NCBI GenBank assembly: GCA_010405405.1 | Contig: MU004242.1 | Coordinates: 717,751-781,750 of the forward strand | DNA: 64,000 nucleotides | Origin: Microthyrium microscopicum | Lineage: Eukaryota | Direction: 5' to 3' | Shown: one piece after another, positions 1 through 64,000 of the stretch | Layout of the letters: the number at the start of each line of letters is the position of its first letter | How positions within the stretch are numbered: the stretch's first letter is position 1 | Translations under genes and position numbers: made by a program | The notes under the pieces: generated by a model | Database searches by the model: none | Told to the model about the DNA's origin: nothing | What the model saw: only the letters and a program-made list of their open reading frames with translations

Positions 1-659
1 TGTATACACTTACAACGAAGTGTCACCAACAGTAACAGTCTGATTCTGACAAAGACCGCTCGAAAATCCAATAGGCTTCGGATCACCATACCTGCCAACC
101 CACACCATAACCTCATACTTTGCACTTGCATCGACTTGAGCAGCAGCTGGATCTTCATCCGCGAACATGTCCCATGCGACGTTTGAGACCATGCCCGTAA
201 TCCGGCTATCCAGGTCCTTGGCTGGCGCCGAGATCGACCATGATGCCGAGAGAGTGACAGCGCTGATGTCGGAAATGACTATCGGTAGCAGCTTGGGCTG
301 GAACTTGACGTGCGGGTAGGAATGAACCGCGTTCCGATCACTGGGCCATTGCCAGGTGGCATTGAAAGCGGTGGAGTAGGAGTTTACCTGAAGATGTCAA
401 TAGTGCGCGTGATTTCACGCGTGAAGATGCGTACCGATATGCATTGGAAGCCTTGCGGAGTGGCATTCCAGGCGTTTGCGATGACTAAAATTCAATTAGC
501 ATGCTCTCTCTTAGACATGAACATTGGTATCATACAGATCAATTTGTTATTGTCAGAGGGAATGGAACCAGTTGGGGTGCAGATGGTGTTGTCGGGATTG
601 GGCACAGAAGCGGCATATGAGGCACAAAATAACAGAGCTCCCAAGTAAGGAAAGACCAT
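1..659 (-). CDS. Secreted glycoside hydrolase family 12 (endoglucanase/xyloglucanase), 3' end outside window
   Basis: Signal peptide MVFPYLGALLFCASYA. Splicing GT-AG introns (about 485-535 and about 388-434) gives ..IFIANAWN..FQCIS-VNSYSTAFNATWQW..VHSYPHV..NVAWDMF..YEVMVW, which are typical GH12 motifs. A further GTAAG donor lies at position 13. Confidence 0.8.
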
Positions 660-1176
660 GTGCATATTAGCACTGTACAAGGAAGAAGAATGTACCAAGT
701 TCCTGGAAAGTTGAAGGGAAAAGTGATGTCTTATCAGGTTACCGTGCATGAGGCGCAGGGACTGAGATGCAATCGATCTAGAACCTTACGGTGAATTTGC
801 CACGCCATGCAGGTGTTTTGGCGAACAGCAAAAACGAAGTTTTACAGAAGATTTTGCTTAAGTACATGAGCTTGCAAAAATCCCTAGCAGCTTCTATTAA
901 TTCGTCGAATTAGTTCAGGTCAATAGCCGTGATCCTTATGGTTGACGAAGGCGGTATTAACAGGGTTCGGTCTCATGCTACTCTACACATGGAGCAGCTT
1001 TCCTAATAGGTAAGCCCTCGATTATAATGATACATTCAGTTGTACTAAATGGAATATGACAGCAGTGGCGGAGCCAGTAGAACATGCTTTATGAATAGGT
1101 GCTTGAAATTTCGACGAGTTGATCAATGTGCCCATCAATGGCGATGATGAAGCTTGAGCTGCGTGTTGGCTTAAAA

Positions 1177-2616
1177 TCAGTCGTACTTGATGAAATCAAA
1201 GAGTAGCCTTCGATTGCTTTCGTGCCGTAACAGCTCAACTCCAGCTGTCACACAGGCTCTATCAAGTTCATTGATATCATCTGATGTATCTGCGTTCTCC
1301 CAAAGCCACTGAGAAACTATGAGATATTTCAAGCTGGGAAATTTCTTGTTCTTTCCACAATTATCCAAGAAGTATCGTAAAGCAGCTACGATGATATCGA
1401 ATTGCCTGTCATCTCCTAGATCATCACTATTGAGTTCCAGACGCTCCAGAGATACCGGAAGCACGTCTACGAAAGAACACTCTGGTGGGAGCCTATCTGT
1501 GTAATCCGAGTAGCTTGTCCTTCCAAATAGCACTTCGGACCCAATGTCTAGAAACTGGAGATTTTCCAGCGGGATCAAGCCTGACCCGATAGACTCCATG
1601 GGCGCATCGTCTGTATGCACTTGACGCGACCACTTTGAGTTAATCGTGAGTTCTTGGAGAGACGTCGCATGTCGCGCGACTCCTTCTCCTATGGCTTTGC
1701 TGGTAAAATGGAATTCACGCCAGGGACCTGTATCATCCATTGTCAAGACCAGTTTGCGTAACGCTTTGCAGGCACCGAAAAGTAAGGTAATAGCCGGATC
1801 ATCGATGGCACAATTCATGAGGACAATACTCTCTACCGCACTGGAACCGTCGGCAGGGAATCGAGCGGCTTCTAAGCCTAGCACTGGTAGGCCATAGCCA
1901 TAAAAGCCACGGAGATTAGGCAAGTGGAAGAAAATGGACACGTAGCTGATGTTTAAATAATTGTCGCCCCTGATCTTGGGCGATTGGTACATGATGATCC
2001 TTTTGAGAAAGATGAACGGAGGTAGTTGAACATCACTGAGATGTAGGCTGGAATCGATGTTCTTCCGCTTGTTGATTTCTTTCACCGCATGTTCAAAAAC
2101 CGAAAGAGTGTAGGACTGTAGGCTGTCGATGTTGAGCTCCAGTAATTGAATGCGGGGAATCAGTTCAAGGACCAAACTTAGCAGAGCATCTACTGCTTGC
2201 TCCGATGCAATCGCATTTATGATCTCAGCATATGTTGGTCCTGGGAACTGCTTGGCGATAGGAAATAACGGCCCCGCGATATCAGTAAGGCTTTTGTGGT
2301 GTATACCATCGTATTCGTCGGTAAATAGGGCAGCTTCTCGCACTCTGTTCTGTTGGCTTGGATTTTTGACAAGATGCTCGAGAAACGACGCCAGATATTC
2401 GTTGGGACAATGTCCTGATACGTTCGACCATCGATAAGCCAGTAAAGGAGTGGCGAGCCTGTTAAAGAGTTTGCAAGTGAGAGACAAAGAAAGAAGATTT
2501 ACTGGTATGCATAAACTTGAGGGACGATAGTCTGGTTCTCTGTCTGCAGCGATCAGAGTGAATATATGTAAGAGAAGTTCTTCCGGTAGGTCGTCGATGT
2601 TAAAGCCTTCACTCAT
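1177..2616 (-). CDS. F-box-like / LRR-like (RNI-like) hypothetical protein
   Basis: Long intronless ORF. N-terminal IDDLPEELLLHIF..LLSLSLTCKLFNRLATPLL F-box-like motif, followed by LxxLxL repeats. First ATG at 2616. Confidence 0.7.
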   Translation of the reverse strand: MSEGFNIDDLPEELLLHIFTLIAADREPDYRPSSLCIPVNLLSLSLTCKLFNRLATPLLAYRWSNVSGHCPNEYLASFLEHLVKNPSQQNRVREAALFTDEYDGIHHKSLTDIAGPLFPIAKQFPGPTYAEIINAIASEQAVDALLSLVLELIPRIQLLELNIDSLQSYTLSVFEHAVKEINKRKNIDSSLHLSDVQLPPFIFLKRIIMYQSPKIRGDNYLNISYVSIFFHLPNLRGFYGYGLPVLGLEAARFPADGSSAVESIVLMNCAIDDPAITLLFGACKALRKLVLTMDDTGPWREFHFTSKAIGEGVARHATSLQELTINSKWSRQVHTDDAPMESIGSGLIPLENLQFLDIGSEVLFGRTSYSDYTDRLPPECSFVDVLPVSLERLELNSDDLGDDRQFDIIVAALRYFLDNCGKNKKFPSLKYLIVSQWLWENADTSDDINELDRACVTAGVELLRHESNRRLLFDFIKYD

Positions 2617-3243
2617 GGTGGGGGTGTTGTCGAGCAAACTTCTTGTCTGTCCGCTCCAATGTGGTCAAAGACGATCAGGACTTGAATGAATGAGAGAGTC
2701 TGGAGATACGGTTGTGATAGGTGAGATAAAGGCATGCTGAGTTGAAGCAGGCGATCCATGACCCGCTCAGCACTGGCCAACTTCCCCCTGAAGGGGGGGG
2801 GGCGCTCCCCATAAATCGCAACCACCTTCTAAAAACATGACTTCTCATCTCCATCTCCGTCTCCTATACTCCGCCCCTCCTCGTCCTCTCAAACAACGAA
2901 GATCATTACATACAGCACCTCAACAGCAACGACTCTGCCCCTGAGATCCTCGACGCGTTGAAAGACAATGCTGACGCTCGCGACATATGAAGCAATGAGA
3001 TCGATTGATATCTAGGATGCCTATGCATTCAAGATGACACGTATCAATTCTTATGAAAGCGATATATGATACCTATCAAGCAGAGAATGACCACCCAATA
3101 TGATACTCAAATCAACCTCCCAACTCCCCGAGAACATTTACGTTCACAAATTTCAGATATTACCCGTCACCTGAGCCCAGAAGAGCCACCCGTAAGCAAA
3201 AACAACATAACAAATAAGTCACTCAGTCCCCATCGAAAAGCGT

Positions 3244-5152
3244 TCATTTGACACCGTTGGTTCCATTCTTCTGAGGCTTTTGAATGAGAGCAAAGTCCTT
3301 CTCGGTCTCCGCCTTGGGCATATTCGCCAACCAGGTTGGAGCAGTGATTCCAGTCTGCTGCTGGATAGTCTCAAGCAATGGTGGGAGAGACTGGAAGAGA
3401 TTTCGAATAGGCGCGGTCGTATCAACACCGTCGGAGCTACCAGTGTTCCAAACGTTGATCTTTGGCTGCAATCCATGAATGGCTTTGGCGTTCTCGGCTG
3501 CCATATTTTCGTATGTGCCACGCTCAAGCATCATCCAGTGCATCAAGCCAGATGGACCACCAAGGACGTTGGAAAGTTGGCCATAAGCCTAGCATTCTGT
3601 TAGTCGCCTGCACTCAAGTCGACCCACGAGTTTTTGGAAGACACTTACCTTGGTCATTTCCATAAGACCATCTGCTTGGGTCTTCTTGGCGTAGTATAGA
3701 GCATCAGCCTTCAGCTTATCTTGGTAGTATTTGGCATCGGTCTCCAGCTTCTTGGTCTCAAAGACGAGTTTTGCCTTTTCATACTGAGCCAAAGCTTCTT
3801 GCTGAACGCGGTAGTAGTCTGCATCAGCCGAAATCTTGATGGCTACCTGACTACCCTCTGCCTCCTTGGCTCTCTTGGTCTTGTAACCCTCAGCATCCTG
3901 CTTCACGGTAACGAGTTTGGCATCGGCATCTCTGGACGCTCTGTAGTACGCGGCATCAGTCTCGGCCATCTTCTGGCTCTTGAGAGCTTCGGCGTTCTTC
4001 TGTTCTACTCAGAATTAGTACCGGCAAAATGAAGTCTCAGAACAAGCTTACGGGTGTATAGCAAAGCATCGGCCTTTTCTTGATCAGATTCACGGTTGAT
4101 ACGAGCCTTGATGACAGTTGTAGCACGCTGTCTCTCCAACTCCATCTCCGCGCGGCGAATTTCAACGGTCTACACACTAGTGAGCTTCATATCACAATCA
4201 ACGCGACTTGTTCGAACCTTCTGAAGCTCCACATCTCGCTCTTCCGCCTTGCGACCTGCTTCAACACGGCTGATCTGCAAGTTTCGCTCAATCTCAATTT
4301 GAACGCTTGTCAACTCAGCATCTGCCTTGGCCTTCTCTGCCTTGCGCATGGTTTCTTTGACAGCAGTGTCGGCGTGGATTTTCGCAATCTCCTGCTTTGT
4401 TTGGCCTTGACGTTGACTTTCTCCGACCTAGAAGAGAATGATTTAGCAGCGCGAGAGTTAATTGTTCGAAGGCTCCCTTACGTCTCCGACCATGCGAGCT
4501 TCTGCAACGTCAACCTTTGCCTGGTTGAGGGCTCCTTCGTGGGCCTTGCGACTGAGGTACGCGAAGTACTCAGAGCCTGGAGTATCCTGTAGTTCTTTGA
4601 GGCGTTAGCATGATCCTATGGAAATGGACTCCGAAACCTACCTTTGACGTTGGCGTTGTAGATCTTGAGACCGAATTGATCAAGCTCAGTTTGCACGTTC
4701 TTGATAACCTTGTCTCTGAACATCTTCCGCGCATTGAAGAGCTCTTCCATGGTCATGGTTGACACAATGGAACGAGTTTCGCCCTCGATGATACCCTTGA
4801 CAATGTTTTGCACATGGCCTCGGCCCTCTGCCAAACCGATAGCGCCAGACTTGCCTGGAGTAGCCACTCCACCGTCGGTGTTACCTGTCAGGAGTACTGC
4901 GTACCTGACCAGCGCCTGGTTGTTATCGCTCTCGTCGTCTGGGCCGATGGTGAAGACTGCTGGCAAGCTGAAACTCAACTTCTCCACTGTCATGGCTTGA
5001 AGAGAGAGGGAGAAATCGAATGGCGTGATGGAGAACTTTGTCACTTTCTGGAAGGGCATAATGAATGCCTTTTTCTTGACAGCGACGCCATCAATACCAG
5101 CGCCGGTGATGGCGAGGTAAGCACTTGGCTCAGATACATGATACCACACCAT
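3244..5152 (-). CDS. Flotillin/SPFH (band 7) domain protein, multi-exon
   Basis: [47 protein letters not shown]; intron 4595-4641 continues into [19 protein letters not shown]. Followed by an AEA-rich coiled coil and C-terminal [25 protein letters not shown]. Confidence 0.9.
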
Positions 5153-6315
5153 CTTGGTAGAATGGATTCAAAAATTTGAAGTTGAGGAATTCAGGGTCTT
5201 GGTATTGAAGATCGAAAGGAAAGACAATGGTCAGCAAGAGAAGAAGTGCGCGTGAAAGTGCGACGTATGGCATATCTAAATACCTACCCGGTGAACTCAT
5301 TTCGGTGAAGGCGGCACTGCTTTTGATCTGCTCTTGGAACAACTACTGGTATCCGTGCCCTTGGCAGAAGTAGCATGCCACTGTTCGCAGTCAGGTAGTA
5401 GCATTTCTGTAGGCAGATTCTTAATGCCAAAAAGAGCCAAGCACTGTTCAATGGTAGAGTTCCACGAAAGCCATTGAGTGGGAGACGAAGAACAAGGGGA
5501 CCAGCACGGGCCAAGGCAAGGCTGACACCAGAAAATGAGCGATTTTCATGGTTTGTGCGTTTGCATCGTATGAGTTGTAGATTTTCTAGGTGCATAAATA
5601 GATGCAGAAGGACGCTGGTGACAAACACTTGTCGCTCGAATTATCCCGATTGCCGCACTGCCGTACCAAAGGTACCGTTCTCGTCATCACTGGACTTTTT
5701 GACGATCGTTGTGAACGAAGCAAAGAGGCTTCTTTGGCGAAAATTATCTACCTATGCTGCCGCAGCTTCATGGGTGCTCATTCAACAGTCATGACCTGGA
5801 TGGCATTTGTGGCTATCGTCCGCGAGAATTATCTTGTTGCTCCCTGAGTACGAATTCCGCAGTATCTAGTGAGACTGTCTTCATGAGGCTTGATGCTCAG
5901 CCTTGCGCCTTATGGTCAGTGGCGTTGAAACCTGGCCATGGATACTGTACCTTCCCAAAATCTTGAAATACTGTTTCATAGACTCTGTAATACAATCAAC
6001 TTCTTATTACCTTTATTATCACTTCACTACGTTCATTGCAAACGATGGTTAATTTCTGGCTCTGTTTGACGTAGTGATACCACAGAATATCTCCTAAGAG
6101 TCTCCATCAGCCTTGGCATAAGTCTTGACCGAAAATTTCCATCACAAGACTCTACTAAATGAAACTAGCAATTTTACCAGTACAGATGGAAGGAAAACGG
6201 CCATAACATGGCTCAGCTGCAAATCAGTCAGATCACGTTTTCGTCCACCAAGCTTTCCAAGATCAGCTAGTCCCTTACTTTACCGAACATAAGGTATCGT
6301 GCCAGTAAGCCCTAA

Positions 6316-6610
6316 TGACGGAATACGGTCCGTGCAGCTCAGGGAATGCAGAATCGGTAAAGGGAACATTAAAGAATCTAATTAACTAACTACTATAATA
6401 ACTATAGTATTTATACCCTATTAAAGACGTAAAATATATCTTCTTAGAGCCTAAAATTTAGGCTATAATAAAGGCAAAAGTAATATATAGAAAGAGATAG
6501 AAAAGGCAAAAAGATATAATAGCTAATAAAGGCTAAATTTTAGTATTTCTACTTCCTAATTCTAAATTAAGACTAGCATAGATCTAGGGTTTAGAATAAA
6601 CCTTCTATTA
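6316..6610 (-). repeat. LTR (3' LTR of the minus-strand element), 295 bp
   Basis: Aligns with 13431-13725 at equal length; the differences seen are C>T/G>A transitions. It is adjacent to a degraded polypurine tract (6611-6622, minus strand). Confidence 0.92.
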
Positions 6611-9600
6611 TACTTTTTAAGTTTCTAATCTATAAATCTTAAGATATACTTAGTATTAAGTATAAAAGAATATTAATTTTTAGGTTTTCTAAGACTAAGC
6701 TACTAAAATATTAAAACTAGTTAAAATAGAAAATAAAAAATACTATTAAGTAGCCCTAGCATAGAAGATCTAGCTTATATTAAAATATAAGAAATTTAGT
6801 AATTTATAGTAGTAGCAAAAGTATTTATAACGTTCTAAAAAGAATCTTCTTAAGCTAATACTAAGTATTCTATATCTATTAAATTTAGTATCTTTCTAAA
6901 CTTCTTATATTCTTATAAAGAGAAAGCTTTTATTAAATTATTTACTAGTATTTTACCTATAAGAACTTATTTAATAAAGATATAGCCTTTTATAACTTCT
7001 TAATAAAGTTAGAACTAATATATATTAATATACTTTAATCTAGAAGATAAAAGCTAAGCCTACTTTATTATAATACCTATTATTTAGGTATTATTATTTA
7101 ATATTAGTATTTTAATATTAAGATTAAACTTAAGCTATAAGAAGAAGCATTAAATTAAGATTAACTCTTTTAAGGCGTTTAAGAAGAATAAAAGTTCTAC
7201 TTTTATTATAGATATTAAGACTATCTTTTAGCGTAAAAATTATTAGCTAATAAGTCTTCTAAATAGGTTAAATAAGAAGCCCTAGGTTAATCTTTAAGTT
7301 TCTTAATTATTTATAAATATAGTATTATAGGCTATAAGAAATACTTCTTTACTAGTAATAAGTACTTTAGCAGTTCTATAATACTTAAGCATAAGGTATT
7401 TTATTATTTAAAAATATAGAATAGTTCTCTTAATCTTATAGTAATAAAGTTTAGAAGAATTCTAGTTAAAATAACTTAAATAAGAGGCTATATAATAAAT
7501 ATTTAGCCTATATATTATTATAGAGTAAATTATAGAGCTATAACGTATTTAAAAGGCGTAGATTTAATCTTTAAATATCTATTCTTTATTTAGAATAAGT
7601 TTAATAAGATTTAAAATAAAAATAACGTATTTAGTCTTCTTTATAATATTAAGCTAGAATTTAGTACTAATTTTATTAATATACTAATCCTATAAGATCT
7701 AAAGCTTTTAATTAGCTTAATCTTAAAGTATTTAAATATTAAGAAAGCTTTTTAAGATACCTAAATTCCTTATAGCGTAATATATACTAAGTTTATATTT
7801 TATCTTATCTACTTCTACTTAATATACTTTTAGTAAAAGAAGGAAAAAGTTATTAATATAATAAAAAAGGAAAATAGGATACTAAATATATTTAAAAAAG
7901 TAAGAGTCTTCTAGAATAAGCTTAAACTTTATTATATAAAGGATAGCTCTTATATCCTAATACTATAGTAATAAAGATCTTAGTAGTTTATAGAAAGTAT
8001 AATAAAGTAGTAATACCTTTTTAAAAATATTAAAGCCTTTAAGGTATTAAACTAGAATTATTTTATCTAAAATAGTATTTAAGAAAATATTTATAGTATT
8101 AAATTAATAAAGATCTAGATTAAACGTAGCTATTAGTATAAGAATTATACGTAATATATAGTAAGCTCTAATAGTAATATAAATCTCTAATTCTAGATTT
8201 TAGTACTATAGATCTTCTTTTATATAGATTCTAGCCTTATATTTAAGAAAAAAGCTATTTAAATTATACTTCTCTAAGAATATCTACTTTAAGGGTAGAA
8301 TAAGCTTATTAGTTTAAAGAGTATAGACCTTTTTAAATATACCTTATTCCTAAAGTATTTTAATCTTAATTTTAGTAGCTAAAAGATATTAGTCTTAATT
8401 AGAGCGTTTTATTATTTTAGACTACGTTTTTAGTAATTCTAGCATATTTCTTTTATAGTAGTATTAAACTAAAGCTATAGAGAATACATAATATAATAAG
8501 ATAAAGAAGTAAAGTTTATAGAGTACTAGATTAGTAGTCCTTAAGAATTATAGAATATAACTATTTCTTATAGTACATATAGAGATATTTTAGAAAGCTT
8601 AAATCTCTTATTTATACTTAGTAATATACTACTATTTTAGGCAAGCTATTAAAGTAGCTAGTAGTAATACTAATAGAATTATAAGAATAGAATCTTCTAA
8701 AGTATCCTTTCTTAATTTAGTATATCCTTAAGTAAGTAATAAACTTATAGAGAATATTAAATATTATAAAGAAGGCTAAGATAATAGTAATAGTATAGAA
8801 TTAGGCATTATTAGCTAGTTATTAAACATAGATTAATTAGAATCGTTTTTAAAAGTCTAATAGCTATCTTATTTTTACTATTAATTATTCTATGCCTCCT
8901 AATTTTAATTAAGCTATTATTTAGCTTCTTATAAGTTAAATATACTACTACTAACGTCTATTTTAAAATAAGAGAGTAATATATCTAAAAGTACGTTAAC
9001 AAATTAGTTATTAATTATAATAAGTATAATAGTATTAAATTTAATAGTTTTATTAATTATAATATCTTATACTTTAATAATATAGTTATTTAAAGGAATC
9101 TAAACCCTAAAGATATTACTTCTAATATACCCTATTAGCTAACCTTTAATTAAGTAAGATTAAAGCTTCTTAAGCTTTAGAATATTAGGATTATAAATAT
9201 AAGCTTTTAAGCTAATAATTTAAACTAATAAGAAATCTAGCACTTATTTAAATACTATCTTAAAGGGTATTCTCTAGTTTAGCTACTTCTTTAGGATCCT
9301 ATTAAGTAAATATACTACTAAGTAAGTAAGTTTAGGCTATAACGCATTTAGAAGGCTACTATATTATTTTAGTACCCTTATAATAGATATTAAGATTTAT
9401 CTTAATACTTCTATAAGACTATTTTATAAAGCAATATAGAGTATAGATAGTTCTTTAATAATACTATTTAGCTAAATCTTATTATTCTACTTCTTACCTA
9501 TTATAGCTTTATAATCCCTATAGATTTAAAAGACTTTATATTTAATATTACCTACTTTATAACTTATATTCTTAATAATAGTAAGTACGTAGCGTAGGAA

Positions 9601-12042
9601 TTAAATATAGTTCTCTTATATCTTCTAAGGAAGTATTTCTAGTAAATAGAACTTTATAATAGTATAGTAAGTATAAATAATCTAGCAATTATTATTATAG
9701 CCTTTCTTAACCTAAATTAGATTAATATAAAGCTTCTTAAAGGGCTTTAAGCCTAAATCTATTAATTAATAAGAAATCTATTTCTTCTACTTCATTTTAA
9801 TATAAATTTTATAGAAATAGTTATTATCTTTAGTATCTCTAAAAGAAGTAATATTTAGAATAATTTTTATATCTTTAGTAGTACATTCTATATAAGATAC
9901 TATAGCTTTACTAATATAACCTATCTATTAGTATTATTTAAATATAAAAGCTATAAAAGTATAAAGAAGTAATAATATTATAAAGAAGATATAATAAGAA
10001 TTATTTTTAAAGAGAAAGTAAACATTAAAGAGGATAATCTTAGCTAAAAGCTTTCCTATTTTAATATGCCTAATCTAGCCTATTTTATTATTCTAGTAGT
10101 ATCCTATAGCTTTTATCCTATAATAGAAAGCTAAATTCTTATAAAAGCTAAATATATAAGTAACATTATAAAGAGTAACTATTTAGTATCCTTTAAGGCC
10201 TAAAACAATAATATCTATATTACTATATTCTATAACTTATAAAAAGACCCTACTATAGATTAAAGAACTAAGAATACTCTTATATATCTTAAACTAAAAT
10301 TTATTATTATAAATATATATATCTACTCTAGAATTAAGAATAAACCTTTTATTAAGAGATATCTTAACTATTATAAATATTATAACTCTTATAACTACTA
10401 TTCTAATACCTATATATTTAATTATTTTAGATAATTAGTTATTATTACTATACTCTTAATCTTAACCTATTTTAAGAATATAATTAACTCTTACTTTAAG
10501 CTAAGGATTCCTAAAGCTTTCCTTAATTTTTACTTTTACTTTAGGGTTAAGATACTATCTATTTAAACGTTTATTAAGTTAAAGATAGAAATAATCATTA
10601 TAATATTCTATCTTACTATAAAGGTAAAGAGGAACTATCTTTTTATCCTTTTAAGAACTCTATAATCTAAACGTTAAGAAAGATTAATAAGCATTTATAT
10701 TTAAGGAAGTCTTCTTAGGTTAAAATATCTCTTCCTAAGTCTTTTTATTAAGGATAGTAGTAAAAGTAATACTAGATTATAATACTAGTATAATTTCTTT
10801 ACTATAAATAGTCTAATACTTCTTAATATACTCTAAAAAGATAAGTTATTTACCTTCTATATAATAATAAATAAACTATATCTAGGTACTAAGGTAAGAA
10901 GCTTAAGTAGCGTCTATAAAGATATCTATAAGCTATCTTTTAAAAATTTCGTCCTTATTATAAAGAGAACTTTTTCTTTAAAGAAATATCTAGTAAATTA
11001 GCTAAAGTTATAGTTCTTACTATTTATATCCCTTCCTTAGGGTATTAAATTCTTTATCTAGCTTTAAGATTATACTAGTTTAAGAAAGATAAATACCTTT
11101 CTAAAGTACTTAAAGTATATCTTAAGCTTTAAAGATATTAGTAATATAGTTCTAGAAACTTTTAAATACTATCTTATTTAGAAAGTTATTAATCTTAACT
11201 ATAGCGTTTTTAATATCTTAATACTCCTAGTAGTCTAAATTATATATCTATAATAAGATATTATATTCTTAAATAAAAATTAACTCTACTATTTAAATAA
11301 GTTAATCCTTATTATTCTTTATAAATACTTAAGAAATAGTAGATTTTACTAAATATATTTTAAATAGGCATACTAATTCTTTTAGAGAAGAACTAGTTCC
11401 TTCTAGATTAATATAATCCTATATATCTAGAGCGTATACTTACTATTTTATAAAATTAATCTAAGTATACTAGTTATTACTATTCTTTAATATAACTACT
11501 ATAAAGAAATTTCTAGTAGTTACTATTTTAAGTAATCCTTCTATAGAGTCTATATAGTATACTTAAGAATAATATCTAGCTTTTTATAAGGACTAATATC
11601 TCTAATACTACTTTAATTAAGAGATAGAAACGCTACTACTATATTAAGTTACTATAGCTTATTCCTTTAGCTTAATAGGCCATTTTAAAGATTTTTCTAA
11701 TTTAGAAGAACTATCTTAGTATATAGAAAAAGAAGAAGAAGAAATAAAAAAAAAGAATAAGAAAGTATTTTATACCTCTAGGAATTAAGAAATTACCTAT
11801 TTAAGCAATTTACGTTAAGTCTATTTAAAGGAAGTACGCGTAAGCTTATAATAGGTACTTCTAGCAAATTATTGCTTTATTTAGGAGATACTACCTTAGT
11901 ATCTTTATACCTTTATTTAGAAGATACTACCTTAGTATAGAGGAAGAAGAAGAAAAGGAGAAGAATAAGTAAAAAAAGATATTTATACCCTCTAGGCCTC
12001 TAAGATTTCCTCTTTAGGTAGTTTAGGCCTAGCATTATATTT

Positions 12043-12229
12043 CTCTACTTAGGAACAGAATATAGAATAATTAGACACTTATATATCTTTACTAAATACT
12101 TCTTCTACTCTACTTAGGAATAGAATATAAAATAATTAGACACTTATATATCTTTACTAAATACTCCTTCTACTTTACTTAGGAATAGAATATAGAACAA
12201 TTAGATACTTATATATCTTTACTAAATAT
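12043..12229. repeat. Tandem repeat, 65-bp period, about 3 copies, inside the retroelement
   Basis: The unit TACTTAGGAAYAGAATATARAAYAATTAGAYACTTATATATCTTTACTAAATA.. recurs with AGGAA starting at 12051, 12116 and 12181. Confidence 0.9.
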
Positions 12230-13430
12230 ATCTTTTAGTTATAGCGTACTAAGCCTAAACTAAAGTACTAAAGTTAAGTTAGCAATAGTAAGATTACTAA
12301 TAATATTCTATAAGAATTTAGAACGTACTTAAAAGTAGTATAGGTTTTAGTACTACTATAGCTAAGGTAGTAAAAAGGTTAAGTCTTTAAAGTTAAGAAA
12401 TAATAGTAGTAATTTATATAATATTAATAATAAGTTTCTCTAAGAGACTTACTTAATAGCTTAGGTCTATAAGAAAGAAAATAGCAAGTATAGCAATATA
12501 GTTACTATTAAAGAATTAAAAAGCGTTATCTAGTACTACTAATACTAAGACTATTAATATACTCTAATACTACTAATACTAAGGCTATTAGTATACTAAG
12601 CCTAATAAAGAGGTTAAGTCCTTAAAAGTAAAGACTACTAATAGTTAAGTCCTTAAAGTTAAGGAAATAATAGTAGTAAAAGAACTATTAAAGACTAAAG
12701 AACTAGATAGTAACTAAAAGTAATAAGAAGTATTACTTATACTTTACCTTTATAAATACTAAAGCTATTAGTATATTCTAGCACTACTAATACTAAGGCT
12801 ATTAATATACTAAGAGTTTAAAGAAGTAATAACTTTTAAAGAACTATTAAGATTAAGAATACGTTAGAAACTTAATAATAAAGGTTATATAAATACTAAA
12901 TATAATAAAAAGAGTACTAATAAAGGCATAAAGCTTAAAGTACGTAATAAAAAAGAGAAAAAGAAAAAGAAAAGGAAAAAAAATAAAAGAATATTTATAC
13001 CCCTAAGGTTTATAAGATTACCTCTTTAAGTAATTTCTTAATTTAATCTACTAATTCCTTACTCTTTCTTACTATTAAATAACGCAATAAGGTTCTCTTA
13101 TTACTTCTTAATAATTTAAATAGGTATTATAAATAGTAAAATAATAAAAAGAGATATAAGTCGCTATAAAGAGGAATAAATAAAGTAAAGTACTTCCTAA
13201 CCCTAATTTAAAAGAGTAGTAACTTTAAAGAGTAGTTCTAGCTTTAGTAATAATTATAAGTTTAAAAGCAATATTATAAATTAATCTATAACTTAATAAG
13301 TAAGTTTTAGTACTAAAACTAGTATATAGTAATAGCTAAAATTTAGGAGATTATAATAATATAGTTTATAAGAGATTTATATATAGAATAATAAAATAAT
13401 AAAGGTATATTAAAATACTAAGCTTATAAC

Positions 13431-13725
13431 TAACAAAATATAGTCTATATAGCTTAAAGAATATAAAATTAGTAAAGAGAATATTAAAGAATCTAATTAA
13501 CTAACTACTATAATAACTATAATATTTATACCCTATTAAAGATATAAAATATATCTTCTTAGAGCCTAGAATTTAGGCTATAATAGAGACAAAAGTAATA
13601 TATAGAAAGGGGTAGAAAAGGCAAAAAGATATAATAGCTAATAGAGGCTAAATTTTGGTATTTTTGCTTCCTAATCCTAGATTAGGACTAGCGCAGATCT
13701 AGGGTTTAGAACGAACCTTCTGTCA
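13431..13725 (-). repeat. LTR (5' LTR of the minus-strand element), 295 bp
   Basis: Direct repeat of 6316-6610. On the minus strand it is followed by GTTATAAGCTTAG, a RIP-altered Copia-type PBS (GTTATGGGCCCAG-like). Confidence 0.92.
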
Positions 13726-13992
13726 CCTGATATCCCAAATCTGCCTTATGAAAGAAACCTTATTGTGTACCCCACATCAATACGGGTTGCCCCTGACAAA
13801 CATTGGTTCTCAATTCTCAATCTATCTTTTTATCTGAAGTCTGATAGCCATCTCTTGGAGCTTTTGCGATTCCCAGGCAGCGTTTTCGTATTGCACCATT
13901 AGCTGGCACCCAAACGTCGAAGACCACAATACTTCAGATTTTCAGGTCATTCAATTCTAGCAATCATCAAAGAACATTTGGCGATCATAAAG

Positions 13993-14680
13993 ATGCCCAA
14001 AGAAGAGACTCCAGATGGTCTTCCTAGCTACCAGGAGACCATGAGCACACCGAGCGGCCATTCTCTAATGCAACAAACGCTTGGGGCTCGATCACAGCAC
14101 ATCCACCACATCACCTTAAGCCTGATACTACCAATACTTTCTCGGCGAGCTTCAAGAGGCCTTTCAAAAACAACGATAGCCATGGTTCCAGCACGGAGAT
14201 CCGGTAATTTATCCAGTACAAAGCAACTTGACAGTCTGTCCTATCTTTTTTACATCTCGCCGTACTATCGTAACAAAATACTGATATCTAAGTACAGATC
14301 GGAAAGAAAAGATGGAGATGGTAGGGCTGGCAGATTCCGACGAGTCGTACGAAGAGGTAGTACTTGAGGAGGAGATGGATACGCAAGAGTTTTGGGAACA
14401 ACCTGAGGCGTTGAGCGATTTGAGAAAGCTATTGAAGACTAGTATTGCCTCGTCAAATTGGTATGAGCAAGAAGAAGAATTGCCTGTGAGGCCGGTACAA
14501 AAGATTTCGAAAGGCTTTTTCGGGAAGAAGTCTCAACCAGTGACGGCGAGTCCGAAACGTCCGCAGGTTACCGTCGAAGTTGGGCATGAGGATATGTCAT
14601 ATCGTATTGAAAATTCTTTTGGCTTGTATGATACCATCGCAAAGCCGGCGATTGTGGTGAGGGTCAACACGAGGGCATAG
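13993..14680 (+). CDS. Hypothetical protein, 2 exons
   Basis: MPKEETPDGLPSYQET.. joins through intron 14204-14297 (GTAATT..TACAG) in frame to ..DRKEKMEMVG..YRIENSFGLYDT..IVVRV. Confidence 0.7.
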
Positions 14681-14837
14681 GGGGCGATCATAAGAGCACG
14701 CTGCATAGGATGACTTCTGATAGACAATTTGGTGCCGACCTTGTGGCCCATAAACCTGTTGCATCATGAATGATGTATACAATGATAGCATTGGAAACAC
14801 GCTACCAATCGCCGAAGAAAATATGCATATATTATTC

Positions 14838-16719
14838 TTAATAGAACCATCTGAATTCTGGCGAGGCCGGACCATTGCGCAACTTTTCAGTAGGAATATC
14901 TCGCACACTCAACGGTCCTGTCTTTCGGTCTCTTCTCTTATTGTCGAATATCATGTAAGAGCCAAGAATGATAGTCAATATTGCCCCCATACCTCCGAAA
15001 GCTGCGGTAGTTGCTAGAGCCGGAATGTATTTTGGTGCGTCCTTGGAGGTCATGTTAGCAAATCTTCTCAACCCGATTTCAAGCCTCTCATGCTACAGAG
15101 CAGAGAACTCACTTTGTTTTGAAAGATATTTGACGAAAGCACTCCCATCAAATTAGCCATGGGCACACCGACTGATGTTAGGACTAGCCGCTTTCCTTCA
15201 TGGGCAATATTGTTGTTGTACCAGACATCAAGAAGTACACTGGGAGCTGAAGTTCCCCTGAAAAAGTCAGTTTTGTCTTTCAGAGTTCAGAGCAACGTAC
15301 CAAGTCATCATGAATGTCGCAAAGTACGCAACATGAAGCTCGTCGAGCACGTCGATCGAAACATATATACAGAATCCAATGAAAGTGAATATGAATCCCA
15401 GAGCAATAAACGGAAATCTCAAGCGGGTATAATCGCTTGCAAAGGCTAGAACCAGCAGCATCACTGCTCCAGAAACATTCGGCGCGACTGTGTACAGATT
15501 CGTTTTGACTGGTGTGTATTTGAGTCTTGAAATGATTTGAGGAAGGAAGAGTTGCACTGATTGAAGTGGTACTCCCAGGCAAATCTCGATCGCGATGATG
15601 AGCCAGCTTGTCCAATGTTTGAAGATACTGATGGATTCTTTGAAGTTGAACTTTTCGTTGACCACACTGGAGCTGTCGATTTGCATTCGGTAGAACGCAA
15701 GTTTCTTTTCAGACTCTGATAAGAAAGTGGCATCTGCTGCACTATGTGGGAGATACCAAAAGGCGAAAATACTGAAAAGAGTTGTACAGGTTCCTTCGAT
15801 AATGAAGAGATATCTCCAACTGCTTAATGGTGCATTTTTGATCTGGAAAGTGCCAAAGGCCAAAAGTCCACCGAACGCAGATGCGATAGATTGAGCAGCA
15901 TAGAATAAGGCTAATCGTCTAGCTAGCTCACCTCGACGATAAAAGCTACAGACAGGTTAGTAGAGCAACGGGTGGACAAAATAATTGGCGTGCCCCAATC
16001 AAGTCGAATGGCTCCCACCAACGCTTCCAAACAGCAAGTACTATCAATCCCATCACAATCAATCGATAGTGGTGGAATAAACATAGTCCTTGGGAAATAA
16101 AGCACTCGATAGCAAAGCGTGGCAGATGGAAGCCATAGAAGTCAGTGGGGTCCGCCAGTTATTTTGTCCTTTGGTTGTAGTGCTTCAGCATGAATATATT
16201 AGGGACTTACGTTGTTTGATAGTAGATGACCAGAGGAAAGAAGGCCGATTCAGACATTCCAAGAAACCAGCGTAGAGTCATAAGTCCTCCAAAGTTCTTA
16301 ACGGCAGTTACAAGTAACGTAAGACAACCAAAGCAGAACATCATACAAGGTAGAACTTTATTAGGTCCGTACTTCTTCCCTAGTATTCCCAGGAATGGGG
16401 CTGTCAAGACGTATGGGATGAAGAATATACTGAGGATCAGATTGTACTGGCCATCTTTGAGGTGCAGGTCCTTTTCCAGTCCAGCTGTTTTGGCGTTTCC
16501 TAGATTCGATTTATCCAGAGAATTGAACAGATACATTACTGCCAAAACAGGCAAAATGCGCAAGTCGAATTTCCAAACGAGTATTCGCTCCGCCTTTGGG
16601 TCCATAATCATCTCTGTCTCTCCATCCTCGCCGATCACAGCCTGGGTTCCATCTTCTTTGATCTCGATAGCCTTGGAATGACTTCGGAGGGGGTCCTCAC
16701 CCTTCAAATCCAGAGACAT
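14838..16719 (-). CDS. MFS transporter, allantoate permease/TNA1-like (ACS family), 4 exons
   Basis: KFDLRILPVLAVMYLFNSLDKSNLGNAKT, RWFLGMSES, YQTT|FYRRGELARR, WRYLFIIEG. Introns 15946-16210, 15258-15300 and 15042-15112 restore the frame. Confidence 0.92.
15946..16210 (-). other. 265-nt structured (fold-back) intron, member of the ~54-bp-unit intron family
   Basis: GTAAGT..CTAAC..TAG boundaries. 16/17-bp inverted repeat 15974-15990 / 16153-16169 plus further nested stems. Carries the ATGGCTTCCATC..CGCT..ATCGAGTGCTTTATTTCCC unit. Confidence 0.8.
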
Positions 16720-16725
16720 AATTTT

Positions 16726-17143
16726 GATAAAACTGAGGTTCGTATTGCTGTTTGAACAGACCGGGCTGTTTCGAATAACCCTCGAAGACTCTTAACATGA
16801 AGCGGCAACCACTCATTTTTAACAGGTCCTCTTATCTCTCGTTGTAAAACTTTGATAAAGACAAGGATTTCTTGCGGGACTTTATGCTTGATAACGATCT
16901 TCGGTAGGGTTCTTATTGGTGGAGAGCTCCTCCGAAGCTGCAGCTACTGAGATCGTGCCCACCTAAGGCGAGGAGAACTGCAGCTTTTGAATCATTGAGT
17001 AGAAAAAGAAATGTTAGCCTGGGGAAGCTGTTGTAATGTACGGCCTACATGAGGAATCGGAGTGATCTCCGAGAAATCCGATGGCTATCATCTCAAAGGT
17101 TTTCGATGATTCTTGACCGGTTTCGGAATTTTTGGCTAGATAA
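16726..17143. promoter_or_regulatory. Cluster of GATAA sites upstream of the MFS gene (possible AreA/Nit2 nitrogen control)
   Basis: GATAA/TTATC at about 16726, 16832, 16854, 16890 and 17139. Confidence 0.4.
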
Positions 17144-17487
17144 AAGGCAATTAATAAAGTCTCGATTGGTAGATATACGCAAGTATCGTTGAAGCTTTTA
17201 GGACGGTGACATATATTTCATAATTCCAAGCAGACTGAACTACCTCTTGAGGGTTTCTGAACATCAGTGAACAATTAAGCTTCTTTTATGGACAGGTTTC
17301 GGGGTTTTCTGGTTCATAGAATGACACGACTGATATCATAAATTGGTGATTCTTAGACCGGCTTACTGACGTGTTGGAGGCCCATGATATCAGTGTAATA
17401 CTTCAATCAATGTGCCTATCCCTTGTATTCGTGATGCGTTAATCATTTATGGCCAATTGTGTATGAGGCAATGGTAGCAGCAATTGT

Positions 17488-18596
17488 TCACCATGGAAGC
17501 TGAAGAGGAATTGGAAGCTTGTCCTTTGGTCCGATGGTATCCTCAGCAGTTCCAATGTCTGCAGCGCCCCTTGGAGCCCAGTACGTTCCTGTTTTGGAGA
17601 TATCAAAAGTCTCAATCCAATCAATCAAAGATTTTGCAGCGACATCAGGTGTCACAGCTATTTCGAATCAGCCAACACGTACCCAGATAGATAAAGAGAG
17701 TGGACGAGGTCAACGGCATGGCAAAATAAAGGGTGTACTCCAACAACTCTGATGGCTACCACCAGCGCTGCTAACCAAGGTGCTTTACTTCCCATCGTAT
17801 CTAATAAATGCTCCCAGCCCGAGAGCCCTTGATGGGAAGTAAGGCACTCGACAACAGAGCGTAGCGTCTGGGCACCATCAGAGTTGATGGGAGTATGCCA
17901 TTTATTTCGACATGCAGTTGGAGGTATTGCAGATTAACTTACCTCCTCCTTCATCCCAAAACTTATCAAATCCCACCCCCTTGGTCATTTCAGTCCGCAT
18001 GAAGCCTGGATGAACCGAAACCACAGCGATACCTTGCTCTTTCATGTCCAAACTGAGCAGCTTGTTGACCATGTTTAACGCCGCCTTGCTCGCATGATGA
18101 CCATAATTGCCACCACCCTCCGATTCATGCCTCAACGTGATGCTGCCACTCTCTGAGCTGACCAGAATGACCTTTGAATCTTTTGCAAGTAAACCCGCTT
18201 TGACTAGCTTTTGGACTAGAAAGACAGGGCCAATAGCTGAGGTTGTGTACATTGTGACCTGTGCTGAATGTTAGAATTAGAGAATTCTGGTTCGACCATT
18301 TTGACAACCTGCGCATCCCAGTCGGGCTTGTCAAAAGTCTCCAAGCCAAAGAAGCCAGCGGTAACAATAAGTGTGTCGATGGAGCCTTTGATATCATTGA
18401 GACCTTTGATAACCTCGTCGCCTGCAGCAGGTGTACCGATATCGACACCAGTGATCCATTTGATGCTTGGGTCGCTATCTTTGGGAGCTGCTTTGCGACC
18501 TGTGCCGAAGACTGTATTCGAGCTGTCCTTGACGTATTGTTCGGCCAGTGATCTCCCAAGGCCGCGGGTTGCGCCGACGATTGCGATGTTTGGCAT
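17488..18596 (-). CDS. Short-chain dehydrogenase/reductase (C-factor/CsgA-like), 3 exons
   Basis: IAIVGATRGLG Rossmann motif, GHHASKAALN, VHPGFMRTEMT. Introns 18259-18308 and 17658-17942 give a last exon AVTPDVAAKSL..YWAPRG..LQLPW*. Confidence 0.9.
17658..17942 (-). other. 285-nt structured (fold-back) intron, member of the ~54-bp-unit intron family
   Basis: GTAAGT..CTGAT..TAG. Inverted repeats 17744-17755 / 17875-17886 (12/12) and 17780-17796 / 17831-17847 (16/17). Confidence 0.8.
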
Positions 18597-19103
18597 TGTG
18601 CCGAGAGTCGAGCTTTGATGGACGAAATACAGCGATGTTGCAGGAAGAAGGTTTCGTAGTAAGTTGTAGTAGGCACAGGGACGATGAAGAGCTAACATGA
18701 TATACGTCACTCCATGACACCTTACTCCTGCATTCCACCAAGTCGATTGCTAATTCTTGGTAAGCTTATCTGGGCCAGTGTAGTACTCTCTGGGCCAGTG
18801 GATACCATCCATTAGACGAAGCATAATAAATATTCCATTCTTCTTCATAAGACATCTTGGGAGGAATTAGTGCTTAGAAGATATAAAATGATTGGAACCT
18901 GCTCAGAACTTTGCCACCCCCCTACATCCGATGTCGGGTAGTATTGGATCCGGCACCATTTCTAATCTGTCTCCGCCACAGAAAATAGTTGATCGCCTCA
19001 ACATTTTTATAGGCTGGTCCTCACAAACAACCACATCTGGGATCAGAGGCCGTCGAGCCAAAGGCCTGATCACCACTTCATCACTCCCTAGTTCCTGGAT
19101 TTT

Positions 19104-20309
19104 ATGGCACCAACTCGACTGAACCTCCAGCGCCTACCCGCCGAGATTGTCGAGCTCATCTGCGAACATCTTGAGGATCACGACTTGATTTCTATCCGGA
19201 CTGTGTGCACGGCACTGTATTACCATAGTGTAAAAACTTGCGGATACCGATTATTCAGTGCTATCGGCACGAATCTTTCCAGAAAGAGCTTGGAAGCAAT
19301 TCGGGAACAATTTTCAAACTCCAGGTTCTCACCCTGTGTACACCATCTCAAAATACAGAGCAGTTGGCTTGAAAGAGCGAATGATCTAGGCCGGGGCTTC
19401 ACATGGAAACGAACAATATGTGGACGCCTCGAATATGACAACGAAGGGATCAAGGCTCTTGAGCAAATTCTTTTCAATATCTTTCCCAATTGTAGATCGT
19501 TCTCATTCGCGCCAAATCTGGATGATCGAGAACGCATTCCAACCGACGTAAAAGATGTCATCATGACTATGGACTGCGTTTCCATAATCTTCCTGATTGG
19601 CACTGAAACCGGGATGCCGATTCACGGATTCCATATGATTAGATCGAGATTCACATATCTCGATGACCTACAAGAATACGCGCCCGGATTTCTCGTGGAT
19701 ACCTGGTATCGATGCCCGCTCCGCCTGCTCGCAACCAAACCATTTAAAGAATCATGGAGTCATCTCACGGATCTGAGCTTAGCATTTGAGCTATCAAGCA
19801 CATCATCCTATCGCGCCCCAGACTGGGTCAAAGCCTTACTGTCTGGTACCCCTAGTCTGACATCGCTGGATCTCACGCTACATAGAATAGGCATCATGAT
19901 GCCACAAGACTTCCTTGATGTCTTGTGTTCCCCACGACGGAAGTATAACCTACGAACACTCGCACTGTCATCGGTAGGTATGCCATGGGAAGATCTTCTT
20001 CGACTATTGGATGCGCACCGCAATTCACTTACAAGTTTACAACTTCATCACTCGTCATTTCCGTATCGTCGGGGCCATGTTACGCTGCTTAATGAATTGG
20101 CTTCGATGCTTCCGCATCTGGACTTTATGAGTTTTGGCTGGCTGTTCCCAACATTGGATAACGATGAACAGATCTCCAGTGAAGACCGACAGGGGGTTAC
20201 CATATGGAGTGGAATGCGAAATTCGGAGCGTCAAGTTTTCAGAACTAGCTACTCTGGATCTGAAATCGTCAGAGCGTGTGGTATTATGCTTAAAGCTCTA
20301 GAAGAATGA
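19104..20309 (+). CDS. F-box-like / LRR-like hypothetical protein
   Basis: Intronless 401-aa ORF. N-terminal LQRLPAEIVELICEHLEDHDLISIRTVC motif; C-terminal LxxLxL repeats. Confidence 0.7.
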   Translation: MAPTRLNLQRLPAEIVELICEHLEDHDLISIRTVCTALYYHSVKTCGYRLFSAIGTNLSRKSLEAIREQFSNSRFSPCVHHLKIQSSWLERANDLGRGFTWKRTICGRLEYDNEGIKALEQILFNIFPNCRSFSFAPNLDDRERIPTDVKDVIMTMDCVSIIFLIGTETGMPIHGFHMIRSRFTYLDDLQEYAPGFLVDTWYRCPLRLLATKPFKESWSHLTDLSLAFELSSTSSYRAPDWVKALLSGTPSLTSLDLTLHRIGIMMPQDFLDVLCSPRRKYNLRTLALSSVGMPWEDLLRLLDAHRNSLTSLQLHHSSFPYRRGHVTLLNELASMLPHLDFMSFGWLFPTLDNDEQISSEDRQGVTIWSGMRNSERQVFRTSYSGSEIVRACGIMLKALEE

Positions 20310-20396
20310 AACGCAGTTCAAAACAAGACCGATCAATTGCCAAATGCGCTACTAATACACTACAATCTGCCACGTTATTACCACCCCCGTTGCAGT

Positions 20397-21239
20397 TCAG
20401 ATCACGACAACCGCTAAAGCCATGAGAGCTACGGACCCTAGCGGTGCCAATGAGCCCTTTGTGGCGCCAGAGAATTGTACCGCCTTCTGGCCATTGGTAC
20501 CTGTTGCTTTAGGCGCATTGGAAGCCTTTGGCGCTCTAGAAGCCTTGGGCGCCTTCGAAGCCTTTGCTGATGCCGACGCTTTCGCAGTGGGAGAAGCCGA
20601 TGCGCCAGGTGCTGGGGGAGCAGCCGCATTAGAATAAGCCTTGATGACCTTGTCGAGTGTTTCCGTGATACCAGCAGTCTGCTGCTTAGCCAACGGTCTC
20701 GCCAATACAGGGATTTTCTCCGACACCGAATCGACAAGATCTATCGAAGCAGATCGTTGCTGCTTCAATTGCGCCAGCACAGCGTCATTCAAGCCTGCCA
20801 TATTGACCACTGGTTGAATCTCGATCAGATCATTACTCAACTCATCCAAACTCGTTTGCAGTCCTTTAGCTGCGCGCTCAATGGCCAATGAGCCACCGAT
20901 ATCTGTGTCCCGCTCTTTATCAACATCGGCTTTTGCAGACACAAGCATCTTTCCTAGCATGTCGGCGTTTGTGGCAACGGCGCCTAAAGCTTGCATGTTG
21001 GTTGCGCTGACTTGCTTGACGGAGCCATCGAGAGCCATAACAGACTCTTGAACTGTGCTGAGTGCTTTCATGATTCCTTTGGCGGAGATGGCGCCACGGA
21101 TACTATCTTGGGATGTTGCAACCATCTGTGGGTCTGGTGCGCCGGGCATGGTGGCGGCCAGCGGAGGTGCTGCTGCTTGAGCGTTGACGGAGCCATAGGC
21201 GGCGGAGAGGAGAAGAATGAGTGTAGATTGGAGAAGCAT
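20397..21239 (-). CDS. Secreted/GPI-anchored cell wall protein, HsbA / Mp1p-like helical domain
   Basis: Signal peptide, amphipathic helical core (..VLAQLKQQRSASIDLVDSVSEKIP..), A/S/K/P-rich linker and hydrophobic C-terminal GPI-like tail. Confidence 0.75.
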   Translation of the reverse strand: MLLQSTLILLLSAAYGSVNAQAAAPPLAATMPGAPDPQMVATSQDSIRGAISAKGIMKALSTVQESVMALDGSVKQVSATNMQALGAVATNADMLGKMLVSAKADVDKERDTDIGGSLAIERAAKGLQTSLDELSNDLIEIQPVVNMAGLNDAVLAQLKQQRSASIDLVDSVSEKIPVLARPLAKQQTAGITETLDKVIKAYSNAAAPPAPGASASPTAKASASAKASKAPKASRAPKASNAPKATGTNGQKAVQFSGATKGSLAPLGSVALMALAVVVI

Positions 21240-22245
21240 GTTTATCAGAGATTGAAGTGAATGTGATTTAAAAGTGAGTGTTTAGCTGGAGACTGGATGA
21301 ACTACCTGGTCTCCCAGTGTTGGGAAACAAGTTTTTATATACTTTATCAATAGCATCTTCACATAATGTTTTGAATCCTCTTCATTTATCTAATTATAAA
21401 GCATGCGGACTTTGACTCAGGAACTGAATATGGCCGTATGAGGAAATACATCCTCTCGTGTTGGCAAAGGTTTGAAACTCGATATCCGGGGGTCATCGCT
21501 TAGAAGAGATACCGGTAATGTTGATGGTCACAAACATCCAACGGGATAACTTCAGCTAGCTGGACTTATTGAAGACCATGCGCACATATGCCATGATAGC
21601 ATAATGACATGATCGAAGTCGTCCAGGACTGTTGTTTTATACTCTTGAATAGCCGGGGCATAATTTGAGATTTCGAATACACAGAGTTAGCCAAAAGATT
21701 ATGTTGATAGCTTCATGCTTAAAGAAATCTACGGCCAAAGAAGGCTGAAACTCTTCGAATATGTTCTTAATCCATAGCCTCTGTTGTAGATTTAATCACC
21801 AAGAAGTGTTGAATCGTTCATTCTATGGATTCCGCCAGGGCTTCTAGAACCCTTTAACACATAAGCTATTCTTACAGCGAAACATGTTTATATAGACTAT
21901 TGAGACGAATTCTCAAACTGTTTACACTTGACACCTGTAACGCCAATATTTAAGCGAAGTCTACCACATACCAAATAATTTGTGAATATTGCTGCATCGT
22001 GTAATGTAGTGATCTTGGTGCCCTGAAGTATTCAGGAGTTTATGGCCCAAGCTAATAGCATTATGCGCAAAGACTGACGGTATGTAAGAATGAAAGGGAT
22101 AGCAGCGTATTAGAACATAATTAAGTAGCAAACTCATTATCATAAGAGAATAGAATGATTAGAAAGCTCAAAAGATGTCAACCATCTCAAGATAATCAAT
22201 CTCTGAAAGCCAGCCAGCACTGGCAGTGCTCACCGACTTCAGCCT

Positions 22246-23406
22246 TTAAGCATACTTCCGATCCTTAAACCCTGCAATAAGCTCCACAGTCCCATCCCCA
22301 GACTCCGCATACTTCTTCGCCGCAATCTCAGGATTCAGCTGAATCGTCTGCTTAGCCTTAACCCACTCTTCCATCGTTACTGGCTTCTCAAACCTGCTCT
22401 TCACGCCTGCCGCATTCAACACTGGGCTATCCACAATAGGCTCCAACACCACATCGTTATGTGGTCGTGAGAAGTATAGGAGTCCTGTACGTTCGTATTC
22501 CCACTGATCCTTCGGTGGCGCCACAACACGGTGGATGCTAGATTTGAGCCATCCGCCCGTGATGTGTGAGATGGTATCGGCCAGGTTCACAGTGATCGTG
22601 CCAGGCTGTGCGGAGACGTAAGTCCATTTACCGTCATCGCCGAGAATTTGTAGCCCGGCGACGGGTTGGCGGAAGAGAAGGGTTACGGTCCCGAGATCAG
22701 TGTGGCCGCCGGAGTGGCCGAAACCGCTGGCTTCGTGCTCTTCAGGGGTACGTTTGTGGTAGATCATGTAGCGGAAGTGATCTTCGCTTTTCTTGTCATA
22801 GGTGTGTTGGCGGACTAGATAGTCTTCATCTGGCAGTTGGAGGACAATCGCGAAGAGACGCAGGAGGGGGAGAACGACATTGGAGTGGAGCGATTTGGAG
22901 AAGTGCTCAATCTCAGGTAAATGCGCATTTAGAAGGTCTGGGCGTGTGTATTTTCCTTCAAAGTCTGGGGTGAACTTTGGGATGTTGAAGATTTCGACGG
23001 CGTCGACGGTAGAGCCGTTCTTGCTGCGTCCTGCGCGGCGCCAGCCGTTGTAGTTTGCGGTTTCGTACTTGACCTCGTGTTTGGCTTTCTCTTCGGTGGG
23101 GAGTTCAAAGAAGTGTTTGGCGAGCGTGAATTGTTGGTCGATCTGGGTTTGGTTGAGGCCAAAGTTCTTGACGTAGAAGAAGCCGACGTGGTGGACTGCG
23201 TGCTCGAGTTGTTTGGCTAGTCTTTCCTTTCCGCCTGGGCGGTCATAATCTTCGAGGTCGAGTGTGACTAGCTCTGCCCATGGAAGCTCTTCTTTTGTTT
23301 CTGGGGGATGGACATATGGAGTCAAGTTTTCGTAGCTGTATTGAGCTGGATTCTCTACAGGAAAGGAGACCTGAGGTTTGGCGGTTTTCGTAATGACAGC
23401 AGACAT
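22246..23406 (-). CDS. 2-oxoglutarate/Fe(II)-dependent oxygenase (IPNS/DIOX family)
   Basis: LVTLDL..VGFFYVKNFG; the HTD...H facial triad (GHTDLGTVTLLF, SSIHRVVAPP). Confidence 0.9.
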   Translation of the reverse strand: MSAVITKTAKPQVSFPVENPAQYSYENLTPYVHPPETKEELPWAELVTLDLEDYDRPGGKERLAKQLEHAVHHVGFFYVKNFGLNQTQIDQQFTLAKHFFELPTEEKAKHEVKYETANYNGWRRAGRSKNGSTVDAVEIFNIPKFTPDFEGKYTRPDLLNAHLPEIEHFSKSLHSNVVLPLLRLFAIVLQLPDEDYLVRQHTYDKKSEDHFRYMIYHKRTPEEHEASGFGHSGGHTDLGTVTLLFRQPVAGLQILGDDGKWTYVSAQPGTITVNLADTISHITGGWLKSSIHRVVAPPKDQWEYERTGLLYFSRPHNDVVLEPIVDSPVLNAAGVKSRFEKPVTMEEWVKAKQTIQLNPEIAAKKYAESGDGTVELIAGFKDRKYA

Positions 23407-24696
23407 TTTCGAAGTGTAGAGTAGAAAGATTTTATGATGTGTTCAGTGATTGAGTTTGTTGCTTCCCTTTGTAGCTCTAAATGCTGTTAAGTTTGATATC
23501 TCTACCCACATTTTTCGTAATAGCTGCCCCTGTATGTCACCATTAATTGCTTACCAAGTCATGCTCAACAACCAATATAGTTCAAGATGTAGAAAAGCAA
23601 AAACATGCTAAAAACGGGTATCGCGGCTATAGTAGCCAGAAGGTTCAGCGAATTCGGCGATGGTGAGATATCTTGGGCATTGCGTGATCGAAGACTATAT
23701 CACCAAATACAAGCTGTCAAAATTGTTCGACAACACATTATTGAGTCTAGTATCGTGCCTGTGATGTTTCCAGTGATTGATAGCACTCGAAAGAAAATGC
23801 TGCCATTGATCTGTGCGTGACTTTGATCTAACATTCCATCAAAGGACGCGCTCGAGAACATTTCCTGACCTGGATGAGAGTGGGGCCGATCAGTTGATCC
23901 TCGAAGTACATTTGGTCTCTCAACACGAGCAATGCTGCACGAAGTAGATCGACCATCTGGCCTTTGTCGTGATTCCAAGAACTAAAGGTGATACTGCTCC
24001 AGTCGTCCGGTCAAATCGTGAGCGCCAGTTTCTGCAACCTTGAAGAGCCTTAGAAAAGAGGAGGCGCATATTCGGGGGCCCACATTGGCCTGTATTGCTC
24101 AAGAAAGATGGCCAATGCCTGCGAGATAATTCGGTCTTATTCTCTTCCCCAACGTTTATGCTTTTTTATGCCGCGCGTGCATAGGGACATATGGATAAGC
24201 CATCTGGCATGTTCGCAAGTGTATGCGATAGGTTTGAAGTCATGTCGTTGGAAGAATGTCCTTGATTCGAGTCGTCATGCAGGTTTTCCGCGTTACTATA
24301 TAATGATTGTTTAAGCTTGAAGGAGTCTCAAATGCATGGTAGACCTGGTGACTTGATGTTTCCTCTGGCAGATTCTAGAAGGTTTGTCGAGTGTCGTGTT
24401 CTTAGATTTCCATACTTGAAACTTTGAAGCGCTGCATGTCGGGAGCATCATGGCAAGGTCTAGCTGAAGCTCTTCCAACTAGAAATTCCCAGGGATGCAA
24501 ACTTTTCAAGGCATCTTGCCTAAATAATCAAGCCCTGGGAGCCATTAGCGTATAGCCCATCAGTGATGTTCGAAGTACTTACAGAATAGTCGCATCGGAT
24601 GTATACGTTCGACTTGAGCCCGACATGACCACTATTCCTATGACTCTTGACCCTTCCAAAAAGATAAGGGAGTCCATGATCAAAATTCAAGAATCC

Positions 24697-25320
24697 TCAA
24701 CTACCCTCACCACCCTTCTTATCCCCATTAGCATCAAAGCCCAGCGCATCCAACTTCTTGATCAACTCATTGATCTGAATAACCTTATTAATCTGTTCCG
24801 GCAGTAACGGCGCCCCCTGACTTTCCTGCTTGCTCTTCAACTCTCTCGCCTGTCGTAGCTTTTTCGCCAACTTTTTAGCCTCCTTCTCTTTATCATCCAC
24901 CTTAACCTCTTCCTGTTTCTCCCCCTTACCCTCATCCTCTACCACCTTATCCCCACCCTTCTTCACCCCCTTCCCTTCTGAATCCCCATCACCAGTCTTA
25001 GCGGCGGCGGCAGCTTTTTTCCGCGCCTCTCTCCGTTTTGCATTTTTATTTGCTGTGGCACCACCCTTGTTTTCCTCATCGACAGCCTCGGCGCCTATGA
25101 CTCCGCCTTTGGAGCGGTTGGACCATGCTTCGGCAGTGCGGTTGCGGTAGACTTCTACATCTTCGGGTGGTCGATAGCCTGGGCGGATTTTTATCTCTTT
25201 GCGGAGGGAACCGTCTGGACGAACGGACGCGGGGATGTGACGGATGCCGTTTTCGTCTGTTGTGATGCCTGACTTTGTTGACTGTGTTGGCTCTGTCAGT
25301 GGGGGAGGGGATGGTGCCAT
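24697..25320 (-). CDS. PYM1: WIBG/PYM Mago-binding domain protein
   Basis: RHIPASVRPDGSLRKEIKIRPGYRPPEDV Mago-bind motif; C-terminal KKLRQARELK..LLPEQ..K. Confidence 0.85.
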   Translation of the reverse strand: MAPSPPPLTEPTQSTKSGITTDENGIRHIPASVRPDGSLRKEIKIRPGYRPPEDVEVYRNRTAEAWSNRSKGGVIGAEAVDEENKGGATANKNAKRREARKKAAAAAKTGDGDSEGKGVKKGGDKVVEDEGKGEKQEEVKVDDKEKEAKKLAKKLRQARELKSKQESQGAPLLPEQINKVIQINELIKKLDALGFDANGDKKGGEGS

Positions 25321-25619
25321 TTTAGTGGAGGGGGAGGGATGTGGTGAGATTTTTGGAAAGGGAGGATTGGCGCTTTATGAGAGAGGGGAGTCCGAGGATT
25401 CCAGGCGTAGAATAAAATAGGGGGAGAAAATATAAATGTTGGGAAAGATGTAGAGTGGGTTTGATGAGATGAAGTTGAGGCTCGGAAGTTGCCGCACCAT
25501 CTCCGAAAGCCAAGAATCTTCAATCTTGTGGTCCGCAAGCAACTTCTTTACCCAACTCAAGCTCGACCACCACACCATATCTCCGCGTCGCCAGACATCT
25601 CACCAGCTCAATCGTCACG

Positions 25620-26049
25620 ATGAGTGTAAGTAATATCACTTTGAGTCAATTTAAATAGGGATAAGGCGCTAACATTGGCGTTATCTAGCTCTACACATCC
25701 ATCTACAAGTAAATCGCCCTCCGCTCCCACCTCAATCGCCGGCCTCAATCGCGACTCAAGCTAATATACACGTCTAGCACTTTCTTCCGGAGTAATGCGA
25801 TGATGCTTACTACCGTATTTGGCGCGGCATTTGCTTTTCAAGTGTATGTTGTGGTCTACAAATACTGGTGCAAGGCTAATGGGCATATAGAGTGATGGAC
25901 ACCTCAGCAGACCGGATATGGGACAACGTAAACAAGGGCGTATGTTATACAAGATTATCAGTGTCGATCTTGGACTGAGACTGACGATGGAATAGCGGCA
26001 ATGGAAAGATATCAAGGCGAAATATGTCACGAAGGACGATGAGGAATAG
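25620..26049 (+). CDS. QCR9: Cytochrome b-c1 complex subunit 9, 5 exons (not in ORF track)
   Basis: Spliced reading MS|LYTSIYN|TFFRSNAMMLTTVFGAAFAFQV|VMDTSADRIWDNVNKG|RQWKDIKAKYVTKDDEE* with four GT-AG introns; WD..NKGRQWKDIK is the Qcr9 signature. Confidence 0.9.
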
Positions 26050-26750
26050 GCAGTTATGGGAAGCAGAAGACAGTGAAGCAGGCTCGGTGATTCTCAGAGC
26101 GATTGTCAATACAACTTGATGTACCATAGGGGAGTAACTAGCAGACAGTGTTTGCATGAATCAACGGATTAGACTGGCCATGTCTGTTGCCAACAACCAT
26201 CTTTGTACATGTAGCCAGTGATTGCTGTTCAGCGGTTGGAATGAGACATTCTGAACAATGAAGGATTGGCCCTATGTTAGAAGCAGGACAAACCCTAGAA
26301 TTGCTGCTTGTTGGCTATCAATCAGGGGCAATATCCTGTTCAAACAGTCAACACAGTGCAGTCTGAAACTGGTCAAAGTATAGGGACCGGTAAAATGCAG
26401 GTATTTATTGACCTGGGGAAGTTCATACAGTGAGACCGAGGCAAGTGCATTGTAGCGTGACCAGCCCCGCCATGGTCATTGCTGCAGTTTGGTACGCGCC
26501 TGCTCACTTACAAGTTACCGTACCTGTGTGCTGTGAGTCCAGGCTGTCACTTCCTACCATAACTTGCCATCCATGCTCACCCATCGGGATACCTGTACAG
26601 CTCCTGGAAGCCTTCATGACCTTCTCCCAAGTCATTAAACCTTAATCACTTACTACATACAATATACCTCTACTTCATCCGCCTACTCTACATCCCTCCC
26701 TGGTATACACATCATTGCTCGCTACACATCCCCTCCCGCCCGCCGGCACT

Positions 26751-29700
26751 ATGCATGGCCCGCCGATAAACCTCGAGTCTCTCGACCTCATTACCTTCCT
26801 ACGAGTTCTCCCTGCCGCCTATAACTTTAGATACACTGAAGCCGTCCACAATGTCATCCTACAGAAGCTCTTCATAAGCTGCATTGGCCCCACCGGTAAG
26901 TGCCAAATCACATTTCTTGACGATATTGGATGAAATACAATACATCTCATCGCCACTGCATTCGATGGTTACCATAGAATGCGCTCCTAGTCCAGTGCTA
27001 TGGATCCCACCGAATGCGGCGGGCGGCTCAGGCGTGTTGGCTCTGATCATAATCTGTTACTAACAACTTCCAGGACAATACAGCACTCTCTTCTTCCCTA
27101 ACAATACTCCTCCATTCGACCCTGACGTCAAATGGTCTCTTCGCGAAGCTCAGGGCGCTATAGAAGGCGCCGAGTATACAGAAGCTGCCCGCGGTACTGC
27201 TTGCGGCCATATATTTCGACCGGGCGAGGCGAGTTATCAATGCCGCACATGTTCTAGCGATCCAACATGTGTGCTTTGCGCGCGCTGTTTCGATGCCAGC
27301 GACCACGATGGACACCCTGTTTATATTCACGCTAGTGATGGGAATTCAGGATGCTGCGATTGTGGCGATTCAGAGGCCTGGAATCGGCCAGTACACTGCG
27401 GCATTCATTCTGAAGACGAAAGTGCACATGGTCATAAAGACAAGGCAAAGGTATCTGAGCTACCGGCGGAGTTGCTTGAGACTATACGTCAGACTATTTC
27501 AAAGTCACTAGACTATATGTGTGATGTGTGGAGCTGTTCGCCAGAGCAGCTCAGAGCCAACAAGTCCAAAGATAGCATTTTGGAAGATGAGTGCCTATCA
27601 AGACTGGCCAGTGAAGTTTACGGAGGCCCGGACTTGGCTGTACAACAATCTGGCCAAGAAGTTGAGTACGCATTGGTACTTTGGAATGACGAAAAACACA
27701 CCGTGCAAGATGTCAGAGACGCTGTGGCAAGAGCATGTCGTGTTAGCAGCGCAGAAGGGCGGACTCGAGCCGATGAAATTGACAGAGTTGGCCGTACCGT
27801 TGTCAAGTACTCCAAAGACATTAGCGAACTGCTCCGAGCGGCTGTAATCCTGGAACAACCCAAACTCTCAGTCACCATTCGGTCCTCGCGAGACATATTT
27901 CGCGAACAGATGTGCGGTTCTATTGTCGAGTGGATTCTCGATGTCTCCGGTTGCGCTGTTGGCTCAGACGGCAAAATACTTAAGCAAATCATATGCGAGG
28001 AGCTCATGAAAGAATGGCGAGTCGGCAGCTTTGCTCATCACAAGATGGTGGGCCAAGATGGCATCTACGATCATGACAAGGAGGAGGTTCAGAAAGATCT
28101 TCAAGAGAACCTGGGTCCGTATAGTACTGGTTTGATCCAGAGACTCCAACATGCCTGGGGTGCCGCAGCTGATGTGCAAGATGATTCAGTAGACGACGAT
28201 ACTGTAGAGGATCATCCGCAAGATGCCAACGACGCCATGGATATAGACACCCCATTCATCCCCTCAAGTTCTCATGATGTAAATGATAACATGTCAGCAA
28301 GCGGCGTTGGTGAGACATCTGAAGGTCAAAACACTCCTGCCGCGAGCCAGAGTTCCGAAGGCGCTGCTCGTTCCAATAATGATTTCATGTTAGAAGAAGC
28401 TGACAGCAACGATGCCTTGCTGACCATACCTCGGACTCCTGCTGCAAGGGTTAAGAAGACCCCGAAGCCACCGAGTTATTGGCGAGATATGCCAGCAGGC
28501 TGTTACGCTCCTGGCCTCACTTCACCTGAAGAAAATCTTCGGAGAAGAGTTCGATTAGATTGGCTCATTCTGTATGACCTGAGAATGTGGAAACAACTTC
28601 GCATCGACCTTCGAGAAGTCTTCATAACGACACTTATCACCATCCCCAAATTCAAGAGGCTTCTTGCACTGAGATTTGCTAGCGTCTTCACAGTGCTTGC
28701 CGAGCTACACCTCATCGCTGATCGCGAGCCAGATCATTCCCTCATCTTCTTATCTCTCCAACTCCTTACCGTTCCCTCCATTACTACTGAAGTTATCGAG
28801 AGAGGAAACTTCCTTACCAACCTAATGGCCATAATCTATACTTTCCTCTCAACTCGTCAAGTTGGCTATCCCCATCAAGTTGATCTCTCTGCTACTCTGG
28901 CTATCGACCAAGGAGTTGTGTTCAATCGCAGAGCGCAAACGTTCTACCACGATATGCGTCATATGCTTTCCTTGGAGATCGTTCGTGAACGAATACGAAT
29001 TGAGCCTCGGTACCTCCTTCAATTCCTTGATATCGCCAAGATCCACCAAGGGATATGCCCCAATGTGCGAGCTGTTGGCGAACACTTGGAATATGAAATG
29101 GAAGCTTGGATGAGTCTGTCAACAGTGATGACAGAGGTCATGAGGCTCTGTCGTTCCTTTGCAGAATCGTACTACATCCAAAATGAGGATCACTCTCCAA
29201 ACTTGCAAGGCGCTCTACGAACCGCAGCAGGTGTCGCAATCATTAATTCGCTGGGTTGCGAATTGTCACGCTTTGAGCAAGGAGAGATCAAACAACTGGT
29301 GCAATTTCATAGCCTGGGACCATTCGAATTTGACCATCAACATGCACCGCCATACTGGACAGTTCGATACAAGGTTGCCGAAGAACCTATGAGCTGCTAT
29401 CATCCGCTACACTATATCCTGTCCTGGCTGCTAAGCGAAGCACGATCAGAGAGCGCCGACTATATCAAAGGCTTGCTACACTTTTCGGAAAGTGATCTTC
29501 AACCAATGATTACATCCAAATCTACATACAAAAAACTCAAGGACGTTGGCGATATTCCCGGCAACTATCTCTTGGCCATGTTCGATCTTCCCATCCGTGT
29601 TTGCGCCTGGTTGGCACAAACTCGCGCTGGAATGTGGGTACGAAATGGTCTCTCGTTGAGGCATCAGATTCAGCAGTATAAGAGTGCTAGCCGAAGAGAG

Positions 29701-32700
29701 CTTACATACCAACGAGACATCTTTTTGGTCCAAACAGCTTTCGTCATTTGCGAGCCAGGAACTGTTTTGGCTACCTTGGTCGACCGCTTTGATCTGTTAG
29801 ATTGGGCACAAGGCAATTACGAACCACATCCGGCACGAGATGAGGCGCAGACTATCGACGTTGCCGAGGAGTTCATTCATCTTCTCATTGTTATCCTATG
29901 TGACCGACTAAACCTTATCGTTGGTGATCGCGAAAAGCTTGCCGAGACCATGACCAAACGGGAGCTCATCCACGCTCTCTGCTATAAGCCTCTTTCGTAC
30001 GCCGAGCTAAAGAAATATCTGACTGAGCGTGTGAAGGAAGCCGACGATCAAGGCATTCTCCAAGAGTTGACTGCCTACAAACCTCCCGAGGGTATGACAG
30101 ATCATGGCACATTCACACTGAAAGATCAATATTTTGAAGAGATTGACCCATACTTGTCATATTTGACCCGCAATCAGCGCGAAGAGGCCGAAACAGCTTA
30201 CCGGAAACATTTTGCAAAGAAACTCGGCAAGGATGTGTCCGAAATCGTGTATGAGCCTAATATCGTGCCGATCGAGTCTGGTTTGTTCAAGGACATTCAC
30301 CAATTTACAAGAACGCCACTGTTCGCACAGGTCATCTTTTACTTCATTCAGTATGCTATGATGGCGCCAAACTTTGCACCCGATGTGCAGGCGACTAAGA
30401 TCGAGCAACTCTTCCAGTTCGTTCTACAGCTTACACTTGTGGCTATTGTCTTGGACGACTCTACGGAGTTTGTGGAGGAGTTCGATGTGGTCATGGATGT
30501 TGATGATCCTTCTGGAGAACTGAATGCGCCGCCAAAATACCTTAGCTTCTGCAAAATGATGTTGGAGAAGAAAGCGACCAAAGTTGTCTCAAACGACACT
30601 ATCGCGAGTGCTCTTCGACGAAGTATGGAACTGGACCATTTGAAATCTTGTGCGCCACGCGTCAAGGCGATCTTCCAGCATCTCCAGGAGAAACGACCAG
30701 ATGATTTCCGTACTTGGATGACGAACCTTAACCTTCCAATGGATGTGTTTGGCCAATCGACCCAAGCCAATGATGCAGCTGCCAAAGAAATAAAGAAGAA
30801 GCAGGCTCTCGAGCGACAGGCCAAAGTGATGGCACAATTTAAACAACAACAAGCTTCATTTTTGGAAAACCAATCTCTGGACTGGGGCGAAGATTTTGAA
30901 GATCTTGATGATGATGAGATGACCGTTACTGCGCATGAAAAGGTGACTCGTTTTCCATCCGGCTCTTGCATTCTTTGTCAGGAAGAGACAGACGACAATA
31001 GACTTTATGGTACTTTTGGATTCATCAGCGAGAGTCGAATGTTTCGAGACACTCCCATTCGTGATGCAGACTGGGTTAACGAAGTACTCGATACACCTGA
31101 AAGTCTCGATCACGAGTGCGTTGAGCGTCCATTCGGAGTTGCCTCCAAAAACCGCCGTGTCATTCGCAAGACGGGAACTGACGGCAAAGTCATTGAACTC
31201 GAACGACAGGATCTAGCCAAAGGATTTCCAAACACATATATCTCTCCGAATCCGGTGAGTGTGGGCTGTGGCCATATCATGCACTATACTTGCTATGAGG
31301 TCTATGTGGCTGCGACTGCGAGGCGCCATCAGCAGCAAATTGCTCGGCATCATCCAGAGACTATTGAACGGCACGAATTCTTGTGTCCACTGTGCAAAGC
31401 GCTTGGCAATACGTTCTTGCCAATTATCTGGAAGCCGCAACCTCTACAGTATCCTGGCGCATTAGCTGGTCCTGAGGAGGACTTGGAGACGATGATTGCA
31501 GGAGTGACTGGCCAACTCAACGATTCTTCGTACTTGCAGCACGCTGAGACTGCGCTCAAGAGCTACGCAGAAAGCAATTTCGTGCCTGGATTGGCTGCGC
31601 AGGTTCAACCTAGTTTGATGGAGCTCAAGAATAAAAGAAGTCAGATTCCTCCACCGATACCAGGATTCCCAGGCCGTATCATGGACTTTGACAACCCGGT
31701 GGAGAGTTTGAGCAATATTTTGAGTCGACAAGATAGTCTCTCGTTCTCAGCTGCTAGCACGCCAATTGAGTCTCCACGGATATCAGGTGCCCTCAACGTA
31801 TCAGAACTGCGAAGAGTATACGACACACTAGAAGCCGCACTCAAACTTGCAGATCTCCAATATCCGAACAGCTACAGTACCAGCGAATGGGACGAATTTG
31901 GCGCTCTGATCTCTGCACTTTCCGGATCGATAAAAGCAGCTGAGATCGCCCAACGTGGTGCCGCTTCGCCCAATTTGGACGCCACCTTCATTGAGAAGAT
32001 TAGCTCCCAATCTCTTATGCATCTGAGAGTGCTGAGCGAGACTATCATGTCATTCCTTGCAGTCAATCTCATGAGCAACTCTACCAACAGCGACTCTAGC
32101 CACAATTCCAGCCAGTTCGAACTCGAGAGCCGTCTTGAACGACATATGGGAAGTCTGTTCCTACATTCTAATGATATCGAGGGCGCATTCTCGAGGTTTC
32201 CGGCGTTACTTGCGCAAGATCCATTCGCTGTCTTCACGGAACTCACGCTTTGCCCTGTGCCGGATTTTGATCTCAAGTTCCACATGAAGCTTTTCTATAT
32301 GGCCGAGATTGTAAGGGTTATCGTGTCTTTCTCAACCAAGACCGATGAAGACCCTGATATCAACGACGAAATCCTCAGCATCCGAACACGCCCCAGCGAG
32401 CCAGCCCCTCCCGCCTTCCTAGAACTCGTCAAACTCATCGGCGAGCACCTCCACGGTGGCCTAGGTAGTTACGTATCCTCCCAAGCCCTCTGGATGCTCT
32501 GCCGAAAATACGCCCTCCCCTTTGTCCGCAATTCCGCCATTCTCGTACATATCCGCTACGGCATCGACTTTCCTATCCCCACCACACCTTCTTCCCTATC
32601 TGAACTCGCACGCCTGTCCACACTTCTAGATCTACCCTCCCTATCAGATCTAGTCTCCGAGTTCATTACTTCCCCTTCTGCGCGGGTGATGGGTACGAAG

Positions 32701-33548
32701 TGGGCGCAGCATTACACCGAGCAAGACGACATTATAAATCTCGCTCATCCTGCTATCTTTGAACTCGTAGGCTTGCCGAAGAACTTTGATACATTGCAGG
32801 ATGAAGTTATGAGACGGAAATGTCCTGCTACTGGACGCGCGCTCTGGGATCCGGCGATCTGTCTACTTTGCGGCGAGATTTTCTGCTCACAGAGCCAGTG
32901 TTGTACGAAACCAGCGACTGATGGGCATGGGAACACTGGGAGAAAGGTTGGTGGTTGCTGGCAACATCGTGTCAAGTAAGTTTCCCTCAAAACCCCCTTT
33001 GCCCACACCATCCAACCGCTCGACAAAAAATAAGTGGACGCGCTCCCATCAAGTGCGGTGTCTACCATCTGCTGCGCTTTGGCACCGGTGCTCTATTCCC
33101 CTTGCCAATGATTATATACCGTTGGATTATCCTTCGAGTACGCTGGGTGATAAGGCATTTTCTCGTTATGAAATGCGATGGTAGACACCGTTGTCGATGG
33201 GAGTGCGCCATCATTTACGCCCCTCATTCCCATCCTTTCCCTCCTATCCTATCCTTGTTTCTTTACTAACAATCTCACAGATGCGGCGGCAAAGTCGGCA
33301 TTTTCCTACATATCCGCAAATGCACAATACTGTACCTGCATGAAGGCAGCGGCTCATTCACCGTCGCTCCCTATCTTGACAAATTCGGCGAGGCAGATCC
33401 CAGCTTGAGGAGCAATTTGCAGCTCTTTTTGAATCAGAAGAGATATGATAGTATTTTTAGGTCTGCGTGGCTGATGAGCCAAATTCCGAGTGTCATTGCG
33501 AGACGGTTGGAGGGGGAGATTAGCACAGGGGGATGGGAGACTTTATAA
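26751..33548 (+). CDS. UBR1: N-end rule E3 ubiquitin ligase UBR1, 3 exons
   Basis: UBR box (CGHIFRPGE..C..C..CDCGD..C..H), ClpS-like WNDEKHT segment, WVRNG, RING (CILCQE..CGHIMH..CPLCK), C-terminal YLDKFGEAD..GWETL*. Introns 26896-27073 and 32976-33280. Confidence 0.95.
26896..27073 (+). other. 178-nt UBR1 intron 1, member of the ~54-bp-unit intron family
   Basis: GTAAGT..CTAAC..CAG. Unit GCCACTGCATTCGATGGTTACCATAGAATGCGCT..CAGTGCTATGGATCCCACC with a 54-bp period (26952/27006). Confidence 0.8.
32976..33280 (+). other. 305-nt structured (fold-back) last intron of UBR1, member of the same family
   Basis: GTAAGT..CTAAC..CAG. Perfect 14-bp inverted repeat 33056-33069 / 33177-33190, extended by 33040-33050 / 33196-33206. 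Confidence 0.8.
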
Positions 33549-34058
33549 ACGTTGTGGTATTGGGTTTCGGTTGGGGTGATGGGGGTAATGACTGATGATG
33601 ATATTGTTTGATAGATTGGGGCTGGATGAATGATTATGAGATAGAATGCAATGAGTTTTACGTGGGTATTATTGGATTTACTACCTATGGATTCACTACA
33701 TACACTACCACACTTTGCATTTCTGTTGTTGATTCAAAGACCAATGTACTCCCAGCTGAGTCGATGGGGTTACATCAGATCCGTAGTTGTTAAGTAGCAA
33801 CTGTGGCAGTTGGCGACCCGATCTGAGGCTTCAAAGAATAGCGCGGAAATGTCTACATCCATACCACAGGTCTAATGGCTGGGGTTGTTTCCTGCGATCG
33901 ATTGGAAGGTTCTTTGTTTTGGGACGTGTCTTTCTCGCATAGCATCCATTCAAGTCAGGGGATTGCGTGCAAATCGGGTGTCCGCTTGACAGATAGTCCT
34001 TTCCAAAGGTTTCGATTAATATGTCAGCTCTTCCGAAAACACGGACTCCTTGAATTCT

Positions 34059-35498
34059 TCATCCCATCTCATGAACGTTTGAAGCCGGTCCACGGCCAGA
34101 AGAAGCAACCTGGTGAGGTGGTTGATATGGAAGTGCTTGTGGAGGACTATACGCCTGCCCAGGAGCTGGCTCACTGTGCGTCTGTCCTGTGACATCTGGA
34201 GACACCAGCGGCGGCGTCGCCAAATACGCCTGTCCGGGTGCTGGTGTACCGCTAAGCTCGGAAAGCTGTGTTGTACTATAATTATGTCCCAAGAGCCCCG
34301 TCTGTCCTGTTGACTCTGGAGATATTGCCTCTCGTGTGCCTGTATATGTCGTCTGTCCAGCTTGTGCCTGGCTATATGTTTGAGCTGGCCAGGTCGCACC
34401 CATAGGCGTTGACGTCTCCATCGGTGCTGCGTATGGGTTTACTTGCACTGGACTGGATCCCATGTTACCCTTGCTGGCAAAATATTCCGCCTGTGCTCCA
34501 CCAGCGGGAAAGTAATTGAGCGGCGCGACATTGGTGATACCAACAGGTTGTATGCCGGCACGCATCGCATTTTGCTGGTCGATGGCGCGGAGGTTGCGTC
34601 TGTGCCGTCGACAGCATAATATGACGATGACGATTGACGATATGTATCCGATACCAAGGGCGACGAAAATGATTATCAGAGGGATCAGCAAAACGGCCGT
34701 GGAGGTTGTCGAGCTGCTATAGTCATAGCTGTTGCTGCCACCGCTATACAAAGAGGTTGTGTATTTCCCAGACGAGCTTGATCGGCTTGTGACGGCATAG
34801 TAGGGAGCGGTGGAAACGTAGGCTGTTATGTAGGAGTAGCCTGTGTATAATGTGTTGCGGATGGTCGATGTTACGGGTGTCATTTGTGATTTGGCGTCTA
34901 TTCCACAGCCATAGCCGGTTACTCCTTTTCCAGGATCTGTGTATTGTATTAGTACATCATGAGGACTAGAGGAACCGATCTGACTTACATGTGTATGTCT
35001 GACAATATGGCTCTGCTGCTGCAGAACAGACAAGATTCAGAGTATTGCTGAGGCAACTTGAGCCGCACTGATTGCCATTGTATTGAGACCTGTCGTAGCA
35101 TTTGCTGGCGAATTCACAGTTCGTGTAGCCGCCATAACAGCAGCCTTGAATATATAGGCTGGCAGTGTAGATTGCACAGGATCCAATCTGGCAAGAGAGG
35201 ACCGAGCCTAGAGAGTTTGTTAGTATGTTTACGAAGCAAAATCCGATCTTGATATTTAGGACTTACTTTCGGACGCCGATGCATCCCAAATCCAACCACA
35301 AGTGTCTGCTGAAGCATATGACCTTTTAACTAATGGATTGCGAGAATGATCTGGTGCCTCTGTTGGCTTCGGAGATACTGAGTCCTGAACTGCGAAATTT
35401 CGTGCGACTATAGTCGGTTCTGGCCCAGGAAACGCGATAGATGCTCCTCTTTGGGCAAGAGTCAACAGACTTAACGCGTAAGAAAACCGCGAAATCAT
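34059..35498 (-). CDS. Type I membrane protein (signal peptide, Cys-rich ectodomain, one TM, P/Q-rich tail), multi-exon
   Basis: MISRFSYALSLLTLAQ.. start, TCGW followed by Cys-rich exons, TM VLLIPLIIIFVALGIGYISSIVIVILCCRR, and a low-complexity cytoplasmic tail. Exact internal splice sites are only partly resolved. Confidence 0.7.
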
Positions 35499-36363
35499 TG
35501 GAAATTCGCGGCGGACAAGATGAGATCAATGAGCGTGAGTTGAAGATAATGACAGAAAAGAATGAGCGAATATCACGTTAGCGGTTGAATTAGAGGAGTG
35601 AGCAAAAGCGCCATGGAAATGTTAGACAAAGCCATTCCTGTTGAAGTGCATCAAATATCACGAAGTGTTCGACCATTTTCTGCTTGCCAAGAGGCTTGGT
35701 GGTTGAGAGGATTGAAGATTGGCTGGGAGTGGTGGTTGAGTCTAGGCCGTGGCTTATGGAGATGGATATCTTTGGCTGCTGCATTTAGATCAGCAAGAAA
35801 GCGGAAAGATTGGGCTTGATACAAAACAAGATTAAGCAAAAGAACGACAGGGGACAACACGAGCAAATTCCCACCTCTGCGGCTCTGCCACCTTCCTTCC
35901 CCCGGTCTTCCAACTTCAACGCTCCATCTCCATCACGATTCACCGACAACCTAGACGATTTATATCGAAAACTTACACCACAGGCATCCCTTGGACTTGT
36001 ATTGTGAAGCACCGTTGGAGAACAGATTCATCAATTACATATTGGTTCATGGAAAGCACTTTGATAGGTGCATCATGTTTCTTTGACAATTGACCTCGTT
36101 GTATTTACCCCTTTCTGGCATGTCATGGTACAGCAAGAGCTCTGTTCTCAGAACTACCTACCTATTGCCCGTCTCCAAGAAGATATGCTAAATGTCCAAG
36201 TCGCACGCCCTATAAACATATTGACAAAGCTAATGATCTCGCGAAGAATCATTTTGAATTCCACACCACTAACTACCGCAGCACCGTGTCTATTGGAAAC
36301 TTGTGACTCCCTTTCCCATGCTGATCTAGTTCTACTCATTGATCGGCTTTGCTCTTGTCATTA

Positions 36364-38740
36364 TCAATCAAACAGTTCAAAAGCGCTCTCAGACACCGAA
36401 TCTTCGCGCTTGCTGTCATCTGTTGTTTGTCCATTCTCCTCCGGCTGGTCGGCAGTGGTCACATCCATATCTACAAATTAGGATGTTAGCATGATCAAGA
36501 CAGTCAAGACAGTCAACACCTTGAACACATCAGACATGCCAAGAACCCAAGGGGATATCCAACAAGATTTTTCTTTCCGCAAGAGCAAGGAGAGAACTAA
36601 CCTGGGCTTTCGGTCCTATGCTTGTCAAGACGCTTCAAATCTTTCAGTCCTCCTTCGAGGACAGTCAATTGCTCAGCACAGCGACCGCGCTCAACCGCGG
36701 TCTCCTTGCTCTCTCCAGCAAGACGGGCGACATCCTCCTCTTCCATCTCATACACGATCATCGCTTCGAACAAGGACGATAGTTGTCCAATGAGGCAGTG
36801 CTCAATGGCAAGAACACTCACATCATCGACGAATCTCTTCAACGCTACCTTGTAGTACGCTTGCATGTAGTCGATAGCTGCATCGCTTGCATGTTTTTCC
36901 ATGTCAACTTCAGTTCGCTCCTCAAGCAAAGTCAAGAGTTTTGAAGGGTCTACATTATACTCACTCTCCCTGTTGAAATCTTGTTTGCCAAAATAGCTTT
37001 TCAGAGCTTCTTCGAGAGCACGTCGTTTCCTGGCAGCCTGGGCTTTCTGTACATTGTCCGTAAAGTAGTGGTTGTACGTAATGGGATGACCACTGTAGTG
37101 CAATCCGAGAAGCTCCTTCACTTTCTCATCAAGCCCGAGTTTGAGAGTCTCAATCCCGGTACGCACAAACTGAAAGATCGCGGCAGCAGTCTCATCGACA
37201 GAGATGTGGTTGATTATGGTTCCCGTGACCCAGTAGACTGCTTCGAGGATGGTATCCTTATAACTGACGGCAATTTTCTTCCATGGCTGACATTGATCCG
37301 TGAACAACTCGCCAACGATAAGGGGATTGAACATGCCTTGGAGCTCACGCCCTCTGCTACGCTGGATCATGTCACTGACCTCTTGAATGTAGTCAGATCG
37401 AGCGACTTTCTTGCCAGCGGAATCATCATCTCCAACAGGACCCTCAACGATGATACGTGTCTCTCCGTTCAAGCGCATGTCATCTTTGAACTTGTTCAAT
37501 GAGTCTTGCACTACAGCACGCAGCCGTTTTTGACGCCCTTCCATGGTTTTGGAACTTCCAAAGAACCGATCATCGTAAATGCCATCCACGGCGGCCTTTA
37601 TCAATGCGGTAAACTGCTGACTGATCTGCAAGAGGTAGCGGCGCTGCTCGTTTGTAGTGATGCGTGAAATTCCCAACCGGTCCAAACGACTACGGCAGCC
37701 TGAGATGCCGGCTTCGACATCCTCAAGAAGACTGGGGAGTTGATACAAAATTTGGTCCTTTAACACATTGCTAAGCCTTGATTTCAATGGCTTGACTCCA
37801 AGCTGACTGGGGTCTAGAGATGTCCAGATGCCGAGAGAAAAGAATGACTCTTCGTCTGCATCGCGTTGGGCCGAAGAAGCGGCTCTTGTCTCGTAACTCC
37901 GGTTCTTCAAGACATGCCAACCAAGTCGAAAGACCACATCTTTGTTTTGCGCCAACTTGAAGTAAGCGGCTTCGCTATCGGAACCCGCGTCTAAGGTATC
38001 GGGCTTTGCTGTCATAGGTTAGTTGAACGAGCTATCACATGAGCTCCTGGATACATACTGATGAGACCTAGAGTCCGCATTCCCTTGCGATCAAGTTTAC
38101 GAGCAAGCTCCGTCACTTCCTGAAGAGCAAAGTCGCTCTTGGCTGAGACGACGGCAAGAATGATGCTTCGCGGTCTCTCCATGTACCCTCGAACCATACT
38201 TCGGACAATTTTCGCATCGTCAGTTGACTGGTCCCGGTTTCCTGCACGAAATATACCTGGAAGATCGACCATGGTGAGATGTGGCTGATTTGGTCCACAA
38301 AGCTCAACGCGAAGAGTATCGGTGCTGAAGACTTTTGCGTCTTCCTCGGACAGGCCCATCACCCACTTTGCGCCCTCGATAGTCTCACCAAGATCAAAGG
38401 TGGAAACATCCACCTCTGGAATGTCGCGACGAAATCTAGCAAGCTCCACCTTCTCTTCCACAGAGCGTTCAGGCCCCGGAATGATTGAAATCTTGATTCC
38501 GGTGGAAACATCTCGGCGAAGAACCAATTCTGTAGCAAATCGGGTGCAAAGGGCGTCTTTGGTTGGAAAGGATATGCCAGAGATTGCTTCCAGGACAGAG
38601 CTTTTCCCGGAGGACTGGTCGCCGCAGACAATGATTTCTGGCAGGTCGACGTATCTGCTGATGCCTTTGGATCGGAGTTTATCAATGATATCCAAAAGAT
38701 CACGATGATCTTTGGACTGAAGAGTTACCGAAGTTGCCAT
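36364..38740 (-). CDS. Dynamin-family GTPase (Mx-like fungal dynamin-like protein)
   Basis: G1 CGDQSSGKSS, G2 CTRF, G3 DLPG, and G4 TKPD formed across intron 38009-38058; GWHVLKNR, GRELQGMFNP and a GED-like C-terminus. The main ORF stops at 36597. A possible last intron 36471-36601 adds a short acidic exon ending at 36364 (less certain). Confidence 0.88.
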
Positions 38741-39545
38741 TGTTTGAGTGAGGTCGTACTTTGGAGTGGGATGGAGAAGAAAAGGCGATCGCAGCGTTAA
38801 TGGAAGCCTTATAGCTTGTGAATATCAGCAAATTGTGCTTTCTATTACCTGGACGGTTTGCCTGGTTTCTTTCAGCGATGACATCGCATCTTGATTGTAT
38901 TCAGCGAGCCGCAGCTGGCTTTCCACAACAGGCTAATAGTTCGGGACTGTACATGGTTAGAGACAAGCGGATACCATCTGACAGCAGAACCACAATGCAT
39001 CTTTTGGCATGCCATCCAAAGGTTGATTGCATTGTGTGGAGTTCGGGGTGGCAAATTGCCTGCTTTGTCGTCCCAGATCTCGTTTTTCCGCTGCCAGCAC
39101 CCGTCGGATGCCCAGGGAGCTATGGCACGCTGGTCATATTGATTGAATGTAGAAATGGCTTGGGCCAAATGACCAGGTTCAATGCAAATTTGTCTGTCTG
39201 TCATCCTACTGCGTCAAGTTCTCAACCCATAGGCTCGATGCCTCTGTAATTCGTCCAGGAATGGCACATGAGGTAGCAAAATGATAATCGGAGTAAATAT
39301 ATCAGAAATGGTAATTAAATGAATGAAAACATTATTATGGTTTACAAATTGCTCAGATCGCGGTCGTCTCACGGTCCGCCGGCTAAAGAATCATTTGACA
39401 CAAATGTAGCAGCATCTTTCTCGAGCGGACCAAACATGGCACCTGTTGAGCTGTTGAAATGATTATTTTGCTCATCTCTCTTTTGTTTGATGCGGGAGAA
39501 ATCATTCCGGTAGTCTGCCCTTTGCCAGTCAACCTCCCCTTCCTG

Positions 39546-40388
39546 TCATACTGACACAGTTGAGGATGTAGAAGAAGAAGAAACACTTGACGATGGTGCA
39601 CCAGTAGCTGATGAACTCACGCTGCTAGTCGTTCCGGTAGCTTTTTGAACTGTGGCTTGAACAATCTGTCCAAGCGAATTGAACACAATATCCACCAACG
39701 CATTCAATGGCGAGTAACTGTACGTTTTCTGAGTCAATCCTCCGGTCAAAGCCTTTGATGCGCCAGTGTAAGTCATATTTTGCAAGTAATCGCCTACAAT
39801 GGATGATGAAATTTTGCCAGTCGTATCCGTGACCTGCTGGACGATGTTTCCTAGATTGTCGACAAGGAAGTTCAGGGTATTGCCATTTTGAGTGACGCTT
39901 CCAAGAAGTCCTTCCACTGCTCCGACTACCTCGCCAAGGACGGAAGTGACATTGTTGATAGCAGTGATTAGCAGGGGATTTAGGTCCAGAGAAGAGAAGA
40001 CCCTGTTGACGATTTGCACGAGATTTCCGAGGCGTACGATAAGTTCCAGTTCTGCGTCAACATCCACAATAGTTATGTTGACTTTTTGAATTGAGACTTG
40101 CACTCCTGCGTTGATCTGTACCAGTGAAGCAACATTGGCATTAAGATTGATGTCCGCTGAGAGGTTTTCGACGTCCAGTTCAATGCGACCGACATGCAGT
40201 TTTGGGACATTCAAATAGACATCCGGTGGAGTTGCAGCTGGATTTCCTGGTGTTGTAGGTGTCGTTGTTACTGAAACAGCAGTTGACGAGGAGATTGTCG
40301 TGCTACTTGACGGTGGTGGAGTGCTTTGTGCCGACGACAATGAAACCAATGGAGCCAAAATGATCGTGAGTAACGAGAATGAAAGCAT
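39546..40388 (-). CDS. Secreted uncharacterised protein, paralog A of a head-to-head pair
   Basis: Intronless. Signal peptide MLSFSLLTIILAPLVSLSSA, S/T linker, core PDVYLNVP..IELDVENLSADINLNA..INAGV..VRLGNLV..SLDLNP. Confidence 0.8.
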   Translation of the reverse strand: MLSFSLLTIILAPLVSLSSAQSTPPPSSSTTISSSTAVSVTTTPTTPGNPAATPPDVYLNVPKLHVGRIELDVENLSADINLNANVASLVQINAGVQVSIQKVNITIVDVDAELELIVRLGNLVQIVNRVFSSLDLNPLLITAINNVTSVLGEVVGAVEGLLGSVTQNGNTLNFLVDNLGNIVQQVTDTTGKISSSIVGDYLQNMTYTGASKALTGGLTQKTYSYSPLNALVDIVFNSLGQIVQATVQKATGTTSSVSSSATGAPSSSVSSSSTSSTVSV

Positions 40389-40985
40389 ATTTGCTATCAT
40401 AAACCGGCGAAATATGATGTTCTGCACTGAGCCCAGGAGCCAGAAAAGACGTTGCAGATGCAGAAGAGATAAAACACGATCACTGCCATCGCATTCTTTG
40501 GAACGCAGTTAGATTAGACCCAAAATACTTCCAATATGATTCCTTGACCACCTGCTTGTTCCGGCAGGTCGCGATTCGATCCACAATCCACCGCATAAGT
40601 GTTTTGCTGAATGACCCAAAGAATCGACAGGCTTCAAATAGGGGCAACCAATAAAACAGCATGTTTGTAGTTCCCGCGTGGTAATCCTTGCGATAGAGAC
40701 CGTTGTTTCACGTTTTAATGCAGGGAATATTCCCACATCTCCAGCAGTTTTTGAATTGGCTAGAGTCGTTCCCCTGCTGTTTCAATCTATAGCCGTTGAT
40801 GCCCACCAGGTTCCTAACGGTAGCCAGCCTTGTAGGCTGAACATGATGTCCAGAACCCCAAGCATGGTAATGAATATGCGCGTAAAAACAGAATGAGATC
40901 GAAAGATAATAGTCGGAACTGCCTTCGAGCTTCTCCCCTCCTTTGGCTTACTGTCCTTTGTCACCAACAGTGATTCTGCAGCACG

Positions 40986-41873
40986 ATGGTTTCACTCTTC
41001 ATCCGGAGGCTTCTGATACTGCTTTCGACAGCCTTTTCAGCTCAGTCGCAATATTCTGGCTACTCCTTAAAGCAAACCGGGGACCCGAATTCAGTTGTGT
41101 ACAACACCTCCAGCACCACATCCAATGCCACTTTAAATTTGACCCCCGACGTCTTCCTCAATGCCTCAGTATCTGTCGGCGAAATTGACATCCTCGTCGC
41201 CAACCTGAGCGCGAAAATCAACTTGGACGCCCAAGTACTATCACTTCTCAAATTCAACGCTGGAGTAGCAGCTCAGATCGACCGCGTCTCACTTACCATT
41301 CAGAATGTGAGCGCATTCGCCCAGCTCGAAGTCAGACTTGGAAACTTAGTCTCCATGATTGACGATGTTCTTGACTCGATCGATCTAAATCCCGTAATCG
41401 CAACACTAGGCCAAGACGTTGGCAACCTAGTGAACACGACAGTCTCCGGACTCTCCGGAAGCGGCGCAACGCAGACATCCAAAAACAACCTCACTGCGCG
41501 GTCCACACCTCCTCTTGGTCCATCTTTCGTTCTCACTGAAAACATCTTGTACAGCGTGAACAACTACGAAGGCGATACACACACGAACCGCATTTTGGCT
41601 CAAAATGGCAACATCGTGGACGAAATGCTGAACAATGAGGGCGTTGTGTCTAGCGATAAAGTGGTTGGGAGTTACGCCACTGACATGACGCCGACTGGCT
41701 TTGATCAACAAGTCACCATCAATGGCGTGGTATATCGCGAAACAGAGTGGGATTATGCGCCTATTCCTGGTCTGAGCATCGTCGCGGCCATCTTTCAAGA
41801 TGCTGATGGAACTGTGGTCGCGACTAGGGTTCTGGCTGAAGCTAGGGGAGGCGGATATTCCACGATTGATTGA
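40986..41873 (+). CDS. Secreted uncharacterised protein, paralog B of a head-to-head pair
   Basis: Intronless. Signal peptide, core PDVFLNAS..IDILVANLSAKINLDA..FNAGV..VRLGNLV..SIDLNP, clearly homologous to 39546-40388. Confidence 0.8.
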   Translation: MVSLFIRRLLILLSTAFSAQSQYSGYSLKQTGDPNSVVYNTSSTTSNATLNLTPDVFLNASVSVGEIDILVANLSAKINLDAQVLSLLKFNAGVAAQIDRVSLTIQNVSAFAQLEVRLGNLVSMIDDVLDSIDLNPVIATLGQDVGNLVNTTVSGLSGSGATQTSKNNLTARSTPPLGPSFVLTENILYSVNNYEGDTHTNRILAQNGNIVDEMLNNEGVVSSDKVVGSYATDMTPTGFDQQVTINGVVYRETEWDYAPIPGLSIVAAIFQDADGTVVATRVLAEARGGGYSTID

Positions 41874-43351
41874 GCTATTAGCATTATGGGTTAGATCATG
41901 GGAGTGATAATACCTGAGAAAAGCTTCCACTGCTTTTAAAAGTCTTCCGCATTTGTGGTTGCACCAGAAACTTTCAGTGACGAGAAGAGACCGCACCAAA
42001 GCCACGTGCCTAAAGGCTCGACCGCTTGTCATGGGATACCAATGACCAATGTCTACGACTGCACAATGCAAGATATCAACCTCTGGACGAGTGCCTTGAA
42101 TTCTGAATGGATCGATTAGCTTGTTCGGCAAGTGCTGGAGGGTAGAAAGCCTTAGCGTACTTTCGTAATGTGTGATCAGATATCTAATACAATCAAGATG
42201 TAGTTTACTTGGTCCATAAGCGTTGTATCCTATTGCTGTGTTATATCTGTTGATACCTACTTCACCCTGCGCTGAATTGAGCCTATAAGTAAGATCAACA
42301 CTGCCATGTCCTCTCAGTTAGAATCTTGGATGCAATAGCCTGTTCGCTTTCCATGACTAGAATCTATGTCACCCATTGCTGAAAGTCAATCGACATGAGT
42401 TCATGCCGTTTGTCCCATGCAAGATATAGACGAGGCACACTAGCTCAAGTGTCTCTTTGCCTCAGCTTTGCAAAGAAAGGACATCCATATTTGACAATGC
42501 GGTCAGAGCTCGATGTTGCTCTCAATTGCTCATGTTCCTGATTACTTTTAGTACCGAGGCCAGCAGTTTAAAATGTCAAGCGACTGGAACAATCGATAAA
42601 TCGTTCTGACTCAGGCCTTTGGTGCCAGACAAATTATAAACAGACGTCATTGTAATGCGCAACTGCGGTATCATCTATGGATTATACATAGTGCCAGACT
42701 TTACCGTCTACCGCTTGAGTTGAAATGGCCGAGTCGTGTCCCTGGAGCATATTGGTACGTCATTCTCAATACTTGTACACTGGAGTAGGCTGACTCTCAG
42801 CCTTACCTATAGCTTACTGACCTTTCTAGATAGATGATCGGCAGGTCTGCTCGAATCAAAGCTGTCGAGGAGATTTGTTCCCTTAATCCGCCAAAAAGGG
42901 TCTTCGTGACCCGGTAATTCGAGGGTCTCGGAGGTCGATGCCATCCATGGCCTTTGCCCTTCCTGTCAAATCCAACGTCTCCGAAATTCACATATGACGT
43001 ACGGCGCCTAAGCGTTGTTCCTGAATCACTCGAGATGGCAGGGCTTGATCCCAGGTCAAATGGCCGACATACCAATGAACACAGGGGTATAAATTATTTC
43101 CGTCAAGAACAACTGACGTCAAAGTGCTAAACAAACAAAATGAGACGGCCAAGCCACTGTGAGATTTCACAATAGAGAGCAGTTTCCAAGATACATCCTA
43201 GTCGAACTGCAACGGTCAGGCGGTAGTTTTTCTGGGGTTATAACATGTTTTCTCAGATTCTACAGTGACAATACGCAACCTTGCAAGGAGATATCTCCGT
43301 AGTTGGAAACCCAGGTCGTTGATATCTTGAAGAAGTTGATCTGGCATTGTG

Positions 43352-43360
43352 TATATAAAG
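43352..43360 (+). promoter_or_regulatory. TATA box
   Basis: TATATAAAG about 140 bp upstream of the ATG at 43491, followed by a CA-rich leader. Confidence 0.5.
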
Positions 43361-43490
43361 CGTCAGTGTCTCGACGTTAAAACATACCTATTCAAACTCA
43401 TCAACTCATCAAACAATACAAAGCAAACTTACATCTACTCCAGACTTACTTTCAACTATTCTTCCTTTAAGAAAACATCATCTCTTCAAT

Positions 43491-44207
43491 ATGAATTCTA
43501 CCATGAACACAAACGAGGCCAGCTTCGGCGCCAGCGACAACTTCGAGTCATCCAACACTGACAACTTCCAATCCTCCAACAGTGATAACTTCCAATCAAG
43601 CTCTGTCAACGACACCATGAACACATCAGAAACAGATACTTACAACACCAACAACGTCAACCACACTAGCGGCGTTAATAACGGCGCCTATGCCAACAAC
43701 TCCTCAACCACCTCCACTACATACGGTGGCCAAGCACCCCCAGCCAGCTACTCGCAAACGACCACCAGCACGAACGGTCATAACCAAAGCGCCGGTTGCT
43801 TCTCAGGCGGGAGTATTGGACATGAAGTCAAACAAGCTGTCAAAACCGTTCTCGGAATGAAGAAGCATAAGAACGGCTGCGTGAACAACACCACGACGAC
43901 AACTAGCTCCAACTGCGGTTGTGCGAACCCAGCTACTTGCACACACAGCACCCAGAACAGCAGTGTTGTTGGATCAAACGCATGCGATTGCAATGAGACC
44001 GACACATACACCGACAATAAGACCTCAAACTTCTCTTCCAGCAATGAGGTCGATTCTTTCAACACCTCCAACAATATGAACAGCAGCAGCTTCAATGACA
44101 CTGAGAATATCTCTGGTCAAGCGTCAGGTGGATTTGAACAAGACAGCTCCTTTCAATCCAACGCTGGTGGAGGACAGGCGGTTCCTGCCGGAGGACCAAC
44201 TTACTAG
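43491..44207 (+). CDS. N/S/T-rich low-complexity protein with small Cys cluster
   Basis: 238-aa ORF with C-ending codon bias, repeats (DNFESSNT/DNFQSSNS/DNFQSSSV) and a CGCANPATC..CDC segment. Confidence 0.7.
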   Translation: MNSTMNTNEASFGASDNFESSNTDNFQSSNSDNFQSSSVNDTMNTSETDTYNTNNVNHTSGVNNGAYANNSSTTSTTYGGQAPPASYSQTTTSTNGHNQSAGCFSGGSIGHEVKQAVKTVLGMKKHKNGCVNNTTTTTSSNCGCANPATCTHSTQNSSVVGSNACDCNETDTYTDNKTSNFSSSNEVDSFNTSNNMNSSSFNDTENISGQASGGFEQDSSFQSNAGGGQAVPAGGPTY

Positions 44208-45090
44208 AGACTCTTGAATAGAATGAATTTGATGATTACGGGTCGTTTCTATAGCTTGTATTAGTACGCAGTCAGATAATAATGTATAATTGAAGCTCTT
44301 CATACTCAAAATTGATATTCAATTGTGTTACTTAATTTAGTATCAAGACAAGGTTCCCAGAAGAATTGCTGCCAATAAAACTCCCGTTTGAATCAGAAAT
44401 GGACACGCAAGCCATCAATTCCGAAATAATTTCGATTATCTTGGGCTTTTCCTCACTGGCGTCATGGTAGGTTGCATATTCCTGCTGAAATTCAACCACT
44501 ATTGCTTTGCCGGTAATCACGATAGTACTCCTCCTGTACACAGCTCCAATCTGCAGCGTCTCCACGGAGGGTGAGAGAGATCTTCTTGGCTGAAGGTACA
44601 TACTTACGAATCCGCAATGCTTGGTTGCAATTTCATTCATAACGATCCCTAGCTCGGGGAGAATTGGTATCGCTACAAGGATCTCACGGGACCCTTTCCT
44701 CGTCCATTGAGCTCCAGCGCTCTCAACAAAACGTAGAAAAGTCTTCTGAGCTTCGAGCGCGGCTTCAGTGAGTTGGAAGGTGGCCCCGTCTGGTATGGGT
44801 GTCGCCTGTTGCTCTGACTGCGAGTCTCGTTAACCTCGTCGACCAAGAAAGTAGAGTGTCGGCTTAGAAAGCTGGTTAGGTCCTGAGCGAAGCTACTTGA
44901 TCCATGGGCATCTCAGTATCGTGGTCGACATCAGATTTTTATATCAAAGAGGAGTAAGATGGCTGCAGTATGCGCTAAGACTAAACGGCGCTAGTGCACA
45001 AGATCCCTGTCCAAAATTTCGACTTTGTTCTTGTTCGTTTTGGTCCCCCCACAATTTTCTCGTAGAACTTACAACAACATTATAAAAATC

Positions 45091-47034
45091 ATGGCGACTG
45101 CAACACTGGAAAGGCCCACGGCCTTTCATTCTACTATGGATATCGACGAACCCTCGAAATCCTCCGACTTTGGTGGATTCTCAGACGCTGACGAGAACGA
45201 TGATGAGGAGCATTCCAGTGACGAGAGTGTGGACGACCCACGGGAGAAAGACGAAGAAGAGTTAGAGCTGGAAAATATGCTGTTTGGGTCCAAAACAGCA
45301 TTCGGAAAGGAAATTGGTCGATACGCAGAACAATCTAGGAAACTCGGCGCAGGTGAAGAGGAAGCAGAAAGCGATGAAGAACTTGAAGATGATCAGGTAT
45401 GATATTAGAAACCGCGAAGCTACATGAACTCCATATCTAACAAGTCTGCAGTTGTTCTTCTTAGACTCGGAACCTAGCGCCACTGCCCTTGCTAAGCTAA
45501 AAAGTAACGAAGACACACCCGACCTTGACGAAGACAATGGAAGAGATCCGCCTGCCTGGGCAGACAGTGACGACGATCGGATAAGAATATCTTTGGCCAC
45601 TGCCAGTCGACTAAGAAAACTGCGAAAGACGGAAGAAGAAGATGTAATATCAGGGAAGGACTACATTCGCCGACTCAAGCACCAGTACCAAAAGCTTCAT
45701 CCTGTGCCCCAATGGGTCTCAGATGCGCATACCAGTCGGCAAGGAAAAAAGAGACGTCGTACGCAAGATGGAGAAGAACTCACCGACGCTTCGACTTCGG
45801 ATGATGAAATGGACGTGGATAGTGATATAGAATCACAACAACCTCTCGCCAAGCTGCTTCGAGATGCCACAAGCCTTACAAGATCGTCAACATCTTCGCT
45901 GGGAAAACGGAAGCTTAAGCCTGAAGTCATTGACATTCGACAAGCCAAAGCCATCGCAAACAGTGGGCCAGTAAGCCAAGCATTGATATTCTCTATTCCC
46001 ATCAAGTATACTAATTACCATAGTCCGCAATTACCTCGCTACAAATCCACCCCACTCTCCCCATCCTCCTTGCTTCTGGTCCTAGCTCTCGCATGGATCT
46101 ATACCATCTACACTCCCTGTCTCCGAAATCCAGTACACAACTTACATCTCTCTGGATGCCGCGCACACCCTTCACCACCACCGCCTTCCACCCAAACCCC
46201 GCTGACGCCCGCATCTTCCTCTCCGCCCGCCGGCGCTACTTCCACGTTTGGAACCTGGGCTCGGGCCATGTTGAGAAGATCACTCGCGTGTATGGCCACG
46301 CTGACGAGCAGCGCAGCATGGAGCGCTTCAAGATCTCACCCACGGGCACACACATCGCCTTCTTAGGCACCGCGCGCAAAGGCGGTGGTATATTGAATGT
46401 GCTGGACGCCAACTCTCTGCAATGGGTAGCTCAGGCGCGCGTTGAAGGTCATGGTGGTATCGCCGAGTTTGCATGGTGGGCAGATGGCAATGGTTTGTGT
46501 ATTGCCAGCAAGAACGGCGAGATCACCGAATGGAGTATGGCGCAACAACGTACGATTGCACGCTGGCGCGATGAAGGTGCCGTAGGGACAACGACCATCG
46601 CGCTGGGAGGTAGAACGGGAGCATCGAAGATAGGTGGCGATGCGTGGATTGCGGTCGGCAGCTCAGCTGGTATCGTCAACGTTTATTCGCGGCGTAAGTG
46701 GGCGAACAGTCCAGCAACGACGGCGGACGAAGACAATGCGCGCATTCCAAGTGCGCCAAAGCCGGAGAAGGTTTTGGACCGATTGACGACACCGATCAGC
46801 AATCTCGTATTCTCACCTGATGGTCAGGTGTTAGCAATGAGTAGTCGATGGAAGAAGGATGCGCTGCGCCTAGTCCATCTGCCGACCTGTACCGTCTTCC
46901 GGAATTGGCCGACGGCGAACACACCACTGGGCCGGATCAGTGCGGTTTGCTGGGGTGAGGTTGAGGGTGTCGTCAAATTGGTGGTTGGCAATGAGGCAGG
47001 TAAAATCCGATGCTGGGAATTGGCCAAGCCGTGA
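45091..47034 (+). CDS. UTP18: U3 snoRNA-associated protein 18 (WD40), 3 exons
   Basis: EKDEEELELENMLFG, PAWADSDDDRIRISLA..RLRKLR..YIRRLKHQYQKLHPVPQW, C-terminal DALRLVHLPTCTVFRNWPT..TPLG. Introns about 45397-45451 and 45971-46023. Confidence 0.9.
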
Positions 47035-47071
47035 ACACAGCTCCCATCTCCTTAATGTTGGCAGGGAATAT

Positions 47072-47728
47072 TCACCAGGTACGCGCCGTGCTCGGTCTCG
47101 TCCTCGGCAACTGTCCTCTTACATACAATAACACATCACGCTGCATTTCGCGCTGCAACTCCTCGTCCGAAAAGCGTTTGCGCAGTGCTCGCAAATTCGT
47201 GCCTCGTGGTGTAGATTTGCGCCGGAGCTGATGTTTGCTTCCGCTGCTTTCCTGGCTCCACGTGCTTGATCTTGGATTATACGTCGGTGACACAGCTGTC
47301 GATGAAGCAGACGTTGGAGAAGTATATGTTGGGGTGGTAGGCAAACTCCCCTCCTCATCCGTCAATACCGTAGTCGAAGAACTCGCGCTCAACGCCGGCG
47401 TGCTCATTTGTAGAGTGTCTGGCCTCAAGACATCCTCCGGCGCCGGCGTGAAGACGCGCGGACTATAAAAAGCAGTCGACATTGGAGACAGGCAATTCAC
47501 CGCTCGGCAGATCAGCTCATCGGGAGTTGGCGGTTCATCGAACAAGAAACAAGCGTTGCGATGCAAAGTGCAGAATTCAGCGCTCTCAGCTCCCAAGCTC
47601 CAGGTACGCAGCAGCCAAGAGCGTTCTTTCGAATCATGAGAAGTTGCAAAGCCCGGCCTTTCGGTGAGCTGGTATGGCAGGTTCGACAGTGACTGAGGGC
47701 GCAGTTGCCTTTTTTGAAGAGGTGGCAT
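47072..47728 (-). CDS. Hypothetical S/T/P-rich protein (true start uncertain)
   Basis: 218-aa ORF convergent with UTP18; S/T-rich middle and a basic C-terminal helix. No recognised domain. Confidence 0.45.
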   Translation of the reverse strand: MPPLQKRQLRPQSLSNLPYQLTERPGFATSHDSKERSWLLRTWSLGAESAEFCTLHRNACFLFDEPPTPDELICRAVNCLSPMSTAFYSPRVFTPAPEDVLRPDTLQMSTPALSASSSTTVLTDEEGSLPTTPTYTSPTSASSTAVSPTYNPRSSTWSQESSGSKHQLRRKSTPRGTNLRALRKRFSDEELQREMQRDVLLYVRGQLPRTRPSTARTW

Positions 47729-48912
47729 ATTGACTATATCGAGCTATTGGTCGAATAGAGGAAATAACTTGAGATGAGAAAGATGCGGCGAGTCAGCGTT
47801 ACTTGTTATATAGCAAGCAATCGAAACTTCTCAACATCACCTGCTCGCCACAGTGTTGGTAATTCGAATATGAGGTACCAGGTGAATGACCTGCGACACT
47901 AGAGTCTCTTTTTGAACTTCGCGAGCCGTAGGGAATGGTAGGCAACAAACAGACAAAATGTCTCAGATGAGACATTCTTTCTTAAAACCCCTACCAGAGG
48001 ACTTGCATTGCTTTTGAATAGTCTATTTCACAACTGTCTGTTCCTTGGGACCTTTTGACTATCATCCTAGACAGCCTGACAGCCCACAGTTTGCTTGTCT
48101 CACGAGATATATCCTTACAATGAAATGTCGGGGTGGCAACCTCACAACTCCAAAGTAGTAAAGGAGCTACAATACGCCAAGCAGACTCAGCCTTTTGCGC
48201 TGGGATGCGGCTGGGATAGTTCTATGTGAAAGGGACCTAATGAGGAAAACAAGCTTAGCTATCTCGGATAGTGACTAAGAAAGCGGTATGGTGTTGAACT
48301 GTTCGGAGAAAGAAAATGTCTTGGATGCATATGCAGCTGTTCGGCCCGTCAGAACAACGTGGTTCGCGCGCGAAATCTGCATATTCTTCAAGCACGGCAT
48401 ACAATAGTAGGGGTGGGTATAGGTTGGTAGCAAGGATGATTATAGGTGGGTGTATAATGCTGTATCATCAAACATGGGTTATGTTGATAGGCTGGGTGGA
48501 GAGCCGAGTTGAGAAAACTTCCTTATACTGGGGTCATGAACAGATTGTGAAGGAATTGTTACTTCCACGGAATGAAAGGGAGAGTAGGTTACATGTATGT
48601 CATGCTTAAACAAAAGGATCATGATCAGGAGCTGAAGTAAAGCTGGAACGAGGCCAGGGTGAGAACATGCAATGGGCACAGTCAGCATGCGCAAAAGGGT
48701 TGTTTGGTTCACCGCCATAGCAGGTTGTGGTGTATATTGTATTATACTTTAATCATTTCATGCTAGTTAGACATATCTTTGAAAGCATACTCGCTATACT
48801 GCGATGCAAAACAGTAACCAAACGTGGACTCGACATATCGTCGGCTGGACAGCTAATTCCATTCATTCCAAGCGTCACTCAGCTCATAAAGCGAGTCCAT
48901 CACCATAGCTAG

Positions 48913-51159
48913 TCAATCAATCTCCCACGTTTCGCCCTCATTGTGATGGCCACCGACGTCTGAAGGCGTGACTGGTTCATCAGACGCATCGACGAAATGC
49001 GTCATTTTACGAAGCGGGTAATCATAATCGTCTACTTCATCGACTTCGTCCCAGCTCTCAGTACCGCTCTCGTCGTCCGAGGACCAGGCGCCAGGTATTG
49101 AGCGACGGCGACTATGACCTGGTAATGTATCTAGAATCCTAGCGGCAATTCGTAGCATCATGGTGACTAGATGCGCAGGCGGGCCGAGGAGAAATTCGCA
49201 GGTCCTACGGATGACGGCGGTGCTGAGTGGAGTTTTGGTAGGATCTCGAGGAGAGAATATGGAGAGTTGCGTGGGCCTGAGTTCTTCTTCATGGTCTTCG
49301 TCGTGGTTTTGTATTTCCAAGCGTTGAATTGGGCGCCGTAGTCGCAATGTTTGAGGAGGAGTGACTGCACTGGCATCTCCTGTATTTTCTGAGACGGATG
49401 AAGTATCTTCGGTCAAAGTGGGCGTGAGTGGTTCGACGTATGACTGAGGTACCTCCTGAGTATTCTGTGGCCGTGGGATGGCGCGAGGAGTATCTGGTAC
49501 TGATGTAGCAATTGAGGAATCTCGGCTATGCGTTGGTGTTGCAATGGAAATGGGAAATTGATGAGGTTGGATTTGTGGAACATGGTATAAATCAGATTCC
49601 TCCAGATCTTCCACTGAATAGAACGAATCCCGACTTGAGGATATGCTCGCAGTTTCAACGTCTGCTACCGCAGACTCGGCACCTGTTGTTGATTCGGGCT
49701 CCGTTTCCATCTCTTTCCTAGGCTGGAAACCCATTTGACCTAATGCTGTTGCCATACTGCTCATTCTCTCAGTAAGTTGCTTGATTTGCTCTTCCACCAA
49801 CTGTACATCTTTATCGCTATTAGGCCGTCTAAGAAATTCCAGAAAGCCATCGTCTTCATCGCTCTTCGGTTCGTGACTTGGATCAGATTGTTCATTAACA
49901 TTAGGATATGGTGTTTGTTGTGTAGTTACGTTGGACGCTTGATCGTCTGATGAGACCGACAAAGCAAGCTGACCGTATCCATGGTGCGGACGTGAATTCG
50001 GTATCTTGGCAACGCGTATTTGTGAAAGAGCTGGTTTATCTGAGTCAGGTATCTCCCCAAGAGACTCATTGGATCGAGAAAGCGGTGACGAACGTTCCCC
50101 TCCATATGTATTCATTCGCCGTGGCGGAGTTCTCAACATGGTCGGGGCATTGCTAATACGGTGAAGATGCTCTGTAGCTGGCTTTAGGTTTGAACGCCAT
50201 TGCTCACTGACTCGTCGATTGTTCTCTACGAACTGCGCTCGTCTATCCGCGTCTTCTGGTTCCCAGACTTTGTTCAGGCGCCACTTCTTCGCCTTTTCTT
50301 TCGGTGCTAATGATGCTCGACGAACTGGAGTAGGCGGCCGATCGGGAATTTCATAATAGCCCTTCTTAAAGGGACATGGAGTCTTTTCATAACGGCATAG
50401 GTTATCCAGAGTTTTCTTGAGCGCGTCAACCTGGTGTCGTTCTTCGTCGGATGAAGATGGAAGTTCAATCCGATAGTACGAGTTTTCCCGTACTCGAAGT
50501 ATGAAATTGGCGTCGTCGTCTACGCACCAACATTGCGATCGCTGGAGTATTGGTTTGAGGAATGCGCCGGAATTAAGGAAGGAAACGCCAGTATTAGGTA
50601 CACGATATATTCTGAGTGGACCTGAAAACAGATTTGTTAGTTCAAAATCGATTGATTTGCCGGAATATAGTCCGAAGAATTGCCAAACAAAAGATTGGAA
50701 ACTTTATTGGGTTACTGGGAACATGGTGGACGCAAGTCACTAAGCGCATGCATCATGCAGGTCCAAGACACGTCAAAGTCCATGATGATTGCATACTCTA
50801 GCCATTGGAGGTGATTCGGAAGCTCATGGCAAGTTTTCAGGGGTATAGTAGAGTAACATACCAGCCGCTAGAGTTCGTTCCGATGGTGTTCCCCAAGGAA
50901 GTGTGCCATCCTCTTTGTTGTCCGAGTCTGTGATACCAGAACTCGAGCCCGGACGCGAGTTAGGGGCACCGACTTCAAATGCAACGACTTTGGCAAAATC
51001 CAAGTTCAAAAGCGTATCTATGGAGTCAGGCGCATGGCTACTCTGAGGAGGAGTTCTCGTAGGGTCGATTAAATGAGTCGGGAGAGTATGAACACGGCGG
51101 ATTGTTGGAAAGGAGTGTGAAGGAGGTGGCGCACGTTCTGGAGTAGATGGGGTAGACAT
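48913..51159 (-). CDS. INP1: Inheritance of peroxisomes protein 1 (Inp1)-like, 2 exons
   Basis: AKVVAF..GTLPWGTPSERTLAAG|PLRIYRVP..VSFLNSG..PILQRSQCWCVD..FILRVRENSYYRIELP PH-like region across intron 50622-50861, then a long disordered region and LLGPPAHLVTMMLRIAARI. Confidence 0.75.
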
Positions 51160-51848
51160 GTTGGTGTCTTTGGACGAATCAAGACATGGCTAGAATAAGA
51201 TTGGAGGGTAAGGTAGTGGGTGGAAGAAGATAGATCGTAAGGTTGTCGTGAGTTGATTGACTGGGGTATGTTTGGAGAAGTTGAGAAGTAGATTGGAGAA
51301 TGGCAGTTTGCTAGAGCCTAGAGCCTAGAGGAAGGAGATGCTGGGGAAGATCAAGACATATCGCGCTAGTCAACGATAACTAAGCGAATGACAGGGGTAA
51401 CTCGTGGAATGCATTCTCTCGCATATCAGGGCTAGGGCTGTTCCAGTCCAAGGCTACAAGGCTTAAAGGCACGAAGGCCCCCATTCTAAGCCTCGAATAT
51501 AAGGCATGAAGATCCCGGTCGCGATTGCCCCACCAGTTGAGACTAGAGAGAGTGGGTATGAGGTCACAAAGGAAAGCGCGAGTTGTCCGCTGTGCTTGCT
51601 GTGCTTGCTTTTTGCGTGACAGCCTAGACTGGACTCACTAGACGTAGTGACTTTGTGGCCACCCAACATTCAACTCAAGTACTCAACACCAATCTCACAA
51701 TCATATTGATCCTTTGATACCTCTATTCCTCCAAACTCCTACAACTCTTTCTCTCTCGTACTCATATACTCTACAATTTCCCTTTGACAGCCTTACTTTT
51801 CAACGAAACCTCACTGCAAACCAGAGAAGATCTAGTCAAACCGCGACC

Positions 51849-54363
51849 ATGTTTATGGTCAATCGCCGTATGTATACTCTGACCCAGTTACTCTTCCCGA
51901 AACTGACACTCTGTCTAGTCGGCAAGTTCCTCTTTGGGGATGGCTCAAAGGAATCCCTCATAGAAATACCTGACGGCCAACTTTACGTTGTTCGCCCACT
52001 CTCCCTCAAAGGCTATTCCGAGCTTATCTACAAAGACGCCAAAGCTTCCATTCGTCGCACTGGAGTCGAGTTCCAATATCAGCTAGTGATAACCCGCATA
52101 TACGAAGAAGGAGAGGAAGAGCTACTTGACGAAGACAGCGCTGACGAAGCTGGTCTTGATGAGCTGAACAAAGACGAGCAGTCTTTCTTGCTAGATCAGG
52201 CTTTAGAGTTCCGCGTCGACATTCGAGACACTGGTGAAAAGGTTTTCGCCTGGCGCGATTTAAGCGGCGCAAAGGAAGACTTATGGGAATTTGTCTGTGA
52301 CACTTCGACTAGACCTGAGACAGTCGAGACATTCGAAATCGCCGCCATTCGCTGTCAATTCGAGCGCAAATACAAGCGCAACTCGGATACTGCCACAGAA
52401 ACTGAACTTCAAGAATTCCATTTCGCAGAACAACCTATACCTTCCGCCAGTCCTATCCTCAAACCATCATCCGCCTCTCCTACAATATCTCCTTCACACA
52501 CCTCCACACGACTACAGGCTGACGCCACTGAAGCAGACGGAAGCATGTCCTCTAAATCACCAGCTGGAAGAGGGGTCGGCGCAAGCTCTTCTCAAGCTGC
52601 TCCCCAGCCCGTAGCTCATCCTGAGGGTCGCGAGACCTATACTCGTGAAGCGGGTGAGCTGCATCTGTTTGACATCGATACTGGTACATTTGTCCTACAA
52701 GACAATGCGGTCGAAGCTGTAGTCATGGACTTGGGCAGTTGGAACTACTGGCTCAAAATCACTGGACAAAGCCGAAATTGGCTCGGTCGCATGATTGAAG
52801 ACGATATCAACCCCGTTTTCAACTTTGAATACCTTTCTGCAATCTTCAACGTTTATGGCGCAGATCATTCAGCCTATTCATGGCTTCTTCGGTTCAAAGA
52901 TCGAGAAGTTCTGGAAAAGTTCCAGCAAGGTCTTATGCAAGCGCTATGGGAACACAACAATCAGGTAAAATGGGCCAAGCTCAAAGACAACGACCAGGAT
53001 TACATCCTAGAAGCGTTCAACGACATGACAATGGAAGATGTTGAAGAAGAGCCTGAGGAAGAAATTGAAGAGAGTGATGAGGCAGAAGAGGAGCGACCTC
53101 GTCACCGCTCCGAGGAGTATGATTCTGATGAATCGCAAGATGATACGGAACAGCAAAAGAAGGACGGAAACGTCAACTCACAGCTTGCAATTGGTCAACG
53201 CCATAATCGAGCCTTTGTTGTGCGTGGTTCGAATATTGGTGTATTCAAGAACGACGACGATGGGCACAATCTCTCATTCGTCACCAATATTCAAAAGGTT
53301 GCCACTCCAAAGGGCAAACTATTCTCGCCAAAGAAGGTCATGTTGCATGCTGGTGACGCAAATCTGATCATGCAAAGCGAGGACAATCCCAACGGAGTTT
53401 ATCGCATGGATTTGGAGACTGGAAAGGTTGTCGATGAGTGGAAGGTGCACGATGATATTGCAATCAATACCTTTGCTCCAGAAACCGTAAGTCTTTCAAT
53501 ATGAAAACACGAAACCACTTTTACTAACAATTATCCAGAAATTCGCCCAAATGACCGACCAGCAAACTTTCCTCGGTGCATCCAAGAACGCCATGTATCG
53601 CGTCGACCCCCGTCTAGGCGGCAACAAGCTCGTCGACACCGACCTAAAGCAATACGCCTCCAAAACCGGCTTCACCACTGTCGGCACCACCGAGCAAGGC
53701 TACATCGCCGTCGGTTCCGAAAAAGGCGACATCCGTCTCTATGACCGTCTCGGCATCAATGCCAAAACCAACCTCCCTGGCCTCGGTGATGCCATCATCG
53801 GCATCGACGTCTCCGCCGACGGCCGCTGGGTTCTCGCGACCGCCAAAACCTACCTCCTCCTCGTCGACACACAACAAAAAGACGGCAAATTCGAAGGCCG
53901 TCTTGGCTTCGAACGTTCCTTCCCAAAAGAAAGCAAGCCCGAGCCCCGCCGCCTCGCTCTGACTCCCGCACATGTAGCGCAATTCATGCACGAAACAAAA
54001 GCACCCATCAATTTCACGCCAGCGAAATTCAACACGGGCCCAAATCTTGAGGAAACTACCATTGTCACCGCCACCGGTCCCTTCGTCATTTCCTGGTCTC
54101 TCAAGAAGATCGTAAAGGGTCAGCGTAATCCTTACAGCATCAAGCGCTATACCGACGAAGTCAAGGCGGATAACTTCCGCTTCAACAGCGATAAGGGCAT
54201 TATTGTGGCTTTGCCGAATGAGGTCGATGTGGTTATGAAGAAGGCGCTTAAGGCACCCACGCGAGAGAGCATTGCGGCACCACGATTGAGTGCTGCTGGG
54301 AGACGGAGTGGTGCGCGGAGAAGCGGGTATTTGGGGAGAGATGATATTGTTAAGAACTACTAA
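51849..54363 (+). CDS. VID27: Vacuolar import and degradation protein 27, 3 exons
   Basis: MFMVNR|LGKFLFG..GQLYVVRP..FQYQLVI..EEGEEEL; NSQLAIG..FVVRGS; DLETGKVVDEW; GDIRLYDRLG.NAKT. Introns 51868-51918 and 53487-53538. Confidence 0.92.
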
Positions 54364-54959
54364 GAAAGATTGAATGGTTTGGTTGGGCTGAGTGAGATTC
54401 GTGTGCAGATTGACTTGGTGGACGCTTGTTGTTGTTGCGTCCGTAGTCTCGCTGGATAGAATGTGTTGCTGTTTTCTTGTTATATTTCTGCGTTGTTGAA
54501 CGGCCCTATTTTGTGTTTTATGTTCATGATGGGAAGGGTGTTTGTTTTGAAAGTATCTTTGGCGTATTTGATTTGACGAGCGTCGATAGTCTCCGCTGCA
54601 GTTGTTAGGATCGGTTTTGGGTTTGCTTGGGCACTGGTGGATTTGATGTCTATGCGTCTAAGAATCCAGTTCTTGATGTGTGGATTTGATGAAGGATGCG
54701 GGATATGAATCAGTAGAAGGAAAGTATGGTAGATAGCTACATGAACTCTTCAGTATGTTAGGAAGTTAGGAACGACATTGCATCCCTTTTCTAAATCATT
54801 GATCGAATTTCATCTTAAGACGCGCAAGTCTATTCTACAAGTCGACTCGAGGAGTATTTCCAACCTCAATATGCAATGACTTGCTTCCTTCACCAAACAA
54901 TACCTGTGTCTTGGTTCCCACTTTAGCATGGCAACCAGATCTCCACCTCAGATGCCCCA

Positions 54960-55187
54960 TTACATCCTGCTCATCGCTTCGGCAGCTGCTGACTTCGCCA
55001 TCGCAGCTTCGTATTCAATTTCGCAATCTCGACAAGGCTCGGTTTTGAGATGGATATGGTCATGAGGAACGCAGTAGATCTGGTGAACTACACAGAACAC
55101 CGGCTTTCCCTGTTCCCGTTTCCTGCAGTTTCCCTTGTATTTCTTTGGGCAATGGTGTTTCGTTGTTCCTACTCTCCCGTGTGGCAT
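54960..55187 (-). CDS. Small Cys/His-rich basic protein (possible zinc-binding)
   Basis: 75-aa ORF starting at ATG: HHC..C..FCVVHQIYC..H.H.HLKTEPCRDC. Confidence 0.5.
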   Translation of the reverse strand: MPHGRVGTTKHHCPKKYKGNCRKREQGKPVFCVVHQIYCVPHDHIHLKTEPCRDCEIEYEAAMAKSAAAEAMSRM

Positions 55188-55521
55188 TGTGATATGATGC
55201 CTGGATTGGCGCAGAAAGGTCTTGAGTGTAGAAAGTGCGTGATGATTGGTATGGATGGCTGTATGTTTGCGAATAATAAACTCAACATAGCTGGTATGTA
55301 TGCTAGAAAGCTTATTAGTACATATTCTGAAAGATGGTGTTGCTCATATTCACAGCAAGTAGCCAAATGACCTATATCTATTAGCTATTGACCAGCCAGT
55401 GTTGCAATTTTGTGGCTGCGCCTTCCCTGACTTATAGCAAGCAGTCAAAGGGTCCATGATATAAGTGACAGATCGTAATAGAGTCTATACCGCTTGAGAA
55501 GTTCCAGTGTCAATGTGTGCA

Positions 55522-55600
55522 TCTCCCATCGGATGCGCTGGGAATTAAAGCATCTTTTCGTTGACAAGTGCGATGGTGGCCATCGCAGTCGATGGGAGCT
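55522..55600 (-). repeat. Stand-alone copy of the ~54-bp intron-family unit
   Basis: The minus strand reads GCTCCCATCGACTGCGATGGCCACCATCGCACTT..GATGCTTTAATTCCCAGCGCATCCGATGGGAG, with a 54-bp period (55596/55542). Confidence 0.7.
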
Positions 55601-56510
55601 GATCAGTTGTTGGGCTCACTGGAAGGGCAGTGTCATTGTTAATCACATTGGCTCAAGAGCCATATTATCAATTGAAATCTTGAAAGATACCCTGCTCAAA
55701 TACAGAAATTTGCAAAGCTCTCGTGTGGAGGAATCGCCAGGCACAAGCAGTATGTCGGCTGGGAGCTTTTCAGGACCAGGAGAAAATACTCGCTTTCACC
55801 ACTATGCAATAAAGTCATAACAGGCCCACCGTGATCTAGGATTTGTGACATCAGATGTTGTTACTTCTACTTGACGCTCAGTATCCGTAGCCATCACATC
55901 GTCGCGAATAATCACCCTTATCGAAAATGGCATTCCTGTGCACCCCGATCCATTCTCAAACTGCAGCAAGCTGGAGTTACAGCCGAAGCGAATAGTGTGA
56001 CGGCTACCTGAAAGGTTATGTACATTGTCAATAAGACAAAACTTGAAGTTTCTTCAGCCTTACATTTGTGTCATAAGGCTGAAGTGAAGCCTTACCTATT
56101 TTGATTTAGCTCAGCCTTGACTCGCTCTTTCCTTAAATTCTCCCACCATATACCTTCTTATCACCTAGGTATTTCTTTCGTAACGGTATGTAAAAGTCAT
56201 CGCCCAGAAACTTAATGTTCTTCGCTACTGTCAATAGCCACGGAAGACCAATTTTTGAGAATTGTTACCATTGACTAGCAATTCAGCGCGCAACAGGTCA
56301 AAAAGCAAACGGTCAGTGTCACCAACCGAAGGGATCTGTCACCAGAAAGATAAAGTGGGGTAGGAAGACAAAGTTCTATCATTTATTGTACAAGCGCCGA
56401 CTCACAGATATCAAAAACTTCATCCCTTCCTTATTTCCAGCAATCATCTACTGCCGCCGTAGTGTAGATGCTTAAAGCCTCCTGCAACAAATCGATCCCG
56501 AAGCGACATC

Positions 56511-57803
56511 ATGGCCGAAAAGGAGCAAGCGATGAGATCTCACGAGAATTCTATGGACTTGGCCTCCTTAAGTCTAAGGCCCAATATTGAGTCCCCCCCA
56601 CCAAGTCCCACAGGTTCAGCTGTTTCGGAATCCTCAACGGTGGAGTGGAACCACGTACCTTTCACCGATTTCCAAGCGCAAGTTCTTGAGCTTGGCCTCG
56701 AAATTCTCAATGACTCAACTAGAAGTTCGATCGAGATTGAACGGCTAAGAGGTGGAGGTGAGAACCGAGTAATTGGACTAAAACTCACAAAGCCTGCAAC
56801 ATTCCAGCAACCTTCGGTGGTAGACAATTACGTTCTTCGAATCCCTCGCCGAATTTGCGATGCCGATTTCCCACATACCATGGCCCAATTGGATTTTGCT
56901 GCACGAGTGAGCAGTATTCCAGTTCCAAAGACAATCAAGGTGGAATGTTCAAAAGAGAATCCTATTCAGAGTCCTTACCTTTTGCAAGAGCGTATCCCAG
57001 GTCAATCTCTGCTGGACGCTTGGCCAGATTTCAATCTCTCACAAAAGCTGTCCGTGACTCGACAGATCGCAACCTTGTTCCAGTCGATTCGAGCCTTCCC
57101 AGTTTCACGTGGAGGCATTCCGGATCCAAAAAAAGAACTATTACCTTGGCCGCATCAACCTCCTATACTCCGATATCCTCAATGCAACTCTTCAGGCGAA
57201 TCTCTGACTGGACCAGCATCTACGGCGTTATTCCAGAGTCCAACGGACATGTTGCAATCACGGTTGGATGTTTGGATGGAGAGAGATATCAAACATAGAA
57301 AGCCACTTTGGGAAATGCTCTCCCAAGGCTTCAAAAATCTCAACGCCACCACCGGTCTTTTCGAAAGCGAGTTTTATTGGTACCACGGAGACTTCCAGCC
57401 TCGGAATCTTCTCGTAGCAGTCATCAGCGAGGAGGAAGTCAAGATTACCGGTGTGCTAGACTGGGACAACAGCCATTTCGCCCCTGCGGTTGTAGCGTTT
57501 GAGCCGCCTTGTTGGCTGTGGATGCAAGATTACTGGAAGGATGCTAGTGACCCAACACCTGATGGCACGGAATGGTACATGACCGAGGCGATGCTCTGTG
57601 AAAAAGCTGGTTTGATACCTACGAACGATGACGACAAACAGATCAAAGAATGCTTTGAAGAATATTTGCAATCGCCTTATGTGCTGAAGTTTGCGTATGC
57701 CAACCATGCGGTTGATGCGAGAAGACTGTACAAAATGGTGCTTGATGGGCTCACGGATCAAGACGTTGGGGAGGTCGCAGTGAAAATCTGCGAACGTCAC
57801 TGA
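56511..57803 (+). CDS. Aminoglycoside phosphotransferase / choline kinase-like protein
   Basis: GGGENRVIG, YVLRIPR, IPVP, PYLLQERIPG, HGDFQPRNLL (Brenner motif), ITGVLDWD. Confidence 0.85.
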   Translation: MAEKEQAMRSHENSMDLASLSLRPNIESPPPSPTGSAVSESSTVEWNHVPFTDFQAQVLELGLEILNDSTRSSIEIERLRGGGENRVIGLKLTKPATFQQPSVVDNYVLRIPRRICDADFPHTMAQLDFAARVSSIPVPKTIKVECSKENPIQSPYLLQERIPGQSLLDAWPDFNLSQKLSVTRQIATLFQSIRAFPVSRGGIPDPKKELLPWPHQPPILRYPQCNSSGESLTGPASTALFQSPTDMLQSRLDVWMERDIKHRKPLWEMLSQGFKNLNATTGLFESEFYWYHGDFQPRNLLVAVISEEEVKITGVLDWDNSHFAPAVVAFEPPCWLWMQDYWKDASDPTPDGTEWYMTEAMLCEKAGLIPTNDDDKQIKECFEEYLQSPYVLKFAYANHAVDARRLYKMVLDGLTDQDVGEVAVKICERH

Positions 57804-57998
57804 CTTTCTGTCTGTTTAAGTCTGTTTGGAGGCTCGTTTACCCTGCTAACGGAAGCGATTGTAGTCGAAAAGGTTGAATATATAATCCTGAGAGTTCAAT
57901 AGTGTAGCAGAAATTATCAAATTGTGTCTAACTCAACTGGCTTGAGATCAACAGCTTCCAATAATACTCATACTCATATACCTTCAACCACGGTCATC

Positions 57999-59293
57999 AT
58001 GAACTCAAATCACATCAAAGACCACGAAATGCAAGCTACCGCGGCTGGTCCGCAAGATGTAGTGTTATTCACACTAGGTCAGGGGATATCAGCAACCTCA
58101 GCTCACTTCATGACATGGTAATTACCCTGAATCAGAGCAGTTCTGACGAAATCCAAAAACAACATATCTCCCATCGCACTCGATGGCTCCCATAAAACCT
58201 GTTCTTGTTCGAGTGCTGTGGGTCCCATCAGATGCGATGGCACCCATAACACTTGAACATTATTTTGACCGGGCAAGGCTAAACAGTCCTTTCAACGTGT
58301 TGTCCAAAATAATGATCTTATACTAAAACATTTTAGGTAAGCCTTTTCTAGATTATACCATATTTCTTGACAACATTCAACAAAATCAAAAACAGCGTTG
58401 CTCCCATCGCATTCGATGGCTACCATATGATGCGCTTGTGATCGAGTGCTATAATTCCCACCGCACTCGATGGCTTCCATCAGAAAGCACTTTTATAATC
58501 TCTACTGACCAATTCCAGGGATGCCATATACAATGACAGGGACGAATCTCGCCGGTACAAAATCCAGAGCTCGTGCAATGTAAGCCTAAAAGATGGAGCC
58601 ATTGAATTCAAGGCTGGCACTGCGTTCACGAAAGAATCTCTGTATTCCAAACAAAAGAAACACGGGTTCTTGCAGACGGGCCCCCCCGGACGGCACGCAT
58701 GGCTCATTTGCGTGGGTATAGAAGGAGGCCCCATGAACGGACCGGAGCCACCGAGGATAGATCTTGAGCTGAGACTTGTGAGTGTCTAAGCAAAGAGCAC
58801 TCTCTTCTTCATGTACTAACTCTTCTAGGAACCAGGCGATGACAAATGGCGCCGCGCAGGCAGCAATCTCATCACCTATAAGTCCATAACCAAGGCGTTC
58901 TGTCACGAAACAAAGCTACGAAAGCTCCTGGAGGTCACAAATTTTATGGATGGCGAATTATTTGTGATGCCAATCAAAGGTCCGATCGAGATTCCTGACA
59001 ATGGCTTGCTTGAGTTCCAAGTACACAATCGAGGCTTCGTGTCCAGGGGTTTGAGAGGACAGCATGTCGGCCGTGGACCAGTGATAGTGCGATGTGTTGT
59101 CAATGACGACCTGCCAGGTACTTATGAGTTGTTGCATGAGCATCTCAAACTTGGGGGATGGCATTTCGAAAGTTGGGGTAGCGGAGAGACTTTTGGGGAG
59201 CCCATTGTCATTGATACAAGGAGCTCATATGGTCCTAAAGTCCCCAAATCTGTCAGATTTGTACCACAATCAGGGGCAAGTGGTAGTGGATGA
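57999..59293 (+). CDS. Hypothetical protein, 3 coding exons (57999-58117, 58519-58777, ~58829-59293)
   Basis: Exon 1 ..HFMT-TG|GTAATT; after CTGAC..CAG at 58518 the frame stays open (WDAIYNDRDESRRYKIQSSC..LELRL). A short GTGAGT..CTAAC..TAG intron then joins in frame to the 58946-59293 ORF. Confidence 0.65.
58118..58518 (+). other. Two abutting introns (58118-58336 and 58337-58518), each carrying tandem ~54-bp family units
   Basis: GTAATT...TACTAAAACATTTTAG|GTAAGC...CTGACCAATTCCAG; units at 58170/58224 and 58403/58457. Confidence 0.65.
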
Positions 59294-59510
59294 ATACCAG
59301 GGTACTAAAGAGCGTCTCGGAGTTTTTTCTTGATGGAATTTGTCTGAATCTGTTTAAACTGTGTGATTTATCTTGATGCATAGGGCAGTAAGTACTTAAC
59401 TTAACAAAAAAATATAAAATTGGTGTCAGAGTCGATTTTCGTCTGCGCAGAAGATATTGTGAAGTATAAGGCTGAGGCTCCGTCTATGCTTTACACTAAC
59501 CCCTTTCGTC

Positions 59511-61193
59511 CTAGCCACCAGCCTCAATCCCCAACTCCAACTTCTCAAATCTCATCAACAACGAACTCACCACCAATAATGCACCACCCGCCATAGCAGG
59601 CGCAAACATCTTGCGGATTGTCTCTGCAACCGCCACTGTCGCGATCTGTATGACTTTATCGTTGGCCGACGCGAACATCGGCGACAGCCGGCCTGCCAAT
59701 GCAGACCGAATATACTCATCAGGGAAGTCATATCCCGCAAATGCGCTCTTGAGCTCGCGAAATCCCTGATTTTGAAAGAGCGATCCTGCAATGGCGAGCG
59801 AGATGGACGTCGCGCCCAATTGGGACAGGTTGATGAAGCCCAGCGCTTTTGACGAATCTTTCGGCGAGACTTTCGCAACGGCGATGGCGTAGGCGTTTTG
59901 CCAGACTAGCCCTGTGCCGGCTGCCACGAGAATCTCGTAGCCGTAGATGTTTCCGCCAAGCGTGCTGGTGTTGATGGTATGTAGTAGTGATGTGCCAATC
60001 AGGATCAGTGAGCCGCCAGCTAGGTAGTAGAGGTTGTAGCGTCCAACGATGGGCAGCGTGGCGCCAGCCAACATCACGAAGAAGATAAAAATACAAATGA
60101 ACGGTAACAGACGGATGGCGGCGCGTATGGCCGAGTCGCCTTTGGTGAATTGAAAGAATAGTGGGATGTAGTAGAGCGTGATACTTTGAGCCGCTGCACC
60201 GCTACTGGTAGCGGTGAAGAGTAAGACCAGAGTCCGGGATTTGAGGAAATGCACGGGAAAGTTGCGGTCATTGGTGAAGATAGAAAAGGCTTGCTGGACG
60301 ATGAACGCGATGAAACAGGCGCCGAATACCACCCAGAGAGCGATAGATCCTCTTGAGTCCCAGGCGTACGTCGAGCCACTGAAGCAGAGAGCAACAATGA
60401 AGAGCACGAAAGCTGCGGCGTATAGTGTCGCCCCGAGCCAGTCGATACTTGCGAGCTTAGTCTTAATGCTGAGATCTGGTCGCGGATTCCTTCCTGGGAA
60501 GAAAAAGATGTACGATGGGAAAAACAGACCCGCGATAGGAAGATTGATGTAAAAGGCCTAAACATTCAAGTCAGTCCAAAACCAAAGCGAGTTGTCAAAA
60601 CTAATACGTACCCAACGCCAAGTCGCACCACTCCCAGCAAACAGTCCACCCACCACTGGCCCAAGAATAGACCCAACACCCCAACTAAGCCCAATCAGGG
60701 CATTATATAATGGCGTCTCCGCCGGAGTCGTAAAAGCGGTAATATAGGTCAACGCCCCCAGATACATTCCCGCTCCACCAACTCCAGCAACAACTCGTCC
60801 TATAACCAACGTATTCGACGTTGGTGCAGCACCGCAAATGGCACTACCGACTTCAAACAGGGTCAAGCTGCATATAATCAACCATTTGACGTTAAAGAGC
60901 CCATATCCGCGCGAAAAAAGGAGGATAGTTGCGGCGGAGGCCATGGGGAAACCGATACCAATCCATTGTAGATTCTCGATGTCGCCTAGGTCTTCGTAGA
61001 CTGGCCCTTGCACGTCGGCAGCGACGGTTGTATCGAGGCCGTAGAGGATGGCGCCGAGATAGAGGATGATACAGATCAGGATCCATTTCCAGGTTGGGAT
61101 GTTGGCGCGGGGGTGCGAAGGAATTGGAGTGTTATCCAGTTCTGTGATGTTGTCATCGGCTTCGCTTGAGGGGGCGGAAGGAGGTTTTTCCAT
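59511..61193 (-). CDS. MFS drug:H+ antiporter (DHA2, 14-TM efflux pump), 2 exons
   Basis: LDTTVAAD, LFEVGSAICGAAP..GRVVAGVGGAG, LGPVVGG, TWRW|AFYINLP across intron 60558-60611, YYIPLFFQF. Confidence 0.92.
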
Positions 61194-61493
61194 TGCGGAA
61201 GAAGGCAAAGGTAAGAAAAATGGGACGATGATCGATAGGTGATGAATGGTTTGTTCTCTACATTCTAGGTATGGGAAAACTGGATCTATTTAACAAGACT
61301 TGTTAACGACATATTGCTATTCTCTCAACTTCGAAACTTTAGGAGTCAAGGACAATTAGTGAGCAACCATGATTCGCGCCTTCAAAGTCAACTTGCCATT
61401 AATCCTTACTTATCCATCAATATTCTTTACTGCGAGCCGCGCCTCATTGGAGTCTTGATTCTCCTGGAGACCTTCAGGATTGCTGCAAGAGAC

Positions 61494-61918
61494 TTAGTAA
61501 GTCGCTCCTTTGAGGCTGAGATTTGACAACCACCAAACTATTTTATTGGCCAGCTGGCGTTCGAATCCGATAGCATACTCCGGAGGTCCTAGTAACGCGG
61601 ATCATAGCCTAGTCATGCTTCTGAGGAGCGTTAGTAGCGCCGTTCTGCTAACGCGTGTCGGAGAGAGTTAGTAACGCTTCCCGGTAATTCGGCCCAAATG
61701 CATCAGTAACAAACTCGAGTTGGACAAAATAAGTATTCGCCATAGTATCAAGATTTGATCAGATTTCATAATCTTGATCTATAACTTAAGGCAATCTCAT
61801 AATATGAGCAACTGACAGTCGGGGTAGTGGACGCTGGCATCGCGGATCAGTAATCTTTTCAAGCCCGTGGCTTTATCACCCATTGCTTCTTCCCAAGAGA
61901 CACAAAGGTGCTACTAAG
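61494..61918. promoter_or_regulatory. Cluster of Yap/AP-1-like TTAGTAA sites in the divergent MFS/bZIP promoter
   Basis: TTAGTAA at 61494 and 61668; near matches CTAGTAA 61589, TTAGTAG 61631, TCAGTAA 61703 and 61847, CTACTAA 61911. Confidence 0.5.
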
Positions 61919-61999
61919 TCCCGCAAAAATTGTTCTGGGCTCCTTTCATAACACAGAGTTTAGATTTCAAGTGTCAAAGATCTGCTTTACATCGCAATA

Positions 62000-63390
62000 A
62001 TGGTTTCTGATGCGGGAAAGCACCAATCGCAGAAGCACAAACCAAAACGCAAGATCTCAGAGCTAGATGAAGCCGCAGCAAGGGTGAGCCAATCACACTT
62101 TGAAATGAGAAAGATACTAATGTTCTTTCCAGCGAAGACGAACTCAAACATGCGAAGCTCAACGCGCTTTCAGAAAACGCAACAAGGAAACCATAACATC
62201 ACTGACACTGCAAAATTCTGATCTTCAAAAGACAATTGAAGACTTGAGCGCCTGCTTTCTTAGCTTTACGGATGATTTAGTTGCCTCAGGATGGCTGGAG
62301 CAAGATCGCATAGTGGCGAAGAAACTGCAAGCAACGATTGAGCAATTCATTGCTATTACGAGGGCATCTCAATCTCCGATCACAGAGAATCCAGCAGGTG
62401 ATGAACATTTCGAATCCCCAGGGACAACGGACTCGTCACCGGCAGAGTTCATTCAAGATTTGGCCACACCATCCCCTCTTAAAGAGCCGCTTCCCACCGC
62501 GACTGGCATCGATATGAGTTCAACTCAGATGATACTTCCAAACCCACAGGAGACCTTAAGCCGCAAATATACAACCTCAACCACCGAATCAAGAAACATG
62601 CTCACTCAGACGTTACCAAGAGCCACGATATTCTCTTCACTCAACGTACCACCAAGCCCGCAAAGTTATCCCCGTGGCCCTATGCCAACTCACAATCCGC
62701 TACTAGACTATCTCCCGCGCATCCCTCGATCAATCAACTTCTTCAAACCCAGCTTCGCCCAAAAGCTACAGCTAGAAGCCATACGTGCCGGCCTACGACT
62801 CGTCAGTACAGCAGAAGACAACTCTTCCCTCTTCTACCGAACGTTTAACCGAATCCTAGACCTCCCTACGCGGGAGACCTTCCGTTCACGACTCTATCAA
62901 GCTTTGGACGATAACAAATCGCTTCATCCACCGCCTGAAAATGCCTCATGGTCAGAGTCAGAATCGTTCGCATGGTTGAATGCTTCGGATGTAGCCCGGC
63001 ACTTTCGCTCGATTGGCATAGATATTGACTCGTCGCTGGATATCGTTGAGATGGTCCAGATGGAATCGGGCTACTGGCAGGGATTTGCTACTTTCTCTGG
63101 AAATGAACAACCATACGACATGAGAGCTTTATATCATGCGAATGAACTGGATGAATATGCCATAAATCCTGCTTATAACAATAATGGAGGCTACACAGGG
63201 TCTTCTGTGACTGTCGATTTGTCCAAGTTGATACATGGTGAGTATTTTTTGTTGTTCAATAGTCAATAGTCAAGATTTGGCTAATGCAAAATCCGAAGAA
63301 ATTATACAAAGGACACGATGTCATGCCGAGTATCCAACGTTCAATAGGCATGATCTTAATGCTGCGCTCACGAGAGCCATGGTTGCATAA
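62000..63390 (+). CDS. bZIP transcription factor (Yap-like basic region), 3 exons
   Basis: Intron 62084-62132 joins ..EAAAR|RRRTQTCEAQRAFRKRNKETITSLTLQNSDLQKTIEDL (basic region plus zipper). A second intron (GTGAGT at about 63238) gives a last exon EIIQRTRCH..AALTRAMVA*. Confidence 0.8.
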
Positions 63391-63927
63391 ACAAAGAATA
63401 ATCCAACCATCTCGCTGAATGGACGGCCATTGCACTGCCATTGTTATTATGGAATCTTTAGATACCGCCAGTAATGTGGAGTGGGTGCTGGTATCATGTA
63501 ATGCAGGAATATCCAATAACCCGAGAATCAGATTTTAAGCCGGCGCATTGGGCACTGGGAGTGTTGGAACGCTACAGGTAGCTTTTAAACAGAGTAGGCC
63601 ATTCTGAGGAAATAGTCTCTGACGTGCACACTAAACAGACTTGAGTTGTATAGATGGTCTTTCAATTTCGGAAGTTCCGCTACAATTCTCAAGGACCAAC
63701 GAGCCCTCATAACACAGCAAAATCGGACTATAAGATAGATGATAGAAAACTTTTAATATACATAGACCACGTCAAAGACGAATCACAGCTCAGCAAATTT
63801 TTGTTAAACTACGACTTAAGGCACTCTTAAATACTAATCAGCTCCCGACCGCAGTAGCATCTTCAACAACGTAGTTCACCACCATTCTTTTATACACCAC
63901 TTAGCAAGATCGCAGCTCAACATCAAC

Positions 63928-64000
63928 ATGCTATCCTTTCCTCTCACCCTACTCGCGTTAGCCAGCCAGGCTCTCGCAGCTTGCGACCGCGCCCAACTCC
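63928..64000 (+). CDS. Start of a secreted protein (truncated by window end)
   Basis: CAACATG context, then MLSFPLTLLALASQALAACDRAQL, a signal peptide. Confidence 0.6.
   Translation, partial: MLSFPLTLLALASQALAACDRAQL

Follow-up and report, generated by a model that had tools for sequence, protein, structure and literature searches.

The 64-kb window considered here, which is the whole stretch of Microthyrium microscopicum DNA that was analysed, contains genes for an MFS transporter, a short-chain dehydrogenase (SDR) and UBR1 as well as an orphan gene (HYP), and all of these carry introns of unusual length. As the initial annotation had it, most introns in the window are short: ordinary joints in contigs of run X5, which is labelled only 'RNA?' (a guess) and is the source of the spliced contigs, span 47-69 nt, compared with 178-305 nt for the element-bearing introns. 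One X5 contig joins 15945 to 16211 and 17657 to 17943 on the minus strand, with GT..AG borders and 0 mismatches, and the MFS and SDR introns are thus removed exactly at the borders first assigned to them. For UBR1 the assigned borders coincide with contig ends only, a piece covering 27073..32975 ending exactly at both introns (end positions, the joints themselves not being among the matches listed).

A dispersed family of related elements

The six long introns singled out initially all carry one shared unit, and a seventh copy lies at 55.5 kb. In a MAFFT alignment of the arms of these elements ~95 nt are common to 10 arms in seven elements, and a profile HMM built from the 10 arms recovers, in an nhmmer search of the 64 kb, exactly the same arms and elements with E values from 1.4e-18 to 6.9e-25, a census which is circular for its own members and serves as a count for the window. 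Beyond the seven elements the 64 kb yields no score better than E 7e-5, the weaker matches (E 7e-5 or worse) being the same seven on the opposite strand. The best match in 20 Markov-shuffled windows has an E value of 0.28, such that the claimed similarity clearly exceeds that of shuffled sequence, and a gapped 26-base pattern gives 2 matches against 0.00 expected. The sequences belong to one family, the arms of the window copies being 40-65% alike. The mini-palindrome CCATCG-n-CGATGG attributed to the unit is indeed seen repeatedly across the copies, while the CCC-to-CCC spacing, put at 53-55 bp in every copy, holds for HYPa, HYPb and SDR (54-55 nt between successive CCCAYC motifs) but in copies that are more degenerate it is ~54-57 nt.

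That this family is a multi-copy one, as was supposed from the window, is borne out by the source DNA run. Its depth rises from a baseline of ~1037 to 132157 at position 17874, within the SDR element, an excess of about 130-fold, and 456 of its contigs were aligned. Many genomic copies are at least 85% like the SDR copy; alignments of other genomic copies end exactly at 15966, 17711 and 17920, and past the termini the agreement with the flank consensus is 0.44-0.53, by our own estimate roughly as expected for unrelated sequence. We put the genome copy number, roughly, on the order of 100 or more.

Within the window the association with introns is striking: of the seven elements six are intronic, which corresponds to five of the six loci. 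With introns taken as 3-5% of the sequence, a rough figure obtained from the X5 joints and a noisy heuristic, the binomial P for this bias is ~1e-7, or ~1e-4 with exons excluded and p = 0.12.

Long fold-back copies in the MFS, SDR and UBR1 genes

The MFS intron (15946..16210, minus strand, 265 nt, with CT..AC ends) contains a 212-bp fold-back element with CAAC...GTTG ends at 15966..16177, flanked by TAGAG (15961-15965) and TAGTG (16178-16182), a TSD matching at four of five positions. Likewise, the SDR intron (17658..17942, minus strand, 285 nt) contains at 17711..17920 a 210-bp element, the closest copy to the family majority, with a perfect 5/5 TSD, GAGGT, at 17706-17710 and 17921-17925. In UBR1 intron b (32976..33280, plus strand, 305 nt) the element occupies 33013..33229 (217 bp), its right terminus is degenerate (GAAT instead of CAAC), and it lies between copies of CCATC at 33008-33012 and 33230-33234, a 5/5 match which is partly confounded by the presence of CCATC inside the unit as well. 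Per pair, the chance probability of a 5/5 match is 0.0011 and that of a match at four or more of the five positions 0.016; no duplication length from 3 to 8 other than 5 fits the three long copies.

The arms within these elements are 70% (MFS), 79% and 71% alike over ~100 nt, two of the inverted pairs (I2, I4) having been detected as such. The description of the three longest introns as fold-backs is upheld by their predicted RNA folds, with z values of -5.5 for MFS (-89.2 kcal/mol), -5.6 for SDR and -5.1 for UBR1b, and the predicted MFS and SDR hairpins begin at CAAC/GUUG. Hairpin formation had been ascribed to the whole set of introns; it extends to four of the folds (z -4.9 to -5.6, the fourth being that of the HYP intron region at -4.9), but not to UBR1 intron a, whose fold is not significant (z -1.7).

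In all three long copies the CAAC...GTTG ends are set back 20-53 nt from the intron borders; both splice sites and the branch point are located in unrelated flanking sequence, the flanks having no mutual similarity past generic signals (all p >= 0.07). Subtraction of element and TSD leaves introns of about 47-48 nt (265-212-5), 70 nt (285-210-5) and 83 nt (305-217-5), lengths that are usual for introns in this DNA and for UBR1 intron b in related loci. One question then is how old the host introns are. Of 22 aligned ORF-type homologues of the SDR (78-87% identity), 21 have an interruption at exactly this residue and in this phase; 19 of them run into G[K/E/M/T/Q/N], as expected for GTAAG/GTGAG/GTATG-like donors, and two have an in-frame insert of ~24 aa that is read through. 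The remaining homologue is uninterrupted. Of 43 distinct related UBR1 loci, 29 have an intron of 48-163 nt in the position and phase of UBR1 intron b. Judged by these homologous sequences the SDR and UBR1b intron positions are ancient, and since the sites are interrupted in homologues, the long copies there would have entered pre-existing introns. The MFS exons meet seamlessly when compared with homologues, and the MFS intron is absent from 6/6 ORF-type homologues, in a search able to return intron-free forms only.

We think it rather probable that what the copies have in common is a fold-back DNA transposon of non-autonomous, MITE-like type, the long copies of which entered existing introns. 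Its full form would comprise ~210 bp bounded by CAAC...GTTG, with two inverted arms of ~100 nt that each consist of a 27-nt terminus, one ~54-nt unit and the beginning of a second. Insertion would create a 5-bp TSD, the transposase presumably being supplied in trans; no autonomous partner with matching termini occurs in the 64-kb window. The long copies would have landed downstream of the 5' splice site and upstream of the branch point, and introns that had measured about 47-83 nt would have grown to 265-305 nt, while UBR1a, the two HYP copies and the 55.5-kb copy would represent degenerate or internally deleted relatives of the full form. In the pre-mRNA the arms could pair from their termini, looping out the insert and leaving the distance between 5' splice site and branch point approximately unchanged, and such looping would explain both the precise splicing of the long introns and the survival of intronic fold-backs. 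The idea has a precedent in yeast, where intron secondary structure can shorten the effective distance.

Short copies and the question of intron gain

UBR1 intron a (26896..27073, plus strand, 178 nt) consists mostly of a degenerate short-type copy with a core at about 26909-27042 (nhmmer match 26925-27028, E 1.7e-18). The HYP intron region (58118..58518, plus strand) contains two short-type copies in direct order at 58148-58247 and 58382-58479, with nhmmer E values of 6.1e-20 and 6.9e-25, and a repeat, D3, of 99 nt at 72%. This region had been split at AG|GTAAGC (58336/58337) into abutting introns, 58118-58336 and 58337-58518; a public protein, P0361, identical to the window exons of HYP, implies one intron at 58064-58518. 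The seventh copy, absent from the initial annotation, is a short hairpin form (55519..55620, minus strand, E 1.3e-20) within a ~2-kb stretch in which the ORF listing reveals no recognisable gene, and an 11-nt direct repeat flanks it at 55505-55515 and 55628-55638 (10/11). A heuristic proposes a candidate plus-strand intron, 55298-55630, around this copy.

The original proposal was of an element that generates or targets introns. For the three long fold-backs the generation of introns finds no support, given their internal ends, their 5-bp TSDs and the old SDR and UBR1b sites, but the short copies are favourable to it. The UBR1a intron is absent from 64 of 64 distinct related UBR1 loci, the reading frames of which continue through the site, and it is seamless, LF and FFP being separated by 13 residues here just as they are in the relatives; comparison with relatives thus points to a gained intron here, as against the pre-existing SDR and UBR1b introns. 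It is possible, if doubtful, that at least the short type is introner-like, that is, a mobile whole-intron unit (a transposon-capturing intron or an element with splice signals) which gave rise to the UBR1a and HYP introns by seamless insertion, the fold-back core providing the kind of stable structure that characterises fungal introner-like elements. The intron bias of the whole family in the window would accord with this, as would the sense orientation of all intronic short copies.

More specifically, the likeness of the UBR1a and HYP copies extends beyond the CAAC/GTTG termini. They have in common a stretch of ~12 nt that precedes the CAAC terminus (CAYATTTCTTGA) and a 3' tail in which ATAATCT, branch point and 3' splice site follow at equal spacing. 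The alignment of UBR1a with HYPb begins at CAYATTTCTTGAC and reaches the 3' splice site, and that with HYPa begins at the 5' splice site. Tests of the flanks outside CAAC/GTTG give p values of 0.015 and 0.018 on the 5' side and of < 0.0005 (HYPb) and 0.026 on the 3' side, and among 465 control intron pairs 0.4% score higher than the UBR1a-HYPb tails. Without the common part the UBR1a and HYP introns retain only ~32-42 nt, a remainder too short for a pre-existing intron in this DNA.

Against such an origin it must be considered that the likeness involves two loci only and that the adjacent HYP copies may be a tandem duplicate; that similarity over the first 30 nt is not significant; and that copies are just 53-65% alike over the arm rather than near-identical. 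The UBR1a tail, moreover, scores almost as high against the old UBR1b intron (12) as against HYPb (14), and generic branch-point and acceptor signals consequently explain part of the resemblance. The excess depth over UBR1a is small (a bin of 1560 against about 1000-1180), and the relatives are distant, with at most 66% identity at the UBR1a region, such that a MITE could have entered, at a later time, an intron gained long ago in this lineage. A second MFS intron, of 43 nt and element-free, is likewise missing from the same six homologues that lack the element-bearing one. Overall, the features of UBR1a fit an introner-like gain but are no proof of it.

Relation to known systems

As a MITE-like transposon the family is conventional in many respects, for example in its short, non-coding elements, long TIRs, TSDs of fixed length, high copy number, unrelated flanks and hairpins. 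It departs from MITEs in that the intron bias in the window is much above MITE expectation and no autonomous partner is found there. An ordinary MITE had been envisaged as TSD-flanked and randomly intergenic; the TSDs are present, but the copies in the window are predominantly intronic. TSDs of 5 bp are typical of Transib and integrase-type elements, and we know of no fungal MITE family combining a 5-bp TSD with CAAC termini.

Introner-like elements (ILEs) of Dothideomycetes were reportedly described by van der Burgt in 2012. With ILEs the present copies share a Dothideomycete host, longer-than-regular introns, a stable predicted structure and unrelated host genes, and, in UBR1a, an apparently newly gained, seamless intron position. 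ILEs are, however, whole introns in near-identical copies, whereas here the long copies do not include the splice sites and occupy, in SDR and UBR1b, introns of ancient position, and the window copies are considerably diverged. Applied to whole-intron repetition, the homology of the long copies stops at CAAC/GTTG, and the short copies are suggestive only. Introner-like elements were described from the Dothideomycetes, the class of the host (Collemare 2015, PMC4457414), which favours the introner-like reading. In two surveys, by contrast, Microthyrium microscopicum scores 0 introner families (PMC9860276, PMC12130899); this weighs against that reading, although a score of 0 also fits introns whose similarity ends before the splice sites.

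The ascomycete introner families are reported in PMC9860276 to be without TIRs or TSDs, both of which the long copies here possess. MITE-type Introners, which are known from algae and other eukaryotes (Gozashti 2022, 2025; PMC9860276, PMC12130899), resemble our family in being intron-associated elements with TIR and TSD. Such elements give rise to the intron when they insert, and the splice sites belong to or adjoin the element or its TSD; in the long copies here the splice sites are found 20-53 nt beyond the TSDs. The sister stwintrons and cropped sister introns of the Hypoxylaceae (PMC8469720) are internally symmetrical, hairpin-capable introns of ~200 nt in many genes, and seamless, as is UBR1a. 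They belong to Sordariomycetes, have IRs at the intron termini, no flanking duplications, [D1,2] nesting and a WTTCTAGAAA palindrome, none of which features is seen here. The initial likening of our introns to sister stwintrons accordingly fails, for we read no G|GT...AG|T [D1,2] nesting in the sequence, the TIRs lie within the introns, and there are TSDs.

A function of the unit as a structured RNA or as a module that binds protein, for instance a small RNA carried by the intron or a regulator of splicing, kept by selection and not spread by transposition, is very improbable. Strong hairpins (z about -5), the recurrence of CCATCG-n-CGATGG and the preservation of pairing within elements despite divergence between copies would be in keeping with such a role, but UBR1a is not significantly structured, the copies are highly diverged, no family reaches its Rfam gathering score in the window, and a search of 1.33 Mb of loci from related fungi did not find the family (best E 0.076); TSDs, unrelated flanks and roughly 100 or more copies are, on the other hand, hallmarks of a transposon. 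Chance or low-complexity likeness among long introns, for which nothing speaks except the shortness of the exact motifs, deserves virtually no credence and is refuted by E values down to 7e-25 against 0.28 in shuffled windows, by the gapped pattern and by hundreds of matching contigs from elsewhere in the genome.

Returning to the MITE-like fold-back transposon, random insertion together with ordinary selection does not obviously yield an intronic position for six of seven elements, a point against this explanation, and any cause of the bias is inferred, as are the transposase and the looping out of the hairpin. With the UBR1a copy occupying an intron which occurs in none of the related fungi compared, the family may, in addition to entering existing introns, occasionally create new ones.

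Fold-back repeats in the long introns

The unit of about 54 bp which the initial annotation claimed for six unusually long introns is present in all six stretches. MAFFT aligns ten arms over ~95 nt: each of the three long introns (those of the MFS-transporter gene, the short-chain dehydrogenase gene SDR, and UBR1b, the second such intron of UBR1) supplies two, and each short copy one. A profile HMM built from them recovers from the 64-kb window exactly those arms, at E 1.4e-18 to 6.9e-25. No remaining match is better than E 7e-5, the weaker ones being the same elements on the opposite strand. Since the best value across 20 Markov-shuffled windows was 0.28, chance similarity was rejected. The same scan added to the listed six a seventh copy at 55519-55620.

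Each long copy runs from CAAC to GTTG, over 212 bp in MFS, 210 bp in SDR and 217 bp in UBR1b, and its halves are inverted copies of one another, 70-79% alike; the predicted RNA hairpins begin at these termini, with z values of -5.5, -5.6 and -5.1, respectively. Immediately outside the termini lie the 5-mers TAGAG/TAGTG (MFS), GAGGT/GAGGT (SDR) and CCATC/CCATC (UBR1b). Among duplication lengths of 3 to 8, 5 alone fits, and the random probability of a 5/5 match is 0.0011, the UBR1b pair being weakened because CCATC also belongs to the unit. Summed over contigs, the depth of the source DNA run climbs from ~1037 to 132157 at position 17874 (456 contigs), and the alignments of other genomic copies stop exactly at 15966, 17711 and 17920. 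Beyond these positions the consensus agreement falls to 0.44-0.53, about that of unrelated sequence, an expectation which is itself an estimate made without a control. Such features are those of a fold-back DNA transposon of MITE-like type that generates a 5-bp target-site duplication (TSD) and is present in roughly 100 or more copies. The genome-wide family anticipated earlier is real and abundant. On the measure of excess depth, the copy in SDR lies closest to the family majority, and those in MFS and UBR1b are older.

A snoRNA or other structured RNA was rejected as an explanation, there being no match in the window to Rfam at gathering thresholds, together with the transposon hallmarks of TSDs, unrelated flanks and copy number. 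An exact-pattern scan for the element in metagenome contigs returned no matches, and a limited search of the literature on MITEs in Dothideomycete introns and on introns of M. microscopicum found no description of the family. Within 15500-27100, contigs of the source run break in or beside elements (16095-16122, 17769-17878, 26609-27080), as expected of a dispersed repeat. The GC content of the element-bearing introns is 0.41-0.49; separately, the block at 6000-14000 is AT-rich (GC 0.20-0.25 vs ~0.47 elsewhere), consistent with the RIP-degraded retroelement of the initial annotation.

Splicing and age of the host introns

The proposed intron borders were compared over 15500-33500 with contigs of the source DNA run and of X5, a sequencing run labelled only 'RNA?', whose RNA nature is therefore a guess; we take it to be spliced, since GT..AG stretches that the DNA run keeps are missing from its contigs. 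One X5 contig, with 0 differences to the window, skips 15946-16210, 17658-17942 and 18257-18306, and further contigs skip four stretches of 47-69 nt with GT..AG ends near 25.6-26.0 kb. Every stretch so skipped is retained in the source DNA run, and therefore the MFS and SDR introns are removed exactly as first proposed. For UBR1, an X5 contig covering 27073..32975 ends at both intron borders, which is consistent with those borders, although the joints are not explicit. In the MFS, SDR and UBR1b introns the splice signals sit in unrelated flanks, and subtraction of the element and one TSD leaves introns of ~48, 70 and 83 nt, respectively.

How old these introns are can be addressed by comparison with homologous loci. 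For UBR1 we used 80 related fungal loci taken from metagenome contigs; UBR1's nearest named relatives are Dothideomycetes at ~50-57% identity. At the UBR1b site 29 of 43 distinct loci are interrupted by an intron (48-163 nt) whose codon position and phase agree with those in the window, and 14 carry none; on this comparison the UBR1b intron is ancient. At the site of the first element-bearing intron, UBR1a, every one of the 64 distinct loci has a reading frame that continues uninterrupted up to its start codon, and the distance from LF to FFP is the same 13 residues in the relatives; UBR1a is therefore a lineage-specific, seamless gain. The arm HMM, run against the 80 loci (1.33 Mb), gave a best match of only E 0.076. 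One of them (L029) has an unusually long intron b, ~163 nt at ~13139-13310 against a median of ~66, which is not of the element family, since that match lies elsewhere in the locus.

For SDR, 22 ORF-type homologues at 78-87% identity, out of 120 among the matches listed, were aligned. Nineteen diverge directly past ...WDxGG into a G whose next residue is K, E, M, T, Q or N, the pattern that would arise if ORF calling ran on into GTAAG, GTGAG or GTATG; two carry an in-frame insert of ~24 residues and then resume, and one is uninterrupted. By the same kind of evidence this intron, too, is ancient. The MFS exon is 100% identical to a protein assigned by NCBI to Microthyrium microscopicum. The MFS site is spanned without an intron in six of six ORF-type homologues (68-86% identity), a search limited to intron-free forms because only proteins of at least 395 aa were returned. 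A second, element-free MFS intron of ~43 nt (~15258-15300, minus strand, after ...FMMTW) is likewise missing from these six, so that what these homologues lack includes introns with and without an element.

For two of the three long copies it is thus shown that full-length members are MITE-like transposons inserted in pre-existing introns. The earlier proposal of an element that generates or targets introns accordingly divides: UBR1b and SDR are old introns which the element entered, but UBR1a is new and may be introner-like.

Intron bias and the short copies

Introns hold six of the seven elements, or five of the six loci. The share of sequence in element-free introns is estimated at 3-5%, a rough value from X5 joints and a heuristic intron finder which is noisy, yields many implausible long candidates and served for this fraction only; by our own arithmetic such a bias is very unlikely under random placement. 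As one candidate explanation, a fold-back insert could loop out of the pre-mRNA, which, extrapolating from work in yeast, would leave the effective distance between 5' splice site and branch point unchanged. Introns would then be the sole genic place where such an insert is harmless, because looping out would spare that distance.

The seventh copy sits in a stretch of ~2 kb without a recognisable gene, around which the heuristic finder places a candidate plus-strand intron. It is surrounded by an 11-nt direct repeat, CAGTGTCAATG / CAGTGTCATTG (55505-55515 and 55628-55638), unlike the long copies with their duplications of 5 bp; the element may have inserted by another route, or the sequence may have been duplicated locally.

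The remaining short copies, UBR1a and the two in an orphan hypothetical gene (HYPa and HYPb), share similarity that extends past the core of the transposon. The alignment of UBR1a to HYPb begins at CAYATTTCTTGAC, which lies 12 nt upstream of where CAAC stands, and continues through the 3' splice site; that to HYPa begins at the 5' splice site. Against shuffles, the 5' flanks outside the core of UBR1a and the HYP copies give p = 0.015 and 0.018, and the 3' flanks p < 0.0005 (UBR1a-HYPb) and 0.026 (UBR1a-HYPa); the same test found no flank similarity among the long copies. Of 465 pairs of real control introns, 0.4% exceed the tail score of UBR1a-HYPb; the old UBR1b intron, however, is almost as similar to the UBR1a tail, and similarity over the first 30 nt is not significant. 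Removal of the shared part would leave just ~32-42 nt, and no convincing TSD pair was found for the short copies at the boundaries tried by eye.

The public HYP protein (P0361), identical to the window's exons, joins ...QDVV to DAIY..., which implies one 455-nt intron (58064-58518) containing both element copies rather than two abutting introns. The 5' splice site is then at 58064 (GTTATT) instead of 58118 (GTAATT), and the AG/GTAAGC split therefore stays a sequence-only reading. In the 3' part of HYPa (58273-58336), a right-end-like ATTATTTTGACC is followed by an extra terminus-like stretch, CAACGTGTTGTCCAAAATAATGA, which suggests nested or rearranged copies. A search with the HYP exons returned their own protein (E 4e-52), three marginal matches and no other homologue, as for an orphan gene; its immediate upstream neighbour has a single exon and belongs to the APH phosphotransferase family (56508-57800, Pfam PF01636, E 4e-13).

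Shared flanks and the new position of UBR1a fit the copying of a whole-intron unit in the manner of introners, on the evidence of two loci and with copies only 53-65% alike. In UBR1, the short derivative, which may be introner-like, marks a genuine gain of an intron. Only tentatively, and as the less probable course of events, do we consider that a transposon with terminal inverted repeats (TIRs) and TSDs seeded an ascomycete introner-like lineage, in which a copy-capturing intron or a splice-signal-bearing derivative spreads whole and created UBR1a.

Relation to introners

[quoted passage not shown] Fungal introner-like elements are set apart from other introners by missing transposon hallmarks, and we know of no origin or mechanism for them. 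In Dothideomycetes they are described as near-identical whole introns (PMC4457414), and a large survey reports ascomycete introner families without TIRs or TSDs (PMC9860276); for M. microscopicum that survey and a second one show zero introner families (PMC9860276, PMC12130899). The suggested likeness to the sister stwintrons of Hypoxylaceae does not hold, and a stwintron reading was rejected, since the window element differs in every defining feature set out in their description (PMC8469720).

Were a transposon-seeded lineage real, it would be the first ascomycete link of DNA-transposon signatures to intron gain, would lie inside a genome scored introner-free by two systematic surveys and would point to the source of the enigmatic fungal introner-like elements. 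On the ordinary reading, too, 'sequence-similar long introns' may be transposon cargo in old introns and not introners, and the family would allow the question whether a hairpin hides a large insert from a fungal spliceosome preferring short introns to be tested in a natural setting. The element family is a concrete, testable case, within one genome, of a transposon lengthening old introns together with a related short form in a newly gained one.

Follow-up and report, generated by a model that had tools for sequence, protein, structure and literature searches.

Diverged look-alike introns of Microthyrium microscopicum as probable copies of a degenerate introner-like element family

The origin of new spliceosomal introns is a long-standing question, to which introner-like elements (ILEs) are the main fungal answer. 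The ILEs of Dothideomycetes, reportedly described by van der Burgt et al. in 2012, are said to have been known since then, and transposon-derived introners were reportedly the subject of Huff et al. in 2016. Recursive splice sites with zero-length exons are known from the long introns of Drosophila. In the available parts of two reports (PMC3609843, PMC4457414), ILEs are presented as canonical spliceosomal introns that occur in many unrelated genes, are two to five times as long as regular introns, are predicted to fold stably with compensatory changes, undergo degeneration of both length and sequence and occupy gained positions into which they integrated seamlessly. The same parts report the presence of two ILE copies in a single gene and of ILEs where other fungi have regular introns.

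Sister introns and sister stwintrons of the Hypoxylaceae (Fekete et al. 2021, PMC8469720) are described, in the part of that article at hand, as proliferating, internally symmetric and seamlessly integrated elements without target-site duplication. They are functional on the coding strand only, their symmetry decays in older copies and 'cropped' forms have become shorter through central deletion (same part of PMC8469720). Reverse splicing is the favoured but unproven model for both ILEs and sister introns, as far as the available text of PMC3609843 and PMC8469720 goes. Transposon-derived introners are, in the accessible portion of Gozashti et al. 2025 (PMC12130899), repeat families whose insertion gives rise to introns and which abound in fungi. 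Furthermore, the available part of PMC3609843 mentions repeats inside regular introns in Rhytidhysteron rufulum, in Fusarium graminearum and in Sclerotinia sclerotiorum.

The whole stretch of DNA analysed here, called the window, measures 64 kb and comes from Microthyrium microscopicum. In this species, which we take to belong to the order Microthyriales, a sequence-only reading had presented UBR1 intron 1 (26896..27073) and an intron at 58337-58518 as near end-to-end sister introns of unrelated genes. The explanation proposed below, that the two stretches are diverged copies of one ILE family, is probably right as a whole. The window provides a compact one-family test set, with a seamless new intron, confirmed by transcript-like contigs, in a conserved single-copy gene, a copy at an ancestral position of that gene and a stacked pair. 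With it, one can ask what moves, the whole intron or a module formed by the hairpin, and whether insertion favours splice junctions.

A family of seven copies and its splicing

The family was searched over the window with a profile of three short copies and a separate profile of three long copies. Together, these two profiles define seven copies, and neither gave a further match in the window below E 0.05; weak matches at 33711-33802, 39076-39148, 39662-39729 and 40452-40511 (E 0.15-2.6) were, on inspection, attributed to chance and discarded. The short forms (178-219 nt) are UBR1 intron 1 (26896-27073, + strand, 178 nt, phase 1, with a continuous frame) and the two units of a head-to-tail pair. 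The first unit of the pair (58118-58336, + strand, 219 nt) was recognized by nhmmer and alignment, its removal being predicted from the frame, and the second (58337-58518, + strand, 182 nt) is by alignment the unit most closely related to UBR1 intron 1. The long forms (265-305 nt) are the 3' intron of UBR1, which contains a long hairpin (32976-33280, + strand, 305 nt), an intron of an MFS transporter gene (15946-16210, - strand, 265 nt) and an intron of a short-chain dehydrogenase gene that has the best-preserved hairpin (17658-17942, - strand, 285 nt). Pairwise z-scores divide the family into a short and a long subfamily, and the copies of the window are identical at 66-79% of aligned columns. 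They measure 178-305 nt, against 47-69 nt for the eight regular introns of the window.

According to Pfam, the hosts are UBR1 (twice), an MFS transporter and a short-chain dehydrogenase, the host of the pair belonging to no family; the MFS_1 profile is matched from 1 to 108 before and from 113 to 304 after intron 15946-16210. Six of the seven copies make up introns (by prediction for the pair), all in the sense orientation of the host gene, and the removal of each of these first six keeps a long reading frame. The seventh, at about 55447-55677, lies in a 5'-UTR intron or is intergenic. It is placed on the - strand (E 1.2e-8 with the short-copy profile; E 1.8e-12, + strand, with the long-copy profile), its orientation being ambiguous because the core is palindromic. 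When 55372-55690 is treated as an intron, only 26 open codons and no ATG are left upstream, and no relative of 69-223 aa was found for the adjoining ORF. This copy may lie outside any intron.

The long copies are predicted to fold into one long imperfect hairpin. For 17658-17942, the minimum free energy is -108.5 kcal/mol (z -5.6) and none of 200 shuffles is as stable; the z-scores of the three long copies range from -4.5 (32976-33280) to -6.2 (15946-16210). These copies have 66 predicted pairs in common, 11 of which show changes on both sides. The folds of 26896-27073 (z -1.7, 14/200 shuffles as stable) and 58337-58518 (z -2.5, 4/200) are only marginally above chance. Both keep the left arm of the hairpin and only part of the right one, and they are read as products of internal deletion.

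Many other contigs of the source DNA run match the family cores (34 at place 17874, 7 at 26984; depth is not copy number). Other genomic copies lose their similarity to 17658-17942 at 17920/17921 and at 17711, where they have loose ends; these break points fall at about intron positions 22 and 232 of 285, i.e. at the borders of the hairpin. Family-wide homology fades 20-37 nt inside the donor, and the internal hairpin is the part best shared across copies. In 1.0 Mb of UBR1 loci from 80 relatives, no match to the family profiles was obtained, and Rfam gave no family at gathering score over the whole window.

Splicing was followed with reads placed on 20 kb of the window (15500-35499). Runs X1, X6 and X7 are DNA; run X5, labelled RNA only as a guess, was treated as transcript-like on the ground that introns are skipped at GT..AG in its contigs and in those of no DNA run. 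The fifteen joints listed for X5 contigs all have GT..AG or CT..AC ends, and none was present in X1, X6 or X7. All four copies located in the 20 kb are skipped exactly at GT..AG by these transcript-like contigs (joints 15945/16211, 265 nt; 17657/17943, 285 nt; 26895/27074, 178 nt; 32975/33281, 305 nt), and a single X5 contig record covers the UBR1 main exon (27073-32975). X6 and X7 contain identical low-depth pieces, one of which spans UBR1 intron 1 with 0 differences; these pieces come from the same organism and therefore provide no presence/absence contrast. X6 is labelled as a different organism, and its low-depth contig 26838-27228 matches the UBR1 intron 1 region with 0 differences, so that a small amount of this fungus seems to be present in that sample. 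By far the highest X5 depth belongs to the contig of a gene at 25505-26171 with four short introns (47-69 nt), which reaches 6704 versus about 300-440 for its neighbours.

The window also includes, at 6000-14000, an AT-rich block (20-25% G+C versus about 48% elsewhere) bounded by 285-nt direct repeats (6322-6606 and 13437-13721, 88% alike and 7115 nt apart), with 65-nt tandem repeats at 12043-12237. This block looks like a mutated, possibly RIP-degraded, LTR retroelement. Three repeats spaced by 18 nt at 20513-20573, in an ORF with an HsbA (hydrophobic surface binding protein) domain, are probably a coding repeat. The VID27 gene (51651-54363) is covered by two overlapping open frames (51651-53504 and 53491-54363), which implies that near 53500 there is either a short intron or a change of frame; the named proteins that match VID27 are 64-68% identical and come from two classes.

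The sister units, the two UBR1 introns and the head-to-tail pair

The coordinates and lengths put forward for the two sister units are correct (178 nt and 182 nt, both GTAAG...CCAG), and the six strings quoted from them are all found in the sequence. In a shuffle-tested global alignment, the two units are significantly alike, with 122 matches in 190 columns and a score of 128, versus 17.3 +/- 9.9 in 1000 dinucleotide shuffles (z 11.2). This likeness is strongest in the core (44/55 matches, z 20.6, a score reached by 0/2000 shuffles), and similarity beyond it, as had been claimed, was found in the 5' part (26/36 matches, z 5.8, 2/2000 shuffles) and in the last 25 nt (20/25 matches, z 5.2, 1/2000). 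On the 3' side, the likeness is limited to these 25 nt, which contain the branch point and acceptor; the segment between them and the core shows no significant likeness (z 1.2, 361/2000 shuffles).

As a control for shared splice signals, the ends of the two units were compared with those of the eight regular introns of the window, defined by transcript joints. The score of the last 30 nt (27) and that of the first 45 nt (26) both exceed all 76 control comparisons (maximum 22). For the other family pairs, end similarity is no better than among regular introns. When 150 nt of flank were added on each side, the local alignment covered 14..179 of 178 and 23..183 of 182, without extension into the exons. 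Homology thus begins 14 and 23 nt past the GT and ends at the AG, plus one shared G. The host genes are indeed unrelated, UBR1 having four Pfam domains and the other host belonging to no family; the flanking exons share nothing. The term 'near end-to-end sister introns' describes a real similarity but suits only one of the partners fully, 58337-58518 being an intron-shaped unit that has no 5' exon and is not free-standing.

UBR1 consists here of exon 1 (26751..26895, + strand, from the ATG to the donor), deduced from sequence reading and from a colinear peptide in orthologues, and of a main exon (27074..32975, + strand) that carries the zf-UBR, ClpS, UBR1-like wing and PRT6_C domains of Pfam. 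It was compared with 80 loci containing UBR1 orthologues, taken from metagenome contigs of relatives and representing 60 distinct N-termini. The orthologues are 52-63% identical over 275 residues, the closest relative, at only 63%, setting the limit of the gain test. The position of intron 1, whose presence in orthologues had been proposed as a check, is interrupted in 0/80 loci. In 80/80, the frame is open for at least 49 codons upstream of the start of exon 2. The orthologues have a Met 44-53 codons upstream of this point, their peptide is colinear with exon 1 and they share with it an LF.S..G motif at equal spacing; in 19 loci, the exon 1 homologue found by tblastn abuts in the same frame. 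The coding sequence is colinear across the site, with no codon gained or lost. Some of the metagenome contigs could derive from transcripts; among the 61 loci extending to the 3' site, 49 contain an intron there and are therefore genomic, and none of these has intron 1. As 0/80 loci are interrupted and the coding sequence is colinear, all 178 nt, including the GT, branch point and AG, are extra DNA. Judged from these comparisons, UBR1 intron 1 is a lineage-specific seamless gain.

The 3' intron of the same gene differs in its position. Intron 32976-33280 splits a Lys codon (AA/A) just before a conserved Cys. In the same Lys codon and phase, an intron of 48-163 nt (median 63) is present in 49 of 61 relatives, 12 being without intron; the position is therefore ancestral. 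The intron is about 240 nt longer than is usual in relatives, and its homology with the other long copies runs from about position 38 to about position 279. By reading of the alignments, its non-family ends sum to about 36 + 26 = 62 nt, near the median of relatives, and the copy would thus look like an insertion into an old intron. Alternatively, a whole unit was put in at the old donor and a deletion followed; the stacking of unit upon unit that this alternative needs does occur in the window (58118-58518). Of two metagenome loci whose flanking UBR1 peptides are identical (L027:13138-13311 and L029:6323-6333), only one has a 163-nt intron at this 3' site, due either to a transcript-derived contig or to a presence/absence polymorphism. 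Similarity confined to the central ~70 nt of an intron at an ancestral position, the pattern that had been named as contrary to a mobile whole intron, is not what intron 1 shows, but the ancestral position is true of its sister 32976-33280. The proposal that the mobile unit is the whole intron including its splice signals is supported in the case of UBR1 intron 1 and is only one candidate for the family as a whole.

In the head-to-tail pair, a complete unit ends and a complete unit begins at 58336/58337. The base before 58337 is the last of the AG of 58118-58336 (junction TTTTAG/GTAAGC), and the two units abut with zero exon between them and are not nested. The first exon of their host gene spans 57999..58117 (+ strand, from the frame), or ends at 58063 in the public model (protein P0121). 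From the ATG at 57999, a continuous frame requires the removal of 58118-58518 (401 nt) in its entirety. P0121, which bears the species name Microthyrium microscopicum and matches the following exon at 100% identity, has ...QDVV directly before DAIYNDRD, which implies a donor at 58064 and an acceptor at 58518, so that both units are removed as one intron. The donor is either GTTATT at 58064, which is weak and belongs to the P0121 model, or GTAATT at 58118, which by family alignment is the element's own. Both keep the frame, differ by 18 codons and give an intron of 455 nt or 401 nt, respectively. A donor-disrupted stwintron at 58118-58518 was ruled out, as no internal intron splits an outer donor. 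Among the three short copies, the two tandem partners show the lowest mutual similarity (z 6.1 versus 11.5 and 8.7), a relationship that speaks in favour of two separate insertions and against duplication on the spot.

Mobile unit and mode of copying

In the explanation preferred here, the copies would be spliceosomal introns in which a core able to form a hairpin is surrounded by the element's own donor, branch point and acceptor, and they would have multiplied into unrelated genes of this Dothideomycete. We infer copying through the excised intron RNA, which would be reverse spliced by the spliceosome into a transcript or DNA, reverse transcription and repair then completing the process. The hairpin would take part in copying, and the short forms (178-219 nt) would be internal-deletion derivatives of the long ones (265-305 nt). 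The head-to-tail pair and the copy at the ancestral position would result from insertion at or beside existing splice junctions. The best direct repeats flanking the units measure 2-5 nt, no more than chance (5000 random placements, mode 2), and no inverted repeat was found at the very ends of the units. Such seamless, sense-only and duplication-free integration fits the pattern of ILEs and of Hypoxylon 'sister introns' as given in the available parts of PMC3609843 and PMC8469720, and is likewise compatible with the unproven reverse-splicing model favoured for both. Against this ILE reading stand the identity of 66-79%, far from the near-identity that defines active ILEs, the fold of the pair 26896-27073/58337-58518, barely better than that of shuffles, the copy that is maybe outside any intron and the 0 introner families credited to the species in a 2025 survey. 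Against a whole-intron unit as the rule for the family stand intron 32976-33280, at an old position and with flanks that sum to an ordinary old intron, the fading of family-wide homology inside the donor, the ends of the copies, more alike than in regular introns for the two sister units only, and the status of 58337-58518 as the 3' half of a head-to-tail pair.

Intron 32976-33280 looks as expected under the strongest rival, itself unlikely, according to which the mobile unit is the internal hairpin repeat only, a foldback or MITE-like element without splice signals that inflates pre-existing introns, shared ends being mere splice signals. The site of 32976-33280 indeed holds an intron of 48-163 nt in 49/61 relatives, and its non-family ends (about 62 nt) match their median (63). 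The same rival would explain why other genomic copies stop matching 17658-17942 at the borders of its hairpin and why, in most family pairs, the ends resemble each other no better than regular introns do, and repeats inside regular introns are reported in three other fungi in the part of PMC3609843 at hand. However, UBR1 intron 1 has no precursor in any of 80 colinear loci, and its donor, branch point and acceptor thus came with the repeat. The rival also has to face the location of six of the seven copies in introns, although introns account for just a few percent of the window, and their uniform sense orientation, the ends of the sister units, more alike than in all 76 control comparisons, and the lack of flanking duplication.

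Clearly less probable is a DNA-transposon introner, i.e. a non-autonomous element moved by cut-and-paste, with splice sites provided in part by its target-site duplication. About 82% of classified introner families are inverted-repeat DNA transposons according to the available portion of PMC12130899, and the element does contain long internal inverted repeats; but these stop short of the termini, no flanking direct repeat exceeds chance, the integration of UBR1 intron 1 is seamless and all the intronic copies are in sense. Local events alone, namely a tandem duplication at 58118-58518 with gene conversion or segmental copying among a few introns and no mobile family, are very improbable. The two units do lie head to tail and duplications of introns within a gene are known in fungi at low frequency (PMC3609843, available part), but each tandem partner is more like the intron located 31 kb away than like the other, the copies reside in four unrelated genes on both strands, many more genomic contigs match and the flanking exons share nothing. 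Equally improbable is a core kept by selection as a functional, non-mobile intron-borne RNA (e.g. small nucleolar or hairpin-derived), which the 11 compensated pairs of the three long copies would suit but the lack of an Rfam family at gathering score in the window, the loss of much of the hairpin in short copies and the absence of the family from 1.0 Mb of relatives' loci would not.

Within the ILE explanation, the idea that the spliceosome itself aims insertion of the family at existing splice junctions is speculative and rather doubtful. It is based on one window in which there are a new intron, a copy placed right at the acceptor or donor of another with a zero-length exon between them, and an intron, ancestral in the class, that was entered or replaced. 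If true genome-wide, such targeting would directly betray reverse splicing as the step by which copies are made, and 'parallel gains' at positions of old introns would find an explanation as well.

Comparison with described systems

Like the ILEs of Dothideomycetes (PMC3609843, PMC4457414, in the parts available), the Microthyrium family consists of canonical spliceosomal introns of unrelated genes that exceed regular introns in length, have a stable predicted structure with compensatory changes and have degenerated in length and sequence. A gained position, with seamless integration, is found for 26896-27073, and an ancestral one for 32976-33280; these two copies share one gene, UBR1. The family differs from these ILEs by copies that are only 66-79% alike, i.e. 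by its degenerate state as seen here, and by its host, Microthyrium microscopicum not being among the ILE hosts described in the available parts of both reports. The same parts make no mention of a head-to-tail ILE pair without exon between the units. No published work joining this species with introners was found, the papers retrieved on the species and introns being unrelated by title and abstract.

The sister introns of Hypoxylaceae derive from an ancestral donor-disrupted twin intron and have inverted repeats that reach the termini, according to the part of PMC8469720 at hand. Compared by description only, those of Microthyrium are simple introns whose inverted repeat stops short of both ends, and the stacked units abut instead of being nested. 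Classified introners mostly carry terminal inverted repeats and target-site duplications (PMC12130899, accessible portion), neither of which was found at the Microthyrium units. The supplement of this 2025 survey, in its available part, scores Microthyrium microscopicum with 0 introner families (PMC12130899); a survey tuned to near-identical copies can thus score a species as introner-free despite the plain presence of a degenerate family. Repeats inside regular introns would yield look-alike introns with a shared internal block, as in 32976-33280, but would not explain the seamless new intron 26896-27073.

As in a recursive splice site, the AG/GTAAGC at 58336/58337 places an acceptor directly before a donor and, from its sequence, might allow removal in two steps; the difference is that two stacked mobile introns would be involved here, in a fungal intron of 401 nt (or 455 nt). 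Globally, the family is filed as a degenerate member of the ILE kind, itself already known, with two unusual arrangements.

Follow-up and report, generated by a model that had tools for sequence, protein, structure and literature searches.

The 401-nt gap between the first two putative coding exons of a gene of Microthyrium microscopicum (positions 58118-58518 of the window, i.e., the whole 64-kb stretch of DNA analyzed) was found to be made up of a pair of complete introns, termed I1 (219 nt) and I2 (182 nt), which belong to one family of introner-like elements (ILEs) and meet head to tail at TTTTAG|GTAAGC (58336|58337). The window has the look of DNA from a filamentous ascomycete. That two introns of the family are joined at a zero-length exon is well supported by the sequence, and this arrangement could allow stepwise intron removal. 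The gap is probably (probability of about 0.6) a composite of two complete head-to-tail ILE copies separated by a zero-length exon, both of which are removable, with a stepwise route expected to be dominant. Recursive splicing through a zero-length exon is already known in two yeasts, and what is new here is the origin from tandem ILEs; the recursive sites shown experimentally in those yeasts carry no account of their origin, and an ILE pair fused at AG|GT would be one simple way for a recursive splice site to be born. The locus bears on how spliceosomal introns arise and spread and on how fungal ILEs multiply, and its weight is limited to that of a single locus in an orphan gene whose splicing is predicted. 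The features of the locus were as follows.

57999..58117, + strand, putative exon 1, from the ATG to the TG of a split Trp codon, 39 codons + 2 nt
58118..58336, + strand, I1, 219-nt ILE-family intron, donor GTAATT, acceptor TTTTAG
about 58168-58193 and 58222-58247, + strand, boxes of I1 (starts 58170/58224)
58321-58327, + strand, branch-like TACTAAA of I1
58336..58337, + strand, zero-length exon, AG|GT joint (TAG|GTAAGC), as read from the sequence
58337..58518, + strand, I2, 182-nt ILE-family intron, donor GTAAGC, acceptor TTCCAG
about 58401-58426 and 58455-58480, + strand, boxes of I2 (starts 58403/58457)
58503-58509, + strand, branch TACTGAC of I2
58519..58777, + strand, exon 2, G finishing the Trp codon, then 86 codons, DAIYND...LELRL
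58778..58828, + strand, ordinary intron of 51 nt, GTGAGT...CTAAC...TAG
58829..59293, + strand, exon 3, 154 codons + stop

Each half of the gap carried a donor and an acceptor of its own, its own pair of palindromic boxes, and a branch motif located 10 nt before its end. I1 ended with TACTAAAACATTTTAG (58321-58336), to which GTAAGC was directly adjoined at 58337, and I2 ended with TACTGACCAATTCCAG (58503-58518). The boxes, which were ∼26 nt long and of the type CTCCCATCGCACTCGATGGCTCCCAT, had their starts 54 nt apart in both I1 and I2. The last letters of exon 1 (...ACA TG, ending at 58117) are completed by the G at 58519 to TGG (Trp), which is followed by DAIYND. A G at the +5 position of the donor and a pyrimidine at the end of the branch motif are consensus features; the donor of I1 lacked the former and its branch motif ended in A instead of the latter, and the signals of I1 were the weakest in the family. 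These observations bear on an earlier note on this DNA, which had described a 401-nt gap split into 219 and 182 nt, with TACTAA and TTTTAG followed immediately by a GTAAGC donor at 58337. On rereading of the sequence, the split and every coordinate were correct and the motifs were present as described, while the pair of 54-bp units assigned by the note to each half corresponded to the ∼26-nt palindromic boxes with starts 54 nt apart. The removal of both halves maintained the frame as it had proposed (TG+G = Trp, then DAIYND), and its view of two family members placed head to tail and separated by a zero-length exon was borne out by the splice signals, the profile matches and the alignments of the element ends.

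Six members of the family in the 64-kb window were intronic, and these occupied five sites in four genes: the orphan gene (I1 and I2), a UBR-box ligase with two of them, an MFS transporter and a short-chain dehydrogenase (SDR). One further copy lay in non-coding DNA. An nhmmer profile seeded from I1, I2 and I27k was searched across the window, and the copies outside the gap are given below along with their profile matches.

15946..16210, - strand, I16k, 265 nt, long hairpin, MFS transporter gene; profile match 16091-16176, E 3.2e-05
17658..17942, - strand, I17k, 285 nt, long hairpin, short-chain dehydrogenase gene; profile match 17829-17907, E 2e-04
26896..27073, + strand, I27k, 178 nt, short form, UBR-box E3 ligase gene; reference for the element ends
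32976..33280, + strand, I33k, 305 nt, long hairpin, same UBR-box ligase gene as I27k; profile match 33026-33097, weak (E 0.076), BLAST 1e-05
55461..55617, - strand, 55.5-kb copy, about 157 nt, no long ORF on either side; profile match 55461-55617, E 1.2e-08

I16k and I17k were found by a profile built without them; in a later profile made from six introns the E-values of the seeds hold by construction, and the only independent match was the 55.5-kb copy. The host genes of the single copies were recognized by their protein domains. The MFS_1 profile was matched at positions 1-108 before I16k and 115-304 after it, and the PRT6_C profile at positions 10-384 before I33k and 388-450 after it; judged by these splits (108|115 and 384|388), I16k and I33k are true introns of conserved genes. 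The exon downstream of I27k carried zf-UBR, and one exon of 5.9 kb in this gene was bounded by I27k and I33k. In the case of I17k, the exon frames were compatible and adh_short positions 104-190 were found upstream. A single long hairpin characterized the long forms; I1, I2 and I27k, which are the short forms, look internally deleted. Four copies had the donor GTAAGT, while that of I2 was GTAAGC and that of I1 was GTAATT; the branch motifs were CTAAC, CTGAC, CTGAT or CTAAA, and the acceptors were YAG. The family introns were 178-305 nt long as against 51 and 63 nt for non-family introns, of which only two were available from the joints of RNA-like contigs. Identity between the copies was moderate and not near-identical, being 43-66% over whole introns and ∼72% in the cores. 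The four stand-alone sites (CCG|GAC, AAC|CTT, GAG|CTG, and CAA|ATG) shared no common target motif, and none of the five family intron sites in the window had a repeated flank indicative of a target-site duplication. A scan of metagenomes with the 19-base box pattern gave 66 loci, none of which was a family member, and BLAST of I1, I2 and I27k against these 66 loci returned three short matches of 22-75 nt with E of at least 1.6e-4.

The repeats exceeded what chance would supply. The 17-mer box occurred 6 times in the 64-kb window at ≤3 mismatches, as compared to 0.08 expected, and none of 100 shuffles reached 6; I1 and I2 shared a 99-nt direct repeat with 72% identity. The motif YAGGTAAGY was present twice on both strands of the 64 kb against 1.62 expected, and the expectation scaled to one strand of a single 401-nt stretch is roughly 0.005; as the motif is this rare in the window, its chance presence within one given 401-nt stretch is unlikely. 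The ends of I1 and I2 were aligned with those of I27k, with the following result.

I1 first 50 nt with I27k first 50 nt, 35/45 aligned matches, 0/500 shuffles as good
I1 last 45 nt with I27k last 45 nt, 31/43 aligned matches, 0/500 shuffles as good
I2 first 60 nt with I27k first 50 nt, 37/50 aligned matches, 0/500 shuffles as good
I2 last 30 nt with I27k last 30 nt, 21/29 aligned matches, 0/500 shuffles as good

Since all four end comparisons with I27k matched, I1 and I2 can be regarded as complete copies from donor to acceptor. By this homology, the AG|GT is the 3′ end of one copy joined to the 5′ end of the next, and not a motif that occurs by chance within a long intron. Structure prediction showed folds more stable than those of shuffled sequences, with z-scores of -4.87 for the pair, -4.05 for I1 and -2.46 for I2 (4 of 200 shuffles were as stable as I2). 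In the predicted minimum free energy structure of the pair, a stem formed by 58298-58321 and 58352-58375 looped out the internal joint. Complementary arms between I1 and I2 were also found at 58225-58240/58404-58419 (88%) and 58209-58222/58457-58470 (93%).

Fungal ILEs of Dothideomycetes were reportedly the subject of work by van der Burgt et al. in 2012. The ILEs of Dothideomycetes have also been described by Collemare et al. in 2013 (PMC3609843) and in 2015 (PMC4457414), and the former lists their defining traits as occurrence in multiple copies among unrelated genes, complete splice signals, a length above that of ordinary introns, a stable structure and fast decay of sequence and length. 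Fungal ILEs also typically number in the hundreds across a genome. The family in the window resembles these elements in several respects: related copies are present as introns of unrelated genes, the donor, branch and acceptor are canonical, the copies are longer than regular introns (with two introns as the comparison set), the predicted structures are stable (z -4.05, -2.46, and -4.87), and integration is seamless without target duplications, with copies that decay in sequence and length. It differs from them in that the copies are far from near-identical (43-66% over whole introns, ∼72% in cores) and in that this species is scored as being without introners in a large published genome screen, according to its Supplementary Table 4 (PMC9860276). 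That score may reflect the divergence of the copies, and the family seen here may be previously unreported; in either case, a diverged ILE family is exposed in a species which that table lists as introner-free. A literature search which left the founding ILE papers aside gave no description of two abutting ILEs without an exon between them. Transposon-type introners, which have target-site duplications and terminal inverted repeats (PMC9860276, PMC12130899), are similar to the present family in being an intron-generating repeat family with inverted repeats. They differ from it in that no target-site duplication was found at the five intron sites of the window, and the inverted repeats here are internal boxes and not terminal ones.

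The case for the removal of both elements comes from the reading frame of the host gene. Exon 3 was 100% identical to residues 109-262 of P0001, a public 262-aa model of the same protein under a Microthyrium microscopicum name, which joins ...PQDVV to DAIYND through a GTTATT donor at 58064 (exon end 58063) and not through that at 58118. The frame of exon 2 was open from 58499 and contained no ATG in its first ∼72 codons, and the exon would therefore need an upstream coding exon. When every GT between 57810 and 58500 was scanned, six donors were found to link an ATG-started frame to exon 2, namely, 58064 (GTTATT), 58118 (GTAATT) and four poor sites within the elements. The strong donor at 58337 was not among them, and as it fails to link an ATG frame to exon 2, the protein would need both elements to be removed. 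Exon 1 was the only ATG-started frame with a reasonable donor end compatible with exon 2, and 58118 is the donor position of the family itself. Searches with the protein gave little: no Pfam family was detected in any exon of the host gene; exon 3 searched against 1.84 billion representatives retrieved only P0001 and a weak match to a repeat protein; and P0001 in the 5.8-billion set, among 366 candidates of 144-459 aa, retrieved itself only (1/366). The ESM Atlas model of the host protein had a mean pLDDT of 0.33, and the best of its look-alikes in the ESM Atlas scored 0.82, with none at the bar of 0.9. The host gene is an orphan as judged by these searches, and with no Pfam family and a poor model, the reading-frame argument rests on an unproven gene. 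Rfam revealed no RNA gene embedded in the locus; a hit to the Afu_190 snoRNA on the minus strand of exon 1 (E 0.83, 17.3 bits as against a gathering score of 35) was rejected as a chance match.

Recursive splicing through zero-nucleotide exons is familiar from the ratchet points of Drosophila, and the animal cases differ from the present one in that they serve very long introns. In fungi, a 375-nt intron (210 + 165) of Cryptococcus neoformans BOT1 was reported to be removed stepwise via a zero-nucleotide exon (10.1101/224170), and a 336-nt intron of Schizosaccharomyces pombe SPNCRNA.445 to be spliced recursively in the same manner (10.1101/226894). The I1/I2 pair is comparable in that an acceptor abuts a donor (AG|GTAAG) within what would be one annotated intron, and its size (219 + 182 nt) is close to that of the BOT1 intron (210 + 165 nt). 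It differs in that stepwise splicing was demonstrated in BOT1 and SPNCRNA.445, according to these accounts, whereas the site here is a candidate recursive site, and in that the halves here are recognizable as copies of one repeat family.

Three routes of removal can be envisaged. I1 would be excised first, recreating ATG|GTAAGC, and I2 thereafter (5′-to-3′ recursive); or I2 would be excised first and then I1; or one excision, with the donor at 58118, the I2 branch and the acceptor ending at 58518, would clear the whole gap. All three would produce the same mRNA. Stepwise removal would dominate, with I1 as the slower step owing to its weak GTAATT donor and CTAAA branch. Such dominance is expected because the I2 donor matches U1 over a longer stretch (AG|GTAAG as compared to G|GTAA), complementarity to U1 being a measure of donor strength, and because fungal spliceosomes pair splice sites across short introns. 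It is also expected because nearer sites were reported to prevail in the nested introns of Hypoxylon (PMC9024468), and because fungal introns of nearly equal size are removed recursively (10.1101/224170, 10.1101/226894). The earlier note had gone further and considered two-step excision to be required; it is possible but not needed, since 58118 and the branch and acceptor of I2 form a legal pair of outer sites that gives the same in-frame junction and the same mRNA. A 401-nt intron that is always removed in this single step, with the I1 branch and acceptor and the internal AG|GT left as relics, appears unlikely. The legality of the outer pair and the unchanged frame are compatible with it, as are the weakness of the signals of I1 and the predicted pairing between I1 and I2, in which the stem that loops out the joint could bring the outer sites closer and hide the inner ones. 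Against these stand the better match to U1 of the I2 donor TAG|GTAAGC than of the outer ATG|GTAATT, the strong preference for nearer over distal sites reported for the Hypoxylon nested introns (PMC9024468), and the recursive splicing of the 375- and 336-nt fungal introns with such a joint in the accounts cited above (10.1101/224170, 10.1101/226894).

The composite also resembles, in part, the stwintrons of fungi. According to PMC9024468, the internal intron of a stwintron splits the donor, branch or acceptor of the external one, the two introns overlap at one G (5′-AGT) and their order of excision is obligatory. Measured against this definition, the AG|GT joint leaves both introns intact and interrupts no splice signal, and the earlier note was right in holding that the gap is not a [D1,2] or [A2,3] stwintron. 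Excision in any order, or distal splicing, would lead here to TG+G and DAIYND, with no forced order, and distal splicing would remain in frame, whereas in stwintrons it shifts the frame. The symmetrical [D1,2] stwintrons of Hypoxylaceae (PMC8469720, PMC9024468) are similar to the present pair in that two U2-type introns are combined in one complex intervening sequence, and in that the repeated members show inverted-repeat symmetry and seamless integration.

The only RNA-like sample was run X1, marked ‘RNA?’ as a guess of the tool and consisting of contigs with 29 million letters in total, which were placed on 54000-62000. A GT..AG joint (58777->58829) confirmed the 51-nt intron of the + strand, in frame, and a CT..AC joint (59233->59297) marked an intron in a transcript of the minus strand. 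These joints, together with several empty intergenic bins, fit RNA. Exon 2 was covered by contigs at 58396-58649 and 58663-58777. The first of these, contig record 4 (254 nt, depth 4.7, no mismatches), was collinear with the genome across 58518|58519 and is thus unspliced at the acceptor of I2; its depth compares with 2.64 for the contig in which exon 2 is spliced to exon 3. The sole RNA evidence is of retention rather than splicing. Record 4 is evidence against efficient splicing as modeled in the X1 sample, and it bears on the acceptor of I2 and not on the internal joint. Among the joints listed for X1, none was 58117->58519, 58063->58519, 58117->58337 or 58336->58519, and the displayed pieces gave no cover of 57927-58395; another 13 pieces were outside the displayed set, contigs cannot show rare intermediates, and the lack of these joints carries no weight in either direction. 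The summed depth of X1 was high over 58005-58538, with loose ends at 58402, 58403, 58452 and 58484, which are read as contigs of other family copies. The idea that these ends signal closer relatives of I1 and I2 elsewhere was dropped, as the underlying pieces are undisplayed.

It is rather improbable that the pair is not spliced as modeled, being instead retained or part of an untranslated leader or upstream region, or lying in an orphan that is not a real protein gene, such that the zero-length exon would have no role. Apart from the unspliced contig over 58518|58519, at a depth equal to or greater than that of the downstream exons, such a reading is consistent with an orphan gene of no family and poor predicted fold, and with a distance of only 72 nt between the end of the X1 contig of the upstream gene (57926) and the ATG at 57999. 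The copy at 55.5 kb likewise favors it, since its location in non-coding DNA means that family membership is no proof of intron function. On the other hand, both elements are in the sense orientation with complete signals, and exon 2 remains open for ∼72 codons without an ATG, for which the chance is about 0.03 by (61/64)^72. Its frame is also continued in phase from an ATG frame whose end coincides with the donor of the element itself, and splicing of the intron that follows in this transcript keeps the frame.

The pair would have originated through the landing of a second copy exactly on the boundary of the first, or else through an ancient duplication, in register, between the G|G microhomologies of the two intron ends. 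The three short forms were related in a three-way, star-like manner, with site agreements of 20 for I1=I2, 22 for I2=I27k and 14 for I1=I27k, and shared-derived counts, polarized by the long forms, of 2 for I1=I2, 1 for I2=I27k and 2 for I1=I27k. Pairwise identity was 0.64 for I1-I2, 0.66 for I2-I27k and 0.60 for I1-I27k, and the alignment z-scores were 13.9 for I1-I2 and 15.2 for I2-I27k (with the ends of I27k one base off). I1 retained ∼50 nt between the core and the tail that were absent from I2 and I27k. Because the mutual similarity of I1 and I2 does not exceed their similarity to I27k, located 31 kb away, a second insertion and an old in-register duplication are indistinguishable. The earlier note had taken the pair as direct evidence of intron mobility; it is the dispersal of the entire family that suggests mobility, and not the I1/I2 pair in particular.

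Independent insertion of a second family copy exactly on the boundary of one already resident, through a process perhaps drawn to a splice junction, has just under an even chance of being correct. The lack of a closer relation of I1 to I2 than of I2 to I27k (20/22/14; 0.64, 0.66) and the ∼50 nt of core-to-tail sequence in I1, missing from I2 and I27k, are in agreement with it. It is weakened by the absence of a common target sequence and of a target-site duplication at the other four sites, by the improbability of insertion exactly at a boundary if targets are random, and by the small number of short-form copies for comparison (n = 3). If such pairs were to exceed chance genome-wide, junction-targeted insertion would be indicated, which would constrain models of ILE mobility.

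Duplication of a single resident element in register through the G|G microhomology at the intron ends, followed by substitutions and indels, is also plausible, at somewhat below even odds. GG spans both boundaries (58117-58118 and 58518-58519), and repeats that form hairpins are prone to slippage. Intron duplications within the same gene have been recorded in fungi (PMC3609843). The cores are, however, only 72% identical, the tails differ, and the two copies are no more alike than either is to the dispersed one; such a duplication would therefore have to be as old as the dispersal of the family. A recent local duplication is ruled out, since I1 and I2 resemble each other no more than they resemble a copy in another gene, 31 kb away.

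A more specific form of insertion is that a mobile ILE entered a resident one exactly at the phosphate of its 5′ splice site, by machinery (e.g., spliceosome-mediated reverse splicing) drawn to bonds positioned by the spliceosome. This proposal is speculative and, at present, quite improbable. Were it correct, tandem introners would naturally give rise to recursive splice sites in fungi, and the locus would preserve a record of the targeting step of intron gain.

A eukaryote-wide screen for introners, as far as its Supplementary Table 4 goes, lists Microthyrium microscopicum among the species without introners (PMC9860276). Despite this introner-free listing in the table, six related introns were found within the 64-kb window alone. 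Two of them lie at either side of one long exon, one being of the short form and the other of the long-hairpin form, in the following gene:

26896-33280, + strand, UBR-box/PRT6_C E3 ligase gene with one 5.9-kb exon at 27076-32973

Neither strand of the DNA surrounding another family copy, at 55461-55617, contains a long reading frame. Read on the minus strand, this copy is preceded by a donor-like GTGAGC and followed by a branch/acceptor-like GCTAAT..ATATAG, and the loose ends of contigs presumed to be RNA-derived (a single run) fall inside it at 55525 and 55556. It could belong to a non-coding transcript as an intron, or else be a free copy.

In the orphan gene hosting the two abutting family introns, the public protein model uses a very weak donor, GTTATT at 58064, which lies 54 nt 5' of the donor belonging to the family element itself and yields 18 residues fewer than the model of the earlier note. 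Residues 10-40 of exon 3 (58829-59290, + strand) resembled a motif that recurs in the 592-aa repeat protein P0002 (seven matched stretches, 36% identity, E 1.9e-10); this likeness probably reflects one repeat-like pair of helices or is due to chance. A full-length match to the C/D-box snoRNA family Afu_190, antisense to putative exon 1 (58014-58113, - strand), was taken as chance because it scored 17.3 bits, below the gathering score of 35, with an E-value of 0.83.

At the 3' end of exon 3, the orphan gene meets a transcript of the opposite strand:

58929-59587, - strand, contig with a 63-nt CT..AC joint (59233->59297) that extends the MFS transporter transcript
59511-60557, - strand, coding part of the MFS transporter

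This contig crosses the 3' end of exon 3, and therefore the orphan gene and the MFS transporter gene overlap convergently.

Elsewhere, an AT-rich block was observed at window positions 6001-14000, with a GC content of 0.20-0.25 as compared to about 0.47 in the rest of the window. The block has the look of repeat-degraded (RIP-like) DNA, of the kind typical of ascomycete genomes.
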